This document shows, one piece after another, positions 1-64,000 of a DNA stretch of 64,000 bases. This DNA is from a virus. Within the stretch, counting starts at the first letter, position 1. Each line of letters begins with the position of its first letter. The notes under the pieces are model-generated. The model had not been told where the DNA came from. It worked only from the letters and a program-made list of their open reading frames with translations, and searched no databases. The stretch lies in IMG/VR virus record IMGVR_UViG_3300008448_000004, positions 116,935-180,934 of that record; one strand, given 5' to 3'. A program made the translations under genes and the position numbers.

Positions 1-3000
1 TTAAATTTGAATCCAGGAGCTAAGATACCGTCCTTGATAAAGGTTAGTAGTAGATTAGCTAATGCTGATATTTGAACGCTTGTTAGAGATTGCCATAAGT
101 TATGTCCTCGATAAACCGGATAAGAGAGATGACACTCATCGTAAGGTATGGCTCGCTCGCCGCTATAATTTAATATTTGACCGCTAGAAGTACACAGCAA
201 GGCAGGACCGTAAGATTCCATTTCAATTCCTATACTATTAGCATTCATACTAGGAGATGCACCCCAAGTCGGATCACCGTAGTGGTTAGATTTCCATTTT
301 TTAAATCCTCTAAATCCAGCTATCTTTCCTGTTCGTCCGATAGTAAAATCAGCACTGGCAGGGTTTACATCTACGGATCTATTCCAGGTGTTTTGATAGT
401 GTGTTAGCGGATTGTCGTAACTCGATACCGTGTAGTGTATGGTTACATATTTAAAGATGCCGCTGGCATTACCTTTTGCTGCTCTGGTCCAAGTCTTTCC
501 ATCGGTAATAGATGCCATTTGGAAAGCAAAAGGTTGATTATTATAGTCTGATGCTTTTTCTTTACAGTTGAGTACGGCTTGAACTGGAACTCCTTGAGCA
601 GCTGTTCTTAGAGGAAAAGTTTTCTTTACATCAGCCCATTTCTTAACACCGATTTTTCCACGTTCTGCTGCGGGAACATACTTATTAATATCCTCCAGGG
701 TTGCAATTTTAAGAGCTTTGCCGGAACATTTAGCTGCTTTCTTTGTTGTACTGTAAGTCGGCGTACCTACTACTTCTTGCTTTTCAGGTGGTTTGTAAGC
801 TCCTTTCTTTATAGACTGGTTTAAGACAGATGCTGCTACCTTAACATTTTTAGGTAGATTAATCATAGATCCCTTTATGGTAGTATTCCATGCGTTATTA
901 GAAATATCATGTGTTATTCCGGATACAATAAATCCTACTTTAGGGAGTCCGTTAGTTTTGTACTTTGAAGGAAGTCTATCTCCTGGAATGCAAAATCCTT
1001 CATACAGCACCAGGTTACTTATTCCTGCCATAGTCAAGTTGATTGATATCGGCATAATACCGTTAGCACTTACTCCCATAGTCGCTCCTCCTGCTTCACC
1101 GGGGTTCGATTTAAGAAGAGTTGCAGCAGTAATGTAGTAGTTCTTAGCAGCGTCCAGATTTTGAATTTTAACCTCTCTAGGAGCTGCTAAGGAGTTAGCA
1201 GAGTAGAATCGAAACATAAACTCATTAAAGCTTTGAGCTTCTTGTAGCACTCCAGCATTATCTACCGGTTGAACCGGCCCTGATTTTTGCTCGGTTTTTT
1301 GACCGGCATCAGTAGTTTTATTTTTCATAAGTCTGTCTACTACACCGGCATTAAACTCGGCAAAAGTAGAACCGTCTTTATTAAGGGTTGATACCTGATT
1401 GCCGGGGTCCATTGCTGTGATTGCAAGCATAGATCCTAGCTTGGTGCTAAATTCAGTATTAAGGGAGAAGCTCTTAGCAACCGAAGGTAGTCCTGTAACA
1501 GGTATTCCTTGGTATATACTCGACTCTTTACCTTTTGGGTTTGCATCTAATATCTGGTCGTCGTATATTGTAAGAGTATTGCTGTCGTCGTCATATCCTA
1601 CTCTAAATTCATTAACATTACCTAAACTTTTTTGTACATCTGTTAGAATTTGCTCTAAAAAAGCTGCTAGAGTAACGTTAAAATTTCTATCACTATCTGT
1701 AAAATTTCTTATAACTCCTAGAAGGTAATCTACATTCAAATAGATCTCCATTATTCTTCCTTCGGTATCACTTGCTTTATACTTGCAGTTTTTTAAAAAA
1801 GAAGAACCGAAAGGACTTCCCGTTGGTGAAAAGAGCTCTGCTGTGTTTACAGCTGTATTAGGTACACTACCTGGGCTTACTTTGTTAATTGTGAAAAGCT
1901 TTCCGTAATCAGCATCTGATGCATCTAAGGGTACTATGCAGACTGTAGGATCGGCAGAAAACTGGTGATTAGTTCTATAACAGAGGTTATTGTTAGGATT
2001 AAAGTTTAAGTAGATTAAGGGTTTTTTCTGATTAGCGCTTTTGTTAAACTCGTAAATCATGGCCGAGTTATGTATGTAGGCTAATAGCAATCCTAGTTTG
2101 ATATAGCAGTAGAGAGATTGAGAGGTGGTTGCTTCATCTCCGGTATCTCCAGATACTGAACTGAAAGGTACTAGTAGAACGCTATCTAATCCAGCAAGAG
2201 CGTTTCCGCCTGTTGATTTTCCTGTTAGTAAATATTCAGGGTCGTTTCCGTTTTGAAAAGCACTCACTACCTCGGGTGCTGCTGTCGAACCACCAGACCA
2301 TAGTCCTAACCCTGGTGCAAAGTAAGTAGTCGCAATATCCGGAATTGTTGTCTCCACAGGGGTGGGGTCAGCAGCCGTTAACGTAGTTGTTGCGATAGGT
2401 TCAGAAAGAGATCCGGTAGATCCAAATCTTAGTTTCATATCTACTAAGAATCCTTCTAGAGCAGAAGCCGGTGCAGATCTACCATCTAATAAAGCTTGGT
2501 ATTGGGATACTGCATCAGCAGCCTCTCCGTTACCGGCTGAAGGAGCTCCTTCTCCGCCGCTATTTGATCCGGCGTTTGCACTTGCTAGTAGTTGTTTTCC
2601 AATTTTTGAATCAGGGAAAGAAGATATGTTATTTATCTTCAAAGAATCTGTAACGCTACCTATACCTGTTAATTTTAAAGTACAGTCGTAACTACCATCC
2701 GGACCAACACTCCAGTTGAAGTTAGTTACTGTTCCTAACATACCGTCGTAGTTGCCGTCTGTCTTTCTTCTAATCTGGTAAATCTTTCTTAGAAGATCTT
2801 CTTTAGAAAGGTCTTCATCTTTAAAGACGTCCACCGTGATTGAATCATCTGCTGTATCGAAAGTGTCATTGTTCTTAATGTATGAACTATGTCCCCACTC
2901 TAATAAACAGGTAAATCCGGTTCTAAAAAATAAAGCATCTATAACATCTAACTGAGCTAGGTTATTGACTCTAAATTTAACATCAGCTACTTTAAGAGAT

Positions 3001-3383
3001 CCTAGGGTACCTACTGTATTTATTGTTGCTGATGTGATGCCGGGCATAGGTCTGTATCCGAATTCATCTAAAGCTTTTACTCCTATGTTGTAGGAAGCAT
3101 CCCAAGATCTCAACCTAGATCCTCCACCAGCAGTCTCAATTGCTGTACCTCCAAACAGTACCCATTTTCTAGCAAGATTTACTCCACCTTCACCGAGACT
3201 TTTTACTAAGTCGCCACCAATAACGGATGCTAGAGAAGTAAGTTTGATCCAGCAGTTATTATCGGATATAAATTCTATGTTTTTATTATCCCTAGCTTCG
3301 GTCTTAACTAGTTGTCTACTTCTAGCAAAGATCTGCCCTATAGCTTCGTTATTTATCGGAGAACCTATTAAATTTTTTGCCAT
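1..3383 (-). CDS. Baseplate hub-like large tail protein with C-terminal N-acetylmuramoyl-L-alanine amidase (Amidase_2-like) domain; 3'-partial, absent from the ORF track
   Basis: ATG at 3383 (MAKNLIGSPINNEAIGQ...). Frame open at every stretch translated by hand, down to the window edge. N-terminal RPMPGITSATI...LKVADVKFRVNNLAQLDVIDALFFRTGFTCLLEWGHS is typical of large-myophage hub proteins. C-terminal KYVTIHYTVS...SADFTIGRTGKI...NHYGD...NANSIGIEME...LTSVQISALANLL is an amidase signature. Follows the LysM wedge gene. Confidence 0.75.
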   Translation of the reverse strand, partial: MAKNLIGSPINNEAIGQIFARSRQLVKTEARDNKNIEFISDNNCWIKLTSLASVIGGDLVKSLGEGGVNLARKWVLFGGTAIETAGGGSRLRSWDASYNIGVKALDEFGYRPMPGITSATINTVGTLGSLKVADVKFRVNNLAQLDVIDALFFRTGFTCLLEWGHSSYIKNNDTFDTADDSITVDVFKDEDLSKEDLLRKIYQIRRKTDGNYDGMLGTVTNFNWSVGPDGSYDCTLKLTGIGSVTDSLKINNISSFPDSKIGKQLLASANAGSNSGGEGAPSAGNGEAADAVSQYQALLDGRSAPASALEGFLVDMKLRFGSTGSLSEPIATTTLTAADPTPVETTIPDIATTYFAPGLGLWSGGSTAAPEVVSAFQNGNDPEYLLTGKSTGGNALAGLDSVLLVPFSSVSGDTGDEATTSQSLYCYIKLGLLLAYIHNSAMIYEFNKSANQKKPLIYLNFNPNNNLCYRTNHQFSADPTVCIVPLDASDADYGKLFTINKVSPGSVPNTAVNTAELFSPTGSPFGSSFLKNCKYKASDTEGRIMEIYLNVDYLLGVIRNFTDSDRNFNVTLAAFLEQILTDVQKSLGNVNEFRVGYDDDSNTLTIYDDQILDANPKGKESSIYQGIPVTGLPSVAKSFSLNTEFSTKLGSMLAITAMDPGNQVSTLNKDGSTFAEFNAGVVDRLMKNKTTDAGQKTEQKSGPVQPVDNAGVLQEAQSFNEFMFRFYSANSLAAPREVKIQNLDAAKNYYITAATLLKSNPGEAGGATMGVSANGIMPISINLTMAGISNLVLYEGFCIPGDRLPSKYKTNGLPKVGFIVSGITHDISNNAWNTTIKGSMINLPKNVKVAASVLNQSIKKGAYKPPEKQEVVGTPTYSTTKKAAKCSGKALKIATLEDINKYVPAAERGKIGVKKWADVKKTFPLRTAAQGVPVQAVLNCKEKASDYNNQPFAFQMASITDGKTWTRAAKGNASGIFKYVTIHYTVSSYDNPLTHYQNTWNRSVDVNPASADFTIGRTGKIAGFRGFKKWKSNHYGDPTWGASPSMNANSIGIEMESYGPALLCTSSGQILNYSGERAIPYDECHLSYPVYRGHNLWQSLTSVQISALANLLLTFIKDGILAPGFKF

Positions 3384-3384
3384 A

Positions 3385-3687
3385 CTACTTTACGTTAAGC
3401 CTATTGTACTGTCTTAAGATAGCACTTACATCAACGGGTACTCTGAGCTGTATTCCCGGTTCTGGGAATAGAGTATCACAAGGTAGGTTGTTTGCTGTAG
3501 GTATAATCCACCATAGTGTCTTATCTCCGTAGTAGTTATGTGCTAGGAGATCGTACCTATCTTGTTGAGTTGATATAAGGTAAATATCGTTATTTGTTGG
3601 CGCAATATGCGGGTAGTAATTGGTTGTATAGAGCCTCTTACCTGAATCGCTTTTTACTACTTCTATATCTTGGTATCTGCGGTTCAT
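3385..3687 (-). CDS. LysM-like baseplate wedge protein (T4 gp53 / P2 gpX-like)
   Basis: DRYDLLAHNYYGDKTLWWIIPTANNL...PGIQLRVP motif; lies between the tube-initiator and hub genes. Confidence 0.8.
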   Translation of the reverse strand: MNRRYQDIEVVKSDSGKRLYTTNYYPHIAPTNNDIYLISTQQDRYDLLAHNYYGDKTLWWIIPTANNLPCDTLFPEPGIQLRVPVDVSAILRQYNRLNVK

Positions 3688-3691
3688 ACTT

Positions 3692-6406
3692 TTACGCTTT
3701 TAACTGTTGTTGGAAAGAAAGAGGTGTTATATTAGTAGCACTTGTACTACGGCGAGGTAAGAAGTCATGTATAGGCGTAAACTGACAGCTAACATCTACT
3801 AGCTGAGGAGCTTCAAACATATCACCGTCTAGGTTAATTTCCCAAGGGTAACTGTCTGCAACTGTTATATTCATACTAGTAAGAAATCCGGGTTGTTTAT
3901 AAATATAATCACCTAGAGTCAATTTAACAACTGGGCTTCTCATAAATCCGCTAGATTGGTAATCTGGATATAGTTGTGATTGTAGGAAGTTCAACTTCTG
4001 ATACATGGGTTTAAGTTCTTGCTTTGATTCTGCTGCAAGCTTAAAATTAAAAGAAAGAGTTCTTGAAAATCCATTGTATACGTAAAAGTTCTCACCTCTA
4101 CCTACATATCTAAACGGTGATAATTCTGCAGTATTATTATCAGAGAAAGAAGTTAAATAGGCTCTAAAGAGGACAGGTATAACAGCTCCACTGTACATTA
4201 AGGCTTCAAATCTAAACTTAATAAGATCTGCAATAGATTTTTCCGGGTCATAGTCTTGCCCGACTGGTGCTGCTGTTACTTTATCAGATCGGCCAGGTCC
4301 TGCAATACCGATTCTACTCTGAAGATTGTTAGTAGTGTAATCTACAAGCTTGTAGCCTATTTTATCTGGAGAGAAAGAACCTGCTCCACCTGCTGCTCCT
4401 TCTATCGTACTTCTAAAATCAGTTAAGTTAGCATCAGTCCATTTTTTTCCAGATGCACCTAATACCGATTGTTTGTAGAGTAAGCTATAGTTAAAAGTTT
4501 TAGCCCCGTTATTAGAGTTGTTTGGGTCGCCTGGGTTAGCACTAGAGTTAAGGGTATCGGTTTTATCTCCAGTATTTGTTTCTCTTTTTAGAATTACTTT
4601 ATCACTAGGGCCGATTGGGTACTCATATATAACATTTGGATTAGAAGGATTAGTAGTTACCTTATCGTTTCCTTTTATAATTTGCTTATCGGAAAAATCA
4701 GCAGACTTGCCGATTAGTTTTCCTGCTAACACTGCTAACCTACTCTCGTTATTAACGTCTACGGTATTGTTTGTTAAAGTTTGACCGTAAGGAACAGATC
4801 CGAAAAGACCTGCTTTAGCAACTGTTACAGTTTTGTCGACATACGCTGTTGTCTGTAAAAGTTCTTTTAATGTTTTATAGGTTCCGTTTTGATACAAAGG
4901 TATCGGCGGGTTTACGTCGTATAGCGGACTTGTATCAAAATCTGGATTTCTTTTTATAATGGTTTGGCCAATACCTCTCTTTGCTCCTGGACCTCCTTCA
5001 TACTTTAGTAAGGTAAATCGATCTTCTGGAATAAAAAGGTTCTTATTAGCAGTTGTGGTTTGCTTAGTAAATATTTTAGCTTTTAAAAGAGCTACAAGTC
5101 TATTGTCTGTATCAGGTTTTGCTTTATTAGAAGTCTGAGTATATTTTACGTAGCCAGGAGCGTTAGCTTGTAGATCTTCTGGTTTGGTAATAAGAATATC
5201 CTGCAGTGTTGCATTTACTCCTTGAGCATTTGCGTAGAGAGATGTTGCAGGATTGGCTTTATATAGATCAGAGTTATCTTGGTATCTCTGTATAGTAGTT
5301 GTTCCGAGACCTCTTTCAGAATTAGGGCCTCCCGGATACTGTATTAAGGTTGTTCTATCTTGAGGAATGTACAGGTTCTTATTTGTTGTTGTTTCTGCAC
5401 TATACATCTTAGAGCGGAGTAAAGCTACTAATCTGTTATCGGTATTAGGTCTTTCTAGATTCGACTGTTCTGTGTATTTGAGATAACCTGCTTTAGTTGA
5501 CTTTAATCCTTCTTTTGTAAGTACGTATATATCCGCCAAAGTAGTAGTCTCTCCTTCTTGATTCTTATAAAGAGAAGAAGCAGGATTTGTTCTCAGCAAA
5601 TCTGAGTTATCAGCATATCTAGGGATGGTTGTTAATCCTATACCGTATACTGATCCAGGTCCGCCTGGGTATGAGAATAGTAGATTCTTGTTTGTTCTTG
5701 AAATACCTAGTCGCTGTAAATTTTCTAGATTAGAAGTACTAGATGTATCTGTTGCTCGAGTTGCTGGTAGTATTTTGGTATTTAAGAGAGTTACAAGTCT
5801 GTTATCTGCTCCTTGATTTGCTAAATTATAACTCTGTACGACTCTTTCGTAGGTTTGGGAAAAAGGGTTATAGGGCACAGTTCCATGTCTGTCTGCATGT
5901 ATACCGCTACCTGCTAATCTTACTTGAGCTAAAGTGTTTAATCCACCGTTGTATACTCTTGTGTTTTCTATTAATCCAAAAAATCTAGCTGTTGTATTTC
6001 TTCCCGGGTTTAGGTTAGCTTGAGAGCCAACTTCCATTTTAGGATTAGTTAACTGTAATCCTATTTGCTTTGCTACAAAGGTATATCCTTTTGGAGAGGA
6101 TTTTATAAATTTTTGAATCCTCTTAAAATCATATTCTGCAGCAGAAGGTACAATAAGTCCGTTACCGAGTCTTGTTAAACTACTACCTCTAACCGGGAAG
6201 TCTAAAGATGCTAAATTACCTGTATAGTATTGTCTAGTCTTTCCGTCTGCGTTTTCAGGGAAAGGCCATTGTATATACGGCTCATCACTACTTGCTCCAA
6301 ATTGCTGGTCTCTTCCGTATTTTAAGCTCTTCTGTATAAAGTTACCGGTTCCTCCGTAGTAGTAGGGGAAGTTAGCGAGGTTATTTAATAAGTCGACTAA
6401 TGGCAT
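3692..6406 (-). CDS. Tail tube initiator / baseplate protein (gp48/gp54/CIS-tube-like C-terminal domain) with four internal ~115-aa repeats
   Basis: C-terminal FRAYLTSFSDN...YVGRGENFYVYNGFSRTLSFNFKLAAES...MYQKLNFL...PVVKLTLGD...PGFLTSMNIT...PWEI motif; directly downstream of tape measure. Confidence 0.7.
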   Translation of the reverse strand: MPLVDLLNNLANFPYYYGGTGNFIQKSLKYGRDQQFGASSDEPYIQWPFPENADGKTRQYYTGNLASLDFPVRGSSLTRLGNGLIVPSAAEYDFKRIQKFIKSSPKGYTFVAKQIGLQLTNPKMEVGSQANLNPGRNTTARFFGLIENTRVYNGGLNTLAQVRLAGSGIHADRHGTVPYNPFSQTYERVVQSYNLANQGADNRLVTLLNTKILPATRATDTSSTSNLENLQRLGISRTNKNLLFSYPGGPGSVYGIGLTTIPRYADNSDLLRTNPASSLYKNQEGETTTLADIYVLTKEGLKSTKAGYLKYTEQSNLERPNTDNRLVALLRSKMYSAETTTNKNLYIPQDRTTLIQYPGGPNSERGLGTTTIQRYQDNSDLYKANPATSLYANAQGVNATLQDILITKPEDLQANAPGYVKYTQTSNKAKPDTDNRLVALLKAKIFTKQTTTANKNLFIPEDRFTLLKYEGGPGAKRGIGQTIIKRNPDFDTSPLYDVNPPIPLYQNGTYKTLKELLQTTAYVDKTVTVAKAGLFGSVPYGQTLTNNTVDVNNESRLAVLAGKLIGKSADFSDKQIIKGNDKVTTNPSNPNVIYEYPIGPSDKVILKRETNTGDKTDTLNSSANPGDPNNSNNGAKTFNYSLLYKQSVLGASGKKWTDANLTDFRSTIEGAAGGAGSFSPDKIGYKLVDYTTNNLQSRIGIAGPGRSDKVTAAPVGQDYDPEKSIADLIKFRFEALMYSGAVIPVLFRAYLTSFSDNNTAELSPFRYVGRGENFYVYNGFSRTLSFNFKLAAESKQELKPMYQKLNFLQSQLYPDYQSSGFMRSPVVKLTLGDYIYKQPGFLTSMNITVADSYPWEINLDGDMFEAPQLVDVSCQFTPIHDFLPRRSTSATNITPLSFQQQLKA

Positions 6407-6413
6407 TTTAATA

Positions 6414-9400
6414 TTATCTTATACGTGAGTTAGAATTTAAAACATTGCCGTAACTTGTAACGGTTGCTTTAGAAGTTGCATAGGCTAGTTTATCTGCATC
6501 CACTGTAAGTTGTTTATCTCTAATTGCAGTTAAAATAGCTGTATGCTCTTTTAGAACTTTAACCATTTCAACAATAGTATCGCGAGTATCTTTTCCTAAG
6601 AATACTTCTCCTTGGTCTACTTTTGCTACACCTGTAGTAGTTACTACGCCTCCGGTTGCTAATTTAGGTTCCTGAAGAGGAGTAGCTTCCTTGGATGGAC
6701 CGGTTTTTCCTGCAGCTTTTAATTCATCTCCGTACATACCCAGTACAGCATCACCGATAGGTTTTGCTCCTACAAAGTCTGCAACCAATCCTCCTAGCCA
6801 CCTACCAGCAACATCTCCTGCCATTGCACCTAAGATAGTACCTACGCCTGGGATAGGTATGAGAGATCCTAAAGCGCCTCCTCCGATTGAGCCTAACACA
6901 CCTCCTAATCCTTGCATCACTCTCGCACCGACTGCTTGTGATAGTTCAGGCCCTTTTTTATCACCTGCTATCATCTCCTTAATGTCGTTATTTGCAAATA
7001 CACCTTCTATTAAGGTGCTAACAATAGGTATCTTAACTAATTTTTTTAAGAAACCTCCTATATTTGTTTTTAACCATCCTCCTATAGCCCCTTTAGGGTT
7101 AGCTACAGCAGAAGCTGTTGATTTTATACTGCTCCATATTCTACTAAAGAATCCACCTCCGCCGGTTTTAGCAACATTAGAGGCAGCGGCAGCTGTTGTC
7201 TGAGTTGCGGGTGCAGCTGCTTTAGCTTGTTTTAGAGCTTCTGCAGATGTCATACCGGGGTTAGCTGCTTTTATTTGAGCGGCTGTTTTAACATTCGCTG
7301 ATACCGGTTTAGCACCGGGGGTGGTTGCTGCTGCAGGTGCACTAGCTGTAGCGCCTGCGCTTGCTCCGCCACCTGCGGCTCCACTCATAGCATCTGCTAC
7401 ACCTCCGTATCCTAAAGCTCCTAACAGTGGTGCAGCCTTTCCACCTATCTTTCCTAAAAACTTACCAGTACCGGCAAGGAATCTACCGAACTTGCCCATT
7501 TTAGCAAGCTTTCTTCCCATCTTAAACTTACTACCGGGTTTAGAGCCGCCTAGCATATCTGCTACACCTCCTTCACCTTCACCTCCTCCTGCTCCTGCAC
7601 CACCAGCACCCAGATTAGTTACTTCACTAAAAGTTGGATTACTGCGAGATGAACCTCTGGTAAAGTATTTTGCAATACCTGATAATCCTTTTAACCCTAT
7701 TATGATTGCTCCTATTGAAGCAAACTTCTTAAGCACGTCTCCCAGGATTGGAATATCTCCAATCTTACCTATAAACTGTCCTACACCTTTTACTGCTAAT
7801 ACTATACCTCTAGTTATATCTGATACAAATTTAAAACCGTCTGCTAAAAGTTCTACAAATTGTCCCATCGGCCCTTCTACTATGGAGGCTATAACATCTT
7901 TCATTTTTTCCATAGCTTCGGCAAACCTGGTCTGAGTGTCAACTTGCATTTTTGATACCTCAAAGCTCTTACCTTGGGCGATACCTTGTTCTATTTGATC
8001 CGCTAATTGACCTTTTCCTTCTGCTCTTAGTTTCTTTATCTCATCTTTTTGTGCAGCACTTAACTTATTTAACTGAGCTTGTTTCTGTAACGAATTGGCT
8101 AACTCATCAGCAGACATGCCCATTGACTCAGCAATTGCCTGTTGTTGAATCCTATTTAATTTTTGGAAGTTGTTAATACCGCCGACTTGCTTTAACATCT
8201 CTTCAGCCGCTTCTGCTGTTTTTCCTTCAAGAGCTAAACTTCTAGCTCTACTTAACTCTAAATCACGGCCTGTTAAAACTTCTGCTTCCATTTCTGCTGC
8301 AATAGAACTCTCAAAGTCTAACAGCTTATCTGTCATATTCTTTGTTTGTTCTAGAGTTAGTCCTAGCTTTTGAGCCTGTACTACAGCTTTTGCAATTAGA
8401 GCAGGATCGTTTTTATAGAATGCAGCTAATTGCCCTTCTGTCTTAAGTACTTCTGCAAGTACTTTTTTATTGCTAAATAATCCTTTGTTTTGTTTTCCAA
8501 CATTTTTTACAAGATCTTCCTGAGTAGTGTTGTACTGCATTGCGTACATCGAAAGCTTAGAAGCTTCTTCCCCGCTAAGTCCTAAGTTTCTTGTAAGTAG
8601 TATTTGTCCTTCTGTTAACTTCTCTCCAAAGATGGCTGATGTACCAAAAGCTTCGTTAAGCTGTTGTTGAGCGGCAAGGGTATTCTTTTTAGTCATATAC
8701 TCCTTACCGCTATGTACTGCCATTTCTTCAGCATAGTGGTAGAGGTCTTTTGCTGCATCAGCAGATAAACCATACTGTTTACCGATATCGGCTACCTCTT
8801 TGTTGAACTCCATACCTAGATGGACTAGCTTAGTTACAAGACCGACAGCTAGTCCCATAAGTACCAGAGGATCTTTAAGGGCTGAACCAATACCTTTAAA
8901 CACACCTTTAAGCCCTGCCATTGCAGTGCTCCATATGTTACCATGCTCAGCAGCATGTTCCATACTCTCTTCTATATCCTCAAAATATTTTGTATCGATA
9001 CCAAACTTACCTAGAGCACCAGTTATACCGTGTATTAACTTTCCGGTTAATCCTAACTTCTTTTGAATTTCTTCTTCATGCTTTAAACGAGTCTGGCTAA
9101 GCTTTACCAGGTCATTTAAGTAGTTACCTTCTTCTTGCTTTAATTTTCCGTTCTCATCTAGAATTCCGTTAATCTCTATAAGCTGTGCTTTCTCCTGTTC
9201 TGTAAGTGCTCTAGATTTTGCTAGTTCTTGTAATTCTTTTCTCGTCGAACTTAAAACCGATGTCTGTATTTTTATTTTTTCTTGAAGGGATAATATATCT
9301 TTTCTGTTAAGTTTAGATATACCTTCTTGGTCGTATTTAAACTTATCGGCTATTCCTCCTAACGCTCTAAAAGATTTAGTTATCTCTTTACTCGCAGTGT

Positions 9401-9668
9401 CAACTCCGGTTATATCTTTAACTACATTCTTAAAGGTATCGCTTACTTCTGAAAATCCTCTTTTCATCCTATCTACTCTATCTTCTAAACCGGCTAGCGT
9501 TTGGTCTAGAGCAGTAGTATCTCGTTTAAGAGCGTCTAAAGTTACGCTTTTAAACTCTATATTAAGTTCACGAGCTAACTCTTTTAACCTTAAAATCTTA
9601 GCTTCTATTTGAGCTAATGATTCAGGGCTGGGAGTTTGATCGCCTGTAGGATTTGTTGCATCTACCAT
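6414..9668 (-). CDS. Tail tape measure protein
   Basis: 1084 aa, helical/coiled-coil, Ala/Gly/Lys-rich with GxxxG segments; core LLDFESSIAAEMEAEVLTGRDLELSRARSLAL; follows tube and chaperone genes. Confidence 0.85.
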   Translation of the reverse strand: MVDATNPTGDQTPSPESLAQIEAKILRLKELARELNIEFKSVTLDALKRDTTALDQTLAGLEDRVDRMKRGFSEVSDTFKNVVKDITGVDTASKEITKSFRALGGIADKFKYDQEGISKLNRKDILSLQEKIKIQTSVLSSTRKELQELAKSRALTEQEKAQLIEINGILDENGKLKQEEGNYLNDLVKLSQTRLKHEEEIQKKLGLTGKLIHGITGALGKFGIDTKYFEDIEESMEHAAEHGNIWSTAMAGLKGVFKGIGSALKDPLVLMGLAVGLVTKLVHLGMEFNKEVADIGKQYGLSADAAKDLYHYAEEMAVHSGKEYMTKKNTLAAQQQLNEAFGTSAIFGEKLTEGQILLTRNLGLSGEEASKLSMYAMQYNTTQEDLVKNVGKQNKGLFSNKKVLAEVLKTEGQLAAFYKNDPALIAKAVVQAQKLGLTLEQTKNMTDKLLDFESSIAAEMEAEVLTGRDLELSRARSLALEGKTAEAAEEMLKQVGGINNFQKLNRIQQQAIAESMGMSADELANSLQKQAQLNKLSAAQKDEIKKLRAEGKGQLADQIEQGIAQGKSFEVSKMQVDTQTRFAEAMEKMKDVIASIVEGPMGQFVELLADGFKFVSDITRGIVLAVKGVGQFIGKIGDIPILGDVLKKFASIGAIIIGLKGLSGIAKYFTRGSSRSNPTFSEVTNLGAGGAGAGGGEGEGGVADMLGGSKPGSKFKMGRKLAKMGKFGRFLAGTGKFLGKIGGKAAPLLGALGYGGVADAMSGAAGGGASAGATASAPAAATTPGAKPVSANVKTAAQIKAANPGMTSAEALKQAKAAAPATQTTAAAASNVAKTGGGGFFSRIWSSIKSTASAVANPKGAIGGWLKTNIGGFLKKLVKIPIVSTLIEGVFANNDIKEMIAGDKKGPELSQAVGARVMQGLGGVLGSIGGGALGSLIPIPGVGTILGAMAGDVAGRWLGGLVADFVGAKPIGDAVLGMYGDELKAAGKTGPSKEATPLQEPKLATGGVVTTTGVAKVDQGEVFLGKDTRDTIVEMVKVLKEHTAILTAIRDKQLTVDADKLAYATSKATVTSYGNVLNSNSRIR

Positions 9669-9685
9669 AGTATCTCTAAATATAT

Positions 9686-9693
9686 TATAAATA
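9686..9693 (-). promoter_or_regulatory. Late-type motif TATTTATA (sense strand) before tape measure
   Basis: 17 nt upstream of ATG; recurring motif. Confidence 0.55.
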
Positions 9694-9701
9694 GGGAGTA
9701 C

Positions 9702-9972
9702 CTACTTTTTTGGAGCAGGTACTTTATAGGTAGGTTGTTTCTGAGCTATGTTTGGTTTGTAAATCTCTCTCTTATTATTAGTTGCGTCGTTTAGATCTTC
9801 TTCTCCTTTTTGCTTCTCGTACCAGTCTTTCATTTCATTAAAAGTGTATTTGCGAAGCCAAGTAGGCATTTCATATATATCTAACCAACTGTAACCTCCT
9901 TGTCCGTGAAATACTATTTCATGTATTTCTTTGAAAAGGTAGAGTCTATGCTCAGGACTTAGGCCAAAAAAA
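9702..9972 (-). CDS. Frameshift extension of the tail assembly chaperone (G-T / gp51-like), entered by a +1 or -2 shift at a T7 run
   Basis: Minus strand GAA TTT TTT T GG CCT AAG TCC TGA. The +1 frame reads GLSPEHRLYLFKEIHEIVFHGQGGYSWLDIYEMPTWLRKYTFNEMKDWYEKQK...VPAPKK* (TAG at 9702-9704). No ATG until 9869. Confidence 0.7.
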
Positions 9973-10707
9973 TTCTGTTCCGATTGGAATCTCTACGCCC
10001 TCCTCAACGTGTGTATCAGATTCGTAGTCAAACGTAAGAAGTACTTCTGGTTGAATTTCGGTAATATGTTTTCTTAGAGCTCTTGAATCGGGTGCTAACA
10101 TAACATCGACAAAGCCTCTAATTGCTTTTGGATCTCTGTCTCCATTTATCGATGTGATAATCTTTTTGAACCTGGTAGTTACTTCGCTAGATCCGTTAGG
10201 ATTGACTTTTTTCATACCTTGAAGTTCTCTCTCAATATCTTTCTCATCTTTATGAGTTAGTAGTTTGAAAGTGACAATATTGCCGGTAGTAGGTAGTTTA
10301 AATTCAAACTCATTCACACCGGGAGTCTTAACTAAACTTCTATCGAGTTTCTTTTCTTTTAACTTTGTTAAGTCGACGGTGACTTTTTCTGAAGTTCCTG
10401 TAATAGGATTGTAGTAGTTAAAACTGTAATCTTTACCGTATCCTAGAATTCTTGCAGCAATCAGCAAAGCATTCTTATCTGTTATTAGTAGATCGTCAAA
10501 ATTAATCTTAGTGACGATTAGAGATTGTAGTAGTTTATCTAGAACCGTGTTATTATTAATTAGATTAGCATTAGTAAGGATATCTTCCTCTTTTGCTGTC
10601 ATATACTTCATTTCCAGTTTACCGCTAGATAAAGGGTTATCTTGGGGATATAAGAGTCCTTCGGACGGTAGTTCAACTGTTTCGGTCGGTAACTTAAATT
10701 CGCTCAT
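9952..10707 (-). CDS. Tail assembly chaperone / T4 gp26-like baseplate hub assembly protein
   Basis: PTETVELPSEGLLYP...EMKYMTAKEEDILT...DKNALLIAARILGYG...IPIGTEFFWP; lies between tube and tape measure. Confidence 0.8.
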   Translation of the reverse strand: MSEFKLPTETVELPSEGLLYPQDNPLSSGKLEMKYMTAKEEDILTNANLINNNTVLDKLLQSLIVTKINFDDLLITDKNALLIAARILGYGKDYSFNYYNPITGTSEKVTVDLTKLKEKKLDRSLVKTPGVNEFEFKLPTTGNIVTFKLLTHKDEKDIERELQGMKKVNPNGSSEVTTRFKKIITSINGDRDPKAIRGFVDVMLAPDSRALRKHITEIQPEVLLTFDYESDTHVEEGVEIPIGTEFFWPKS

Positions 10708-10736
10708 AGATTTTTATTTAGTAACTGTATTGTATA

Positions 10737-10744
10737 TATAAATA
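10737..10744 (-). promoter_or_regulatory. Late-type motif TATTTATA before chaperone
   Basis: 29 nt upstream of ATG. Confidence 0.55.
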
Positions 10745-10764
10745 TGCCGGAGATTGATTTTCTA

Positions 10765-11328
10765 CTAGAAAACAGTCTTCAAGCTTCTAATAATTTTTTT
10801 ATCCCATTTCTTAAGAACATTCTTGTAGAAGTAAGCTAAAGCATACGGTCCAGAATGTCCTAATTCTAAAGCAAAGCTCTTTATTTCAGCAGAGGTTAGT
10901 TCGATAAGAAGGATGTACTCGTCAAAAGTTGGATCGCCTTCTATATTATTTTTCTTATAATAGTCTCCTAAAGCTATTTCAGCAGTTAAGTCAAAGTATT
11001 TACCATTAGAAGAATTCCAAGCATGATCGAGAGGTACGTACCTGGAAGCTATTCCTTCGCAGTATTTAATGCCTGATCCGCCTGAGTACGCTGTGTAGAA
11101 AGAGTTGTCGTAGCACTGCTTAGTCTTGACTTTTAATATTTTGCTTTTTAACAAATCGTCTACGTCTTTAGCTACAGGTAGGGTTTTATAAGAAACAACT
11201 TTTATAGGTTTAGCTACTTCAGCTTTCCATTTAGCAAACTTTAATTGATCATTTTCAGCATCAAGCATTTGAGAAAGCATTGTTGCTTCTCCGTCAAGAT
11301 ATCGTTTTAATTGGCTTTCTAGTAACAT
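10765..11328 (-). CDS. Hypothetical protein with a Cys-His-Asp (papain/transglutaminase-like) motif
   Basis: CYDNS...YCEG...PLDHAWN...YFDLT spacing. Confidence 0.5.
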   Translation of the reverse strand: MLLESQLKRYLDGEATMLSQMLDAENDQLKFAKWKAEVAKPIKVVSYKTLPVAKDVDDLLKSKILKVKTKQCYDNSFYTAYSGGSGIKYCEGIASRYVPLDHAWNSSNGKYFDLTAEIALGDYYKKNNIEGDPTFDEYILLIELTSAEIKSFALELGHSGPYALAYFYKNVLKKWDKKIIRSLKTVF

Positions 11329-11332
11329 CGTA

Positions 11333-11340
11333 TATAAATA
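11333..11340 (-). promoter_or_regulatory. Late-type motif TATTTATA before the Cys-His-Asp gene
   Basis: 4 nt upstream of ATG, just after the terminator. Confidence 0.55.
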
Positions 11341-11342
11341 TT

Positions 11343-11377
11343 AAAATAAAAAAATCTCTTGGGATTTCCAAGAGATT
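11343..11377 (-). terminator. Intrinsic terminator after the tail tube gene
   Basis: 10-bp stem AATCTCTTGG/CCAAGAGATT, 5-nt loop, followed on the minus strand by TTTTTTATTTT. Confidence 0.75.
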
Positions 11378-11402
11378 CTTTAAAATAATTGCTAAGGTTA
11401 TC

Positions 11403-11888
11403 TTAGAAGTTAAGTTCGCAGTAATCCATAGCGATTGTCATTTCGATCGTAATGTACTGATCGTTAGACCAATCGTATTCACCGAAGTTAGCTGATTTAA
11501 CGTATGCGCCTCTGATCACCCATTCTCCTACGATATCACCTACAGGGCCTAAGATGTTTAGAGTGACATTCTTTTTATAGAAGTCAGAATAACCATCTCT
11601 ACCTGTGATTGATTCGTGAGATAGACGGATCCATTCCATTACAGTTTGGGCTCCAGAAGGGGTGATAGGGTCGTAAAGCGATAGTGCCATATCCTGCCAT
11701 TCAGCTTTGCCCTTAAGTTTACGGTATACGTTGATGTGATCGAGCTTGATATCAGTAAACTGTACTTGAGGTGAAGCAGCTTTCTTGATGAGGTATGTAG
11801 GGATACCATCGATGTACATTATGAAGCGGTTCTGAACCTTGGGTTCGAAGGCCGTATACATCAACTCATTTGGATCTATTAGTGGCAT
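11403..11888 (-). CDS. gp19: Tail tube protein (T4 gp19-like)
   Basis: FEPKVQNRFIMYI...LYDPITPSGAQTVMEW...DFYKK...LGPVGDIVGEW...GAYVKSANFG; directly after sheath. Confidence 0.9.
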   Translation of the reverse strand: MPLIDPNELMYTAFEPKVQNRFIMYIDGIPTYLIKKAASPQVQFTDIKLDHINVYRKLKGKAEWQDMALSLYDPITPSGAQTVMEWIRLSHESITGRDGYSDFYKKNVTLNILGPVGDIVGEWVIRGAYVKSANFGEYDWSNDQYITIEMTIAMDYCELNF

Positions 11889-11903
11889 ATTCTATTCGTT
11901 TAA

Positions 11904-11911
11904 TATAAATA
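11904..11911 (-). promoter_or_regulatory. Late-type motif TATTTATA before tail tube
   Basis: 15 nt upstream of ATG. Confidence 0.6.
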
Positions 11912-11935
11912 TCGGTTTAATAAATTTTCTATAAC

Positions 11936-13729
11936 TTATTGACCAAATGTTGCTCCAGTTGGTAGAATGTTGAAGTCAAGTATAATGAATTCAGCAGTTC
12001 TAGTTGGCTGTAAGTAGATAGCACCTACTAATTGGTTTCTATCGATTACATCTGGAGTGTTGTTTGTTTCATCCATTACAATTCTGTAAGAATATAGACC
12101 CTGTCTTTGTTGTACTGAATCTAAGTAAGGAGTCATTTGATTGACGAACTTAGTTCTTGTAGCAACTGTGTTCTGCTCGAATAAGAAGTTTTCAGCAATT
12201 TGACCAATTTGTCTCTTAAGAGCAATTAATAGTCTTCTTACGTTTACTCTATCAAGAGCAGAAGGCTTAGTTTGTAAGGTCTTCTGACCATATACTACTG
12301 TACCTTGTCCAGGGAATATTGCAATTGGGTTTACTTTACCGTTGTAAAGGTTGTCTCTGTTAGACTTTGTTAATCTGTATTCAGGACCGATTACTGTTGG
12401 CAGTCCACCGCGGTTTAGACCTGCTGGTGCAAACCATTCTGCAGCAATCTTGTCGTTATATGCATACACACCGGGGATGATAGTTGAAGCAGGAACCCAA
12501 CGCATTTTACCTGTCTCGTTAGATCTTACTTGAACCCAAGGCCAGTATGTAGCGGCATAGCTAGTATCGGCTACAGCTGCATTATTTACAGCGTTAGAAA
12601 CACTTTGGTTTTTAGCTGTTGTGTCTAGTACTGCAATTGCATCACCTCTACCTTCGACGATTGTTATTACATCTGCTAGGGTAGTTTCTGCATTTTGAAT
12701 GGCTAGACCTGGAGCATAAATTACTTCGTAGTCGTACCAGTCTTTATTTTTAAGAAGACTGAAAGCTATATCGTAGTTACCTGGAACGAGTCCTTGTATG
12801 TTTTCAGTAGCGTTTGTTGAACCTTCAGGAACACCTGTTATGTTTTCAAACAGCTTTAACGCTTTACCGCTAGTCTTTCCGCCGTATAGATCACCAGCTG
12901 AACCACTGAAAGATCCATTGTATGAACCTGAACCTATTTTAGGTATAGAGCCGGTTGCAGCTGAGTTTGCAGTTCCGTCATTGTTTAAGTATCCGGGCTG
13001 TGCATTAACGTAAGATACTCTCACGAAACGGCTCTTGTTAGCGTAAGATCCTGTAGAGAGTAACTGCCAATCGCCGTTCTCATCTTGAACAGGATACCAA
13101 GACATATTACCGATTTGGTATTCTATATAATTAGGTGTATTTGGATCTAAGCTTAAGTTAGACCAAGTCTCTAATACTGTTTTTTGTTTCTGGTAGTCAT
13201 CACCTCTTCTGATCACAAGAGTGAAAAGTCCGTTCTCTTTATCTGAGTATGATACTTCCCATCTGATATTATTCAATGAACCAGAAGGTAAATACCCCTC
13301 TGCTAGGCTTGCTGTTGCACCTTGGTAGTTGCTTTGGTCAACACCTAAAGCGAGTGTTTCTAATATAAAAGAAACAACTCCAGAGCTTGTAGCTGGTACA
13401 GAAGCAGTTGCAGGTAGGTAACCTCCGTTAGGTATAGTTGCAATTGATCCTGAAACAACTCTTGTTACAATCATAGTCTCACCTCCTTGTTGGAAGTAGT
13501 TATAAACTGCTAAAGAGGTTAGATATTCTTCGGTAGAGCTACCGGTTACAAATATAGATCCAAACTTGCTTGTAAAATCAGAATAAGAAGTTACTACAGT
13601 AGGGTAGTTAACCGGCCCTTTAACGGTAGGACCTACTAACGCGGCACCTGCTACTACAGGTCCTTGTGCTATTTGGGATAGGTCGTTTTCGTTTAGAAAT
13701 ACGCCGGGTGAGATTATTGCTTCTGCCAT
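11936..13729 (-). CDS. gp18: Tail sheath protein (T4 gp18-like)
   Basis: SPGVFLNEND N-terminus; YWPWVQV, WFAPAGLNRGGL, VNPIA...GQKTLQ...ALDRVNVRRLL, IYLQPTRTAEFIILDFNI. Confidence 0.95.
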   Translation of the reverse strand: MAEAIISPGVFLNENDLSQIAQGPVVAGAALVGPTVKGPVNYPTVVTSYSDFTSKFGSIFVTGSSTEEYLTSLAVYNYFQQGGETMIVTRVVSGSIATIPNGGYLPATASVPATSSGVVSFILETLALGVDQSNYQGATASLAEGYLPSGSLNNIRWEVSYSDKENGLFTLVIRRGDDYQKQKTVLETWSNLSLDPNTPNYIEYQIGNMSWYPVQDENGDWQLLSTGSYANKSRFVRVSYVNAQPGYLNNDGTANSAATGSIPKIGSGSYNGSFSGSAGDLYGGKTSGKALKLFENITGVPEGSTNATENIQGLVPGNYDIAFSLLKNKDWYDYEVIYAPGLAIQNAETTLADVITIVEGRGDAIAVLDTTAKNQSVSNAVNNAAVADTSYAATYWPWVQVRSNETGKMRWVPASTIIPGVYAYNDKIAAEWFAPAGLNRGGLPTVIGPEYRLTKSNRDNLYNGKVNPIAIFPGQGTVVYGQKTLQTKPSALDRVNVRRLLIALKRQIGQIAENFLFEQNTVATRTKFVNQMTPYLDSVQQRQGLYSYRIVMDETNNTPDVIDRNQLVGAIYLQPTRTAEFIILDFNILPTGATFGQ

Positions 13730-13756
13730 AGTTTTTTAGATTAGTTAATTTCTAAT

Positions 13757-13764
13757 AATAAATA
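13757..13764 (-). promoter_or_regulatory. Late-type motif TATTTATT before sheath
   Basis: 27 nt upstream of ATG. Confidence 0.55.
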
Positions 13765-13803
13765 GTACACTTTTTTCGTAAAAAGTTATTCCTAAAATAT
13801 TTA

Positions 13804-14052
13804 TTATGTTATTTTAGTTGCGGTTCCATCTTCGATATTTACAGAAACTGGTCCGTATTTCTTTACTAGACTTTCTGAAGCAGATTCTTCCTCGATCATT
13901 AATTCTTGTAATTCTCCAAGGTAAGCTTGTTCTACTAAATTTAATCTAGCTTTTTGTACGGCGATTTCACCTAGATTCGCGACTAATTTTTCTGTTCTTT
14001 CTTTGATCTTTACTAGTTGATCAATTTCTTCTTGTAACAAGTTAATTTTCAT
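13804..14052 (-). CDS. Small coiled-coil hypothetical protein (possible fibre chaperone)
   Basis: 82-aa helical ORF ending KYGPVSVNIEDG; lies between the fibre-like gene and sheath. Confidence 0.55.
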   Translation of the reverse strand: MKINLLQEEIDQLVKIKERTEKLVANLGEIAVQKARLNLVEQAYLGELQELMIEEESASESLVKKYGPVSVNIEDGTATKIT

Positions 14053-14066
14053 AAACGTTTATATTT

Positions 14067-16358
14067 TTAAGATACTTGAGTTAGAGTTGCTATAATAGAC
14101 GGCACTCCGGGTATATTCCCGTTTGCAGCAAGGTAAGCATAGGTTGTATTTGCACTGTTACTCTGATATGCTATTTCTAAATAATCTCCAGCATTCAAAG
14201 AGTCTACAAAGTTCCATGCTGCAACGAGGCGATGATTCGAAGGCACAGTTACTACTGTAGCACTATTAGGTATATTAGATCCGTTCTTCTTAAACCAGAT
14301 ATAGACATCAGCAGAGCCTGCTCCTTGAACAATTTGAGCTGAGAATTGAAGATTAAAGACGCCGGTATCAGCTACTTGTATCCTCGTCGGTAACCCCATC
14401 TCATTATTTTCAATAGTAACTTCGTTACTGTAGTCTGTTGTATGATATTGAAAAGATCCAGACTGGTTAATTGAGCCGGACTGAGTTGTTAGATCGCTAA
14501 AAGCTCCGAAGTGTTTGCCTTGGAGACTGGAGCTTATGCTAGTTCCGTTTATGTAGAGTTGGTTGTTTCCTTCTACGTAAACACTACCGGTTATATGCAA
14601 CGAACCAGTCATTTCGTGACGGTTATTTGCATCTAGGTGCAACTTCTTATTTGCTATTGAATCAAATCCTCCTGCAAAGAACATTATAGGCATGTCAGAA
14701 GATGCATTACCTATGTGAAGATGTTCCCCTGTAGAATATATGTAAGCATCATTAGGACCCCCTACCACGTTTGGAATATTATAAGTACTACTATTAATAC
14801 CCATGTCAATATAGTACTCTGTTTCGCTTCCTATATCGTTTGTAGCAACTATATCACTAGAAGCTACTACACTATCAGATAAATTTTGGATATTAATTTG
14901 AGAATAAGTAGCTACATTGCTTTCGGCTTGTATTATATTATAACTAGCGTTGTTAGCAGGTAATACTCTTAGAGCAGGAACTGCAGTACTAACTTCAGAA
15001 GCAGTAGTACTTGTGTTAATACCTACTACTCCTTCAGGATGTATATACACTTTAGCATTAGCTTCGGTATCAAACCCTCCATTAAATATTATGACTGATT
15101 TATTAGGGGCAGCGTTACCTATTAGTAGATTACTTCCTGTTACGTAAAGGTATCCATCGTTAGGACCTCCTACTACTCCAGAAGCACTATCAAAAGTACT
15201 ACTGTTAATGCCCATATTTATGTAGTTACCTTCTTCGGTAGCTTCGTCATTTGCTGCAACTACATCGGCTGATGCGGTAGATCCACTGCTGTGGTTACAT
15301 ATTAGATTCTGCACATATCCGTCTACTTCTGCTAAAGAAGTTATTATATTATAAGAACCGGTATTGAGTTGTTGTACAATTAAAGCTTCAGGAGCAGCTG
15401 CTCCATGAGATGCAGATGTGTTTATTCCAATATAGTACCAATTCTCGCCGTCTACGATACTGGCTGTTTGCCAGATTGCGCTGTTAACTAGTGTAAATGT
15501 TTCATCTAGGTAGGGAATATGGTAAGGGTCTGCATCAATTCTAGGTATGTTAGAAGCTGTTACGTCTCCGAAAAATTGAATTGAACCGTAGACTGTGTGA
15601 CCTGAACCGGTCACTTCTAGTGCGCCGGAAAGTATTAGATCACCGCTAGAGCTAATCTTCATCTTAACTCTATCCTGTACATTAAAGCCGCCAACGAAGA
15701 AGTTTAAACTTCCGGTTGCACCTTCTCTAGCATTGCCTATATAGAATTCGTTTGCAAGAGAGTATAAGTAAGCATCACCGGCATTACCTATTCCTCCTTC
15801 TACAGAGTATCCCGAGTTATTAATACCGAGATCGACGTACATATCCGATTCTGAGCCGTTGTTAGCTGTAACAACTATATCACCGGATGCAAAACCGCCG
15901 GAGCTGAAATTCTTTACAGCGATTTGAAGATAGTTATCCGTATCTCCGAAAGCATCCATAATAGTATAAGCGTCCGCGTCATTTTGAAATACATTTAGAG
16001 AAGCTGGTGCTCTTGATTCAGGTTCGTAACTACCTGTTGTGTTAATCGATACGTAGAGAAACTCTACATCGTTAACTAAACTAGCTGTAACGTGTATCGG
16101 CGAGTTTGCCCAAAATCCCCCTACTGGGTCGTAGTAGGGAACGTGGTAAGGTTCGGTCTGTACCAGTGCTGGAGCAAAAGCAGAAGCAGTAACGTTTGTT
16201 AGATTTCTACCGTCTCCATAAAGGTATGAGCCAGAGATTGAACCTGATACTAGTATGTCAGCAGAGCTAGATGCTGCTAGAGCATTTATTACTCTGAGTA
16301 TATGATCAGATTTGATTATTTTACCAGGTTCAATACCTGTTTTGCTTATAGTTGCCAT
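14067..16358 (-). CDS. Fibre/spike-like structural protein with three ~150-aa beta repeats and a C1q/BclA-C-like C-terminal domain
   Basis: Three copies of INT...S(G/A/S)D(I/V)V...Y(V/I)(D/N)(L/M)GIN.S...DxY(L/I)Y...IGNA...F.GG; C-terminal GVFNLQFSAQI...VYIWFKKNGSNIPNS...LNAGDYLEIA. Confidence 0.6.
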   Translation of the reverse strand: MATISKTGIEPGKIIKSDHILRVINALAASSSADILVSGSISGSYLYGDGRNLTNVTASAFAPALVQTEPYHVPYYDPVGGFWANSPIHVTASLVNDVEFLYVSINTTGSYEPESRAPASLNVFQNDADAYTIMDAFGDTDNYLQIAVKNFSSGGFASGDIVVTANNGSESDMYVDLGINNSGYSVEGGIGNAGDAYLYSLANEFYIGNAREGATGSLNFFVGGFNVQDRVKMKISSSGDLILSGALEVTGSGHTVYGSIQFFGDVTASNIPRIDADPYHIPYLDETFTLVNSAIWQTASIVDGENWYYIGINTSASHGAAAPEALIVQQLNTGSYNIITSLAEVDGYVQNLICNHSSGSTASADVVAANDEATEEGNYINMGINSSTFDSASGVVGGPNDGYLYVTGSNLLIGNAAPNKSVIIFNGGFDTEANAKVYIHPEGVVGINTSTTASEVSTAVPALRVLPANNASYNIIQAESNVATYSQINIQNLSDSVVASSDIVATNDIGSETEYYIDMGINSSTYNIPNVVGGPNDAYIYSTGEHLHIGNASSDMPIMFFAGGFDSIANKKLHLDANNRHEMTGSLHITGSVYVEGNNQLYINGTSISSSLQGKHFGAFSDLTTQSGSINQSGSFQYHTTDYSNEVTIENNEMGLPTRIQVADTGVFNLQFSAQIVQGAGSADVYIWFKKNGSNIPNSATVVTVPSNHRLVAAWNFVDSLNAGDYLEIAYQSNSANTTYAYLAANGNIPGVPSIIATLTQVS

Positions 16359-16371
16359 GTTCTATATTACT

Positions 16372-16379
16372 TATAAATA
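16372..16379 (-). promoter_or_regulatory. Late-type motif TATTTATA before the fibre-like gene
   Basis: 13 nt upstream of ATG. Confidence 0.55.
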
Positions 16380-16380
16380 T

Positions 16381-17250
16381 TTAAGGTCTGCCGGTAACTA
16401 TTTCAGGGTTGAAGATAACTTTGGTAAAGTTGTGGAACTTATTAGCCATCTTCGCTATTTCTGCATTAACCGTATCTGGTATCAGGTATCCATTCAATGT
16501 CATATTAAAGCTGCTTTTTACAGCTCTATCTGCTCCCTCTTCTAGTATAGTTTGAGTAGAGAAGCTATCTATTCTTGTTTTAAATTGAAATCTTTCCGGA
16601 TCTCCCCAGTAGCTGTTTGAAGCAAAGTTAATTCCTTCTACAAGCTTATTCATCTGTTCAACAAAGTCTGTAAAAATAACGCAGGAATAGGTTATAGTAA
16701 CGTAATCAGGTACGATTGCTAACATCCACTCTTCTTCCGGCTTTTGATTAGAGAGAAGGTAGAAGTTATCGTATATGTTTCTTCTGCTAAATTTTTTCTT
16801 CAACATAACAACATTATTGACAACGTTACCGTCCAGTTTATTCCCTAGTTCTCTGTTTTGTTCTATAGTATCTCTCTTGTACATAATAAGAGGTACTAGT
16901 ATCTTACCGTTACCGTCTCTATAAAATCCATCGGCTTGAACAGACTTCCATCTTTCAGGAGAACCGTAAATCACAGGTACGTTTATCTGTGTACTATTTT
17001 GAACAACTGTCAGTTTTAATCTATTGTCAAAATAAAACTGTATAGCTTCGTCTATATCCTTTATACCGATTTTTGGAATTTTATCGGTATCGCCTTTCAT
17101 TGATATCTCAAAAGCGCGATTAAATTCTGGTTGTCCGGGGTTGGTGGTATCTACGCCTCCTATACCGTTAGGATTTCCTATCTCTGTTAAAAATGGATTA
17201 ACAAAGCTATCTAAAAAATCTCGCCTTTGAACTGGTGTAGGTTTTGCCAT
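16381..17250 (-). CDS. Tail terminator / sheath stabiliser (T4 gp15-like)
   Basis: VPVIYGSPERW...PLIMYKR...PDYVTITYSCVIFTDFVEQMNKLVE; follows the neck genes. Confidence 0.7.
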   Translation of the reverse strand: MAKPTPVQRRDFLDSFVNPFLTEIGNPNGIGGVDTTNPGQPEFNRAFEISMKGDTDKIPKIGIKDIDEAIQFYFDNRLKLTVVQNSTQINVPVIYGSPERWKSVQADGFYRDGNGKILVPLIMYKRDTIEQNRELGNKLDGNVVNNVVMLKKKFSRRNIYDNFYLLSNQKPEEEWMLAIVPDYVTITYSCVIFTDFVEQMNKLVEGINFASNSYWGDPERFQFKTRIDSFSTQTILEEGADRAVKSSFNMTLNGYLIPDTVNAEIAKMANKFHNFTKVIFNPEIVTGRP

Positions 17251-17253
17251 TTA

Positions 17254-17745
17254 TTACAGTCGTTGTTTTGTTATACCTAATTTGTCTCCACGTGTATAGT
17301 GTGTCTTTAGTATAACAGAGTAGTCGTTACCAAAATTCTCTAATCCGTCAGAATAAGAATAGGCATTGTCTTTACCCATTATTAACTGATTTTCGTTTAC
17401 ATTATCTACTTCGTAGTATATTTCGTTGTACATAACAACATCGCCAATCTCAGGTATAACGTTTGCTTCAATCATATCATCTCTTAAGAACCTAAAAACA
17501 ACATCTCTTTGAGTGTCGGGGCCAAATTCATCGACAGGAGCTGTAAAATCTCCTCTCTCAATTATGCAGTTAAATAGTATAGGTCCTATAAAAGTCTTAC
17601 TTAGTGATTCGCCATATAAATTAGGCGTAGTATCAGGAAGAACTGTCTTGTAGTATCCTACCTGCTGGGAGATTACGTCGTTAACTAGCTCTTTTGAGAT
17701 AATTTTAAACGTATCTATGTCTCTAAGTGATCCAAATATTGCCAT
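17254..17745 (-). CDS. Neck / head-closure protein (T4 gp14-like)
   Basis: NLYGES...PEIGDVVMYNEIYYEVDNV motif; synteny with gp13-like gene. Confidence 0.7.
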   Translation of the reverse strand: MAIFGSLRDIDTFKIISKELVNDVISQQVGYYKTVLPDTTPNLYGESLSKTFIGPILFNCIIERGDFTAPVDEFGPDTQRDVVFRFLRDDMIEANVIPEIGDVVMYNEIYYEVDNVNENQLIMGKDNAYSYSDGLENFGNDYSVILKTHYTRGDKLGITKQRL

Positions 17746-17746
17746 C

Positions 17747-18955
17747 TTATCCTATAAATATAAACATTGGTATATCTGTCAAAGTATTCTTCATAGCTGA
17801 TGCTTCGGCTTGCTTTCTCTCTAACTGCGCTTGACGTGTTGTTCCGTCAAGATCTCCTCTTAGTTTCTCAATTAAAGCTACTTTTTCTGCTCTAGCATCT
17901 GTAAGTAAATCACTCTGATTTAGAGTAACTTCATCACCCGGTATAGGAATAGCGTTATACTTTCCTCTGATATAGCCTAGTATTTCTTTTGCTATAGCAG
18001 CAGCATATTCATAAATCCAGTATTTACCCGGGGCGTTAATTTCAGAATAAACAGGGTTCTCATAAGGAACATTTCCCATGTTAGTTATAAGGTTATTAGG
18101 CTGTGTTAACTGTCCAGTAGCAGGATCTATATAAGAATAAGGGCCTCTTAGTGGGTTTGTTTCATCAGATTTTTTACTATACTGAAACCATAGTCTACCT
18201 GCTCGGTAAGGATCCGTTACAGTGCCGGGTACTGGGAATATTTTTAACTGGTTGTTTATTAATTCGAAAGTAAATGTAGATCTTCTCACATAATCTGACA
18301 TTTCAATAGCTTGTATTCTTTGAATATCCCAATATACGGGGAACATCATATACGATACAGCCGTTGAGTAAGATCCCCAGCCGAAAGTATCTAACAAGCC
18401 TTGGTAGTCAAAACCGGTGCCAGCGTATGGATCAAAGTAACGCACAATAGCAGGAGGAGCTTCGTAGAAGATTCTTCGTATTTTAATATTATCACCAAGT
18501 GCTAGAGAAGCAGAAGCTTGTGCCCAAGCATTCATATCGTATATTTGCTGTCCGCCTCTTAACATCATAGATCCCGTATACCAAGGTACATTTCCTCCAA
18601 CGCCTACCGCTTCACCATACACATCTGATAATTGTATTATACCTTGTATGCTTGGGGAGATTACGTTATTATTCAGCGGTGAACTATTGGGTGACCCTTC
18701 TAGAGAGAGGTAATTATCTCTAATCTTAAACAGGTATAATTCATTTCCATAAGTGGTTACAGCTTCTTCTAGAGCTGCGTAAAAGTTGATGTCTTGCAGC
18801 TCCACTTCCATGATAGGATACCCGAGCTTTCTTGCAGCAAAGTTAGCAAACTTAGGAGCATCAATTTGAAATTGAGCATCGCTGTCATAGAACCCGAAAG
18901 GGGTATTTCCTGCTACCGGAATTGGGGTGCCGTCGTATATTGGTTTATTCGCCAT
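17747..18955 (-). CDS. Neck / head-tail adaptor protein (T4 gp13-like)
   Basis: RKLGYPIMEVELQD...WIYEYAAAIAKEILGYIRGKY..IPIPG..VTLN...LL..A..EK..L. Confidence 0.75.
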   Translation of the reverse strand: MANKPIYDGTPIPVAGNTPFGFYDSDAQFQIDAPKFANFAARKLGYPIMEVELQDINFYAALEEAVTTYGNELYLFKIRDNYLSLEGSPNSSPLNNNVISPSIQGIIQLSDVYGEAVGVGGNVPWYTGSMMLRGGQQIYDMNAWAQASASLALGDNIKIRRIFYEAPPAIVRYFDPYAGTGFDYQGLLDTFGWGSYSTAVSYMMFPVYWDIQRIQAIEMSDYVRRSTFTFELINNQLKIFPVPGTVTDPYRAGRLWFQYSKKSDETNPLRGPYSYIDPATGQLTQPNNLITNMGNVPYENPVYSEINAPGKYWIYEYAAAIAKEILGYIRGKYNAIPIPGDEVTLNQSDLLTDARAEKVALIEKLRGDLDGTTRQAQLERKQAEASAMKNTLTDIPMFIFIG

Positions 18956-18957
18956 TT

Positions 18958-19641
18958 TTAATTCCTATGATCGTTGTATATTTTTAAAATATCTTCCACT
19001 ATGGGATCTCTATGGTTAGTTCTTAGAGTTACAACTTTAAATCCTGGAACATCGTTGAAATTATCGCAGATAAATTTAAAACCAGATGCTTTTTTATCCT
19101 TTAAGTCTATTTGTGCAGTATCTCCACATACAACCATCTTGCTACCGGAACAGATTCTTCCTAATAATAATTCCATTTGTCTATCAGTTATATTCTGTCC
19201 TTCATCTACTACAACAAAACAGTTACTAAGGTTTCTACCTCTCATGAACGCTAAAGGTATAACTTCGATTCTGCCTTCAGAAATCTCTTTATCTATTTTC
19301 TCCTTATTGTAGAGCCTATACATATTATCGTATATAGCTGCAGTATAGGGAGCTAGTTTAGCATCTTTATCTCCTGGTAGGAATCCTATTTCTTCTCCAG
19401 AAGTAACTGCCGGTCTAGTTAGTATAACTTTCTCAACATCGCGTTTAAACAGAGCATCAAGAGCGGCTTGTGCAGCTACCATTGATTTACCTGATCCAGC
19501 TGCTCCTTTCAAAACCGTTATTTTACTTTCTAATATAACGGCTTTAGCTTGTTTTTGTTCATCTGTAAGAGAAACTTGAAATCTAATAGGATTTTTAAGC
19601 TCTCTTTTCTTCTTTACAGCACCGTTTCCTTGCTCAGTCAT
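18958..19641 (-). CDS. phoH: PhoH-family ATPase
   Basis: LTDEQK, GAAGSGKS P-loop, TRPAV, IGFLPGD..AKLAPY, LAFMRGR, VDEGQN, GDTAQID, NHRDPIV. Confidence 0.92.
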   Translation of the reverse strand: MTEQGNGAVKKKRELKNPIRFQVSLTDEQKQAKAVILESKITVLKGAAGSGKSMVAAQAALDALFKRDVEKVILTRPAVTSGEEIGFLPGDKDAKLAPYTAAIYDNMYRLYNKEKIDKEISEGRIEVIPLAFMRGRNLSNCFVVVDEGQNITDRQMELLLGRICSGSKMVVCGDTAQIDLKDKKASGFKFICDNFNDVPGFKVVTLRTNHRDPIVEDILKIYNDHRN

Positions 19642-19654
19642 AAAACATCTTTGT

Positions 19655-19662
19655 TATAAATA
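19655..19662 (-). promoter_or_regulatory. Late-type motif TATTTATA before phoH
   Basis: 13 nt upstream of ATG, after the MCP terminator. Confidence 0.55.
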
Positions 19663-19675
19663 GTTAGAAAGTGAC

Positions 19676-19704
19676 AATAAAAAAGCCGGCTTTTTGAGCC
19701 GGCT
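19676..19704 (-). terminator. Intrinsic terminator after the major capsid gene
   Basis: 8-bp stem AGCCGGCT/AGCCGGCT, 5-nt loop, minus-strand T-tract; 24 nt after the MCP stop. Confidence 0.8.
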
Positions 19705-19727
19705 CTTTATATTTGGTTAACAATCTA

Positions 19728-21428
19728 TTAAAGAGTGTTAAGGTCGGTGACGTACACCTTAGCGTAGAATTCAGGACGAACCATTTTCTTAGCGTAGCGA
19801 GTCATTAAACCTTTTCTTGGTGTAAAGGTCTCAGGATCGTACACTAGAGGTGTCATGATCAACGGTACATAAGGAGCATATACAGCACCAGTCTCAAGGA
19901 ATTGAGAACCACGTAGACCAAGAAGGATTAAGTTCTCAGTTAAGTAAGGGTTCTTATAAACCTTATAACGGCTGTTTAATTGACCAACCTTCTGTACGCC
20001 GAATGCATACTTCATAGACTCAGTCTCACCGTTTACATCAGCTGCAAATCCAGGAATAGATTCAAGGATTGTAGAGATAGCAGGAGAAACCATCATGAAG
20101 TTAGCACCACCGCGTAGAGTTCTTTGGTGAATTACGTTAGAAAGCTTTTGAAGCTTAGTTCCAAGTGTCTGGAACCACTCACCCTGGGTGTTGTAGAAAC
20201 CACCAGCACCAGCTGCTACGATATTGTAGCTGAAGGTACCATCAGCGCCTGCAGTCCAGAATTTGTTAGCTACAGCAGACCATACTTCAGTTCCAGCAGA
20301 TGCATTCTGAATAAGCATATCTAGGATCTCAAGATCGATCTCAAGAGCGATATACTCACCTAACATAGAAGTTAGTTCAGCTTCAGCATCGATGTTCTGG
20401 AATTTCTCAAGGTCTTGAGCTAATTCCGGAGTCCATTCTGCTTTTAACTTACGAGTCTTAGCAACGATACCTTCAGATTCCATTTGAATCTTAATCTCAG
20501 GGATTACGATATCAGATGTAGAAGCAGCGTTTGGTACAGAGAAGTTAGCAGAAGCAGGAGTGTCTTCGAAGTCACCACGCTTGTTAAAGTCGGTTTGCTT
20601 AGTGTAGTAAACTACATAATTACCGGTAGCAGCAGTTGCTTCAGCAGTAGAAGCAGAAACGAAGAATAGGACGTTACCGCCGCTAAGTCTTGTAAATGCT
20701 TGTAGGTTGTCAGCAGACTCGATTGAACCAGAGTTAATGATAAAGCCTCTTACTGCATTAACGTCGAAATCAGTTAATGAAGAAGTAGGGATAGCAATCT
20801 TCTTAACAAGAGTAAGAGCTGAATCGCTACCACCTTGGATTGAAGAAGAGAAAGCTGTATCGTAGTTCACATCAGAGAAAGAAGCAGAAGCTACAGAAAC
20901 ACCAGAAGCGTTATAAGCTACAGATGCAGAGAATTGGTTAATTGAATAACCAAAACGACCAGCGCCATAAAGACCACCTTGAGCAAGGTTGCCGAAGTTA
21001 GTAGAATCAGTACCGAAAAGTGACTGACCGCTAACGAAAGGAGTCTTGTTGTTTGAATACTGGAAGTTTAAGTAGAAGATAAGACCGGCAGGTAGATTCA
21101 TAGGCTGAACGGAAACGAATTCCTTAGCAGCGATCATACCGAACACCTTTCTTACAAGAGGAAGAGCGATACCAGCCCACTGCTCACCTACACCAGTTGT
21201 GAAGGTTGCACCGCTTGTGCTGTTACCACCAGAGAAGTTAGAAGCAGACTCGACTACAAGTCTTTTAGCCTGATTCTCAAGCATTACTGCCATGTTTGTT
21301 TTGTCATAGCCATCTAGACCTTCTAGAAGACCAGACTTAGCCCACTTACCAGCAAGCTTCTTAGCAACAGATTGCTGCTGCTCAAAGCCGTTTGATGTGG
21401 ATTCTAAAAGAGAGTTAATAGTACTCAT
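19728..21428 (-). CDS. gp23: Major capsid protein (T4 gp23-like)
   Basis: KW.KSGLLEGL, LENQA, LPLVRKVF, VSVQPMNLPAGLIFYL, AKTRKLKAEWTPELAQDL, AVYAPYVPL, TFTPRKGLMTRY. Confidence 0.97.
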   Translation of the reverse strand: MSTINSLLESTSNGFEQQQSVAKKLAGKWAKSGLLEGLDGYDKTNMAVMLENQAKRLVVESASNFSGGNSTSGATFTTGVGEQWAGIALPLVRKVFGMIAAKEFVSVQPMNLPAGLIFYLNFQYSNNKTPFVSGQSLFGTDSTNFGNLAQGGLYGAGRFGYSINQFSASVAYNASGVSVASASFSDVNYDTAFSSSIQGGSDSALTLVKKIAIPTSSLTDFDVNAVRGFIINSGSIESADNLQAFTRLSGGNVLFFVSASTAEATAATGNYVVYYTKQTDFNKRGDFEDTPASANFSVPNAASTSDIVIPEIKIQMESEGIVAKTRKLKAEWTPELAQDLEKFQNIDAEAELTSMLGEYIALEIDLEILDMLIQNASAGTEVWSAVANKFWTAGADGTFSYNIVAAGAGGFYNTQGEWFQTLGTKLQKLSNVIHQRTLRGGANFMMVSPAISTILESIPGFAADVNGETESMKYAFGVQKVGQLNSRYKVYKNPYLTENLILLGLRGSQFLETGAVYAPYVPLIMTPLVYDPETFTPRKGLMTRYAKKMVRPEFYAKVYVTDLNTL

Positions 21429-21452
21429 TTGTTATTCTTTTTTTAAGTTTGA

Positions 21453-22601
21453 TTACTTGGTTTTTTTAATCCCAGCGAGAACTTGCCAACGGTTAACGAT
21501 GTCATTTTGTTCTACGATAGGTTGTGCTTTAGCAACCATTCCAGCAGGCTTAGAAGCAAATCCTACTGATTCTTTGATAGATTTTTTAGCTACATTGGTT
21601 GTAGCGATAGAATCTTGTAATGTTTCGTAAATCTTTTTAGCTTCTTTTACGTTTTCAGCACGATCAAAAGCATTGATAACTTTTAACTTCTGTGCTTCGC
21701 TTAAGGATTTAGCTTTGAAAATTTTATTTACATAAAGCAATTTAGCATTCAATAGGTTTACTTCGTTCAATTCAGTACGAAGTGTGTTTATTGTTTTAAC
21801 TGCTTCTTGTAAATCGTGTTTCATTTTCTTAACTTCTTCCATAGCTTTTTCTTCTTCTCCGTGTTTAGCTTCCATCTTAGGATCTTCTTCCTTGTCAGCT
21901 TCTTCTAGAGAGGCAAGAATTTCATCGAGAGTAATCTCGTCAACAGAATCATCGTGTACTTCAGCTGCTAAATCAACTTCGCCTTCGCCACCAGCTTCTT
22001 CGCCAGCGCCAGCTTCAGGTTCAAGAGCACCAGCATCATCTGCAGGAGCACCGCCCATTTGAATGTCAGAAAGTACGTCTCTGATAATGTCTTTAAGTTC
22101 ATCGACTGTTAGCTCGGTTACTTCTTCTCCACCTTCAACAGGGCCTTCTTCGCTTTCACCAGCTTCGTCATCTTCTTTTTCTTCTTTATCGTCAGCGTCG
22201 TCATCGTCGCCTTCTTTCTGAAGTTTTTTAGAATCGTCTTCAGCTTCAAGTTCAGCTAAAAGTTCGTCAAGAGTAACTTCGTCAACTTCACCCATATCAT
22301 CGCCTTCTTTCATGGGATCTTCGTCATGCTTAGCTTCCATCTTAGCGTCCTTTTTGTCATGTTTAGCTTCTCCCATGGCTTTTTCCTCTTCGTCATGCTT
22401 AGCTTCATCGACAGGCTTTTCTTCCTTGTCTTTTGCTTCGAATGCTAAAGATTCATCATCCATTTCAGATAGCTTTAACTTGATCATTTCTTGAACTCTA
22501 GGACCGAAAGTTTCTGCAATTTGCTCTTTGGCAAGTTCGTAAGCAGATTGGCGCAATGCTTTAGCGTCAGCAATAGCCTGCTTAATTAAATCGTTTTGCA
22601 T
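21453..22601 (-). CDS. Prohead scaffolding protein (start revised to MQNDLIKQAIADAK at 22601)
   Basis: Very acidic coiled coil; LNEVNLLNAKLLYVNKIFK and RWQVLAGI C-terminus; between protease and MCP. The track's upstream start runs through two hairpins. Confidence 0.8.
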   Translation of the reverse strand: MQNDLIKQAIADAKALRQSAYELAKEQIAETFGPRVQEMIKLKLSEMDDESLAFEAKDKEEKPVDEAKHDEEEKAMGEAKHDKKDAKMEAKHDEDPMKEGDDMGEVDEVTLDELLAELEAEDDSKKLQKEGDDDDADDKEEKEDDEAGESEEGPVEGGEEVTELTVDELKDIIRDVLSDIQMGGAPADDAGALEPEAGAGEEAGGEGEVDLAAEVHDDSVDEITLDEILASLEEADKEEDPKMEAKHGEEEKAMEEVKKMKHDLQEAVKTINTLRTELNEVNLLNAKLLYVNKIFKAKSLSEAQKLKVINAFDRAENVKEAKKIYETLQDSIATTNVAKKSIKESVGFASKPAGMVAKAQPIVEQNDIVNRWQVLAGIKKTK

Positions 22602-22618
22602 TTTTACTTTTTTTGGGA

Positions 22619-22679
22619 ATTGCTTATTAGAAGCAATATAAGAATTATAGGTATGTAATGCTACAATAGAGGGTAGCAT
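22619..22679 (-). promoter_or_regulatory. Two tandem hairpins in the scaffold 5' leader
   Basis: ATTGCTT/AAGCAAT (22619-22637) and ATGCTAC/GTAGCAT (22658-22679), between the late-type motif at 22691 and the ATG at 22601. Confidence 0.45.
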
Positions 22680-22690
22680 ATATTTGTACT

Positions 22691-22698
22691 AATAAATA
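22691..22698 (-). promoter_or_regulatory. Late-type motif TATTTATT before scaffold/MCP
   Basis: 89 nt upstream of the revised ATG, ahead of two hairpins. Confidence 0.55.
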
Positions 22699-22738
22699 TA
22701 CCTATTTAAAGGAAACAGTTAATTCTTACGAAACTTTT

Positions 22739-23365
22739 TTATCGTAAGCAACAAACACCTGTCTGTAGACATATAATATCTCCTAACAGACTATCTACTT
22801 TCTTATACTTGTTGAAATGATTGATCTCTGAGGGAGTATAAGATTCTTTTAATACTGGTGTCATGAAAGAGCCGTAGGTAGAAGGAGTTGAGACAAAATC
22901 CCAACATATTAATTCTAGGTCATCTTCTACTTGAACTAGGTTTTCATCAATAGCTGAGACTGAGCCCATGGCTCTAGAAGATATACCAACTTTAATTCCG
23001 TTTTGGAATAAGGTTCTTAATATGTTACCCGAAGGGGTAGGTAATACTTCAATCTTACCGTATAGATCGTCTCCATCCCACCATAAGTCTAATATGTTAT
23101 GAGATGCGTTCTTTAAGTTAACAACAGGAGATTCTGGGTGATCTAATTCACCGAGAGCTCTATTTTCTGCGATAGGCCCGCGAAGGTATTTCTCTACTTC
23201 TCTTTTTAAGGATGGACCGTAAACGCGTCTGTTTGCATTTGGCTTATTCATAGCCTGCATCTTACCCTGTACTATTAGATTAGCGTTAGGGTTTATTTTT
23301 GATTCAAACAGAGCTTGAGGGCTAGGTTGAAAAGGCAAATATTCTATTAAAAGTTGTTTTGACAT
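22739..23365 (-). CDS. gp21: Prohead maturation protease (T4 gp21-like)
   Basis: NANRRVY, ALGELDHP, NLKNASH, GISSRAMGSV, WDFVSTPST. Confidence 0.92.
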   Translation of the reverse strand: MSKQLLIEYLPFQPSPQALFESKINPNANLIVQGKMQAMNKPNANRRVYGPSLKREVEKYLRGPIAENRALGELDHPESPVVNLKNASHNILDLWWDGDDLYGKIEVLPTPSGNILRTLFQNGIKVGISSRAMGSVSAIDENLVQVEDDLELICWDFVSTPSTYGSFMTPVLKESYTPSEINHFNKYKKVDSLLGDIICLQTGVCCLR

Positions 23366-23366
23366 A

Positions 23367-24749
23367 TTAGCTTATGTTCTTCTTTATAAAAGATATACCT
23401 GCGTCTTTTAGTTTCTTCTCTAATTCAGGATCAGTAGTTTTTCTATACTCACGATCTTCCCCGGCGCTACCAATCGAGTACTTTAATGCTTCCTCAACGT
23501 GTTTCTTAATTATCTCTTTTACCATCTTACGCTTCTCTTCACTTAAGCCACCAGCCTGTGGCGAGTTTTGATTTACAGCTGCGATAAAATCTTGGTAGCT
23601 TTCAACCGGTTCGTCGTAAACTGTTATCGTATCATTATCGGTATCAATACGTATTGCTCCGTCTTGGTAGCTTAAGTCTAGGATAAGAGTACTATAGTTC
23701 TTACCAATAGCTGTTCCTCCTCTAATTCCTTTACCTGCTTTTTCAGCCCATCTTGCTACCTGATTAACTAATGGAAGTATACCTCTAGATTTAGCAAATT
23801 TTTTAATATTCTCGGGAACAGTAGCTTCTTGTACAGCATCTTCTTCCATTGATGTTGGTGCTGACATTTCGTCTCCCATGTTACCTGGGTGTAGATCAGC
23901 ATCATCGTCATTTAAGAATTGCTCATAGTCATCTAATACATCCCAGTTAGACAAGAGATGTCTAATAGCGATTTTACCTTTAGGTGATAAATCACCGTGT
24001 ACATCTGACCAGCCTACAATTGCATCTTCTAGATCGCTATACAGGTCACTATCTTTTCCCCATTCATCAGCTACCTTGTCCAGCATTTGCTGAACTTTAT
24101 TGAAGTCTTCTTTAATTCCTTTCTTAACCATATCTACAGCCATATCTTCAGAAGAATCGTATGGAGTTCCCATATATCCTTCCTTTAATTGTTGAACTCC
24201 TTCAGGCTTTCCTTTTTTAGCTTCAGACTTACTTAGAGAAGCTTGGACGTTTGCGTCTTCATCTTTCTTTAATTCCTTTTTAAGATAGCCGTCTGCTTTA
24301 GTTTTATTAGTAGTATCAGAAACATTACTCTCTTTGAATTCAATATCAGAAGCAGCCTCTTCTTTCTTAGGCTTCTCACCAGTTGCAATTAACTTGGTGT
24401 AAAATAAAGGATCTTTTTCTAGATTCTTAAGTGCTTTATTAGTTGCTTTATCAAGCTCTGCTTTGTTTAAAAAAGCAGAATTCCAATCTGGAGCTGCTTG
24501 GTAGGTTAATCCTAATTCGAAATTTACACCTTTTCTTAATTCTGCAGGCATAATTTCGTAAGCCTCTTTAAGAGGGTTTAAAGTTTCAGAGATAATTCCC
24601 TTGTTCTTTAACACTCTGACTGTGTCATCGAACGTCATTACGTTAGTAACAAGGTTTTTGAGTCGACGGTCTTTTCTAGCACGCTCCATGAACTGTGCTT
24701 TATTTATTTTACCGCCTCTATACTCTCTGTATGATTCTGATATAGTCAT
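23367..24749 (-). CDS. Putative internal head protein with multiple (L/I/V)-x-E sites
   Basis: Charged modular protein (LKE, IKE, VQE, LSE, VEE) with NLEKDPLFYT motif; next to the protease. Confidence 0.5.
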   Translation of the reverse strand: MTISESYREYRGGKINKAQFMERARKDRRLKNLVTNVMTFDDTVRVLKNKGIISETLNPLKEAYEIMPAELRKGVNFELGLTYQAAPDWNSAFLNKAELDKATNKALKNLEKDPLFYTKLIATGEKPKKEEAASDIEFKESNVSDTTNKTKADGYLKKELKKDEDANVQASLSKSEAKKGKPEGVQQLKEGYMGTPYDSSEDMAVDMVKKGIKEDFNKVQQMLDKVADEWGKDSDLYSDLEDAIVGWSDVHGDLSPKGKIAIRHLLSNWDVLDDYEQFLNDDDADLHPGNMGDEMSAPTSMEEDAVQEATVPENIKKFAKSRGILPLVNQVARWAEKAGKGIRGGTAIGKNYSTLILDLSYQDGAIRIDTDNDTITVYDEPVESYQDFIAAVNQNSPQAGGLSEEKRKMVKEIIKKHVEEALKYSIGSAGEDREYRKTTDPELEKKLKDAGISFIKKNIS

Positions 24750-24765
24750 TTCTGATCTGTTTAAT

Positions 24766-24773
24766 AATAAATA
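24766..24773 (-). promoter_or_regulatory. Late-type motif TATTTATT
   Basis: 16 nt upstream of ATG 24749. Confidence 0.5.
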
Positions 24774-24775
24774 TC

Positions 24776-24904
24776 TTATCGGCCTTGGCCTCTGTAGTTT
24801 TTCTCACGTCTATCATGTTTGTTGAAAGACTTTTGAGATTTACCTAACTTTCTTTTTCCGAACGTAACCTTGCGGCTATCTCCTTTGCCTGTTGATTTTG
24901 CCAT
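24776..24904 (-). CDS. Small highly basic protein, 42 aa, ending YRGQGR; absent from the ORF track
   Basis: ATG overlaps the upstream stop (TAATG); reads MAKSTGKGDSRKVTFGKRKLGKSQKSFNKHDRREKNYRGQGR*. Confidence 0.7.
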   Translation of the reverse strand: MAKSTGKGDSRKVTFGKRKLGKSQKSFNKHDRREKNYRGQGR

Positions 24905-26946
24905 TACTTAAACCTTTTTATATTTTTGTGTAATGCTGAAACCATTTCTTTAATCTGTGTTAAAGCTCTTTCTGTATGTACTTTGTATTTAAGTCCATCC
25001 TCTCCTTCAGATAGTTCTGTTTTGAGACGGCTTACGTATTCGTATAGTTTGTGAATCTCTTGAACTTTTCGCTTAACTGCTTTTACAGCTTGATGAAACT
25101 GCTCGGGTTTAGTTCGAGTTTTTGTTTCGGTTCTAAACTTAGAATAGTTTTCATTTAGATTTCCTCCATCTTTGAAAGCTTTATTCAGCATATCTATAAC
25201 ATTCTCTACTCCCCAAGATCCAAATTTTGATATTTGAAGAGCGTTTTTGAGCGATGTTGTTCCTGGTTCTCTAGTTCCTATTGCTACTCTAAAATCATTC
25301 AATCTAGGAGCTCCAGCAGCTTTATCATCTACCATAATCAAGTCCTTATCGCCTAATTTATAGATGTAAACTGTTCTCTTAGAACCGTATTTATTTACTT
25401 GTTGATCTTTATCTACAAGTTTAAAATTTAATCCTTTTTGAGCTGCGTAATCAGTGATCATAGCTTCTATATTCTTAACAGCCCATTGTTGTTTAGCTTC
25501 TTCTATGTTATTTTCGGGTAGCGGTTTTTTCTGCAGTACAAGATTGACAATCATCATTAAGCCGTCTGCTGTAATATGTCCTTGTCTGTAAGCAGACATT
25601 AACGTCTTTTTAACGTCTGGGGCTAGATTGGGATTATTGAGAGTAGCAATTACTTCATCGGTTCCTGCTGCTTCCATTAATTCATCTTCCCAGCCTTCAT
25701 CTTCTTCATCTTCTATTCTCTCTACATCACTAGAGTGCATACTATAAACTTCTCCGTCTCTATCCATTTCAACCTCAACAAAGCCGCGATGAATAGCAAC
25801 TATAGTTCCAGTTTCACCGTAGAATTCGTTTCCGTAGACTACTTTAACTCTATCATCTTCTTGAAATCCTTCTTCTAAGCCATGTGACTTGTGTCCGACG
25901 ATTTCATCCCAAGCATCTTGGTCTAGGGTTTTTTTCTGAACTACTCCGGCTACATTCTCCATCGTTGCTGCCCTTCTCTCGATTTCACCTTTATCCATAT
26001 ACGGATTAGTTTCTGGGCCCCATTCACCTTGACTTTTTAGTTTGCGTATGGCTTGATCAATCTTATTTAGCATGTCACCGTACTTATCAGCTACGGGACC
26101 GCCTTCTGGTTCTGCTTCTTGCTCCATATCTCTCTCAATCTCTGCTCTCTTTCTGAGCAGCATGGCAATCTTAGCTTGATTAGGATTTACTTTCCGTACT
26201 TGCGGTTTTGGAGCGTCTTTTTTAGCTCTTATTGCCATTAAGACAGGGTCGTTAATACCTGCTTCATCAATATGATGTCCTTTCCCCATACCTAAATCAA
26301 AAGCACCATCATACTTCCCAGGTTGTTTTTTAGAAGGAACTAAATCTGCTTTAACAGATAGATAAGGATACTTACCTTTATCGCCTAAAAACTTCCAATC
26401 TTTTGGATCACTAGACCCTCCGGTAGATATCCATCCGCTGTCTCCTTTATAGTCATATTTCACACCCGGTTTTAATTCACTTTCATCTAATGCCTCAGGA
26501 AAATGAGCTTGTCCTTCTTTTGTCCATTTCCAGTTTGGAAACTTCTTTAATACATCATGGATAGTATTAACTTGTAATTCGTTTGTTCTGTTTCCAGCTC
26601 CATCTATTACGTTAATAGAGAAAGTACCTGTTGAAGGTTCAAAGTAAATACTAGAGTCAGTCTTAGTGTCTGTACCGATGTGAATCTTACCAGCGGCTTC
26701 CCACAGCTCTCTATAGTCCATAGCTTTAGCTCCAGGATGAGTGCTATGTTTGAATTTAGCATTAAAAGGAGCTGAGGTGCTTTCTGTTTTTTTCTTCTTA
26801 AAAGCTTTAGGAGTAAAAGTCTGTTCACCAGGTCCGGTCATCGCAGTAGCTCCAGCAGTTGAATTACCGCCAGTAAAAGAAGTTTCTTTAATTATTTCAT
26901 GAATGGCCTTAAAAAGACCTTCCTTGGTAAGTTTAATTTTATTCAT
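24904..26946 (-). CDS. Mosaic putative internal head polyprotein including a KOW-like module
   Basis: Modules separated by LDE/IDE/LEE/LME/IEE/LNE; KOW-like DDRVKVVYGNEFYGETGTIVAI. Confidence 0.5.
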   Translation of the reverse strand: MNKIKLTKEGLFKAIHEIIKETSFTGGNSTAGATAMTGPGEQTFTPKAFKKKKTESTSAPFNAKFKHSTHPGAKAMDYRELWEAAGKIHIGTDTKTDSSIYFEPSTGTFSINVIDGAGNRTNELQVNTIHDVLKKFPNWKWTKEGQAHFPEALDESELKPGVKYDYKGDSGWISTGGSSDPKDWKFLGDKGKYPYLSVKADLVPSKKQPGKYDGAFDLGMGKGHHIDEAGINDPVLMAIRAKKDAPKPQVRKVNPNQAKIAMLLRKRAEIERDMEQEAEPEGGPVADKYGDMLNKIDQAIRKLKSQGEWGPETNPYMDKGEIERRAATMENVAGVVQKKTLDQDAWDEIVGHKSHGLEEGFQEDDRVKVVYGNEFYGETGTIVAIHRGFVEVEMDRDGEVYSMHSSDVERIEDEEDEGWEDELMEAAGTDEVIATLNNPNLAPDVKKTLMSAYRQGHITADGLMMIVNLVLQKKPLPENNIEEAKQQWAVKNIEAMITDYAAQKGLNFKLVDKDQQVNKYGSKRTVYIYKLGDKDLIMVDDKAAGAPRLNDFRVAIGTREPGTTSLKNALQISKFGSWGVENVIDMLNKAFKDGGNLNENYSKFRTETKTRTKPEQFHQAVKAVKRKVQEIHKLYEYVSRLKTELSEGEDGLKYKVHTERALTQIKEMVSALHKNIKRFK

Positions 26947-27818
26947 TACTTACTAACTGTGTTTTTAAGTTCTTTTACAAGCTCACAGTATTGCATCAAA
27001 CTAATCAAGTGATCATCTTTGATGTTCTGCTTGTTAGAAATAGGTTGTATATTTTTTAAAACTTCTTGAAGTTTAATAACGGTAACAGGATTCTCTACCT
27101 TACCGCTAAGACGGAGTAGAGTCTGCTTAACTTCTTCTATTTTATTATTTAAGTAAGCTTTTAGCTTAACCGTATCAGATATGTTGTTGATATACTCTTT
27201 CAGTATCTCTTTTTGATCGCTGGATAGAGTATTGTATTTTTCATTAAATTTCTCAACTAAGAACTTGTAGCTTAAAGCTTTAATTTCTTTTTCTTCACGG
27301 ATAAAATCTGTGATTGAAGGATCCTCTATATTTTTAACAGCGGGGGTTGTTACATGCTCAAATACAGTTAGTTTATTAACCATAAGCTGTTCTGTATCGA
27401 CCACTGTTTTAGCATTTGCTGCTTCAAGTATGGTGTAAATTGCTGCGGATACTTTGTAGTTGTTTATCTTAGCTTTGAAAAAGTCGTCTAAGTTGTAATG
27501 CTTCTTAACCTCTCGTATTAAGTTAAACTTTTCTTTCTCTAAAATTTCCTGATTTAACTTCTTGCTCTGCTCGCAGATAGTCGAAATTAGCATCTCTGCT
27601 TTAGTCTCTGATAAAGGGTAATTCTTAAGTAGAGTGTTATATAGATTTAATTCTTTTGAAAGCTCTGTATTTCTAAAATACTTCTTTAATATACTTACTG
27701 CTTTAGAATCTCTTGAAGACATCATGTCTGATGTTATCTGTCTTATTAAAAGCTCAAATAAAATACCAGTATTTCTATATTTCGAGTGCTTAATACGTTG
27801 TTGCATAATAGGTTTCAC
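26946..27818 (-). CDS. Conserved head-region hypothetical protein (possible prohead core)
   Basis: KHSKYRNTGILFELL...NYKVSAAIY...YKFLVEKFNEKY motifs; directly after portal. Confidence 0.55.
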   Translation of the reverse strand: MKPIMQQRIKHSKYRNTGILFELLIRQITSDMMSSRDSKAVSILKKYFRNTELSKELNLYNTLLKNYPLSETKAEMLISTICEQSKKLNQEILEKEKFNLIREVKKHYNLDDFFKAKINNYKVSAAIYTILEAANAKTVVDTEQLMVNKLTVFEHVTTPAVKNIEDPSITDFIREEKEIKALSYKFLVEKFNEKYNTLSSDQKEILKEYINNISDTVKLKAYLNNKIEEVKQTLLRLSGKVENPVTVIKLQEVLKNIQPISNKQNIKDDHLISLMQYCELVKELKNTVSK

Positions 27819-27831
27819 AGTATTAGTCTAT

Positions 27832-27839
27832 TATAAATA
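27832..27839 (-). promoter_or_regulatory. Late-type motif TATTTATA
   Basis: 13 nt upstream of ATG 27818. Confidence 0.55.
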
Positions 27840-27846
27840 TGTAGGT

Positions 27847-29790
27847 TTACCCGATATCGTCTTTTAAATTAGATTCGTCTAAAAGACCGCTATCTTTTTT
27901 CTCTTCGAAAAGATTAACTTTTCTCCCTTTTATAGCATCAAATACCGCTTTATTTTGTAAGTATACCTTTGTTGTGTTTGTATTTTCTAGAGCTAAAGGG
28001 GATCCTCCTTGATACTTAGCTCTTATACCTCCTTGTTCGCCATTGGAATCACTACCTGGTAGATCAGCACGGCCGGTTCTGTCGCGTCCAAGTGGGTCTG
28101 CAGCTGTTCCGATAAATGATGCTTTCTCTGTCGGTCTTCCTGGTGATTTTCTAGGTTCATCTTTGAGCTCATCGTAACCTTGAGGAACATCCCCAGCACC
28201 TGCAGTGTAGTTAGCGTTGCCGCCATACATTGCTGCGATCTGGTGAGGAGTACCGTATGCTTGACCTGTTGCTGCAGGGTCATTACCTTCTTCTTCAATT
28301 TGCTTTAATCGGAAAGCTCTCTTCTTATCGGCTACCAGTAAGTCTCTTAATTCATCAAACTTATCTTCGCTGAACTGGAATAGGTTGTCGTAAATCCAAT
28401 CAGTAGGTAGTAGGTTATTCTCTTGTAACGCTGCTGCTAGATCTACTGTCTCTTTCCATAGAGCTATCATCTCTTGACGATATACAATAGAAGGAGGTGT
28501 TAAGGATAGAGAGAAGTTAGTTAAACTCTCATTAGTGTATCCTTGAGTGTATAAATGTACTAGTGCTATCTTTGTAAGCTCGCTTACTACTATATTCTGT
28601 ACTCTTTCTACAGTGCGTGCAAAACGAATATCTTCAGCAGCAAGAGTTGCCTTACCTGTTAAGTCTTTCTCATATCCTAAGAAAGCTTTAGGTATCCTTA
28701 AAGCTGCAAATAGTTTATCTCTTAAATAATCAACGTCTTCAATGCCGTTATAGTCTAATCCTTTAGCTGTATCTATTCTAGTTGATTGATCATTACCTCT
28801 AACTGGAATGAAGAAGTCCTCAAGCATGTTTTGGATGTTATACTTAAGGTTGTACTGACCTGTTTGCGGGTCGATGTAAGGAGTTTTCTTCATCTTAGAG
28901 ATCATTCTCTGCATATAGTTCTCAACCTCATTCGGTGGAATAGAACCTACGTTAACATAGAATACTCTTTTCTCCGGTGCTCTCACAATACGATGTATTA
29001 ACATCGCATCTTCCATTAGAATCATCTGCTTGAAAGTCTTTCTTGCAGGTTCTAGGTATGAACGTCCGTAAGGTAGGTAGTTAACATCACCTAGAAGTCT
29101 AAAGTGAGCCATTTCGTAGTTCTCAAAAACTATCTCTTGAGTAGAGCCTTGTCTTTGGTTGAATAGCGGAGTATAGCCGGTAGTTACAGATGATGCAATT
29201 GCGTTAGGATCGAATCTAAATCTTACATAAGAAGGATTCTTCGGATCAGCACCTTCTTCTCTTATAATGACATAAGCAGAAAAAGGAATTACATTATATA
29301 CTCCAAACTTCTCAGCTATTTCTAGCTTTAAGAAGAAGTCTCCATACTTACACATATTTCTAATCCACGACCATAAGTTAAACTCAATATTCATTACGTC
29401 GTAGAAAAGGTTGTAAAGTATCTTTTGGATATTTTCATCAGAAGATCTAATCTGTAGAACTTCACCTTGTTCGTTTTTAATAGTACACTCGTCAGCTAGA
29501 ACATCAAGAGCAGAAGCAATAATCGCATCTGTATCCATTCCTTCATAGTCTGTATAAAGTTGGAATTTCAGAGCTTGGAAATTCTGAATGATATTGTAGT
29601 TATATGCGTAGCTGTTAGAAGTTGTGTATAGCCTATTAAATCTATCCACAAGAGAGTTTGTCTGTAGTACACCGCTTGTCTGTATTCTATCGGTATCAAC
29701 AACTCTCAACTGATCTCCGCCGACGTTTCTGATGATTACATCGGAAGAAAAAAGTCTTTTAAGGCTCTTAAAGATATTGTTCTCTGCCAT
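27847..29790 (-). CDS. gp20: Portal protein (T4 gp20-like)
   Basis: RNMCKYGDFFL, LPYGRSYLE.ARK..KQMILMEDAMLIHRIVRAPEKRVFYVNVG, NMLEDFFIP, LFAALRIPK, EDIRFAR. Confidence 0.95.
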   Translation of the reverse strand: MAENNIFKSLKRLFSSDVIIRNVGGDQLRVVDTDRIQTSGVLQTNSLVDRFNRLYTTSNSYAYNYNIIQNFQALKFQLYTDYEGMDTDAIIASALDVLADECTIKNEQGEVLQIRSSDENIQKILYNLFYDVMNIEFNLWSWIRNMCKYGDFFLKLEIAEKFGVYNVIPFSAYVIIREEGADPKNPSYVRFRFDPNAIASSVTTGYTPLFNQRQGSTQEIVFENYEMAHFRLLGDVNYLPYGRSYLEPARKTFKQMILMEDAMLIHRIVRAPEKRVFYVNVGSIPPNEVENYMQRMISKMKKTPYIDPQTGQYNLKYNIQNMLEDFFIPVRGNDQSTRIDTAKGLDYNGIEDVDYLRDKLFAALRIPKAFLGYEKDLTGKATLAAEDIRFARTVERVQNIVVSELTKIALVHLYTQGYTNESLTNFSLSLTPPSIVYRQEMIALWKETVDLAAALQENNLLPTDWIYDNLFQFSEDKFDELRDLLVADKKRAFRLKQIEEEGNDPAATGQAYGTPHQIAAMYGGNANYTAGAGDVPQGYDELKDEPRKSPGRPTEKASFIGTAADPLGRDRTGRADLPGSDSNGEQGGIRAKYQGGSPLALENTNTTKVYLQNKAVFDAIKGRKVNLFEEKKDSGLLDESNLKDDIG

Positions 29791-29796
29791 ATTACT

Positions 29797-29804
29797 TATA
29801 AATA
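29797..29804 (-). promoter_or_regulatory. Late-type motif TATTTATA before portal
   Basis: 6 nt upstream of ATG. Confidence 0.55.
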
Positions 29805-29809
29805 TTTAA

Positions 29810-31420
29810 TTATTTTAGCAACCAAGTTAAATCTTCGTTTTGTCCAAACTGATTTGTCATTTTCCATGGATGACGTTCTAAAGCTAAAGCGGGAGTTATT
29901 ATTTCCATGCCGTAGTTCGATTTGGACATATTGCCTAAGCTTGCTTTTGCAAGATCAATACCTGTTTGCCTAAATCTGAGAGCTGTATCTCTTAAGAATA
30001 ACCCAATACCTATCGGTATTACGAGGTCATCATTATATCCTTCAAGCGCTTGAGCTTTACCTGATTTCCAGATGAAAGTAGATAATTCTTCATGCGTTCT
30101 TTTAGACTGTACAATACAACTCTTATCATGAATATACGAAGTTAATTTCGAAATAACAAGAGGTCTTGTTCTTTGATTTGTAGAAAATCCAGGAACCATT
30201 CCATCTCCTCTATCAAAACGGCTTAAATACAGCTCAACATTAGTTAGAGCTATATCCGATCTTGGGGAGTAGTATAGATTAGGGTACTGTGATTCGACGG
30301 CTGTCTGTATTACATCCCATCCAATACCGGTGTTTTCTATAATGAGAAGTCCCATGTTCCACTCTGTAGCAACGCTGACAGCTAATCTACCTAAGTCTCT
30401 TGTGTCGGGCTGTCCGCGGTACTCTGCTACTTGCTTGGCTTCTTCAACTTCCATTACTTGAATAGTTGAATAGTCTTTTCCATCGCCTCTAGCTACGTCA
30501 ACTATAATTGCATATGTTTTAGAGTAATCGGGGTATTCCCAAAGCCAGTAGTTATGATCAATAAAACGTTTCTCTACAGGAGGCTTTATCAAACTCTCGT
30601 ACCATTTTAGTATCTCAGGTTCAATTACGGTTGCACCGGATGTTGTGAAGTCACAATCACATTCCTGGGCTGCTTCTCTTTTACCGAGTATCTTATCTTG
30701 TTCTTCTCTCCAGGTTTGAGTTCTTTCAGGATGTACTGTCCAGGGAAGTCTAATAGCAGTGAATTTATTTTCACCAATTTCTGCTTTAGTAAATTCTTTG
30801 TGAAACCAGTTACCTGTACCGTTAGGGGTAGATATAGCAATACATCGACCTCCGGTAGCAAGAGTCTGTTGAGCAGCTGTAAAGATAGTTTCGATGTTAT
30901 CAATAAACGCTGCTTCGTCAAGTATGAGTAGTGATACAGCTTCTGAACGGCCTGAGTCTGATGCGGCAGAAACTGCTTTGATTTGAGATCCATTTGCTAG
31001 CTTAATACTAAGTTTGTTGTTAAATTCTGTACCACCTGCAAATTCTTTAATCCAATTAGGAAGATGGTCGTATGCAAACGAAACTTTAGTGACAAGGTTT
31101 TTAGCAGTATCCTGCTTTGTTGCTACAACAAGGATGTTCTTATCTTTATTGAAAAGCATCATCCATAAGGCATAAGCAGATACTAGAGTAGAGATACCTA
31201 GCTGTCTAGACTTATTGACAATATTGTATTCGTTTTGTTGAAATACACCTAGTACTTTTTCTTGGAATAGGTAGAGATTAAATTGCATTCTACCGCGGGT
31301 GGGGTGCTGAATCCAGTAATATTTCTTCATGAAATATACAGGATCTTGGGCACAGCGTATTAGCTCCTGCCTTATAGCTTCTTTTAAGCTCTGCTGACTT
31401 ACTTGAGTTTTATTTTCCAT
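29810..31420 (-). CDS. terL: Terminase large subunit
   Basis: Walker A KSRQLGIST, Walker B LILDEAAF, STPNG, nuclease DVARGDG.DYS, DDLV. Confidence 0.95.
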   Translation of the reverse strand: MENKTQVSQQSLKEAIRQELIRCAQDPVYFMKKYYWIQHPTRGRMQFNLYLFQEKVLGVFQQNEYNIVNKSRQLGISTLVSAYALWMMLFNKDKNILVVATKQDTAKNLVTKVSFAYDHLPNWIKEFAGGTEFNNKLSIKLANGSQIKAVSAASDSGRSEAVSLLILDEAAFIDNIETIFTAAQQTLATGGRCIAISTPNGTGNWFHKEFTKAEIGENKFTAIRLPWTVHPERTQTWREEQDKILGKREAAQECDCDFTTSGATVIEPEILKWYESLIKPPVEKRFIDHNYWLWEYPDYSKTYAIIVDVARGDGKDYSTIQVMEVEEAKQVAEYRGQPDTRDLGRLAVSVATEWNMGLLIIENTGIGWDVIQTAVESQYPNLYYSPRSDIALTNVELYLSRFDRGDGMVPGFSTNQRTRPLVISKLTSYIHDKSCIVQSKRTHEELSTFIWKSGKAQALEGYNDDLVIPIGIGLFLRDTALRFRQTGIDLAKASLGNMSKSNYGMEIITPALALERHPWKMTNQFGQNEDLTWLLK

Positions 31421-32022
31421 AGTATACCAGCTTTAATACTAACACCTCCGTTGAGATCGTAGCCTGCGCCTAAGGTATACATTCCGTCTTTCTTAGTCTT
31501 TAGAGTTAGAGTAGGACCGAAATAGGATATTGGTTCGTCCTTATTTACAACTCCCTCGAAGCCAGCGTATAATTGGGTTTTTGCTTTTGGAGGTATTACT
31601 ACTGTGGTTTCTTTTGTAATGACCGGCACTTTATAGTCTGCGCTGAACCATCTGCTTTCTATCTTATTCTTACTTACCGAATCTGTTATGTAGGCATAGC
31701 CTATACTGTCAATAGCTATAGTATCTCTGTAAACTCTTGTTGCGTAAAAATCTTTAAGTATCGCTGCTGTATCTACATCTTTATAGAACGAATCTACAGT
31801 TCCTGGAAGATACTCTGTTTCACCTGGGATGTATACAGGCTTTTCTACTCTCTTTGCTACATACTGCGTGTCTATCTTTACAGTTATTATGGGCTTTCCT
31901 CCTTCGGGACAAGGTATATCGCTTTTGCAGGACTTTTGCAACAGTATTATAATAACTAAAACGGCAATTATCGCTAGATAAAAGCCGTTCTTAGTCGATA
32001 GTAATTTTTTAATATTTACCAC
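31399..32022 (-). CDS. Membrane-anchored protein (possibly spanin-like)
   Basis: N-terminal hydrophobic helix FYLAIIAVLVIIILL; C-terminal amphipathic beta strands ending AGILWKIKLK; overlaps terL start by 22 nt. Confidence 0.35.
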   Translation of the reverse strand: MVNIKKLLSTKNGFYLAIIAVLVIIILLQKSCKSDIPCPEGGKPIITVKIDTQYVAKRVEKPVYIPGETEYLPGTVDSFYKDVDTAAILKDFYATRVYRDTIAIDSIGYAYITDSVSKNKIESRWFSADYKVPVITKETTVVIPPKAKTQLYAGFEGVVNKDEPISYFGPTLTLKTKKDGMYTLGAGYDLNGGVSIKAGILWKIKLK

Positions 32023-32028
32023 TAAAAT

Positions 32029-32691
32029 TTAATTTGATTTCCAAGCATCTATCTTCTCTTTCCATAGTTTCTTTACAGCTATTCTAGCTGCGTTTTGATC
32101 ATGAGAAGGGATTTGCTTTTGAATTAAGCCTTTGATATCTTCAATTAATTCATCAATAGCCATTTCAACACCTGGACCTGCTAGGTCTGTATCGTCGTAT
32201 TTTTCAAAGAAAGAAGCTGTATCTCCGGGTCTAATAACGTTACTGTACATTAAGTGACCTGGAATTGCTTCTGCTACATCATCTCCTTCTTCTAGAGATT
32301 CTTCTCCTTCTTCATCGCTAACGTCGGTTAGCTTAGCTAAGTCTGCAGTCAAAGTTTTAATTTGCTGCGGGATTGTACCGATCATTTGCTTATACTGGTC
32401 TATTGTTATTTCTCCTGCTTTTAACTTCTGAATGAGTTCGTCTTTTTGCTTAGTTAGTTTAGCTAACTGAGTTCTTTTATCAGAGTCGCTGCCGAGTTGT
32501 TTATCAACAGCTTTTACGTCTTTTTTGGAAGGCTCTTTTTCAAACTCATCAGAGCTAAATTCGTCTTCTTTTTCCCAATCGTCTGTTTCTTCTTCTGCTT
32601 CTTTAATTAAAGCTTTTTTACCAGCATCCAGTTTAGATGCTACAGTAGCTCTATTCTCAGTAACAAATTTATAAAAGTCAAACTGTGCCAT
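32029..32691 (-). CDS. Acidic putative internal head protein
   Basis: MAQFDFYKFVTEN start; IKE, LEE, VAE sites; own late-type motif upstream. Confidence 0.45.
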   Translation of the reverse strand: MAQFDFYKFVTENRATVASKLDAGKKALIKEAEEETDDWEKEDEFSSDEFEKEPSKKDVKAVDKQLGSDSDKRTQLAKLTKQKDELIQKLKAGEITIDQYKQMIGTIPQQIKTLTADLAKLTDVSDEEGEESLEEGDDVAEAIPGHLMYSNVIRPGDTASFFEKYDDTDLAGPGVEMAIDELIEDIKGLIQKQIPSHDQNAARIAVKKLWKEKIDAWKSN

Positions 32692-32705
32692 TTTATCTAA
32701 TTTAT

Positions 32706-32713
32706 TATAAATA
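32706..32713 (-). promoter_or_regulatory. Late-type motif TATTTATA
   Basis: 14 nt upstream of ATG 32691. Confidence 0.55.
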
Positions 32714-32727
32714 GCAGGGATTTTAGT

Positions 32728-32967
32728 TTAAAGCATGTCTGGAAGGGGTGTAATAACTTTAGAATCATTCTTTAAGATTAGCCATTCTCTCTTAGACATT
32801 TCACGTCCGTAGATAGCATAGACATCTTTCTTTTTAGAATCTTTAGGGTATTTAATTGCAGGTCCAGCTAACGAATGTAGCTTAGCATTTTTTCCTGGCT
32901 CTTGATAAAGAGATAGTACGGTCCCTTCGGGCGTCTTTACTTTCTTTATGTAACTTGATTCACTCAT
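32728..32967 (-). CDS. Hypothetical protein with an LHxxxGPA motif
   Basis: KLHSLAGPAIKY...YAIYG; preceded by a host-type promoter. Confidence 0.5.
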   Translation of the reverse strand: MSESSYIKKVKTPEGTVLSLYQEPGKNAKLHSLAGPAIKYPKDSKKKDVYAIYGREMSKREWLILKNDSKVITPLPDML

Positions 32968-32979
32968 ATTGTTTTGCTA

Positions 32980-33010
32980 TAAAGATAGCAAAAAACTTTC
33001 AGACTTCCAA
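32980..33010 (-). promoter_or_regulatory. Bacteroidota sigma-A-like promoter (-33/-7)
   Basis: Minus strand TTG-N20-TATCTTTA, one mismatch to the TAnnTTTG -7 consensus, 12 nt before the ATG at 32967. Confidence 0.5.
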
Positions 33011-33011
33011 C

Positions 33012-34703
33012 TTAAATCTCAACTCCTCTTATCTTATCTACCATACCAAAGCGAGACTGTACTCCTCCACCTTCTCGGCTTGCTGCAAATATCTTTGGAA
33101 TTTTAGTACCGTTTAGATCCTGTTTTTCGTCGGTAAAGAAAAGATCTCCATCTCTTTTTCTAATGTGAGCGTAAAGTTTATCGCCTTTTTTCTTTATGAA
33201 AGAAGAAAGAGGTATAAAATCACCGTTTGAAAGCTTAATTGTATTCTTGCCGACTTTTTCATGCTTTACGTCCATCTCTCCTATATAGTAGTAAGATACA
33301 GGACCTCCCATCTCCGGTGTACCTACTAGCAACGTCTTTACGATATCGGCAGGTACTTTCCTAGATACATCCTGTATAGCTGGATTTTTATATAAGTTTT
33401 TTCCTTGTAGTTTTTCTTTGTTGATTATCTTCTTATACCATTTATAAGCATCATTGTAGAATTTAACTACAAATTCTTTAATTGCCGGGTTTTGATTGTC
33501 GGCTGTTAAAGCTGTAATTCCTTTTATTCCTCCGCTTCCTAAAGTCGGGGCTGAAGGTCCTTTAGCGGATACTAGAACTGGAGCTTTTTTACCTTTAACT
33601 ATTAGCTTTACGTCTGAGTAAGGTTCAACACCTTTTACGTTTCTACCTTCTACTTTTTCTGCAGAAAGAACACCTTCCAGTTTTGAGCCGTTTGCAGAGA
33701 TAATGGTCTTTTCGCCAGGTATAGAATTTATAATATCGATAAGACCTCTCTCCTGTCTCTCCGTTGTATCAGCTTTTGATCCGCCTGATCCGCCGAACTC
33801 TGGTGTTTTCTTTAAGTCTCTGAGTGTATATTTGTTTCCTTTGTCATCTTTGAAATAAAAGACTTTATTTGGATGTTCAAAAGGTGTATTTTCTACGGAT
33901 TGAGCGAATGCGTCTGAAATGGCTTGGTTTAAAAACTCAGGCTCTTTGGGGTCGTGATTAGGATAATTTTTTGGATCAGTACTGAACAGTTTCTTATATT
34001 CGGGTTTAGCGAATTGAAGAACTACTTTTTGTCCGTCGGCTAATTCAAAAGGGTCTTTTTTTTCGACCTTATCGTAAATCTTTTTAATTCTAGGAATATA
34101 CCTACTCATCCTTGTAAGTTCCGCAGCATCTAAGTTACGTTCTAACAGTATCTGTAGGTTTTCTACTAGTAGTTTTAAGTTTACCTTCTTCTTGGAAGTA
34201 CTTTCTTCTAGAGTTTCTCCTTCACCTCCTGTCTCTTCTTCACCACCTCCAGCTTCTTCTCCGCCTCCAGCTTCTTCTTCTTCCGGTTCTTGAGGTGCTG
34301 CTCCTTCTTCTTTCTCAGGACCTGGCTTACCTATCGGTGCACCTAACTCTAATAGTTGCGCTATAGCTGCTGTTGCTCTTTGTTTATCGCTTAAGAAAGA
34401 TAGGTAGTACTTCTTACCTTCTACTTTACAGCTGTAAGTTTTACCGGTCCAAGTTAGTATAAATTCTTGATTATTGTGTAAGACAATTTTGAAGGTTGTG
34501 GGTCTAGGTGCTACTACGTATATACCGTTTAAGTAATCTTTAAAAGCATCTGACATTAACATAGTTAACGTCTCTTTTAAAGACGGATACTTCATTAAAA
34601 TGTAGTTCATCGGATCTTCTTCAAACGATACCTGCTGTACCGGTTGAGGAACTGTTTGATCTTCTGGTGCTTCGTTAATTTTATGTCTGAGTTTTATCTT
34701 CAT
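33012..34703 (-). CDS. Head-associated protein with a C-terminal PD-(D/E)XK restriction-endonuclease-like domain
   Basis: N-terminal conserved domain, acidic linker, LEE/LVE/LLE sites, then TERQE...EPYSDVKL...LVSAKG...GSGG. Confidence 0.55.
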   Translation of the reverse strand: MKIKLRHKINEAPEDQTVPQPVQQVSFEEDPMNYILMKYPSLKETLTMLMSDAFKDYLNGIYVVAPRPTTFKIVLHNNQEFILTWTGKTYSCKVEGKKYYLSFLSDKQRATAAIAQLLELGAPIGKPGPEKEEGAAPQEPEEEEAGGGEEAGGGEEETGGEGETLEESTSKKKVNLKLLVENLQILLERNLDAAELTRMSRYIPRIKKIYDKVEKKDPFELADGQKVVLQFAKPEYKKLFSTDPKNYPNHDPKEPEFLNQAISDAFAQSVENTPFEHPNKVFYFKDDKGNKYTLRDLKKTPEFGGSGGSKADTTERQERGLIDIINSIPGEKTIISANGSKLEGVLSAEKVEGRNVKGVEPYSDVKLIVKGKKAPVLVSAKGPSAPTLGSGGIKGITALTADNQNPAIKEFVVKFYNDAYKWYKKIINKEKLQGKNLYKNPAIQDVSRKVPADIVKTLLVGTPEMGGPVSYYYIGEMDVKHEKVGKNTIKLSNGDFIPLSSFIKKKGDKLYAHIRKRDGDLFFTDEKQDLNGTKIPKIFAASREGGGVQSRFGMVDKIRGVEI

Positions 34704-34709
34704 AATGAA

Positions 34710-35537
34710 TTACCATTTACGGCAGCTCCAATATCTTGCTTTTGTTCTTGGTCCGGGGTTATCGCAATTATGTCTTGCTCTGAAAGATTTTCTTCTTGCA
34801 GGATTAGACTTTTTTATTCTCATATTAGGATCTCCAAAGTTAACCTTCTTTACATTTCCGGTTTTTGGATCTTTCACGTATACTTTAAATTTCTTAACAT
34901 CCCCTTGCATGGGCTTACCTAGAGGTACGTTTCTACCGCGATACTCCGCTTCCTGTAAAGCATTCCAATGTTCTTTTATATACTCGGCTAAACAAGCAGG
35001 ACAAAATTCTCCTTCGTTTAACTCATCTAATTCTTCTTTTACCGGAATACATTTATCTTTTCCGTTTTCAGTACCGGCGTATCTATAGCCTTTCCAACAA
35101 GGCTTTCCGTCGCTACCTTTTACCTTCTCTTCGTTTGTCTCTTCAAAGGCTTCCTTACCGTCATACACAATATGTCCTTTGTCTTGTAACATTTTTACTA
35201 GCCTTGGCAATATAGGATTGCCACTTATATCTTTACTCTGGAAGTGAGTTGCTCCGTATTGGTCTAGTATTCGCTTTAAGTCAGACAGCATTACTATTTT
35301 ACCTTCTATTTCATCTTGTAAATCTAGTCCGAATGTTTTGTCGAATAGTTGAACTAACAATGGGTAGTTCCATTCATCGGGCATGTAGGTTTGGTGTTGT
35401 CTAGGAGCTACAAACATCTCATCCATACCTTCGTTCGCTCTGTTCTTACAGCTTTTTGCTCCTGTAAGGTAAGGTTTAGGACATGAAGTACCTTTTTCGT
35501 GCACATGCCCACATCTATGACAGCAAGTTCCAGCCAT
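34710..35537 (-). CDS. Mosaic protein: Cys/His N-terminus, PCWKGY module and basic C-terminal domain
   Basis: CCHRCGHVH; PCWKGYRYAG...KCIP; YRGRNVPLGKP...VKKVNFGDPNMRIKKSNPARRKSFRARHNC...ARYWSC. Confidence 0.55.
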   Translation of the reverse strand: MAGTCCHRCGHVHEKGTSCPKPYLTGAKSCKNRANEGMDEMFVAPRQHQTYMPDEWNYPLLVQLFDKTFGLDLQDEIEGKIVMLSDLKRILDQYGATHFQSKDISGNPILPRLVKMLQDKGHIVYDGKEAFEETNEEKVKGSDGKPCWKGYRYAGTENGKDKCIPVKEELDELNEGEFCPACLAEYIKEHWNALQEAEYRGRNVPLGKPMQGDVKKFKVYVKDPKTGNVKKVNFGDPNMRIKKSNPARRKSFRARHNCDNPGPRTKARYWSCRKW

Positions 35538-35899
35538 TAGTGTAAGAATTTAAGTTTATACTTTGTTGAATTAATTAATTCTACAATAGTGTCTACTTGG
35601 TTTTCTAAGTAAGAATCTTTAGGTAGAGAAGGTCTGATAGCGCTCATGAACTTACAGAGCCCTTCAAAATAGGTAATAGCAGAATCATCTTCTTTTAAAG
35701 TTCCGGCCATTTTGTAGCCTCTCAGTATTCCATACATACCTTGATATGATTCTACGTAAGCATCAATCAAAGGTACAATACCTTCGTAGTAGGCCTGTAG
35801 AGCTAGATGTGCTGCGTGAGATTGAGTCTGTAGATGGAATATATGCGCTTGATTTCTAGACTGCATTAGCGTCCCGATAAAAGTTCCTGCTTGATCCAT
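35537..35899 (-). CDS. Dps/ferritin-like four-helix protein
   Basis: HIFHLQT.SHAAHLALQAYYEGIVPLIDAYVESYQG.YG...LENQVDTI. Confidence 0.6.
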   Translation of the reverse strand: MDQAGTFIGTLMQSRNQAHIFHLQTQSHAAHLALQAYYEGIVPLIDAYVESYQGMYGILRGYKMAGTLKEDDSAITYFEGLCKFMSAIRPSLPKDSYLENQVDTIVELINSTKYKLKFLH

Positions 35900-36867
35900 T
35901 ATTTTTGTTTTTGCATTGCTTGTTTAATTGCCTTATCTTTTACACCTTTGTATTCTTCTGAAGGCTTTTCAATTTCACCGTCTTTATCAAAATCTTTACC
36001 CGCTTCAGGTAGAACCTTACTTTGCTCAGGACCGTATTCGTGATACTGATCGTTAGCTTGTTGAATGTAGTTCTCCGATTTAGATATATGATCTTGAATC
36101 CAGCCTGGTATGTCTTTTTCTTGGTTGCCTAGTTTTGCAAGTAATTCATTAGCATGACGAATGATAGTCTCTAAGCTACCTTGAGCCATAGACACTTCGT
36201 GATCTTCGTTAAGCTTTTTCTTTTCTACTTCTTTTTCCTGCAAAGGTTTTTTAGACTTCTCAATTATACTATGCTTAGCTCTCAACTCTTTAATTTGACT
36301 TAGGAGTGCTTCTACCTGTGCTTCGTAGTTCTCTGCATTAACAGGATCAGACTTGGCAGCTTTTAGGTGTGCGTTAACTTCTTTTTGTATATGAGCTATC
36401 TTCTTATGAATTTTTTCAGTCACTTTACCTTTCTTCTCTTCTAGACCTCTAGCTGTTTCGTATACAGCTTGTACTAAGTCGTGAGCAGCATTCATTGCTT
36501 CGTTCTCATCCAAGTAGAATCCGTGAATATCTTCGGGAAGTAATCCACCTCTTACTTGATTAGCAAAGCCAATTGGATCGGTCTTAAATGAAAGATTCAT
36601 TGGGTCATCCATTGGATCTTTAGACTTCTCTACTACGTAGAACTCAATATTGTTTGCTAATTGGACTGGAGCTTCTTGAATATTTTCGTTCTCTTTTAAG
36701 ACTTGCTTTATTTCGTTTAAGACTTTTTTCTTTTCGTCTACATTAACTTTTAATGCAGAAATATAATCTTGAAGATCGCCTTTTGTGCATCCTACTTTCT
36801 GGCCTCTTGTTCCATCGGCTTTTTTCTTATAGACGCATTTATTCTTTTGATCGATAGAATATGGCAT
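35899..36867 (-). CDS. Modular hypothetical (putative internal head) protein
   Basis: LNE/LKE/IQE/LQE sites; EDHEVSMAQGSL...PGWIQDHISK module. Confidence 0.45.
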   Translation of the reverse strand: MPYSIDQKNKCVYKKKADGTRGQKVGCTKGDLQDYISALKVNVDEKKKVLNEIKQVLKENENIQEAPVQLANNIEFYVVEKSKDPMDDPMNLSFKTDPIGFANQVRGGLLPEDIHGFYLDENEAMNAAHDLVQAVYETARGLEEKKGKVTEKIHKKIAHIQKEVNAHLKAAKSDPVNAENYEAQVEALLSQIKELRAKHSIIEKSKKPLQEKEVEKKKLNEDHEVSMAQGSLETIIRHANELLAKLGNQEKDIPGWIQDHISKSENYIQQANDQYHEYGPEQSKVLPEAGKDFDKDGEIEKPSEEYKGVKDKAIKQAMQKQK

Positions 36868-36881
36868 ATTTACGGTTTTTT

Positions 36882-36889
36882 AATAAATA
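36882..36889 (-). promoter_or_regulatory. Late-type motif TATTTATT
   Basis: 14 nt upstream of ATG 36867. Confidence 0.5.
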
Positions 36890-36891
36890 GG

Positions 36892-37464
36892 TTAAAGCTC
36901 GGCATCTCGCATCTTCTGAAGTATTTCTTTTGCTTCTCCGTACATTTTAGATTTAGACGAGGTTTCAGACCAATCTTCTATATCTCCTTGTTCGGTTAGA
37001 TATTCTTCTTTATCAGACAGCCATGTATCTAGAGCTTTATCTAGATCGACTATTAGAGAGTCTTTATTTGCGTTTAGCATTCGTTTCTCATACTCCTCAT
37101 ATTCGCCTTTCTTCCTCAGTTCATGCTCCATATCAATTACACAGTCAAAGCATTTGCCGTGTATTGAGTACATTTTTTTATTCAAATCTGTTACTTTCAT
37201 TGCTTTCTTACAGCAAGGGCAAGCCAGGGGCATTATAACTAATTTTTTAATTTCGTCAAATTTAGTTATGTTCTGCTTAATTCCGTTTTTGATCGTCCAC
37301 ACTTTGCCGTTATCTTCCCAAACGTCTCCTTCCTGATAGTCAGCAATCTGCTTTTCGTATCCAATCTGCACACGTGTTTTCTCACCGGTCTTACCCGTAA
37401 TTAAATTACGCATACGTTGAACGTCGCGGTGGGTAAATTCTTTTTTCAACATAGACTCTTTCAT
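36892..37464 (-). CDS. Hypothetical protein with a zinc-ribbon motif
   Basis: CPCC...HGKCFDC; EGDVWEDNGKVWTIKNGIKQN. Confidence 0.55.
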   Translation of the reverse strand: MKESMLKKEFTHRDVQRMRNLITGKTGEKTRVQIGYEKQIADYQEGDVWEDNGKVWTIKNGIKQNITKFDEIKKLVIMPLACPCCKKAMKVTDLNKKMYSIHGKCFDCVIDMEHELRKKGEYEEYEKRMLNANKDSLIVDLDKALDTWLSDKEEYLTEQGDIEDWSETSSKSKMYGEAKEILQKMRDAEL

Positions 37465-37473
37465 AGACTTATT

Positions 37474-37983
37474 TTATTTAATTCCTAATTCTCTTAATTG
37501 CTTTATTGTGTCAGCAGCAGAAGTATGTTTAATACCTATACCGCCTGATTCTCTCCATTCATCAATGTTCTTACCTCTATCATCTATCAAGATAGCATTT
37601 GTATTTGCAAACTGTCTTTTTTGACTTGCTCGTCTAAGGATTAACTTCACTCCGGGGAGATTTCTTTTTACCCAAACGTATTTTCCTATCTTAGAAGATT
37701 CTTCATTTGAAGGTGCTGATAGTAGTTCGGGGTTATGAGGTTTGATATAATCCCATAGGGCTTTTCCGTCAGGCATCCATTTTAAATTTGCCCAAAATTT
37801 TATTCCTGCTTTATCTAGAGGTTCCCAAAACTTATCCATGCCGAGAGCTTCAGCCTCTCTAGGAGTCATATGTGTCAGGTCTTTATAGCCTCTGTCGAAG
37901 TCAACTAGGACTCCGTCCATATCACAGTAAATTTTATACTGCTGCTCTTCAGCTTCTTTTAATATATCTAGTAATTTAATCAT
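37474..37983 (-). CDS. HAD-family 5'(3')-deoxyribonucleotidase-like phosphatase with MIKLxxILxE leader
   Basis: [33 protein letters not shown]...GGIGI. Confidence 0.85.
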
Positions 37984-38608
37984 TCCAGATTACTTCTTTA
38001 AATTTTTCAGGACCGAGACCAAAATAAGCACACTTCCAATCACTTTGCTGAAAGAAAGGTAGGCTCATCCACTCATCTCGTCTATTCCATAGACATTTTG
38101 CAGCATCATCCCAGTCTATATTTAAAACTACATTTTCAACTTTTGTCTTTACTTCTTGAACTTTAAAATAATTGAAGTCGTCCCATTCGTAATGGAATAC
38201 TTCAAATACGACTCCTTCTCTATCTACATAGTCTAAAGCAAAATCAATGCCCCACTTGCTCTTTATTCTTGTTAATTTATGAACAATTGGTAATTCTTCC
38301 GACCATTTCTTGAGCTGAATGAAAGCTTCTCCTGCATATCCTTTTCTCTCTAGTATAGCAGCATGGTTTATATGTACTCCATCCCAGAGTTGATCTGCTA
38401 CAAACCATTCCTGTGAGAGAGCTTTTTTATGTCTCCAGGTTGTTACTTTACTGTTCACTTCAGCGTAATCTTCTTCTAGTTTAGAAAAATTATAGCCGTT
38501 TGTATCGAACAGATCTAAACAGTCGTAAGATGGATTCTCGTACTTTAAAATAGGGTTACTCCACAGTGGTGTGGGGTCAAACTTAGCTTCTAGTAATTGT
38601 AGTTTCAT
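37976..38608 (-). CDS. Hypothetical protein (MKLQLLE leader)
   Basis: 210-aa aromatic-rich ORF in a coupled operon; no family recognised. Confidence 0.55.
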
Positions 38609-38610
38609 AG

Positions 38611-38859
38611 TTATGTTGCTGGTTCAAACCAATCGGAACACCATTTTGAAGGGTCATCAATTTTCATGACATTACTATTGTCATTCCATTTAATAAAATG
38701 CTTACTGCTACAAAGATGCTTACCATCTTCTTTAGAGTAGTATTTACATACGTGGCATCCGAAGCCTTTGCTACTTTTCATAAAAGCTTTATGATTAGAT
38801 GGAACAGCGTATGTACCGCCACCGTATTGTTCTTCTAAAAGGTCTATTAACTTAATCAT
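38611..38859 (-). CDS. Small Cys-rich protein with MIKLIDLLE leader
   Basis: CHVCKYY...C...WCSDWF. Confidence 0.55.
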
Positions 38860-38860
38860 T

Positions 38861-39202
38861 TTATTTACTCTTTATAATTAATTCACCTAACACTTCTATC
38901 TTACCTACTAATTTTTGAAATTCTGTCATTCCCATTTCTACGTCTTTCCCTGCTTTTTTAAGCTCTTCTAACAATTCTCCGTATTCCTTAATTCCTTCTT
39001 CTACGTCAAATTTACCTTCGTTTGCTTTTTTGTAATAAGGAAGCTTTACTACGAAGTGGTTGTAGGTTAACATAGCAGGACCGCCTTTCTCTTTAGCATT
39101 ATCAGCTATTTTTTCTGCACCATCGTGACGTTTTTGAGCGAACTCTTTAAAGCTTTCCGTATCTAATATCTCTTCTTTTAGTATGTTTATTAATTTAATC
39201 AT
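38861..39202 (-). CDS. Hypothetical protein with MIKLINILKE leader
   Basis: Leader motif followed by a helical domain (TYNHFVVKLPYY). Confidence 0.55.
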   Translation of the reverse strand: MIKLINILKEEILDTESFKEFAQKRHDGAEKIADNAKEKGGPAMLTYNHFVVKLPYYKKANEGKFDVEEGIKEYGELLEELKKAGKDVEMGMTEFQKLVGKIEVLGELIIKSK

Positions 39203-40230
39203 TGACAGTGGTAGTTTAAGTATCTCTGAAGTGCTTTTGCGTAATGTGTTCCTTTATCTTTTAATTTACCTTTTGCAGCTCTAACTCTAGAACAAGAAAG
39301 GTTACCTAATCTTTTCTTAAGAATACCAGGCTTTACAGGGTCGTGAACTCCTTCTGCAACTGCATTAATCTCTTCGTAGCTTAGGATGCCTGTTGGAGTT
39401 AGTATAATTTCATTCCATAAATGAGTTACATCCCTTTTACAAGCTGTCCAATCTCTACATATATTCTCTTCATATTCTGGAAAAGAAAATCTGAATAAGT
39501 TTGCAGCTCTATGCCCTTTATCTGTAGCAAAAGATTTTACGTCAGATTGAAATGCAGCTACTAAATGACCTTTTAGTTTAACGAGTATATTGCTTTCTGG
39601 TCTAAAGAATTTTTTAAATTGAGCAGTGAAGCAGGATATAGAGAATGTAGTTTGCGTCTGTATAGATGTAGCAATATTCTTTAATCCTTCTCTAGAAGTC
39701 CAGTGGTAAGCTACCGCTTCTATATCTGCAGAGCCGTATGTATCTACTGTAAACATTTCATCTAGTAAAACATAAGGTTCTATGTTTCCTCTAGAATAAA
39801 AAAATGCAATTTTATCATTTTCAATATTGACAAGATACTTCCCATACTCTTCTCTTATAGTCCATATTCTATGGTTTATAAAATCTTCTATAAAGTCTAG
39901 AACCATTTTCTTCGTATGCTTGTCGTATAATTCAGTTTCTATATACAGTTGGTAACTAAAGTATTTATTAACTAACTGTATTAGCCTTTTATCTCCTCCC
40001 ACTTCTCCTCCTCTTACGTCGTAACCTTGTTTTTGTAATTCTAGAAACTCTCTTGAAATATTTTCCCATTCCCGTATAGTATGAAATGCACTTTCGGGTT
40101 TAATATAGCCTCTCACTTTATACTCTGCGGCATCTTCTACGTAATACTCTTCTTCTTTCTGTAATTTAACTCTTTCGAATGAATATACAGGCGTGGCTAC
40201 CTCTTTTAATATGTCTCTGAGTTTGATCAT
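39199..40230 (-). CDS. Hypothetical protein with MIKLRDILKE leader; C-terminal half possibly ADP-ribosyltransferase-like
   Basis: AYHWTS...FSISCFT...WNEIIL order resembles the ART beta1 / S-x-S / catalytic-E layout. Confidence 0.4.
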   Translation of the reverse strand: MIKLRDILKEVATPVYSFERVKLQKEEEYYVEDAAEYKVRGYIKPESAFHTIREWENISREFLELQKQGYDVRGGEVGGDKRLIQLVNKYFSYQLYIETELYDKHTKKMVLDFIEDFINHRIWTIREEYGKYLVNIENDKIAFFYSRGNIEPYVLLDEMFTVDTYGSADIEAVAYHWTSREGLKNIATSIQTQTTFSISCFTAQFKKFFRPESNILVKLKGHLVAAFQSDVKSFATDKGHRAANLFRFSFPEYEENICRDWTACKRDVTHLWNEIILTPTGILSYEEINAVAEGVHDPVKPGILKKRLGNLSCSRVRAAKGKLKDKGTHYAKALQRYLNYHCQ

Positions 40231-41183
40231 TCGTATATCTGTGGATTTTTACGTCCGTAGTCTCTCATTATCATAGCAGCAGAAGCATTTGCTTCATTCT
40301 CAATATCACTACCTGTATCTCCTGCTCCCATTTGTAACATCCCTAATTCGTTCTGCTTATGATGTACCAGCTCGTGAGCTAGAGTTCTAAAAATATCTGC
40401 AAGGTTTCTATTACCGGTATAGACACAGAGTTCGTACGTTTCGGGATTATAATGCCCGAAGGTAAAGTTTTGCTTAGGAAAGCTTGGGTCTGAGATTGTT
40501 TCGATGCCGGGCATGTTATCTACCTCTAATAAATCACAGCAGTGTTTTATAAATTTCTGTATCTCTAAATCTCTAGGATTCTCTAAACCTGCTTCGTAGC
40601 TTTCTTTAATAGTAGCTGCTAGCATTTTAAATAGCTGTTGAGATTTACCTTTAGCGTTGACTGCTTCAGGTACACATTCTTTAAATTTATCGTAATTACC
40701 TGTCCTCAATGCTTCACGCATTGTTGTAGCTGATATTCTTTCAAACTTTTCCTCTACAGGAATGGTAAGTATTTGATCTCCAAAACGTTTCTGTAGAGAT
40801 TTAAAATAGTTTTGATCTTCTACTTCGTCTTTAGCTCCGGCTAGATAGATTGGTTTTTGTTGAGGTCTTGCTTCTATAAATTTATAAGCATAGGTTACCG
40901 GGCTAGGGTATGGGGATATCTCAACACTTGCTTTCGGAATAGGGTTACACTCTAAATAAGTTTCCCAAGTCTTTAAGCTTTGTTGTGCTGTTATACCGTC
41001 TCTTTCTTTTTGACTAATTACTATATATACCTGATCTATGTATCCTCTAGAGGCTAGGTCTTTAACGACTTCAAAATGGCCTTTATGTGGAGGTTTGAAT
41101 CCTCCGGGATATATGCAAGGTCCTAGCTCATAAGTTACATCTTCTACAATGCTCTTAGCTAGATTAAACGCCGTTAAATTCAT
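40227..41183 (-). CDS. HIGH-motif nucleotidyltransferase (cytidylyltransferase/NMNAT-like) fused to a HExxH zincin domain
   Basis: YPGGFKPPHKGH, ISATTMREAL; C-terminal RTLAHELVHHKQ...IENEANA. Confidence 0.75.
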   Translation of the reverse strand: MNLTAFNLAKSIVEDVTYELGPCIYPGGFKPPHKGHFEVVKDLASRGYIDQVYIVISQKERDGITAQQSLKTWETYLECNPIPKASVEISPYPSPVTYAYKFIEARPQQKPIYLAGAKDEVEDQNYFKSLQKRFGDQILTIPVEEKFERISATTMREALRTGNYDKFKECVPEAVNAKGKSQQLFKMLAATIKESYEAGLENPRDLEIQKFIKHCCDLLEVDNMPGIETISDPSFPKQNFTFGHYNPETYELCVYTGNRNLADIFRTLAHELVHHKQNELGMLQMGAGDTGSDIENEANASAAMIMRDYGRKNPQIYE

Positions 41184-41941
41184 TTCTTTATATTTAAAAA
41201 CGTTTTTATTTTCGAATCTAGTTCATCAAAAGCTGTAAAATCGTTCTGGTTTACTTTATCTATCATACCTTGAAACTCTCTCTCAAGAACTGTTTTTTGT
41301 TCTGGAGATAATTCTTGGTAATTTGGGTTGATTTTAAAGAACTGTTCTACTTTATCTGCAGAAAAGGTATCTGGTCCGCCATCTGGGTCATTGTTATTGA
41401 CAATGGCAAATTTGGAATCTCCAAAAGTTTGCTTATAATGGTCAATGTTATTAGTAACATCCTTCCAGCTGCGAAGCACGATAGACGGTTTTAAGCTTCT
41501 ATCTCTTAAAGTATTACGCCTTAAAGTTGTCATCGGAGAAGCATAAACCATCACCATCATTACATCGTATCCTGCATTCTCTAGTTCATTTTTCTTCTTA
41601 GTAGTTGTATTCTTACTACCTCCTGTAACGTCCATTATAACAGGTCTTCCTCTGAGAACAGCTTCTTTATAATCCTCTTTAGTCTTTATCTGAGCTTTTT
41701 GCATAGCTTTAGATGCTTGACTGAGCTGATCTGATGTGAATGCTCCTTGATTCATACTTCCACCGCCTATTTTTTCTAATTCTGGCTCGAAGTACTTATC
41801 TGGGTTTAGGACGTATTCTTGGAATTCAGATGGAATGTAGTTTTTAATAATAGTACTTTTACCGGATCCTGCCGGTCCTGCAAATAGTATAGCTCTTTTA
41901 TTTTTAGCTACCTCGTATAAAATGGTTCCGAGTTTTATCAT
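41180..41941 (-). CDS. P-loop kinase (AAA_33 / zeta-toxin / Pnk-kinase-like) with MIKLGTILYE leader
   Basis: AGPAGSGKST, LNPDKY, IMDVTG, lid LRRNTLRDR. Confidence 0.8.
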   Translation of the reverse strand: MIKLGTILYEVAKNKRAILFAGPAGSGKSTIIKNYIPSEFQEYVLNPDKYFEPELEKIGGGSMNQGAFTSDQLSQASKAMQKAQIKTKEDYKEAVLRGRPVIMDVTGGSKNTTTKKKNELENAGYDVMMVMVYASPMTTLRRNTLRDRSLKPSIVLRSWKDVTNNIDHYKQTFGDSKFAIVNNNDPDGGPDTFSADKVEQFFKINPNYQELSPEQKTVLEREFQGMIDKVNQNDFTAFDELDSKIKTFLNIKK

Positions 41942-41957
41942 AAGACAGTATTCTCAT

Positions 41958-41965
41958 AATAAATA
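41958..41965 (-). promoter_or_regulatory. Late-type motif TATTTATT heading the MIKL-leader operon
   Basis: 16 nt upstream of ATG 41941. Confidence 0.55.
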
Positions 41966-41966
41966 G

Positions 41967-42764
41967 TTAGTTCTCGAGCTTAATAACATTTGGTAGTAGT
42001 TCTGTTGCAGGAACTAATTCCTCATTTTCAAGTTCAAATAGTTTATAAGCTAATTTAAAAAGCTCAAAATCTTCAGCTAGAGTTTTACCGGATTCTTTTA
42101 ACTCCCATCCATCTCCTTGTAACTTTTTGCCTTGCTTGTCCGGTCCTCGCTTTGTGGATTTTAGCCAAAGTATTCCGCGTCTGTGTATCTCCATATTGTG
42201 TGTTTCGTTCCAAGCCGTCGCATAGGCTGCGGTTTGCAAATCGTAACTTCTATGTAAGCTATTGGAAGTTTTAATATCGATCAACCAATTTTCTTCCCCT
42301 ATTTGACATACTATATCTCCAGTACCTGCAAATTTATAAGCATCTGAGAATAAGTGGCATTCACTCGCAATCAAGACTGGTTTATGCGTGTTCCAAAAAT
42401 CAGCAAATTTACCAATCATTCTCCAAACATCCGTTGGATAGTTAATATGTCCGTTTTCATCAATCCATCTAATCTCTTCTCCTGATAGGTATCTCTCAAT
42501 AGCAGTGTGTACTTGAGTTCCTTCGTCTCCTGCTTTTCTCATTATGATGTCTGCGTTATGTCCGACATCTTTCATCCATGTCTCAAAAAATTTATTCTTA
42601 GGGAAGTAAGACAGTACGTAGGTTACGGATGGGTAAAATACTCCTGCGTCTCTTTGATAATACCTCTGGTCGTGCAGGGTTATTTGTTTGGCGTGAGGAC
42701 TTACCTCTACCACTCTTCTTACAGCCGGATGGTAGTAAGCGTTTTGTCCTTTTTGAATGCTCAT
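41967..42764 (-). CDS. PD-(D/E)XK exonuclease (RecB/Cas4-like)
   Basis: YPSVTYVL, GTQVH, FAGTGD...IDIKTS, QTAAY. Confidence 0.85.
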   Translation of the reverse strand: MSIQKGQNAYYHPAVRRVVEVSPHAKQITLHDQRYYQRDAGVFYPSVTYVLSYFPKNKFFETWMKDVGHNADIIMRKAGDEGTQVHTAIERYLSGEEIRWIDENGHINYPTDVWRMIGKFADFWNTHKPVLIASECHLFSDAYKFAGTGDIVCQIGEENWLIDIKTSNSLHRSYDLQTAAYATAWNETHNMEIHRRGILWLKSTKRGPDKQGKKLQGDGWELKESGKTLAEDFELFKLAYKLFELENEELVPATELLPNVIKLEN

Positions 42765-43705
42765 GTTAATTGTAATTTTTTTGATAATATGGTTCGGAAG
42801 GTTAAGGGTGTAGCTTTATGAAGCTGTTGTGTAAATTTTGTAAATCCTAATTCACTAGGATCTTTATCTTCTAATTCAATTAAGTAAACTTCTTTACCTA
42901 GATCTAAGAGCTCTTGTGCGTACTTTAGCGTAAGTTTTAAAACATCGTTATCTAAAGCTAAGTAGACAGTCTTAACTTGTATTTCGTTTAGCTTGGCTTT
43001 TAAAGCAGTTGGTATTAACTTACCAAAAAGAGGAATAGCATTTCGTTTAGCTGCTATAGCATCGAAAGCTCCTTCGCAGAGTATTACCGGAACATTCCAG
43101 TTAATTAAATTTTCGAATCCGATAATCTCGTTTTTATTACAAATCGGAGCATCGTATTTTCGAGCAGGGTCTTTTTCAAAAGAACGAGCTATAAAGTAAT
43201 TTATAAGTCCGTCTTTACTGTAGGAAGGGATTATAATTTTATTAGCATATTTACCTTTTTCACAGTACCCTATATTATATTTACAGATATCTTCTAAAGT
43301 TATACCGCGGGATGTAATGTAGTGTATAGCCTGTCTGTAAGTGTGACTAGCTTCATTTTCCTTATACAGAGGTATAAACTCTCTAGGTAATGCTAGAATT
43401 CGTTTATCCGTTGATTTCTCTTGATTCTCCCCACTCTCTCCGCGGGTGTATGTCCTTAGTTCAAATAATTTTTCACTTGGAGCTTTTAGTCTTTTAAAGA
43501 GAGATTCAAGGCTTTTTCCTTTTATATCACACACCCAGCAATGCCAGGGATTTTCACCTTTGCCTGTTAGAGCGACATTAACTTCTAGTTTAGGTTTTCT
43601 ATGGTTACAGAAAGGACAGTGGTAGGCATAGTTGTCCTTAGAGGTTTTTTTACCTTTACCTAAAACAGTTTCAAGGAGTCCTATAAGCAGTCTCTTATTT
43701 TCCAT
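42761..43705 (-). CDS. dnaG: DNA primase (zinc finger + TOPRIM)
   Basis: CPFCNH...HCWVC; YITSRGI; LCEGAFDA; LALDND. Confidence 0.9.
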   Translation of the reverse strand: MENKRLLIGLLETVLGKGKKTSKDNYAYHCPFCNHRKPKLEVNVALTGKGENPWHCWVCDIKGKSLESLFKRLKAPSEKLFELRTYTRGESGENQEKSTDKRILALPREFIPLYKENEASHTYRQAIHYITSRGITLEDICKYNIGYCEKGKYANKIIIPSYSKDGLINYFIARSFEKDPARKYDAPICNKNEIIGFENLINWNVPVILCEGAFDAIAAKRNAIPLFGKLIPTALKAKLNEIQVKTVYLALDNDVLKLTLKYAQELLDLGKEVYLIELEDKDPSELGFTKFTQQLHKATPLTFRTILSKKLQLT

Positions 43706-43708
43706 TCT

Positions 43709-43740
43709 ATAATATAACCATTTTATTTGCCAGAATCTAC
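43709..43740 (-). promoter_or_regulatory. Possible early/host-type promoter upstream of primase
   Basis: Minus strand GTAG-N20-TATATTAT, same spacing as the 32980-33010 element but a weaker match. Confidence 0.3.
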
Positions 43741-43743
43741 TCT

Positions 43744-45429
43744 TTAGTGTTCCTTACGTTCACCAGGACCGTAGTGGTCAAATCTGTGATGTTCTGTAGG
43801 ACTTGCTAGGAGTATTCCGGGTTTAATGTTACCTTTTATAATCTCTTGATGTACAAAGCTCATCCAAGTCTGTTCATAAGGGTATTGCCATTTTGTATCT
43901 AGAAAGACTTTCTTATTTCCTTCTTGACTCATTATCTGAGGCCAGTTACAGTAGTAAATCTCTCCATCAGCGTAGCTTAGGTTAGCATAGTTTTTAATGC
44001 TATTGAACTTAGTACGAGGAGCATTTTTAGATTGACCAGAGACGGGTAATGTGCAGTTGTTAGGCCATAGTTCTTCCCTAACGTGTTGAGGTACATTATA
44101 CCAGGACCATTGTGTGGAGTTATCTCCAAAAAATTCAGAGTAGTTAAACTTAAGGTAATCAAAATTTTCCTTCTTTGTTATCTCAACTACCTTGTTAAAG
44201 AGGTCTGTTATCTTCCTTTGAAACCCGTTTCTACATACAGCTTCAGATCCTTCATAGAATACCATATCGTCTTCGTAGAAGATACAGTACTTATAACTGG
44301 TTTGAGCAAAATGTTCTGCAATAAATTGTCTACCTCCGCAGATGCCTATATTATCTTTTTTAATTTCTTCAAAATCGTATTGATCGCAGAGCATTGAATA
44401 CTCTATATCTGTATCTTTATTAGTTGAATTGTTTAATAGGTATTTTTTTGTCTTAGCTAAAAAATTATTGTCATACTTACTAAACGATTCGCAGAGTTTT
44501 TCAAACTGTTTAGGAGAGTTATAGGTTATTACGTAGAGAGCAACTTCTCTATCATCGACAGCTGGTTTATATCCTTTTAGTTTTTCAAAGAAAGGCCATA
44601 CTAACCCGTTACCTTCCAGTTCAAACCTATGCACCATTTCTGGATATATATGGGAGATTATTGTGAAGATGCTTTCTTCGGTTCCCATAAGTCCTTCTTT
44701 CAAGCTAGTGCTAAGAAATCCGTAGTATACGCTACTTATTTCATTTAACACGTCTTTTCTTCCGCCAAAAAATCCACCTCTATTTACATACTCTACGTAA
44801 TCTGTTTGACAGTAGCGAGCAATCTGCTCTCTAGGAAAGCCATGAATCTCAGTTCCGCCGATGTACGGGTAAGATAAAAAAATAAAGTTACCGTGTATAT
44901 TACAGTAGTTAGGTAAATTATCGAATACTTTATCGTGGTAGAAGTACCCCGGATGTACGGTGCTTGTTATTCCTGCATCAATCCAGAAAAAATATTCTGA
45001 ATTGAAAGGATTAAAGAAGCTAGCGTCGTTTAGTAAGAACATCTTACTCATCACAACTGGGTTATACATCTCTAATGTAGCTTGGGGAGAATCTGCTAAC
45101 CATGCAGCTTGCTCAACCCATCCTGGTTTTTGACGGAGATTGTTTGTTATCTCAGTAAATTCAAACCAAGTTTTCATTTGATCTAAAGAGCGAACCATTA
45201 CGGTTGTGTTGTGCTTTTCTCGATGCTGCCATACAAACTCTTCATCTTCCGGTGCAACGAATATAAACATATTAGCATCAGTTCGCATAAGATCCGCGAA
45301 GCGCTGTAAGTAGTGGTCATAACCTCGTCTAAAGCCTTCACTAATTTCTCCCCTGCCTAAATTCCAGAGAGCTGTCACTATTGTAACTCTATTATTCATA
45401 AAATTAAATTTCTCAATTTTGTCTTCCAA
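43744..45429 (-). CDS. Bifunctional glycosyltransferase: HtrL/YibB-like N-terminal domain plus GT-A C-terminal domain
   Basis: TIVTALWNLGR...YNPVVMSK...NPFNSEYFFWIDAG; second domain VITYNSP...NIGICGGRQ...FYEDD. Confidence 0.75.
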   Translation of the reverse strand: MEDKIEKFNFMNNRVTIVTALWNLGRGEISEGFRRGYDHYLQRFADLMRTDANMFIFVAPEDEEFVWQHREKHNTTVMVRSLDQMKTWFEFTEITNNLRQKPGWVEQAAWLADSPQATLEMYNPVVMSKMFLLNDASFFNPFNSEYFFWIDAGITSTVHPGYFYHDKVFDNLPNYCNIHGNFIFLSYPYIGGTEIHGFPREQIARYCQTDYVEYVNRGGFFGGRKDVLNEISSVYYGFLSTSLKEGLMGTEESIFTIISHIYPEMVHRFELEGNGLVWPFFEKLKGYKPAVDDREVALYVITYNSPKQFEKLCESFSKYDNNFLAKTKKYLLNNSTNKDTDIEYSMLCDQYDFEEIKKDNIGICGGRQFIAEHFAQTSYKYCIFYEDDMVFYEGSEAVCRNGFQRKITDLFNKVVEITKKENFDYLKFNYSEFFGDNSTQWSWYNVPQHVREELWPNNCTLPVSGQSKNAPRTKFNSIKNYANLSYADGEIYYCNWPQIMSQEGNKKVFLDTKWQYPYEQTWMSFVHQEIIKGNIKPGILLASPTEHHRFDHYGPGERKEH

Positions 45430-46313
45430 TCTACGTGGTGTATATTATGTGCTATTCCATAGCTAAGATAAGAAGAATGAAAAGTATTGTAGGTTAATAT
45501 CTGATCGCAGTACTTAAACATAGCCATTTCTGCTGCGGTTTCTTGAGCATGCTCTATAAAATCTGAAACTGATCTTGTGTGAGCGTTTTTGTAACTGTAA
45601 CTGTAGTAAGACGGTATGTCGTGAGTAAAGCGATTTTGAAAAGTGTTAGGGTACTCCGCAGTTATTGTATCAACAAAAAGTCTATTATTAGAACAGATCA
45701 TTATGTCTTGTTCCATGTTTTCTACTATAAACTCTTTTATTTTCCGGATAGGTGCTATATATGCTGGTATTCTATTTAACTCTTCGTAGGTATTCCCTAT
45801 GTGTATATCCTGTATTCTGAAATGTACTCCTTTTATTTTAGTCTTATTATCTCGGAATAGTTCAACTTTATTCAGAACTTCCTGGCTTAGGAATTGCTTA
45901 GATGTATCGAAAAACCAATCGTATTTATGTTCTACTACAGTCTTACGGTAGAACCAAGAGTAGCTATATATCTGCGCTTGGTAGTTTTCTAACTCCGGTG
46001 TAATTTCCGATACGTAAATCCTAATAGAATTTTGAAGCTGTGGTAGTAATTTATACCTCTCAATTAATAGAGGTTCTTTTCCGTAAGAGGTATTTCCTTC
46101 AAAGCAGCTCTGGTCAAATAAACAGTCTAATGGTAGGTCTGAGGGGAAATACTGATTCAACACATCCCAGGTTACCTCTACTTCATAGCCAAGTGTTTTT
46201 AAGTCTTGATATATCTGGCAGCCAGAAAGCATACTGGTGTATTGATCGCCTATTCCTGAAATGCATTGTAGTACTATATATGCTTTCATCAGTTTTCTAA
46301 AATTTCTTCCCAA
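45396..46313 (-). CDS. GT-B fucosyltransferase-like protein (NodZ/GT23/O-FucT clan)
   Basis: SGIGDQ, GVHFRIQD, ICSNN, AEMAMFKYCD...SSYL. Confidence 0.6.
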   Translation of the reverse strand: MGRNFRKLMKAYIVLQCISGIGDQYTSMLSGCQIYQDLKTLGYEVEVTWDVLNQYFPSDLPLDCLFDQSCFEGNTSYGKEPLLIERYKLLPQLQNSIRIYVSEITPELENYQAQIYSYSWFYRKTVVEHKYDWFFDTSKQFLSQEVLNKVELFRDNKTKIKGVHFRIQDIHIGNTYEELNRIPAYIAPIRKIKEFIVENMEQDIMICSNNRLFVDTITAEYPNTFQNRFTHDIPSYYSYSYKNAHTRSVSDFIEHAQETAAEMAMFKYCDQILTYNTFHSSYLSYGIAHNIHHVDWKTKLRNLIL

Positions 46314-47197
46314 ATACGAAAGATAGGTTTAGGTAGGCCTAGAGATGAATCCCATACTTTATAATGAAAAGTGTCTACATCAATACCGGTCTGGTGAGTT
46401 TCAAATACGTGTAGTTGTAATTTAGAAGGCTCTATTGTATCTGTAACATACTTCATTATAGCTTGTTCAAAACACAATATACCTGCTTCAATATGTTTAT
46501 TTACACCTTGTGTGAATAAGTCACAATACTCACGCACAACTTCTTTAGCACCGCCGAAAAATCCGGCGATTGGATAATTTCCCGGCTTAGGAGAATAGTC
46601 TTGGAAAGAATGATATCCATCTTGTGGATTAGTACCCACCAGTGTTACGAACTTCCCGTCAGATTTTTGGGTAAGTTTATCAAGCATTTCTCGATTAAAC
46701 ACCAACGTAAAGTTGTACTGTTTGTAAGGATGCTGGTGGAGATCTGGTGCGTCTTTATCGGGGCAATGTCTGTAGGGGAATATCTGATTTGATTGAAGTC
46801 CTGCATCAACCCAGTAAACATAGTCTACGTCGTCGGTACACTCTTCTTTCATCACATCAAACTTGCCCCACATAACTTCTGGCGGTCTTCCGCTTAAGCA
46901 GAATCTTTCTATTTCTTCCTGTGTTTTATTATCTTGTAGTCCTCTAATTTGTCTTGAGTATTTTATCTCTGAAAGCTCTTTTACTTTTATCTCTAGATTT
47001 GTAAGGTTGTACTCCTCCTTAATTGTCTGAAGCTCGTTTAGATTTCTGGCGTGAGTATAACATACTACCGGGTATTGAAATCCACGGCAATGGCTAATTA
47101 TAGAGCCTAGGTATCTAGATTTCCTTGCTGGCATAGCTCCGGTATATCCTTTCTCAACAATATCCATCCAGTATCCTGTTACTAGTTTTGTTCTCAT
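46289..47197 (-). CDS. HtrL/YibB-like glycosyltransferase
   Basis: KLVTGYW, VMWGKF, YVYWVDAGL, IAGFFGG, FEQAIM; paralogous to the N-terminal domain at 43744..45429. Confidence 0.65.
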   Translation of the reverse strand: MRTKLVTGYWMDIVEKGYTGAMPARKSRYLGSIISHCRGFQYPVVCYTHARNLNELQTIKEEYNLTNLEIKVKELSEIKYSRQIRGLQDNKTQEEIERFCLSGRPPEVMWGKFDVMKEECTDDVDYVYWVDAGLQSNQIFPYRHCPDKDAPDLHQHPYKQYNFTLVFNREMLDKLTQKSDGKFVTLVGTNPQDGYHSFQDYSPKPGNYPIAGFFGGAKEVVREYCDLFTQGVNKHIEAGILCFEQAIMKYVTDTIEPSKLQLHVFETHQTGIDVDTFHYKVWDSSLGLPKPIFRIWEEILEN

Positions 47198-47201
47198 AAA
47201 T

Positions 47202-47993
47202 TTAAAATTTTATATACTTCGTATCATGATATTTAGGGTAAAAGTAAAAGCATTCTGTCAAAGGTACAAACATATGCCAGTTCCAATTCATCTTAGATTC
47301 TAGAGCGGCTACACCGATCTCAAATCCGTCGGGGTAATTTCTTATATTATTTGCAATACTATACCAAAGCATCGATTCCCACTTTTGTACAAAGAGTCTA
47401 AATTTCCAATTGTTTCTAAAGCCTAAAAACTGTTCATTAACTACATGAGCTTCATCCCAAATTTCATGTTCTAGAACATTATAGTCTCTTAATTTTTCTT
47501 CAAAAAAACAATTCTCTAATCCATTACTTTTGTAATTACCTATTTGAGCTGGTCTCTCAAAAGCTACGTCTATGTCCATAACTTCCAAGTTATTAAAAAA
47601 AGTAAAGAGTTTTTCCTCAGCAAAACCGTCGTGTAGTCCCCAATCTCCATCCGCAAAGATAATATATTCAAAAGGTATGCCTTTGTTTAAACAAGCTTTT
47701 AAAGCTAAAACTTTTAAATTTAAGTTAAAAGTAAAACCGTATCCTTCCATGTGCAGTGGAAATTGAGAACGAGCATTAAAGCTCTCTACGGTTGTTATGT
47801 CTAATTTCGGATATTTTTCTTTAAACTCCTCGTATGGTAATCCTACAATATCTGGAAGTTTTTTAAAATCTTCTTCGCAGGTTGTAATATTAAAGTATCC
47901 TTGTTGAGTTTTTTCGTGGATTGCTGTGTAAAAATCCAAACTCTTACTAAAGTATGGCTCTCCTACTGCTAAGGTAGTGAAGAAATAAGTCAT
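47202..47993 (-). CDS. Putative GT-A fold glycosyltransferase
   Basis: FTTLAVGEPY, NLKVLA, IIFADGDW (DxD), NEQFL, DGFEIG; inside the GT cluster. Confidence 0.55.
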   Translation of the reverse strand: MTYFFTTLAVGEPYFSKSLDFYTAIHEKTQQGYFNITTCEEDFKKLPDIVGLPYEEFKEKYPKLDITTVESFNARSQFPLHMEGYGFTFNLNLKVLALKACLNKGIPFEYIIFADGDWGLHDGFAEEKLFTFFNNLEVMDIDVAFERPAQIGNYKSNGLENCFFEEKLRDYNVLEHEIWDEAHVVNEQFLGFRNNWKFRLFVQKWESMLWYSIANNIRNYPDGFEIGVAALESKMNWNWHMFVPLTECFYFYPKYHDTKYIKF

Positions 47994-48682
47994 AGTAAAT
48001 GGGTTATTTTAATAGTATCGTCTCCGTAAGGACCGTTATCGTGTACAAAATAAGGATTTATATTCTTTAAAACAACTTCATTTCCTTCTATATTGACAAA
48101 TTCTTTAGCTTTATGAGTGCTAAAAAATAATTTATAGTTCTGATCCACTCCTATATCTTCTTTAAGTAAATATTGTATAGACCATATACTTTGATCTGTC
48201 ACTCTCTCAGGATAGTTCTGGTGTATTATATCTTCTAGATGGGCTACTATGCTATCAGTTGCACCTAAATAAAGGCCGCTGTTTAAGAATGCAGCAGGAC
48301 CGTATACTTCCTTGGTATTGTATAGATGTGTGTAACTGTTTATAGGCCACAGTTCTTTTTCTCCGCAAAACATAATAGACTTTCCAAAGGTGTGAAAAGT
48401 CTCTATAAGATCTTTTGGATCTCTGTAGAAATTAACATCCAAAGCATCCATGAATAGTAGGTATCTATATTTGCCCTGTATGTTTTCTTTAAGGTAAGGT
48501 AGCAGGTAATCTATTTTATATGCACATAGTTTCTCATAATATGAAGCATCTTCAGGCAAGCCACTAAAGCGAGCAATATGTACGTCTTCTTTGTCGTAGT
48601 ATTTTAAAGCATTCTCTAGAAAGATAGGCATCCTATCTTCCGGGTAATTAAAAAATACTGTGATAATTGCTAGTTCTTTCAT
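47990..48682 (-). CDS. PLOD/LH3-type glycosyltransferase domain protein
   Basis: LFMDALDV, FCGEKELWP, FLNSGLYLG, DQSIW..QYL, IGVDQNYKLF, VHDNG. Confidence 0.75.
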   Translation of the reverse strand: MKELAIITVFFNYPEDRMPIFLENALKYYDKEDVHIARFSGLPEDASYYEKLCAYKIDYLLPYLKENIQGKYRYLLFMDALDVNFYRDPKDLIETFHTFGKSIMFCGEKELWPINSYTHLYNTKEVYGPAAFLNSGLYLGATDSIVAHLEDIIHQNYPERVTDQSIWSIQYLLKEDIGVDQNYKLFFSTHKAKEFVNIEGNEVVLKNINPYFVHDNGPYGDDTIKITHLL

Positions 48683-49296
48683 TCTACAATAAAGTCTTTT
48701 CGTATGAATAAATAATCTTCATGTACTAACTCTCGTGTTTCCGGGTTAAAATTAGTCCCTAGTCTCTCTCTTTTTATAAAACCTAGTTCTTCCATATAAG
48801 AAGTAACTTCAGATCCTTGTGGAGCTCCTGTATTGTATTCTACTCTTGCTAATTCTAATATAACTCCTTTAGCTTGTTGTATAAGATTCTTACCGCCTTT
48901 TAGTATGTCTAGTTCAGATCCTTGAGTATCAATTTTAATTAAATCAAATACTTTATTCTGAAAAAGTATATCTAAAGTTGTAGTTGTTAAGGTGTGTTGT
49001 TTTATTTTATCTTCTGCAAAGAAATAAGTTTTCTCTCGATAAAAAGAATTCCCTGTACATCTAAATTGTAGAGTGCTGATAAAAAGGGTTGCTTCTTTTT
49101 CTACATCACTAACTGCTCCTAGATAATAATCAACTCCTAGAGACTGTAGTGCTTCTTCGCATTCGGGATTTGGTTCTATTAAATAGTAGTATGCGTCAGG
49201 GAAATACCCTACAGATTGTCCGTAGAACTCTCCTATATTAGCCCCAATATCAAGTATAGACATCGGTGTAAAGTAATATTTGACTGGTCCAACCAT
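48679..49296 (-). CDS. FkbM-family methyltransferase
   Basis: LDIGANIG, IEPNP, TTLD, LIKIDTQGSELDILKGG. Confidence 0.88.
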   Translation of the reverse strand: MVGPVKYYFTPMSILDIGANIGEFYGQSVGYFPDAYYYLIEPNPECEEALQSLGVDYYLGAVSDVEKEATLFISTLQFRCTGNSFYREKTYFFAEDKIKQHTLTTTTLDILFQNKVFDLIKIDTQGSELDILKGGKNLIQQAKGVILELARVEYNTGAPQGSEVTSYMEELGFIKRERLGTNFNPETRELVHEDYLFIRKDFIVE

Positions 49297-49297
49297 A

Positions 49298-50266
49298 CTA
49301 GGCGTTTAAAACTTTTTCTATAAAATTTAAAATATACTCAGGATTAAAGTAATCTGGTAGTTTATTGTCTACAAAGTAGGGCTGTGTTACTATATGCTTA
49401 TACAGCTCATCATTACTATCAATCTCTTTAACTCTTTCTACTACCTGGTCGAAAGTATCGTACTCATGACAGTTTATAAAAGCTTCAGGATTAAAACCAT
49501 CTTCGAGTATTTGACTATTTCCATAGAAGATAGGTATTGTATTGGCAGCAAAAGCATGTATCATCTTCTCATGTGTAAAGTAGGGTAGGTTGCTGGACTG
49601 CACTTGTATTGAGAATTTACAATTGCTTAGAAACTCTACCTTGCTCTTATAACTATCACCGTCTAATCTCATGTATCTTGCGGTTGCTTCTTCCGGTGGT
49701 ACATTAGTTATCCAGCCACCAGATGCTCTGACGAACTTGTAGTCGGTTAATTTATTAAAAAGCTCAATACGGGGAGGTATGCTGGAGTTTTGTACTACTC
49801 CGCAGAAGTGTTTCTTTCTAGCTAAAATGGTATCTCCGTCTCTTTGCTGCAATAACCAGCTGTAAGGAGTATCTACAAGCTTTGATTCTTCGTAGAGGCC
49901 CCATGCCGCTGTTGTATTATGTAATTGCATTCTAAGATACCTTGGATGTTCTTCAGGTTGAGGTCCTATGGCAAAATAATTACTTCCTTCGTTTAGTACT
50001 GATTGATGGTTTGAAACTATTTCGCCGGAACAGAAGATTTTTTTCACATTACTACTGTAACTATCTTGCCCTCTAGCTAGCTTACCTGTTACATCGTCTA
50101 TCATATCGGTAGAGAAGTAAACATTAGAGTAGAAGAGTAAATCGGGGTTTTCCGAATCTACTATTACGTCGTATTTCTGTTCTAAAATAGATTTAAAATA
50201 AGTAAACCAGTATATCATTGACTGGTTTGGAAAGTTACAGCGGGTAATTCTAAGCGTCGGCTTCAT
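49298..50266 (-). CDS. GT10 alpha-1,3/4-fucosyltransferase
   Basis: RKKHFC..V.N, RIELF..L..YK.V.SGG, KVEFLSNCKFSI, YFTHEKMIHAFAANTIPIFYG, FNPEAFIN. Confidence 0.85.
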   Translation of the reverse strand: MKPTLRITRCNFPNQSMIYWFTYFKSILEQKYDVIVDSENPDLLFYSNVYFSTDMIDDVTGKLARGQDSYSSNVKKIFCSGEIVSNHQSVLNEGSNYFAIGPQPEEHPRYLRMQLHNTTAAWGLYEESKLVDTPYSWLLQQRDGDTILARKKHFCGVVQNSSIPPRIELFNKLTDYKFVRASGGWITNVPPEEATARYMRLDGDSYKSKVEFLSNCKFSIQVQSSNLPYFTHEKMIHAFAANTIPIFYGNSQILEDGFNPEAFINCHEYDTFDQVVERVKEIDSNDELYKHIVTQPYFVDNKLPDYFNPEYILNFIEKVLNA

Positions 50267-50915
50267 GTTCTAATATCTCGTAGTATTTATGTATTAAGTT
50301 ATCTGATCCAACTACTGGTACAAATCCAAATAGATCACAGTCTACAGTATCTTCCCAGTATATTGCTAATTGTATTCCTTTTGAGTAGCCTTTAGCTAAT
50401 TCATCTGAGCGAGGATTTTTTTCAGTAAATCCGGTTTTTGGTAGGATTTGAAGTCTGTTGTTCATAACATTGAATATGAACTTATGATGAGGATTTCCTC
50501 TATAGTAATTACCGTAGAGAAAAGTAAGTTCTTCATATTTTGAAGGAATAGCTATAAATCCTTTTTTAGAAATAACTTCTAGTAGTCGTATAACTTCGAC
50601 AGGATTGTAGATATCTTCTAGTGTATGGGAACATATAGAGTAGTCAAACTTACCATTTTGAGCTACATACTCTAATAGTTCGTTCCATGTACTTTTGTCT
50701 TGTAGGTTTATAGTAAAAGCTGTTATACCCTCCCCCATTATTTTAAACTCCGAAGGTGTAAGTACATCAGCTACGTATTTGCACTCTGGGTAACTCCAAA
50801 AATAAATCCCTGCTCCTACATCTATAGCTCTGTAGTTTTGCTCTGCTATAAGAGCTTTAACGTCCGTTCTACCTTGAGAACCATCTCTACCTTCATACCA
50901 CCACTTGGTAATCAT
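50250..50915 (-). CDS. Class I SAM-dependent methyltransferase
   Basis: IDVGAG, FDYSICSHTLEDI.NP, HHKF. Confidence 0.8.
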   Translation of the reverse strand: MITKWWYEGRDGSQGRTDVKALIAEQNYRAIDVGAGIYFWSYPECKYVADVLTPSEFKIMGEGITAFTINLQDKSTWNELLEYVAQNGKFDYSICSHTLEDIYNPVEVIRLLEVISKKGFIAIPSKYEELTFLYGNYYRGNPHHKFIFNVMNNRLQILPKTGFTEKNPRSDELAKGYSKGIQLAIYWEDTVDCDLFGFVPVVGSDNLIHKYYEILEHEADA

Positions 50916-51964
50916 TGTTGACTGTTTATAATATCTTGAAGAATATTGGTTATATTATATGTTAACTTCCAATCAGGGAAGTCTTTTCTAAACTTCCTTG
51001 TATCAGAGATCCACCAGATGTGATCACCGATTCTATTTTCAGGAACATACCTGTAGACCGCTTTCTTTCCTGTAAGTTGTTCGGTTATATCGAACGCTTC
51101 CAGTATAGAACAGTTAGCATCTCTAGCTCCTCCTAGGTTATAAACTTCTCCTACTTTCGGATTTTTATAAACTTCATGAAAGGCGGTAACTACATCATAG
51201 GAATGTATATTACACCTAACTTGTTTTCCTTTATATCCAAATATTTTATACTCTGTTCCTCTGAGTACGCATTTAACAAGGTAGTTTAGAAATCCATGCA
51301 ATTCGGCGCCGTTATGTCGACCTCCGGTTAAGCAGCCGGGTCTAAAAATTGCTGTTTTCATTCCGAAGTATCTTCCGTATTCTTGAACGTATATATCTGC
51401 AGATACTTTAGAACAGCCAAATAAACTGTGTTTAGTGTTATCTATAGAAAAGTATTCATCAATTCCTTCGTAGTACTGATGTTCTTGTGGTAGATCCCAA
51501 CGTCTTTCTAGTTCAATCAACGGTAGCTTATTGGGATTATCTCCGTATACCTTACTTGTAGAAGTAAATAAGAAAACAGCTTCAGGGCAGTATTTTCTAG
51601 TTAATTCAAGTAGATTCAAAGTGCCTGTGGAGTTTACTCCGTAATCAGTGAAAGGCTCTTTAGCTGCCCAATCATGAGAAGGTTGAGCTGCTGTATGTAT
51701 TATAAGTTTCAGATCTGTTCCGTAATGTTGAAATATCTTCTCTAAAGAATCATAGTCGCGGATATCTGAGGTTATATTAAGTAGGTTGGGTATTGTGTTA
51801 TTGAGCTGTTCTGTGTTTTTTTCTACACTACCTTCTTCTCCAAAGAAATACTTTCTCATATTATTATCTACTCCGACTACCTTGTCGAAATAGCTTGAAA
51901 AGTAGGTAACTGCTTCACTTCCTATAAGCCCACTGGCTCCTGTTATTAATACTATATCTGCCAT
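50912..51964 (-). CDS. NAD-dependent NDP-sugar epimerase (CDP-paratose 2-epimerase RfbE-like)
   Basis: TGASGLIG, HTAAQPSHD, STSKVYGD, SLFGCSK, VQEYGRYFG, LHGFLNYL, RIGDHIWW. Confidence 0.85.
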   Translation of the reverse strand: MADIVLITGASGLIGSEAVTYFSSYFDKVVGVDNNMRKYFFGEEGSVEKNTEQLNNTIPNLLNITSDIRDYDSLEKIFQHYGTDLKLIIHTAAQPSHDWAAKEPFTDYGVNSTGTLNLLELTRKYCPEAVFLFTSTSKVYGDNPNKLPLIELERRWDLPQEHQYYEGIDEYFSIDNTKHSLFGCSKVSADIYVQEYGRYFGMKTAIFRPGCLTGGRHNGAELHGFLNYLVKCVLRGTEYKIFGYKGKQVRCNIHSYDVVTAFHEVYKNPKVGEVYNLGGARDANCSILEAFDITEQLTGKKAVYRYVPENRIGDHIWWISDTRKFRKDFPDWKLTYNITNILQDIINSQQ

Positions 51965-51971
51965 AGTTTAT

Positions 51972-52583
51972 TTACGGTTTCATTTTTAACATCCAGACAA
52001 CTTCTTTTCCTTTCTGTGTAAGATCATTAGGGAGATCTACTAATCCGTTGTCGTTAATACTACTACCTATATGTGAATATGCTAATTCCCACCAGTTCCA
52101 TAATTTTCCTTTAACTCTATTATCAAAATCCGCTTGATCTTCTGCATAATCATGCCCTCCAATTACGTCACCGGACTTTAATGCAGAGCTAAATGTATTA
52201 AATTCATAAGCTTTATTAGCTCCGTCACATAAAACAAGAACTCTTCCAGCGGTATTGCGTATCTTAGAAGCAACTTCTTCATCAATTTCCGGTGATCCGA
52301 TTCCTTTCTCTAAAAAATTAAACTTGTATTGCTCAACAACTTCCGGGAGTCCTTGCCTAACGTAAGGGTCGTAACTGTCTATGATTAGGTCTAATCCAAG
52401 TTCTTCTACAATCTCACATAGAGCAACGGTAAGCCCTCCATAGGAAGTTCCTATTTCGATTATTAAAGAAGGCTTTACTTCCGATAGTAGTTCGGCCATG
52501 AATGTTCTAATGTTAGGGTGTTGCTGTATGACTGCGTTTGCTCTTCCTGTCTGCCACCAGCCTTTGTCTAGGAAATCTTCCAT
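51972..52583 (-). CDS. SAM-dependent methyltransferase (CmcI/Methyltransf_24-like)
   Basis: IIEIGTSYGGLT, LCDGANKAYE, LKSGDVIGGHDY. Confidence 0.75.
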   Translation of the reverse strand: MEDFLDKGWWQTGRANAVIQQHPNIRTFMAELLSEVKPSLIIEIGTSYGGLTVALCEIVEELGLDLIIDSYDPYVRQGLPEVVEQYKFNFLEKGIGSPEIDEEVASKIRNTAGRVLVLCDGANKAYEFNTFSSALKSGDVIGGHDYAEDQADFDNRVKGKLWNWWELAYSHIGSSINDNGLVDLPNDLTQKGKEVVWMLKMKP

Positions 52584-52599
52584 TGTTAAGTTGTTTCTT

Positions 52600-53196
52600 T
52601 TATTTAAAAAATACTAATCCTGTTCCGTTTATATGTCCAATGCTAGATACGTCTAGTTTTTCTTCCTCAATAGACTCCCACCAGTTGTACATTGTTGGCG
52701 TCATTGTTATGTCATCTAAGATAACTAGCCCTTTGTATTGGTGTTTTTTTAGAAAATCGAAAAAAGGTACTTCAAAATCTACTACGTTGTGCCAAGTATC
52801 TACAAGTATAATTTTAGAAGTAAGTATTATTTCAGGGTGTTTAAATATATCTCCTTTAGTAAATACGACATTGGCAGGTCTCTGTTTAAGAGATATTCTA
52901 TCTTGTGTATCAAACGAGTAGATAAGGTTGCTAGGATTAAGACTAAAAGCTAGAGCAGAGTTTCCGAATAAAGCTCCGACTTCTAATATCTTCGTATTGT
53001 CAGTTTGCTGTGAGATATATGCTAGCAGTCTATAGTGGTCTTTACCTGGTTCTAGTGTAAACCATTCCTTATCTATAGAATTTGGGAAATTATCATCTCC
53101 TATATACTGTACGTAATCTTCTAAGTTAATTTCACTTAGAGTTTGATGCAGCGAAGTTAAGTTATCGATCCAATCTTGTCTATTAAAAATATTCAT
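52600..53196 (-). CDS. SAM-dependent methyltransferase (Methyltransf_24-like)
   Basis: HYRLL, LEVGALFGNSA, VDTWH, VILDDI, HINGTG. Confidence 0.75.
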   Translation of the reverse strand: MNIFNRQDWIDNLTSLHQTLSEINLEDYVQYIGDDNFPNSIDKEWFTLEPGKDHYRLLAYISQQTDNTKILEVGALFGNSALAFSLNPSNLIYSFDTQDRISLKQRPANVVFTKGDIFKHPEIILTSKIILVDTWHNVVDFEVPFFDFLKKHQYKGLVILDDITMTPTMYNWWESIEEEKLDVSSIGHINGTGLVFFK

Positions 53197-53199
53197 AGT

Positions 53200-54459
53200 T
53201 TATCTTATATCTCCAGTAATACGTTTGCCCCAGCCTTTTGAGGTTGAATAAGGCCATACCACCCACTGTTTAGGTTTGGTAATACCTTGAGCTTCTACTG
53301 GAAAGACTTTGAAATTCTTTTCGTTATAAACAATAGGTGAAATCTCTTCCGGAGTTAAGTCCTTTCTAAATAGAGTTTCGTCGTTCTCGCCATGTAACGC
53401 TACTACTATAAACTGATAGTCTCGTTCGGGTAATTCTTCATGCCAGACGTCTAGGAAGTGTTTAAAGGTTATTACTAAACTACTCTCAAAGTCTTCTTCG
53501 GTTCTGTTTACGTTATTAAAATCAGGTACAAGGTAATTAAATCCTTTTTTGTAGTTATCCTGGTGTACTCTTCTAGTTTTGAACTCTAGACCGGCATATT
53601 TTTCATATTCTCTTAAGCTTCTAACAGGACCAAAGCCGTACTTACCAAACTCCTCGGGAACATAAACCGCTCCATCCATCGAAAATAGTTTTCTATTTCT
53701 TGCATGACAGTGATCGTTCCTCCTAACCCAGATAGGGTCATCATCCCAGCATTTAGTCCTTCCTTCTCTGGTATATTCATGCCATGCAATAATCATATGT
53801 GGATGAAATAAGTCATAGCCCCATGTAAAACTTCTTGCAGCTAATGAAATTTCTTCTCCGTGGAAGTAGTATTCGGGATCATACATAACTTCAGTACCCC
53901 AGCTACCTACTGTAAACATAAAGTGTGCAGAGTAGAATCTCGCCGGTTCAGGTTCTGTAAGCTCTCTAAAATTATCGATAGATTCTGGTAAGAAAAATAC
54001 TGCACCTTCTGGTATGAATCTATCAAATACCATTCTCCAGGGAGTTTGTATTCTTTCCTGCGGATCTTTTCTAGGATTGAATGAAGAGATGTAACCGGTC
54101 AGTAAAGGTTTTGCATGTCCTTTAGCTTGTAACTGTTGAATCATCTGTATACACTTCTCATCCCAGTCTTCTACAAATCGATGATGGGAATCTAACTGCA
54201 TATAGTAATCTTCTCCGTCGTAGAGTTGCTGAATAGCGTATCTAGCCCAGCATGCTCCTCTTGCTGCTTTGTAGGGAATATCGATAACTCGTAATCTCGT
54301 GTCTCCTTCAAACTCTTCTAAGCTTTCTGAAGCATCTCTTTGCCAGCAAATACCAATGTGTATATCATTAGGATTTTTAGCATTAGCAAAAAGGTCTCTA
54401 AGAGTAGGGAGTAGTTCTGGGTCTCTATAAGAGGCGATTGAAACAAATATTTTTGGCAT
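53200..54459 (-). CDS. Gnt1/GT60-like polypeptide N-acetylhexosaminyltransferase
   Basis: IFVSIASYRDPEL..TL, GICWQ, GACWARY, YYMQLDSHHRFVEDWD (DSH), LLTGY, SAHFMF, FHGEEISLAARSFTWGYDLFHP, WHEY. Confidence 0.85.
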   Translation of the reverse strand: MPKIFVSIASYRDPELLPTLRDLFANAKNPNDIHIGICWQRDASESLEEFEGDTRLRVIDIPYKAARGACWARYAIQQLYDGEDYYMQLDSHHRFVEDWDEKCIQMIQQLQAKGHAKPLLTGYISSFNPRKDPQERIQTPWRMVFDRFIPEGAVFFLPESIDNFRELTEPEPARFYSAHFMFTVGSWGTEVMYDPEYYFHGEEISLAARSFTWGYDLFHPHMIIAWHEYTREGRTKCWDDDPIWVRRNDHCHARNRKLFSMDGAVYVPEEFGKYGFGPVRSLREYEKYAGLEFKTRRVHQDNYKKGFNYLVPDFNNVNRTEEDFESSLVITFKHFLDVWHEELPERDYQFIVVALHGENDETLFRKDLTPEEISPIVYNEKNFKVFPVEAQGITKPKQWVVWPYSTSKGWGKRITGDIR

Positions 54460-54469
54460 AAACTATTAG

Positions 54470-54910
54470 TTAATCAATTAAATCTTTTCTATAAAATTTT
54501 GAAAGTATGTTATCATTGTAAGAATCTATTAGTAGAACTTGATTTATACATTGAAAATGAAGTTCCCAGTATGTAAGTTGTTTTTTAGTTTTACATAATC
54601 TAAGAATTTCTCTTCTAAAATCCAACTTTCCTCGCTTATTTATTTCCTCTAGTAAAGTTTTTGAGGAACCATAGTAATCCTTCCAGTTACTTTCTTGAAT
54701 ATCTCGTTTAAAAGTAGGTTTTCGTCCTTTCTTAGGCTCTATCTCTGCTAATTCTTTCTTTGTAAGTTTCTTTTTCCTATTTGTAAATAGGATTTTTTTA
54801 CCGATATAGATCTTACCTGTTTTGTTATCTTCTATTTTATAGATAAACCCGTAAGTATCGGAACCTAAATCTTGTATTTCTGTAACTTCTTTATCTTGGT
54901 ATAACCACAT
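54470..54910 (-). CDS. GIY-YIG (Seg-like) nuclease domain protein
   Basis: GFIYKI...KIYIGKK, YYGSS, REIL..C, E...Q, YNDNI. Confidence 0.75.
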   Translation of the reverse strand: MWLYQDKEVTEIQDLGSDTYGFIYKIEDNKTGKIYIGKKILFTNRKKKLTKKELAEIEPKKGRKPTFKRDIQESNWKDYYGSSKTLLEEINKRGKLDFRREILRLCKTKKQLTYWELHFQCINQVLLIDSYNDNILSKFYRKDLID

Positions 54911-54911
54911 A

Positions 54912-55214
54912 TTAAGTATCGTATCTAATTAAAAATGTAACGTCGGTGTTTGTGGGCATGGAAAATGGTTTTGCTAGCTTAGCAACAACAAGAAGGTCGT
55001 TGGTTTCATTGTAAAGTCCTACAGTTGTTACGTAGGGTTGAAATTCAGAACCAGTACACTCAGATCTTAAAGATCCTGACGAGTCAGATTTTACACTTGG
55101 GTTCTGACTTAGATTATATTCGTTCTCGTTTATATGACAGCGAACTTGAGTCTGATAGATTGTAGATTCAGACTTAAAGCTAAGAGAGAAAGGTGTTGCG
55201 GTAGTTACTGGCAT
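54912..55214 (-). CDS. Small baseplate / tail-fibre attachment-like protein
   Basis: PYVTTVGLYNETNDLLVVAKLAKP resembles the xGLxDxxGxLxAxAxxP fibre-anchor motif. Confidence 0.5.
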   Translation of the reverse strand: MPVTTATPFSLSFKSESTIYQTQVRCHINENEYNLSQNPSVKSDSSGSLRSECTGSEFQPYVTTVGLYNETNDLLVVAKLAKPFSMPTNTDVTFLIRYDT

Positions 55215-55219
55215 ATATT

Positions 55220-55227
55220 AATAAATA
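55220..55227 (-). promoter_or_regulatory. Late-type motif TATTTATT upstream of the glycosylation cluster
   Basis: 5 nt upstream of ATG 55214. Confidence 0.5.
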
Positions 55228-55249
55228 TCTTTTTGCTAAGAAATGTTAA

Positions 55250-56134
55250 TTAACAATACGTAAATAATCCGCCAGCGCTCACGTTTATAATGATGTATAG
55301 ATTAAAATTAGTGCTATCTACAACAAAAGATCCCGTATAACAGGTAAAAGCGCAAGGATCGTTTGGATCTGTGCTGTAACAGCTACTTGCTTGAGAAGTA
55401 GTTCCGTAATCTGCTCCATATACCCTTACTGTATCTCCAATTTGAGCGTTGAAAGTTCCTATAGGACTATAGTTTGCAGTATTAGTAAAGTATGTTCCTA
55501 TATCTGTAAAATTTACAGTATCGTTTATGGAGTAGTACAGGGTTGCATCATACAGGGGAGTGTTATTTAGTTTTGCATTTAAGGTAACCGCCGTTACAGG
55601 GGTTTCGGTTGGTGTGATAGTTTGAGTTGGAGTTTGAGTTGGAGTTTGGGATACTGTTCTTGTTATAGAAGGTGTAGGGAATGGTGTAACTGTTGCGGAA
55701 GGAGTTACGGGTGGTGTAGCTGTGTTAGTAGGGGTAGGTGTTTGGGTTGTAGTCGCGGTAGGAGTAGGAGTTGCAGGTTGTAATGTTCCGGTTTGACTAG
55801 GTGTTATTGTGTTAGTAGGGGTTACCGGTGGAGTTCCGGTAGGGGTAGGAGTTTTAGTTGGGGTAAGACTTATTGTAAGGGTAGGGGTAGGTGTTGCTGT
55901 AGGGCTCGGGTAGTTAACGGTTAAGGTGGTTATGGTATTACATATTCCCGGATCAACAATAAGTATGCTTGATGCTGCGGGTGTTACGTCATATAGCATG
56001 TACCCGTTTATTAACTGTTGAGCAGTTATTCCAGATGCGAGCAGGGTTCCGGGGCTTTCTGTGTTATAATACAGGTTGAAAGGCCCGGCTGCATTTCCTA
56101 CGGTAGATACTTGTATGAGAAGCGTGTTAGCCAT
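55250..56134 (-). CDS. Short mucin-like protein: beta domain, Thr/Pro linker, Ig-like Cys-terminated domain
   Basis: ~110-aa TPTPT/TPTQ segment between GPFNLYY...SGITAQQL..G and a C-terminal domain ending GLFTYC. Confidence 0.7.
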   Translation of the reverse strand: MANTLLIQVSTVGNAAGPFNLYYNTESPGTLLASGITAQQLINGYMLYDVTPAASSILIVDPGICNTITTLTVNYPSPTATPTPTLTISLTPTKTPTPTGTPPVTPTNTITPSQTGTLQPATPTPTATTTQTPTPTNTATPPVTPSATVTPFPTPSITRTVSQTPTQTPTQTITPTETPVTAVTLNAKLNNTPLYDATLYYSINDTVNFTDIGTYFTNTANYSPIGTFNAQIGDTVRVYGADYGTTSQASSCYSTDPNDPCAFTCYTGSFVVDSTNFNLYIIINVSAGGLFTYC

Positions 56135-56147
56135 TTATTATAATTAG

Positions 56148-56777
56148 TTAATTTAAGTCTTTTACGTAATCTGTGCCATTGTAGTATTGCCAATAGACCT
56201 TGTAGAATCCCTTAGCTAATAGGTTCTGATACACTGCTTCTGTAAAGGTGTTGTCATACAGATGTGGAGCCGGTACGTTACTATCGATATTCATGTTTTG
56301 CGTTCCGAGGTAGATCCCAGCTCCGTTGGTTGCAATTATCGATCCTGTATTCAGTACTAGCTTTGCGGTTGTGTAAAACTGTGAGTGATCAGCATCTAGA
56401 TTATCAAAATATATTCCATCATACTTAGTTGTTAGAGTACTAAAAGCTTCTTGCCAACTTGAATTAATGATAGTAACGTTACTTTTTCCTGCAGCCCAAT
56501 TTTGAGCATACTGATAGATCGTATTATTAATTTCTACGCAAGTGTATGAAGCAATATTGGAATTTATAAACTTAGTTGCGCTGATACCTAGCCCGAATCC
56601 TACTTCTAATATATGCCCTCCATTCTGGCTTACAATTTCTGCGGATTTTTCTTCTAGGTTTTTAAATCCTTCGTGCATTAAGGGTGTAAATCTTGTATTA
56701 TCAGGTGTAGTATAGTATATACTACCTGATTCGATATTCACTTCGTTATGTTTTCTATAATGTAGTAATTCAAGCAT
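56148..56777 (-). CDS. GAMT/Rmt2-like SAM-dependent methyltransferase
   Basis: LMHE...GGHILEVGFGLGISA...CVEIN...W...SWQE...YDGIYFD follows the GAMT/Rmt2 motif order. Confidence 0.7.
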   Translation of the reverse strand: MLELLHYRKHNEVNIESGSIYYTTPDNTRFTPLMHEGFKNLEEKSAEIVSQNGGHILEVGFGLGISATKFINSNIASYTCVEINNTIYQYAQNWAAGKSNVTIINSSWQEAFSTLTTKYDGIYFDNLDADHSQFYTTAKLVLNTGSIIATNGAGIYLGTQNMNIDSNVPAPHLYDNTFTEAVYQNLLAKGFYKVYWQYYNGTDYVKDLN

Positions 56778-56789
56778 AGTTCAAATAAA

Positions 56790-59700
56790 TTATGGACAGT
56801 ACTGGAATGTGCCGAACATTGGATTCACATAAGTATTAATGTTAATAAATGTATTACCTGTTACAGCGGCACTTGTAAATAGTGTTGTACTAGGACAGTA
56901 TGTAGCGGTATTAAGCGGACAAGTACCTGCAGTGCCTTGGTCTGCATTGTAGTATATATCAGTCGCTAGGTTAACGTCCTCTACTCTAACAGAAACTGAT
57001 TGTCCTGAGGTTATTTGTATAGTGTTCATGAAGGTACAGACATCAGTAACTCCGTGTGTAAACCAGAAGTTCCAACTAGCTCCTGCATTGTTGGACCAGT
57101 ACACGTCTACACTGTTAGGTGCACTATTAGATCCAAATCTATGATATACATCTACATCAAATTCCGGCGGTATTGAAGTGGGGGTTTGGGTGGGGGTTTG
57201 GGTGGGGGTTTTGGTGGGGGTAACCGTATTTGGAGGCGTAGCGGTTCGGGTAGGTGTAGGTGTTGGAGTCTTACTTGGACAGGCTCCTTGAGATAATACG
57301 TAGCCTGGTATTCCGTCCCAACCTACGAGGTAACAGTTGGTTCCGTTTGATACATATTCATTTTTAGTACCTGTACAGTTTGAATTAACGTACAAGGTAC
57401 ATCCATCGGATAAGCTAGGACAGTTAGAGTAGTAGGTTTGAGCATTTTCTGGGATTAGAGAGCAGGCTGTAGTACAATCTCCTCCAAAATAAAGGGTACC
57501 GAGATTATAACACGGTAAGGTTGGTGTCGGTGTACGGGTAGGGGTTTGGGTTGCGGTAGCTGTAGGGGTCGGGGTAAGAGAAGGACAGGTAGAACAAGTT
57601 GTTATACCGATTACTTGACCTGATGCGTTAATCTGGATAGAATACACTCCAGACCCGCCCCAAGTTGTTAAGAACCATTGGCTTGCTCCATTAAAAGGTG
57701 TCGTTAGTGGTGAGTTTGAGTATACAACATCGTTTATATTAGGAGTAGTATCTCCTGGAGCTACATAACCAGTTGTGCTATAGGTGGTTAACCTACAGGC
57801 TGTACAAGCGTCTAGTTGCGGTGTTGATAAACTTATAGGCTGCGAAGGTGAAGTCGGTGTAGGAGTTCTAGTATTGGTAGGCGTATTAGTAGGGGTTTGA
57901 GTAGGAGTTATGGTATTAGTAGGTGTTTGTGTTGGTGTTTGTGTTCTAGTTTGTGTAGGAGTTATGGTATTGGTAGGAGTGTTGGTTGGAGTTTGTGTTC
58001 TAGTCTGTGTAGGAGTTATGGTATTAGTAGGTGTGTTAGTTGGAGTTTGTGTTCTAGTTTGTGTAGGAGTTATGGTATTTGTAGGTGTTTGTGTTGGAGT
58101 CTGCGTAGGGGTATTAGTTGGTGTGATTGTATTAGTGGGGGTTTGGGTTGGTGTTTGGGTTCTAGTTTGAGTGGGTGTTATGGTATTTGTAGGTGTGTTA
58201 GTTGGAGTTTGTGTTCTAGTTTGTGTAGGAGTAATAGTGTTGGTGGGAGTTTGAGTTGGAGTTTGAGTCCGAGTTTGAGTAGGAGTTATAGTATTTGTGG
58301 GAGTATTGGTAGGAGTTTGTGTAGGGGTATTAGTAGGTGTGATTGTATTAGTTGGAGTGTTAGTTGGAGTTTGAGTTCGAGTTTGAGTAGGAGTTATAGT
58401 ATTTGTGGGAGTATTGGTAGGGGTATTGGTAGGGGTTTGAGTAGGAGTTATAGTATTTGTGGGAGTGTTAGTTGGAGTTTGAGTTCGAGTTTGAGTAGGA
58501 GTTATGGTATTGGTAGGAGTGTTGGTTGGAGTTTGTGTTCTAGTTTGAGTAGGAGTTATAGTATTTGTGGGAGTGTTAGTAGGTGTTTGAGTAGGGGTTT
58601 GTGTTGATGTTTGTGTTGGAGTAATGGTATTAGTGGGAGTATTGGTAGGTGTTTGAGTTCGAGTTTGTGTAGGAGTTATGGTATTAGTAGGTGTGTTAGT
58701 TGGAGTTTGAGTAGGGGTATTAGTCGGTGTTATAGTGTTAGTAGGAGTATTAGTAGGAGTTTGTGTTCTAGTCTGTGTAGGAGTTATGGTATTAGTAGGT
58801 GTATTAGTCGGTGTATTGGTTGGTGTTTGAGTTGGAGTTGTTGTGTTTGTAGGTGTATTGGTCGGTGTATTGGTAGGTGTTTGAGTCCGGGTTTGAGTGG
58901 GGGTATTAGTAGAGGTTTGAGTAGGTGTTATGGTATTGGTAGGAGTGTTGGTTGGAGTCTGTGTTCTAGTTTGAGTAGGAGTTATGGTATTAGTAGGTGT
59001 GTTAGTTGGAGTTTGTGTTGGAGTTTGAGTAGGGGTTGATGTATTGGTAGGAGTGTTAGTAGCTGTATTAGTTGGTGTATTGGTTGGAGTCTGTGTTCTA
59101 GTTTGGGTAGGAGTTGTGGTATTAGTAGGGGTGTTTGTTGGTGTATTAGTAGGAGTGTTTGTGGAGGTATTGGTAGGAGTTTGTGTTGCAGTAGGAGTTT
59201 GAGTAGCGCCAGTTGTTTGGGTAGGGGTTTGAGTACTGGTTTGGGTAGGGGTATTAGTTGGAGTTATTGTCCGGGTCGGAGTATTTGTTGCTGTGTTAGT
59301 TGGAGTTTGAGTCGGAGTATTAGTAGGTGTACTGGTAGGTGTTGTAGTTCTAGTAGGAGTTTGTGTTGGTGTGTTTGTTGGTGTATTAGTAGGTGTTGTA
59401 GTTCTAGTAGGAGTTTGTGTTGGTGTGTTTGTTGGTGTATTAGTAGGTGTAGTAGTAGGTGTGTTAGTCGGAGTTGTTGTCCGGGTCGGAGTATTTGTTG
59501 CTGTATTGGTTGGAGTTTGAGTCGGAGTATTGGTAGGTGTCCTAGTTTGAGTAGGAGTATTAGTAGGTGTTTGAGTGGAAGTTTGAGTAGGAGTATTAGT
59601 AGGTGTGGTAGTTCTAGTAGGAGTTTGTGTTGGTGTGTTTGTTGGTGTATTCGTAGCTGTCTGTGTAGGTGTTGTAGTATTCGTAGGAGTATTGGTTGGA

Positions 59701-59993
59701 GTTTGAGTTCGAGTTTGGGTAGGGGTGTTAGTTGGTGTAGTAGTTCTAGTAGGAGTTTGTGTTGGCGTATTGGTAGGTGTGGTTGTAGGAGTGTTAGTAG
59801 GTGTTTGAGTGGAAGTTTGAGTAGGAGTATTAGTAGGAGTTATTGTTCTAGTAGGGGTTTGTGTTGGTGTCTGAGTAGGGGTTTGGGTAGGAGTTTGAGT
59901 GCTCGTGGTAGTAGTAGTAGGCGTAGGTGTAGGTGTTGCACACGGTCCTCCGGGGCATCCTAGTTGAAATCTGTATTTTGCCGTTATTGCCAT
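56790..59993 (-). CDS. Mucin-like Thr/Pro-rich protein with Cys-rich C-terminal modules
   Basis: ~690 aa of T-x alternation ([16 protein letters not shown]), then two Cys-rich modules and an Ig-like domain ending GTFQYCP. Confidence 0.85.
57860..59940 (-). repeat. In-frame coding tandem repeat (12-nt / 4-aa unit, 54-nt higher-order unit)
   Basis: Degenerate ACN-CCN-ACN-(AAY/CAR) units; exact 41-nt copy at 58273 and 58381, 108 nt apart. Confidence 0.9.
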
Positions 59994-60004
59994 ACTTTAC
60001 TTAA

Positions 60005-60012
60005 TATAAATA
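60005..60012 (-). promoter_or_regulatory. Late-type motif TATTTATA before the mucin-like gene
   Basis: 11 nt upstream of ATG 59993. Confidence 0.55.
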
Positions 60013-60028
60013 GTTTTTCTCATACTTC

Positions 60029-63000
60029 TTACCCTGGTATTAAAGCAAATCCTGTTATTACATAATCATCGTTACCTCCACCACCGCCTGTTACCGTACT
60101 GGTATTACCTGAGATAGTAGCCGGTAAGCGTTGATCTCCGGATTGATGTTCTAGGGAACTATCGTTACCTTGAGTTGTTGCGAAGAATGCATCTTGTGCA
60201 AGAACGTTAGGTGAGGTGTTAGTGCCACCAGCAAAGTCACTCCAGGTATTATCATCTGCCGATGTACATAGTAGAACTACCATTCTGTTATTTCCTGATG
60301 TAGTTACAGAAGGCATTGTAGCTGTACCGGAGGTTCCAGAAGCAGTATTTAGACCTTCGTAGGGAGTGCCGGTTGTTACTACTCCTCTATACCTTACCAT
60401 TCTACCTATTTTAGTTACTGCAGCATCGGCTCCAAAAGCTACGGCTAAGTTACCGGTTTCTGCTCCGTTAGATCTTCTATAAAAATTATAATGTCTTATA
60501 GTAGTTCCTCCTGCTATAGGTCCGTTAATTAGAGTAAAACCAGTAGGTGTTGTTACAGTTGTTGTTTGGTTTCTCACAGAAACAGTTAGAACAAAAAGAT
60601 CGTTTGAAGCTAGACCAGTTACAGGGTAAGGTACTGATAAGTTACCTGTAACTGCTACACCAGTTCCTGTACCGGCTTGTTGAAAGGTAGGGAAAGCAGC
60701 AGCTGTAGGTGTAGGAGTTTGAGTCCTAGTTTGAGTTGGAGTTTGAGTCCTAGTTTGAGTAGGGGTTTGGGTAGGTGTTGTAGTCCGAGTAGGAGTATTA
60801 GTTGCAGTTTGAGTTGGTGTTTGAGTCCGAGTTTGAGTTGGGGTGTTAGTAGGAGTATTGGTTGGAGTCTGTGTAGGAGTGCTGGTAGGGGTTTGAGTAG
60901 AAGTGGGAGTAGGAGTTTGAGAATCAGAAGGTGGGGTATTAGTTGGAGTTAATGTAGCAGTTGGTGTTAAAGTCGAAGTATTAGTAGGAGTTTGAGTGCT
61001 TGTTTGAGTAGGTGTATTTGTAGGTGTAGTAGTTGCTGTAGAAGTAGGAGTTATAGTGTTTGTGGGAGTGTTAGTAGGAGTTTGAGTTCTAGTTTGAGTA
61101 GGTGTGTTTGTAGGTGTATTAGTAGGTGTTTGAGTCCGAGTCTGAGTAGGGGTTGTAGTATTTGTTGGAGTGTTAGTTGGTGTATTGGTAGAGGTTTGAG
61201 TAGGGGTATTAGTGGGGGTTATTGTATTTGTAGGAGTATTGGTAGGTGTTTGAGTTCGAGTTTGTGTAGGAGTTATGGTATTGGTAGGAGTGTTGGTTGG
61301 AGTTTGAGTAGGTGTGTTTGTAGGTGTGTTTGTAGGTGTGTTAGTTGTTGTAGATGTCTGCGTTGGAGTTTGTGTTGGAGTGTTGGTTGCTGTATTGGTA
61401 GGTGTTACTGTACTTGTAGGTGTTTGAGTGGCTGTATTAGTAGGTGTATTAGTTGGAGTTTGAGTCCGAGTTTGAGTAGGTGTGCTTGTGTTTGTAGGAG
61501 TCTGAGTAGCTGTGTTTGTTGGTGTTACAGTATTAGTTGGAGTGTTAGTTGGTGTATTAGTGGGAGTTTGTGTAGGTGTGGTAGTAGGTGTTGTTGTTCT
61601 AGTAGAAGTTTGAGTAGGGGTTTGTGTTGATGTTTGTGTCGGTGTACTGGTTGGTGTTACGGTATTAGTTGGAGTATTGGTAGGTGTTTGAGTTCGAGTC
61701 TGGGTAGGAGTTATTGTATTTGTAGGAGTTTGGGTTGGAGTTGCTGTTTGTGTCGCAGTTACGGTTGGAGTTGGGGTTGGTGTAGTATCACATGCACAAA
61801 TTGCGGAAGATGTTACATGCTGTACGAATAATTGCTGCCCTACTCCTGAGTTATAAACGTAATTAAATTCAGCGTGTATTACGTCGTTTGGATATGCATT
61901 AACAGGTACGTTGACTGTACTGACAATACTACCTCCGTACCATATTACCACGCAATTGCAGGTATCATTACTACCGTCTATAATGGTTACATCAATACAG
62001 ACTGTTCCATTAGTTGTACCTACGTTTACGTAATATTCGTTAGGTGATAATCCGCTAGATGTTAGTACGTTATTGGTTGTATCTACCGGGCAATCAAAGA
62101 CATTTTGCTGTGTTTGAGTTGGTGTAGGAGTCTGCGTTGATGTCTGTGTAGGGGTTATTGTAATAGTTACGGTAGGGGTGTTAGTAGGAGTTTGAGTTGG
62201 GGTATTAGTCGGAGTATTAGTTGCTGTTCTTGTAGGTGTGATCGTATTAGTTGGAGTCTGCGTTGCGGTTTGAGTAGGAGTTTGAGTTGGTGTTTGAGTT
62301 GGAGTGGTAGTTCTAGTTGGAGTTTGTGTTGCTGTTTGAGTAGGGGTATTTGTGGGAGTGTTAGTTGGTGTATTTGTAGGGGTTGTAGTGTTGGTTGGAG
62401 TTTGTGTTGATGTTTGTGTCGGAGTATTTGTAGGTGTTTGAGTAGGAGTAGTAGTTCTAGTTGGAGTCTGGGTAGGGGTGTTAGTAGAAGTCTGGGTAGG
62501 GGTTATGGTATTAGTAGGTGTTTGAGTTGGAGTTTGAGTCCGAGTTTGAGTAGGGGTTTGGGTAGGTGTTGTTGTTTGAGTAGGAGTATTTGTTGCAGTG
62601 TTGGTTGGCGTATTAGTGGAAGTCTGAGTAGGGGTTTGAGTAGGAGTGGTGGTTCTAGTTGGAGTTTGTGTTGCTGTTTGAGTAGGGGTATTAGTAGGTG
62701 TTTGGGTTCTAGTTTGAGTGGGGGTTATGGTATTGGTAGGAGTATTAGTCGGAGTCTGTGTTGATGTTTGTGTCGGAGTATTTGTAGGAGTCTGCGTTGG
62801 TGTAGTAGTTTTGGTTGGAGTCTGTGTAGGAGTATTAGTCGGAGTCTGTGTAGTTGTATTTGTTGGTGTTACAGTATTGGTAGGAGTATTCGTTGAGGTT
62901 TGAGTGGGAGTCTGTGTGGGAGTGATCGTATTAGTTGGAGTATTTGTAGGGGTTTGAGTCCGAGTTTGAGTAGGTGTGTTAGTCGGCGTATTGGTTGGTG

Positions 63001-64000
63001 TTTGTGTAAGAGTATTTGTTGGAGTTACCGTATTAGTAGGAGTGTTAGTAGCAGTTTGAGTAGGGGTTTGTGTTGGAGTGTTTGTTGGTGTTGTTGTACG
63101 GGTTGGTGTTTGTGTTGGGGTCTGCGTTGCAGTACTTGTAGGAGTGTTTGTAGGTGTTATTGTATTTGTAGGTGTGTTTGTTGGAGTATTAGTTGGTGTA
63201 TTAGTTGCGGTGTTAGTTGGGGTTTGCGTAGGAGTGGTAGTTCTAGTTGGAGTTTGAGTAGCAGTGTTCGTCGGTGTCTGAGTAGGAGTATTTGTGGGGG
63301 TTTGAGTAGAAGTTATAGTATTGGTAGGAGTCTGTGTTGCTGTCTGTGTGGGCGTGTTTGTTGGTGTTGCTGTATTAGTAGGAGTCTGAGTTGATGTCTG
63401 AGTAGGGGTTTGTGTTGGAGTGATAGTGTTAGTTGGAGTATTGGTAGGAGTTTGAGTCCTAGTTTGAGTAGGAGTGTTGGTAGGGGTTATTGTATTAGTA
63501 GGAGTATTAGTTGCAGTTTGAGTAGGGGTTTGAGTAGGAGTTGTAGTTCTAGTTGGAGTTTGTGTTGGAGTATTAGTTGGGGTCTGTGTTGCAGTATTTG
63601 TAGGAGTTATTGTATTAGTTGGAGTATTGGTAGGAGTTTGAGTCCTAGTTTGTGTTGGTGTATTAGTTGCAGTTTGAGTAGGGGTTTGTGTATTTGTAGG
63701 TGTGTTAGTTGCAGTATTAGTTGGGGTTTGAGTAGCGGTCTGGGTAGGGGTGTTTGTATTTGTGGGTGTGTTTGTTGGAGTTTGACTAGGAGTATTGGTA
63801 GGTGTTGTTGTATTTGTAGGTGTGTTTGTTGGTGTCTGAGTAGCTGTATTTGTTGGTGTCTGTGTAGGTGTTCTAGTTTGAGTAGCTGTTTGAGTAGGGG
63901 TGTTAGTAGGTGTATTAGTAGGTGTTTGAGTTGGTGTTGTAGTACGAGTAGGGGTTTGAGTAGGTGTGTTTGTTGGAGTTTGACTGGGGGTGTTAGTAGG
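60029..64000 (-). CDS. Giant mucin-like protein, 5'-partial (at least 1323 aa; the track's 640-aa ORF is truncated)
   Basis: Frame continues upstream of the GTG at 61951 through a Cys-containing beta domain into TPT repeats; open at every point checked up to 64000. C-terminal beta-sandwich ASNDLFVL...TPTGFTL...FYRRS...YRGV. Confidence 0.8.
60700..64000 (-). repeat. In-frame coding tandem repeat blocks (60700-61780 and 62110-64000)
   Basis: Same T-x-T-x units, interrupted by one non-repetitive domain at about 61790-62105. Confidence 0.9.

Follow-up and report, generated by a model that had tools for sequence, protein, structure and literature searches.

Thr/Pro-tract genes of the fibre block

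The sequence comes from the 181-kb contig of an uncultured tailed phage, of which a window of 64,000 nucleotides was analysed; positions are those of the window unless given as genome positions. A single block of seven ORFs with Thr/Pro tracts lies immediately downstream of gp6- and gp25-like baseplate-wedge genes, the customary place of fibre genes in myoviruses. Both contig ends break within Thr/Pro genes. Three of the ORFs lie in the window, with four further Thr/Pro-tract genes at the opposite contig end. As a control, the genome was searched for Thr-alternating ORFs beyond the fibre block and none was found. The features preceding the enzyme genes are as follows.

60029-64000, minus strand: giant Thr/Pro protein, C-terminal part, at least 1323 aa, 5' end open at the contig end
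60005-60013, minus strand: late-promoter-like motif CTATTTATA, 12 nt upstream of the 1067-aa Thr/Pro gene
56790-59993, minus strand: Thr/Pro protein, 1067 aa, Thr-x alternation at residues 20-715 (696 residues)
56148-56777, minus strand: possible SAM-dependent methyltransferase, 209 aa (Methyltransf_25, E 0.001, under the curated cut-off)
55250-56134, minus strand: small Thr/Pro protein, 294 aa, tract of ~100 residues at about residues 79-185
55220-55228, minus strand: late-promoter-like motif ATATTTATT, final copy ahead of the enzyme block
54912-55214, minus strand: conserved 100-aa protein, function not annotated
54470-54910, minus strand: SegE-type GIY-YIG homing endonuclease (PF19835, E 7e-28)

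The first-pass annotation had described three co-oriented proteins with Thr-x alternation, and all three were recovered on the minus strand with ~100, 696 and 985 alternating residues. In the two large proteins 40-42% of residues are Thr, and the x positions of their tracts are occupied by P (36-39%), N (~20%) and Q (~20%). The DNA repeats under the tracts are degenerate (66-85% matches) with periods divisible by 6, most often 54 or 66 bp, so the repeat is maintained at protein level. The giant protein possesses two tracts of 624 and 361 residues, a middle domain of ~110 aa with Cys and a globular C-terminal domain of ~220 aa, which matches uncharacterised phage proteins only. Its N-terminal part is probably the ORF at genome 3-2645, which lies on the same strand and encodes 881 aa with a start codon; joining the contig ends directly puts the two out of frame, and therefore some sequence is missing. 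C-terminal to its tract, the 1067-aa protein has three small globular domains, rich in Cys, with short Thr/Pro linkers between them. No Pfam family matched this protein, and its C-terminal region matches in part phrog_21885 (function not annotated). The 294-aa protein shares an N-terminal domain of ~75 aa with two giant Thr/Pro proteins and carries a Cys-containing domain C-terminal to the tract. Searches with the globular domains gave no annotated match, and no signal peptide was found in the Thr/Pro proteins. The gene at 56148-56777 sits between two Thr/Pro genes. Homologues of the 100-aa protein adjoin Thr/Pro ORFs in L029, L108, L156 and L188, and its C-terminal motif recurs in a 354-aa fibre-block protein (genome 8652-9713).

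The motif MTATTTATW has 19 matches against 8.3 expected, a number reached in 0 of 100 shuffles, and 18 of the 19 are on the coding strand. The same promoter-like motif precedes structural genes. As noted at first pass, copies are present at 55220 and 60005 and there is none inside the enzyme block: no match was found between 41967 and 55219, and the next copy is at 41958-41966. The copy at 55220 precedes the 100-aa gene and not, as had been supposed, a Thr/Pro gene.

Composition of the enzyme block

Twelve minus-strand genes form the enzyme block.

53200-54459, minus strand: GT60-family glycosyltransferase, 419 aa (PF11397, E 1.3e-72)
52600-53196, minus strand: candidate class I methyltransferase, 198 aa (BLASTP against the neighbouring CmcI-like protein, E 0.008)
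51972-52583, minus strand: CmcI / rhamnosyl O-methyltransferase-family protein, 203 aa (PF04989, E 4.4e-9)
50912-51964, minus strand: SDR nucleotide-sugar epimerase, 350 aa (PF01370, E 1e-33)
50250-50915, minus strand: 221-aa protein, possible methyltransferase (sub-threshold methyltransferase matches only, E 0.03-0.08)
49298-50266, minus strand: GT10-family (alpha-1,3/4-fucosyltransferase family) protein, 322 aa (PF00852, E 1e-10, above cut-off)
48679-49296, minus strand: FkbM-family methyltransferase, 205 aa (PF05050, E 1.3e-17)
47990-48682, minus strand: PLOD-type GT domain protein, 230 aa (PF25342, E 2.8e-15)
47202-47993, minus strand: conserved 263-aa protein with invariant FxDxD (alignment A3)
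46289-47197, minus strand: HtrL/YibB-like protein, 302 aa (hhalign of A2 against A4, 97.5% probability, E 6e-12)
45396-46289, minus strand: candidate NodZ/FUT8/O-FucT-superfamily fucosyltransferase, 297 aa from ATG at 46289 (language-model features only)
43744-45399, minus strand: two-domain glycosyltransferase, 551 aa from ATG at 45399 (PF09612, E 2e-17)

The tight packing reported at first pass was confirmed: neighbouring genes overlap by up to 34 nt or are separated by up to 16 nt, and the block starts 790 bp downstream of the 294-aa Thr/Pro gene. The homing endonuclease gene ahead of it is probably a mobile insertion and not a pathway member. Membrane or hydrophobic segments are absent from all twelve enzymes.

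Most of the earlier family assignments stood: GT60, PLOD-type GT, GT10, FkbM, CmcI, the RfbE-like SDR and the two HtrL/YibB-like proteins, one by Pfam and one by hhalign. The NodZ-like call, three methyltransferases and the GT-A status of the 47202-47993 protein are tentative. Among the firmer members, CmcI-type homologues were found in 13 GT60 loci and PLOD-type homologues in 5, while GT10 has full-length homologues, ~40% identical, in four GT60 loci and partial ones in two more. The SDR matched PDB 9rl0 (E 2e-35) and 1orr (E 9e-30), other SDRs scoring 1e-17 or weaker, and its closest solved relative by sequence is the CDP-tyvelose 2-epimerase RfbE. The 46289-47197 protein is a paralogue of the N-terminal domain of the 43744-45399 protein, with homologues in 38 loci and in the cultured phages XacN1 and Xoo-sp13. 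The 52600-53196 product is tentatively a class I methyltransferase; it matched the O-methyltransferase YrrM at E 0.21 and has one homologue, in L156. A methyltransferase role is likewise tentatively suggested by sequence for the 50250-50915 protein, which has one homologue in L159, and for the 56148-56777 protein. No Pfam, NCBIfam, PHROG or PDB-profile match was obtained for the 47202-47993 protein, which on its invariant FxDxD is possibly a GT-A glycosyltransferase. HMM searches with the 45396-46289 protein gave no match; its nearest named clusters in language-model features were NodZ, FUT8_N_cat or O-FucT (score 0.95-0.97), which hints at a possible NodZ-like fucosyltransferase.

Outside the block, the phage genome encodes GMD (GDP-mannose dehydratase, 382 bits) and an SDR resembling GDP-fucose synthase. 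These genes fit the GT10 and NodZ-like genes of the block, and the fucosylation proposed at first pass is thus plausible.

The GT60 enzyme and its two-domain partner

Sequence firmly places the lead protein in GT60/PF11397. It has a GT-A catalytic domain from residue 1 to ~300 followed by a beta-rich C-terminal domain of ~110 aa, and D90-x-H92 and H227 are invariant across 43 sequences. Replacement of DxD by DxH is the signature of GT27/GT60 (PMC7185993). In the predicted structure (pLDDT 90.4), the best 29 PDB entries were all ppGalNAc-transferases (Z 19.3-22.5, rmsd ~3.5 A over ~275 residues), and generic GT-A folds appeared only at Z 18.1 or lower. Characterised GT60-family members are all protein O-glycosyltransferases (PMC9472816); they transfer GlcNAc onto Thr of T. 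cruzi mucins and of Dictyostelium mucin-type domains, and the Skp1 form is soluble and cytosolic (PMC9472816, PMC8724618). Acceptors of the characterised GT60 and GT27 enzymes are all Thr/Ser/Pro-rich (PMC9472816, PMC7185993, PMC8724618). The phage protein is predicted to be an initiating polypeptide O-HexNAc transferase; the mucin-type initiator named by the first-pass annotation was thus upheld by family membership and by nearest solved folds.

GT60 is constantly accompanied by the two-domain HtrL-like glycosyltransferase, a homologue of which is present in 76 of the 80 best GT60 loci. Among cultured phages, only the four that also carry GT60 encode it at full length. The namesake HtrL/YibB is an E. 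coli protein without known function whose gene is within the LPS-core region. The phage gene starts in an ATGA overlap with the stop of the preceding gene, and its product consists of an HtrL/YibB-like N-domain and a second GT-A domain. The top PDB matches of its model (pLDDT 89.8) were the tandem-GT enzymes LARGE1, LH3, K4CP, mimivirus R699, COLGALT1 and PmHS2 (E 1e-10 to 1e-6), so the modelled fold would be a tandem GT-A as in LARGE1, K4CP, LH3 and COLGALT1. The pair recalls Gnt1 and the bifunctional PgtA of the Skp1 pathway (PMC8724618).

Linkage of GT60 and Thr/Pro genes across viruses

A scan of IMG/VR DNA for the (TPTx)n pattern gave at least 120 loci. Nine of them (L016, L023, L024, L032, L050, L084, L096, L117 and L191) contain homologues of the block enzymes; in 8 of the 9 there is a GT60 homologue, 25-54% identical and mostly adjoining the Thr/Pro ORF. 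In L016, HtrL-like, CmcI and DxD proteins lie beside four Thr/Pro ORFs. The short flanks of ~111 of the 120 contain none of the enzymes, and therefore Thr/Pro tracts need no GT60.

In the opposite direction, GT60 relatives were found on at least 539 viral contigs, and the best 80 loci were sampled for ORFs with at least 30 Thr-alternating residues. Such an ORF is present within 10 kb in 62 of the 80, as against 0 of 14 sheath-centred control loci. An upstream flank of 1.5 kb or more is available for 72 of the loci. In 44 of them a same-strand Thr-alternating ORF stops within 250 bp upstream of GT60, 2 further have looser Pro-Thr linkers upstream, and in 13 the search over 10 kb found no Thr-alternating ORF. 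TPTx repeats do occur at other genome positions in two larger records that lack a nearby tract. Because many of the 80 loci belong to related phages that share their gene order, the counts exaggerate independent events; counted per GT60 cluster, the figures are 27 of 36 at 85% identity and 8 of 11 at 70% identity. In bacteria, 20 of 80 GT60 loci have a Thr/Pro-rich ORF nearby, a figure that stands without a bacterial base-rate control. The linkage is strong but not universal. Occurrence of the enzyme cluster independently of Thr/Pro-repeat genes had been set beforehand as refuting the glycosylation reading; the linkage held in many phage lineages, usually between adjoining genes.

The cultured phages XacN1 and Xoo-sp13 encode GT60 (48%), the HtrL-like two-domain GT (42%) and the second HtrL-like gene, with baseplate-wedge genes adjoining and a 3,313-aa protein with Pro-Thr linkers in the same neighbourhood. 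ORF350 of XacN1 is Thr/Pro-rich. XacN1 virions show at least 2 Schiff-positive glycoprotein bands, not tied to named proteins (PMC5852040, Supplementary Fig. S4).

Possible acceptors of the enzyme block

Thr/Pro proteins of the fibre block adjoin GT60-led enzyme genes, and therefore the phage probably sugar-coats its own fibres. An unlikely alternative is that the targets of the enzymes are other proteins of the phage, for instance subunits of the capsid or tail, and that the tracts are bare flexible spacers in an adjoining fibre module. Phage glycosyltransferase genes beside structural genes, as in some mycobacteriophages, do reportedly act on capsid and tail-tube proteins (Freeman et al. 2023, cited in PMC12801897), Pro-Thr linkers are widespread without GT60, and the 13 loci lacking a nearby tract point the same way. 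However, 44 of 72 loci have a same-strand Thr/Pro ORF directly next to GT60, the pairing recurs across GT60 lineages only 25-40% identical, the known acceptors of GT60 and GT27 are of Thr/Ser/Pro-rich type, and the capsid and sheath genes are >30 kb from the enzyme block.

Slightly less probable still is that host glycans (LPS, capsule or other envelope polysaccharide) are remodelled, or free oligosaccharide is made, for example in superinfection block. HtrL/YibB-, GT10-, NodZ-, FkbM- and CmcI-type enzymes and an RfbE-like epimerase typify O-antigen/capsule loci, soluble glycosyltransferases serve cytoplasmic LPS-synthesis steps too, and a comparative study interpreted jumbo-phage GT clusters as capsular-polysaccharide modification systems (PMC7824862). 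Against this, none of the twelve enzymes has a membrane segment, flippase, polymerase and polyprenol-phosphate GT are absent, the block lies behind the motif of structural genes, the lead enzyme groups with protein O-glycosyltransferases in family and fold, and its linkage to Thr/Pro genes is conserved. Action on phage DNA bases is very improbable: glucosylation of hydroxymethyl-pyrimidines is the classic phage GT role and the C-terminal half of the 43744-45399 protein has a sub-threshold match to the TET-associated GT family PF20691 (E 0.031), but the sole thymidylate-synthase-family gene is a true ThyA (TIGR03284, 282 bits against a cut-off of 108), no hydroxymethylase was found in the genome, a Tet/JBP search matched nothing there or in any control genome and so weighs little, the promoter context is of late type, and twelve enzymes including fucosyltransferases and sugar O-methyltransferases far exceed the needs of DNA glycosylation.

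Proposed pathway of fibre glycosylation

The best explanation is probably a phage-encoded, cytoplasmic pathway that O-glycosylates the Thr/Pro stalks of the phage's own fibres in a mucin-like manner. No published description of such a system was found in the literature. The bottle-brush reading of the first-pass annotation is borne out in part, by the identity of GT60, the linkage, the soluble enzymes and the motif; from these we infer what the acceptor and the sugars are, in which order the steps run, where in the virion the proteins lie and what they do physically. The roles suggested at first pass, in adhesion, as a decoy for glycan-foraging Bacteroidota or in shielding of the particle, are speculative. 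Late in infection the Thr/Pro block would be expressed as small Cys-containing globular domains on (Thr-x)n stalks of up to ~700 residues, and the same late-type promoters would drive a dozen or so soluble enzymes. GT60 would move the first sugar, which by family analogy may be alpha-GlcNAc, from a UDP-sugar to Thr hydroxyls of the tract. The glycan would be extended by the co-inherited two-domain HtrL-like enzyme and a lineage-variable set comprising the second HtrL-like protein, the PLOD-type GT, GT10, the NodZ-like enzyme and the DxD protein. Among the donors may be GDP-fucose, which the phage's GMD and Fcl-like enzymes would supply, and whatever sugar the RfbE-like epimerase produces. The FkbM-, CmcI- and other methyltransferases would O-methylate the sugars. 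The outcome would be stiff, hydrated and protease-resistant bottle-brush stalks, which may hold the binding domains off the particle.

Thr/Pro-rich proteins of the fibre region

The window is the final 64 kb of a single 180,934-bp IMG/VR virus record, and all its long ORFs lie on the minus strand. Its structural genes encode a myovirus tail sheath, a major head protein, and head-tail adaptor-like and tape-measure-like proteins, and a primase and a PD-(D/E)XK nuclease are also encoded. Megablast of 24 kb of the window gave no match among cultured phages, none of which is close at DNA level, and no close DNA relative of the genome was found among the fetched loci. The three co-oriented Thr/Pro ORFs described in the first-pass annotation were borne out, and long Thr/Pro ORFs were also found at the other end of the record (genome coordinates refer to the whole record).

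55250-56134, minus strand: Thr/Pro protein, 294 aa
56790-59993, minus strand: Thr/Pro protein, 1067 aa, Thr at every second position in residues 20-715
60029-64000 (genome 176966-180934), minus strand: Thr/Pro protein, at least 1323 aa, truncated at the contig end and lacking its start, with tracts of 624 and 361 residues
genome 3-2645: N-terminal 881 aa of a Thr/Pro protein running off the contig
genome 3644-7054: fourth giant Thr/Pro protein, 1136 aa

The tracts of the two larger proteins in the window (696 and 624+361 residues) are Ser/Thr/Pro-rich tandem repeats of the acceptor type with 40-42% Thr. The positions alternating with Thr are occupied by Pro (36-39%), by Asn and Gln (about 20% each) and then by Arg, Ile, Ala and Ser. 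Thr codons are distributed among ACT, ACA and ACC, and the DNA repeats, with periods that are multiples of 6, are only 66-85% alike; the periodicity is therefore maintained in the protein and did not arise by recent slippage. A reading of the repeats on the plus strand was rejected, as open ORFs there reach at most 286 aa, and those on the strand shared with the neighbouring genes 1067 and 1323 aa. Small Cys-containing globular domains are positioned between and after the tracts, and from their sequence the proteins look like beads on stalks. No signal peptide was predicted in any Thr/Pro protein. The globular domains matched nothing in PHROGs, Pfam or NCBIfam; tblastn with the C-terminal fibre domain was empty against cultured phages, and the atlas neighbours of this domain are phage clusters without names.

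Thr/Pro repeats occur at both contig ends, and the simplest reading is that one gene of more than 2,200 codons was split by the assembly. A direct join across the ends was rejected since the reading frames disagree, and sequence must therefore be missing within the repeat. CheckV rates the record 100% complete though the assembly broke in the Thr/Pro repeat (genome 1-2645 / 176966-180934). Neighbouring proteins of 308 aa and 512 aa bear shorter Thr/Pro linkers. A conserved N-terminal domain of about 75 aa is common to three Thr/Pro proteins and is possibly an attachment module. The Thr/Pro block comes after gp25-like and gp6-like baseplate-wedge genes (genome 17.5-19.9 kb), which is the usual place of myovirus fibre genes, and no Thr-alternating ORF was found in the rest of the genome outside the block.

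The base composition of this region is also unusual: at 58000-64000, GC skew reaches as much as +0.82 in a 2-kb window and AT skew falls to -0.44. This extreme skew follows directly from the minus-strand ACN and CCN codons, and an origin prediction based on skew could be misled by it. Ten tRNA genes, including Arg(TCT), are located at genome 86197-90807, among them a run of Glu, Gln(TTG), Pro(TGG), Thr(TGT) and Trp with 2-5 nt between genes. The Thr, Pro, Gln and Arg anticodons fit ACA, CCA, CAA and AGA, codons used heavily in the Thr/Pro genes; this match is suggestive only.

The enzyme block and its putative promoter

Twelve enzyme genes, from 53200-54459 to 43744-45399, follow with junctions that overlap or nearly abut. 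Firm family assignments in the block were GT60 (PF11397), a CmcI-type methyltransferase, an SDR with CDP-tyvelose 2-epimerase as its nearest relative, GT10, an FkbM methyltransferase, a PLOD-type GT and an HtrL/YibB domain. The GT10 gene encodes a putative fucosyltransferase (PF00852, 42 bits against a cut-off of 23.9), and the two-domain GT at 43744-45399 carries the HtrL/YibB domain (PF09612, 63.9 bits against 24.1). The protein at 46289-47197 is HtrL-like by profile-profile comparison only (97.5% probability). That at 45396-46289 is similar to NodZ/FUT8/O-FucT by language-model features only, as its neighbour clusters have 12-94% of members with NodZ, FUT8_N_cat or O-FucT; HMMs of this superfamily (GT23/GT65-like) gave no match. 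The protein at 47202-47993 is conserved with an invariant FxDxD but fell into no family, and it will be called the DxD protein; hhalign found no relation of it to the HtrL-like protein. The products of 50250-50915, 52600-53196 and 56148-56777 show weak sequence signs of being methyltransferases. Five block enzymes matched nothing in PHROGs, Pfam or NCBIfam, and for GT60, the second HtrL-like protein and the DxD protein the PDB gave no match either by sequence or by profile. All twelve enzymes lack a hydrophobic segment, with a maximum 19-residue hydropathy of at most 1.56 and no TM segment predicted. Two small genes lie between the enzymes and the Thr/Pro genes.

54470-54910, minus strand: SegE-type GIY-YIG homing endonuclease, between the 100-aa conserved gene and GT60
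54912-55214, minus strand: small conserved protein, 100 aa

Homologues of the endonuclease adjoin Thr/Pro genes in six other loci (L029, L030, L108, L155, L156 and L188), and it seems to travel with the Thr/Pro-GT60 module. The sequence YVTT[IV]GLYN..N.LL.VAK..KP ends both the 100-aa protein and a 354-aa protein of the fibre block (genome 8652-9713, L206), and is an unannotated conserved C-terminal module of the fibre region.

The motif MTATTTATW is present in 19 copies in the window against 8.3 expected, 18 of them on the coding strand and mostly 8-25 nt upstream of structural-gene starts (for example 9686, 13757, 19655 and 27832). It is a candidate late promoter of the phage. Reverse-complementing the T4 late promoter, TATAAATA, gives its core, TATTTATA, which is here, however, read on the coding strand. 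Since copies are found at 60005 and 55220 and none between 41967 and 55219, the Thr/Pro genes and the enzymes share an apparent late promoter.

The GT60 enzyme and its two-domain partner

The leading gene of the block (53200-54459) belongs to GT60 with a PF11397 score of 245.7 bits (cut-off 21, E 1.3e-72). All 43 aligned phage sequences retain D90-S-H92 and H227, and DxH replaces DxD, a peculiarity common to GT27 and GT60 (PMC7185993). The model predicted from the 43-sequence alignment (pLDDT 90.4) is composed of a GT-A catalytic domain followed by a beta-rich C-terminal domain of about 110 aa. The 29 best PDB entries for this model were all ppGalNAc-transferases, which start mucin-type glycosylation in animals and Toxoplasma (Z 19.3-22.5, with an rmsd of about 3.5 A across some 275 residues); generic GT-A enzymes ranked after them (Z at most 18.1). 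The C-terminal domain (residues about 310-419) is kept in the closest relatives and missing in shorter distant ones (L117, L096, L032). It may have a role in acceptor recognition, on the model of the GT27 ricin domain.

Characterised GT60 enzymes put alpha-GlcNAc on Thr of Trypanosoma cruzi mucins (PMC9472816, PMC3769586). Mucin-type domains of Dictyostelium also receive alpha-GlcNAc from GT60, and the family has a soluble cytosolic representative in Gnt1, the enzyme of Skp1 (PMC8724618). A hydroxyproline route of the Gnt1/Skp1 type was considered and rejected for the phage; no phage prolyl hydroxylase was found by PF13640 or PF13759, which makes Thr a likelier acceptor than hydroxyproline. 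Mucin-type systems operate in a secretory compartment, and here neither the enzymes nor the Thr/Pro proteins have a signal peptide or TM segment; the phage pathway would be cytoplasmic, like Skp1 glycosylation.

The partner enzyme at 43744-45399 was modelled with two GT-A domains (pLDDT 89.8). Its best PDB matches were LARGE1, LH3, K4CP, mimivirus R699, COLGALT1 and PmHS2 (E 1e-10 to 1e-6). It is likened to LARGE1, K4CP, PmHS2, LH3 and COLGALT1 by predicted fold, with TM-scores of 0.21-0.28 and 8-11% identity; the low TM-scores result from domain orientations that differ from those of the tandem-GT enzymes. LARGE1 makes a polymer on the mucin-like domain of alpha-dystroglycan.

Linkage of GT60 with Thr/Pro genes

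Whether the GT cluster occurs independently of Thr/Pro-repeat genes, a question raised in the first-pass annotation, was examined in both directions, and the linkage held. In the forward direction, IMG/VR was searched with a degenerate DNA pattern for (TPTx)n, giving at least 120 loci. Nine of them carry homologues of block enzymes, and in eight of these a GT60 homologue (25-54% identical) is present, mostly directly beside the Thr/Pro ORF. HtrL-like, CmcI-like and DxD proteins lie beside four Thr/Pro ORFs in L016, one of the nine.

In the reverse direction, a single-sequence pattern search for GT60 in IMG/VR was empty, and an alignment-based search succeeded with at least 539 viral contigs carrying a GT60 relative. 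An ORF with at least 30 Thr-alternating residues was found within 10 kb of GT60 in 62 of the 80 closest loci, compared with 0/14 in control loci centred on the sheath gene. Among the 72 loci with enough upstream flank, such an ORF ends within 250 bp upstream of GT60 on the same strand in 44; the rest have it further upstream (11), only downstream (4) or not at all (13). Adjacency was also maintained when counted by GT60 cluster (27/36 at 85% identity, 8/11 at 70%). Looser Pro-Thr linker proteins adjoin GT60 in two of the 13 loci without a Thr-alternating ORF. Of the records without a nearby tract, two larger ones contain TPTx repeats at other places in the genome, and the two empty ones are fragments (CheckV 15-19% complete).

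The two-domain GT is the constant partner, with a homologue in 76 of the 80 closest GT60 loci, and among cultured phages its full-length form is present only where GT60 occurs. Other enzymes vary from locus to locus: homologues of the second HtrL-like protein were found in 38 GT60 loci, CmcI in 13, the DxD protein in 8, GT10 in 7, the PLOD-type GT in 5 and FkbM in 1. This accessory variation resembles that of mosaic polysaccharide loci. A literature search found no publication describing a mucin-type system in which a GT60 initiator is linked genetically to dedicated giant proteins of Thr/Pro repeats.

GT60 relatives are also present in at least 168 bacterial species genomes, with Pseudomonadota, Bacteroidota, Verrucomicrobiota, Acidobacteriota and Actinomycetota among the phyla. 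A Thr/Pro-rich ORF lies within 10 kb in 20 of the best 80 bacterial GT60 loci, from several phyla, a count without a base rate; the Enterobacterales loci have none nearby. This proximity counts as weak support. Bacterial loci (L226-L305) also include giant Thr/Pro or Thr-Thr-Pro-Ala repeat ORFs beside GT60, such as those of 2,683 aa (L275) and 1,097 aa (L301).

Sugar supply and alternative targets

Genes for a GDP-mannose 4,6-dehydratase (382 bits to the gmd equivalog) and a GDP-L-fucose-synthase-like SDR were both found far from the GT block, along with a further SDR.

genome 71706-72632 and 63164-63856: GDP-mannose 4,6-dehydratase and GDP-L-fucose-synthase-like SDR (L222, L225)
genome 99427-100161: further SDR

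As predicted GDP-fucose synthesis genes, the first two would fit the two putative fucosyltransferases of the block.

Targets other than the Thr/Pro proteins have to be weighed. Soluble enzymes might act in the cytoplasm on host glycan precursors, and this alternative keeps a small share of probability. Glycosylation of the phage DNA is improbable. A TAGT match was seen below threshold; on the other side, the ThyA-family gene has the score of a genuine thymidylate synthase, a Tet_JBP search of the genome was empty (a search without positive control, as it matched nothing in the control genomes either), and the large number of enzymes and their late-type promoter also argue against it. Gtr-type O-antigen modification, which would involve the membrane proteins GtrA, GtrB and a type-specific Gtr, is argued against by the absence of membrane proteins from the block, none of the twelve enzymes having a TM segment. 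The general O-glycosylation of a Bacteroidota host was also considered; this system is periplasmic with a D-(S/T) sequon, and it was set aside as an unlikely fit to Thr/Pro proteins that have no signal peptide and almost no acidic residues in their tracts.

Comparison with known glycosylation systems

Like the protist GT60 enzymes (T. cruzi TcOGNT1/2, Dictyostelium Golgi pp-alphaGlcNAcT2 and cytosolic Gnt1), the phage enzyme has PF11397, DxH and a GT-A fold nearest to GT27. Their acceptors are Thr/Pro-rich repeats, as proposed for the phage enzyme, and PTVTPTP-type tracts are present in T. cruzi mucins and gp72 (PMC3630849). It resembles Gnt1 in being predicted soluble and cytosolic and the Skp1 pathway in being paired with a two-domain extending GT, and fucose caps some Dictyostelium O-GlcNAc (PMC8724618). 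In contrast to the protist pathway, the phage enzyme is virus-encoded, would act in the bacterial cytoplasm on non-secreted proteins, has no associated prolyl hydroxylase and would work with unrelated extending enzymes. It also has the extra beta-rich C-terminal domain, which protist GT60 enzymes are said to be without.

Animal GT27 enzymes represent the closest solved structures, with Z up to 22.5 over about 275 catalytic-domain residues, a common DxH metal site and a C-terminal domain following the catalytic domain in both. Dense Thr/Pro tandem-repeat acceptors giving bottle-brush glycoproteins are another likeness, a predicted one on the phage side. However, identity is only 12-16% with no sequence-level PDB match, the C-terminal domain of GT27 is a ricin domain, the phage enzyme is outside a secretory pathway, and animal mucin repeats differ from the strict Thr-x alternation seen here.

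Self-glycosylation of viral structural proteins by virus enzymes is documented in chloroviruses, mimiviruses and a few mycobacteriophages. The mycobacteriophages Che8, Corndog and Myrna reportedly glycosylate their own virion proteins, according to Freeman et al. in 2023. As proposed here, phage GTs and methyltransferases are encoded near structural genes and O-glycosylation takes place in the host cytoplasm, whereas their acceptors are short C-terminal tails of capsid or tail-tube subunits and not giant dedicated repeat proteins. Similarly, in the chlorovirus PBCV-1 capsid and the mimivirus fibrils, virus-encoded soluble machinery with its own nucleotide-sugar synthesis decorates surface structures, but these viruses infect eukaryotes and use other acceptors and linkages. 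GT60-like proteins were also found in Megaviridae and Pandoravirus.

Among cultured phages, GT60 was found only in the Xanthomonas jumbo phage XacN1, Xoo-sp13, and Stenotrophomonas CM1 and RAS14 (44-48% identical), all with the full two-domain HtrL-like GT (40-42%). GT60, the second HtrL-like gene and the two-domain GT adjoin baseplate-wedge genes in XacN1 and Xoo-sp13, and a giant fibre-like protein of about 3,300 aa with Pro-Thr linkers lies beside the GT genes in both. Compared with the present phage, Thr/Pro content is modest in these relatives (short linkers, plus the Thr/Pro-rich ORF350 in XacN1), and a carbamoyltransferase and GT9 take the place of the fucosyl- and methyltransferase set. 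XacN1 virions show at least two Schiff-positive glycoprotein bands, for which the authors suggest the phage GTs as makers; the paper names no protein for the bands and draws no link between the GTs and Thr/Pro proteins (PMC5852040). These bands are the sole experimental hint that the module yields virion glycoproteins.

Significance

The genes, their families and folds, the solubility, the motif and the linkage form the established part of the reading. On this basis, we consider it fairly probable that the phage encodes a cytoplasmic pathway for O-glycosylation of the Thr/Pro stalks in its own fibre-module proteins. The glycan would be started by GT60 and extended by the tandem GT with the variable enzyme set; its fucosylation and O-methylation are probable.

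A wider proposal is offered more tentatively. Cytoplasmic mucin-type O-glycosylation might be used by a large and widely distributed set of tailed phages (the enzyme is carried by at least 539 IMG/VR contigs), in which GT60 and the co-inherited tandem GT coat Thr/Pro stalks of up to more than 2,000 residues, while variable fucosyl-, glycosyl- and methyltransferases diversify the glycan as in O-antigen loci. The resulting hypervariable bottle-brush fibres could affect adsorption, stability or evasion, and prokaryotic viruses could represent a deep reservoir of GT60/GT27 mucin initiation. If this is true, many environmental phages would possess a glycocalyx-like coat on their fibres, with a bearing on how hosts are recognised and particles survive, on contacts with polysaccharide-rich matrices and on how giant low-complexity ORFs in viromes are read. 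Prokaryotic and viral GT60 enzymes would also gain a first function, and dense O-glycosylation a tractable model in the bacterial cytoplasm.
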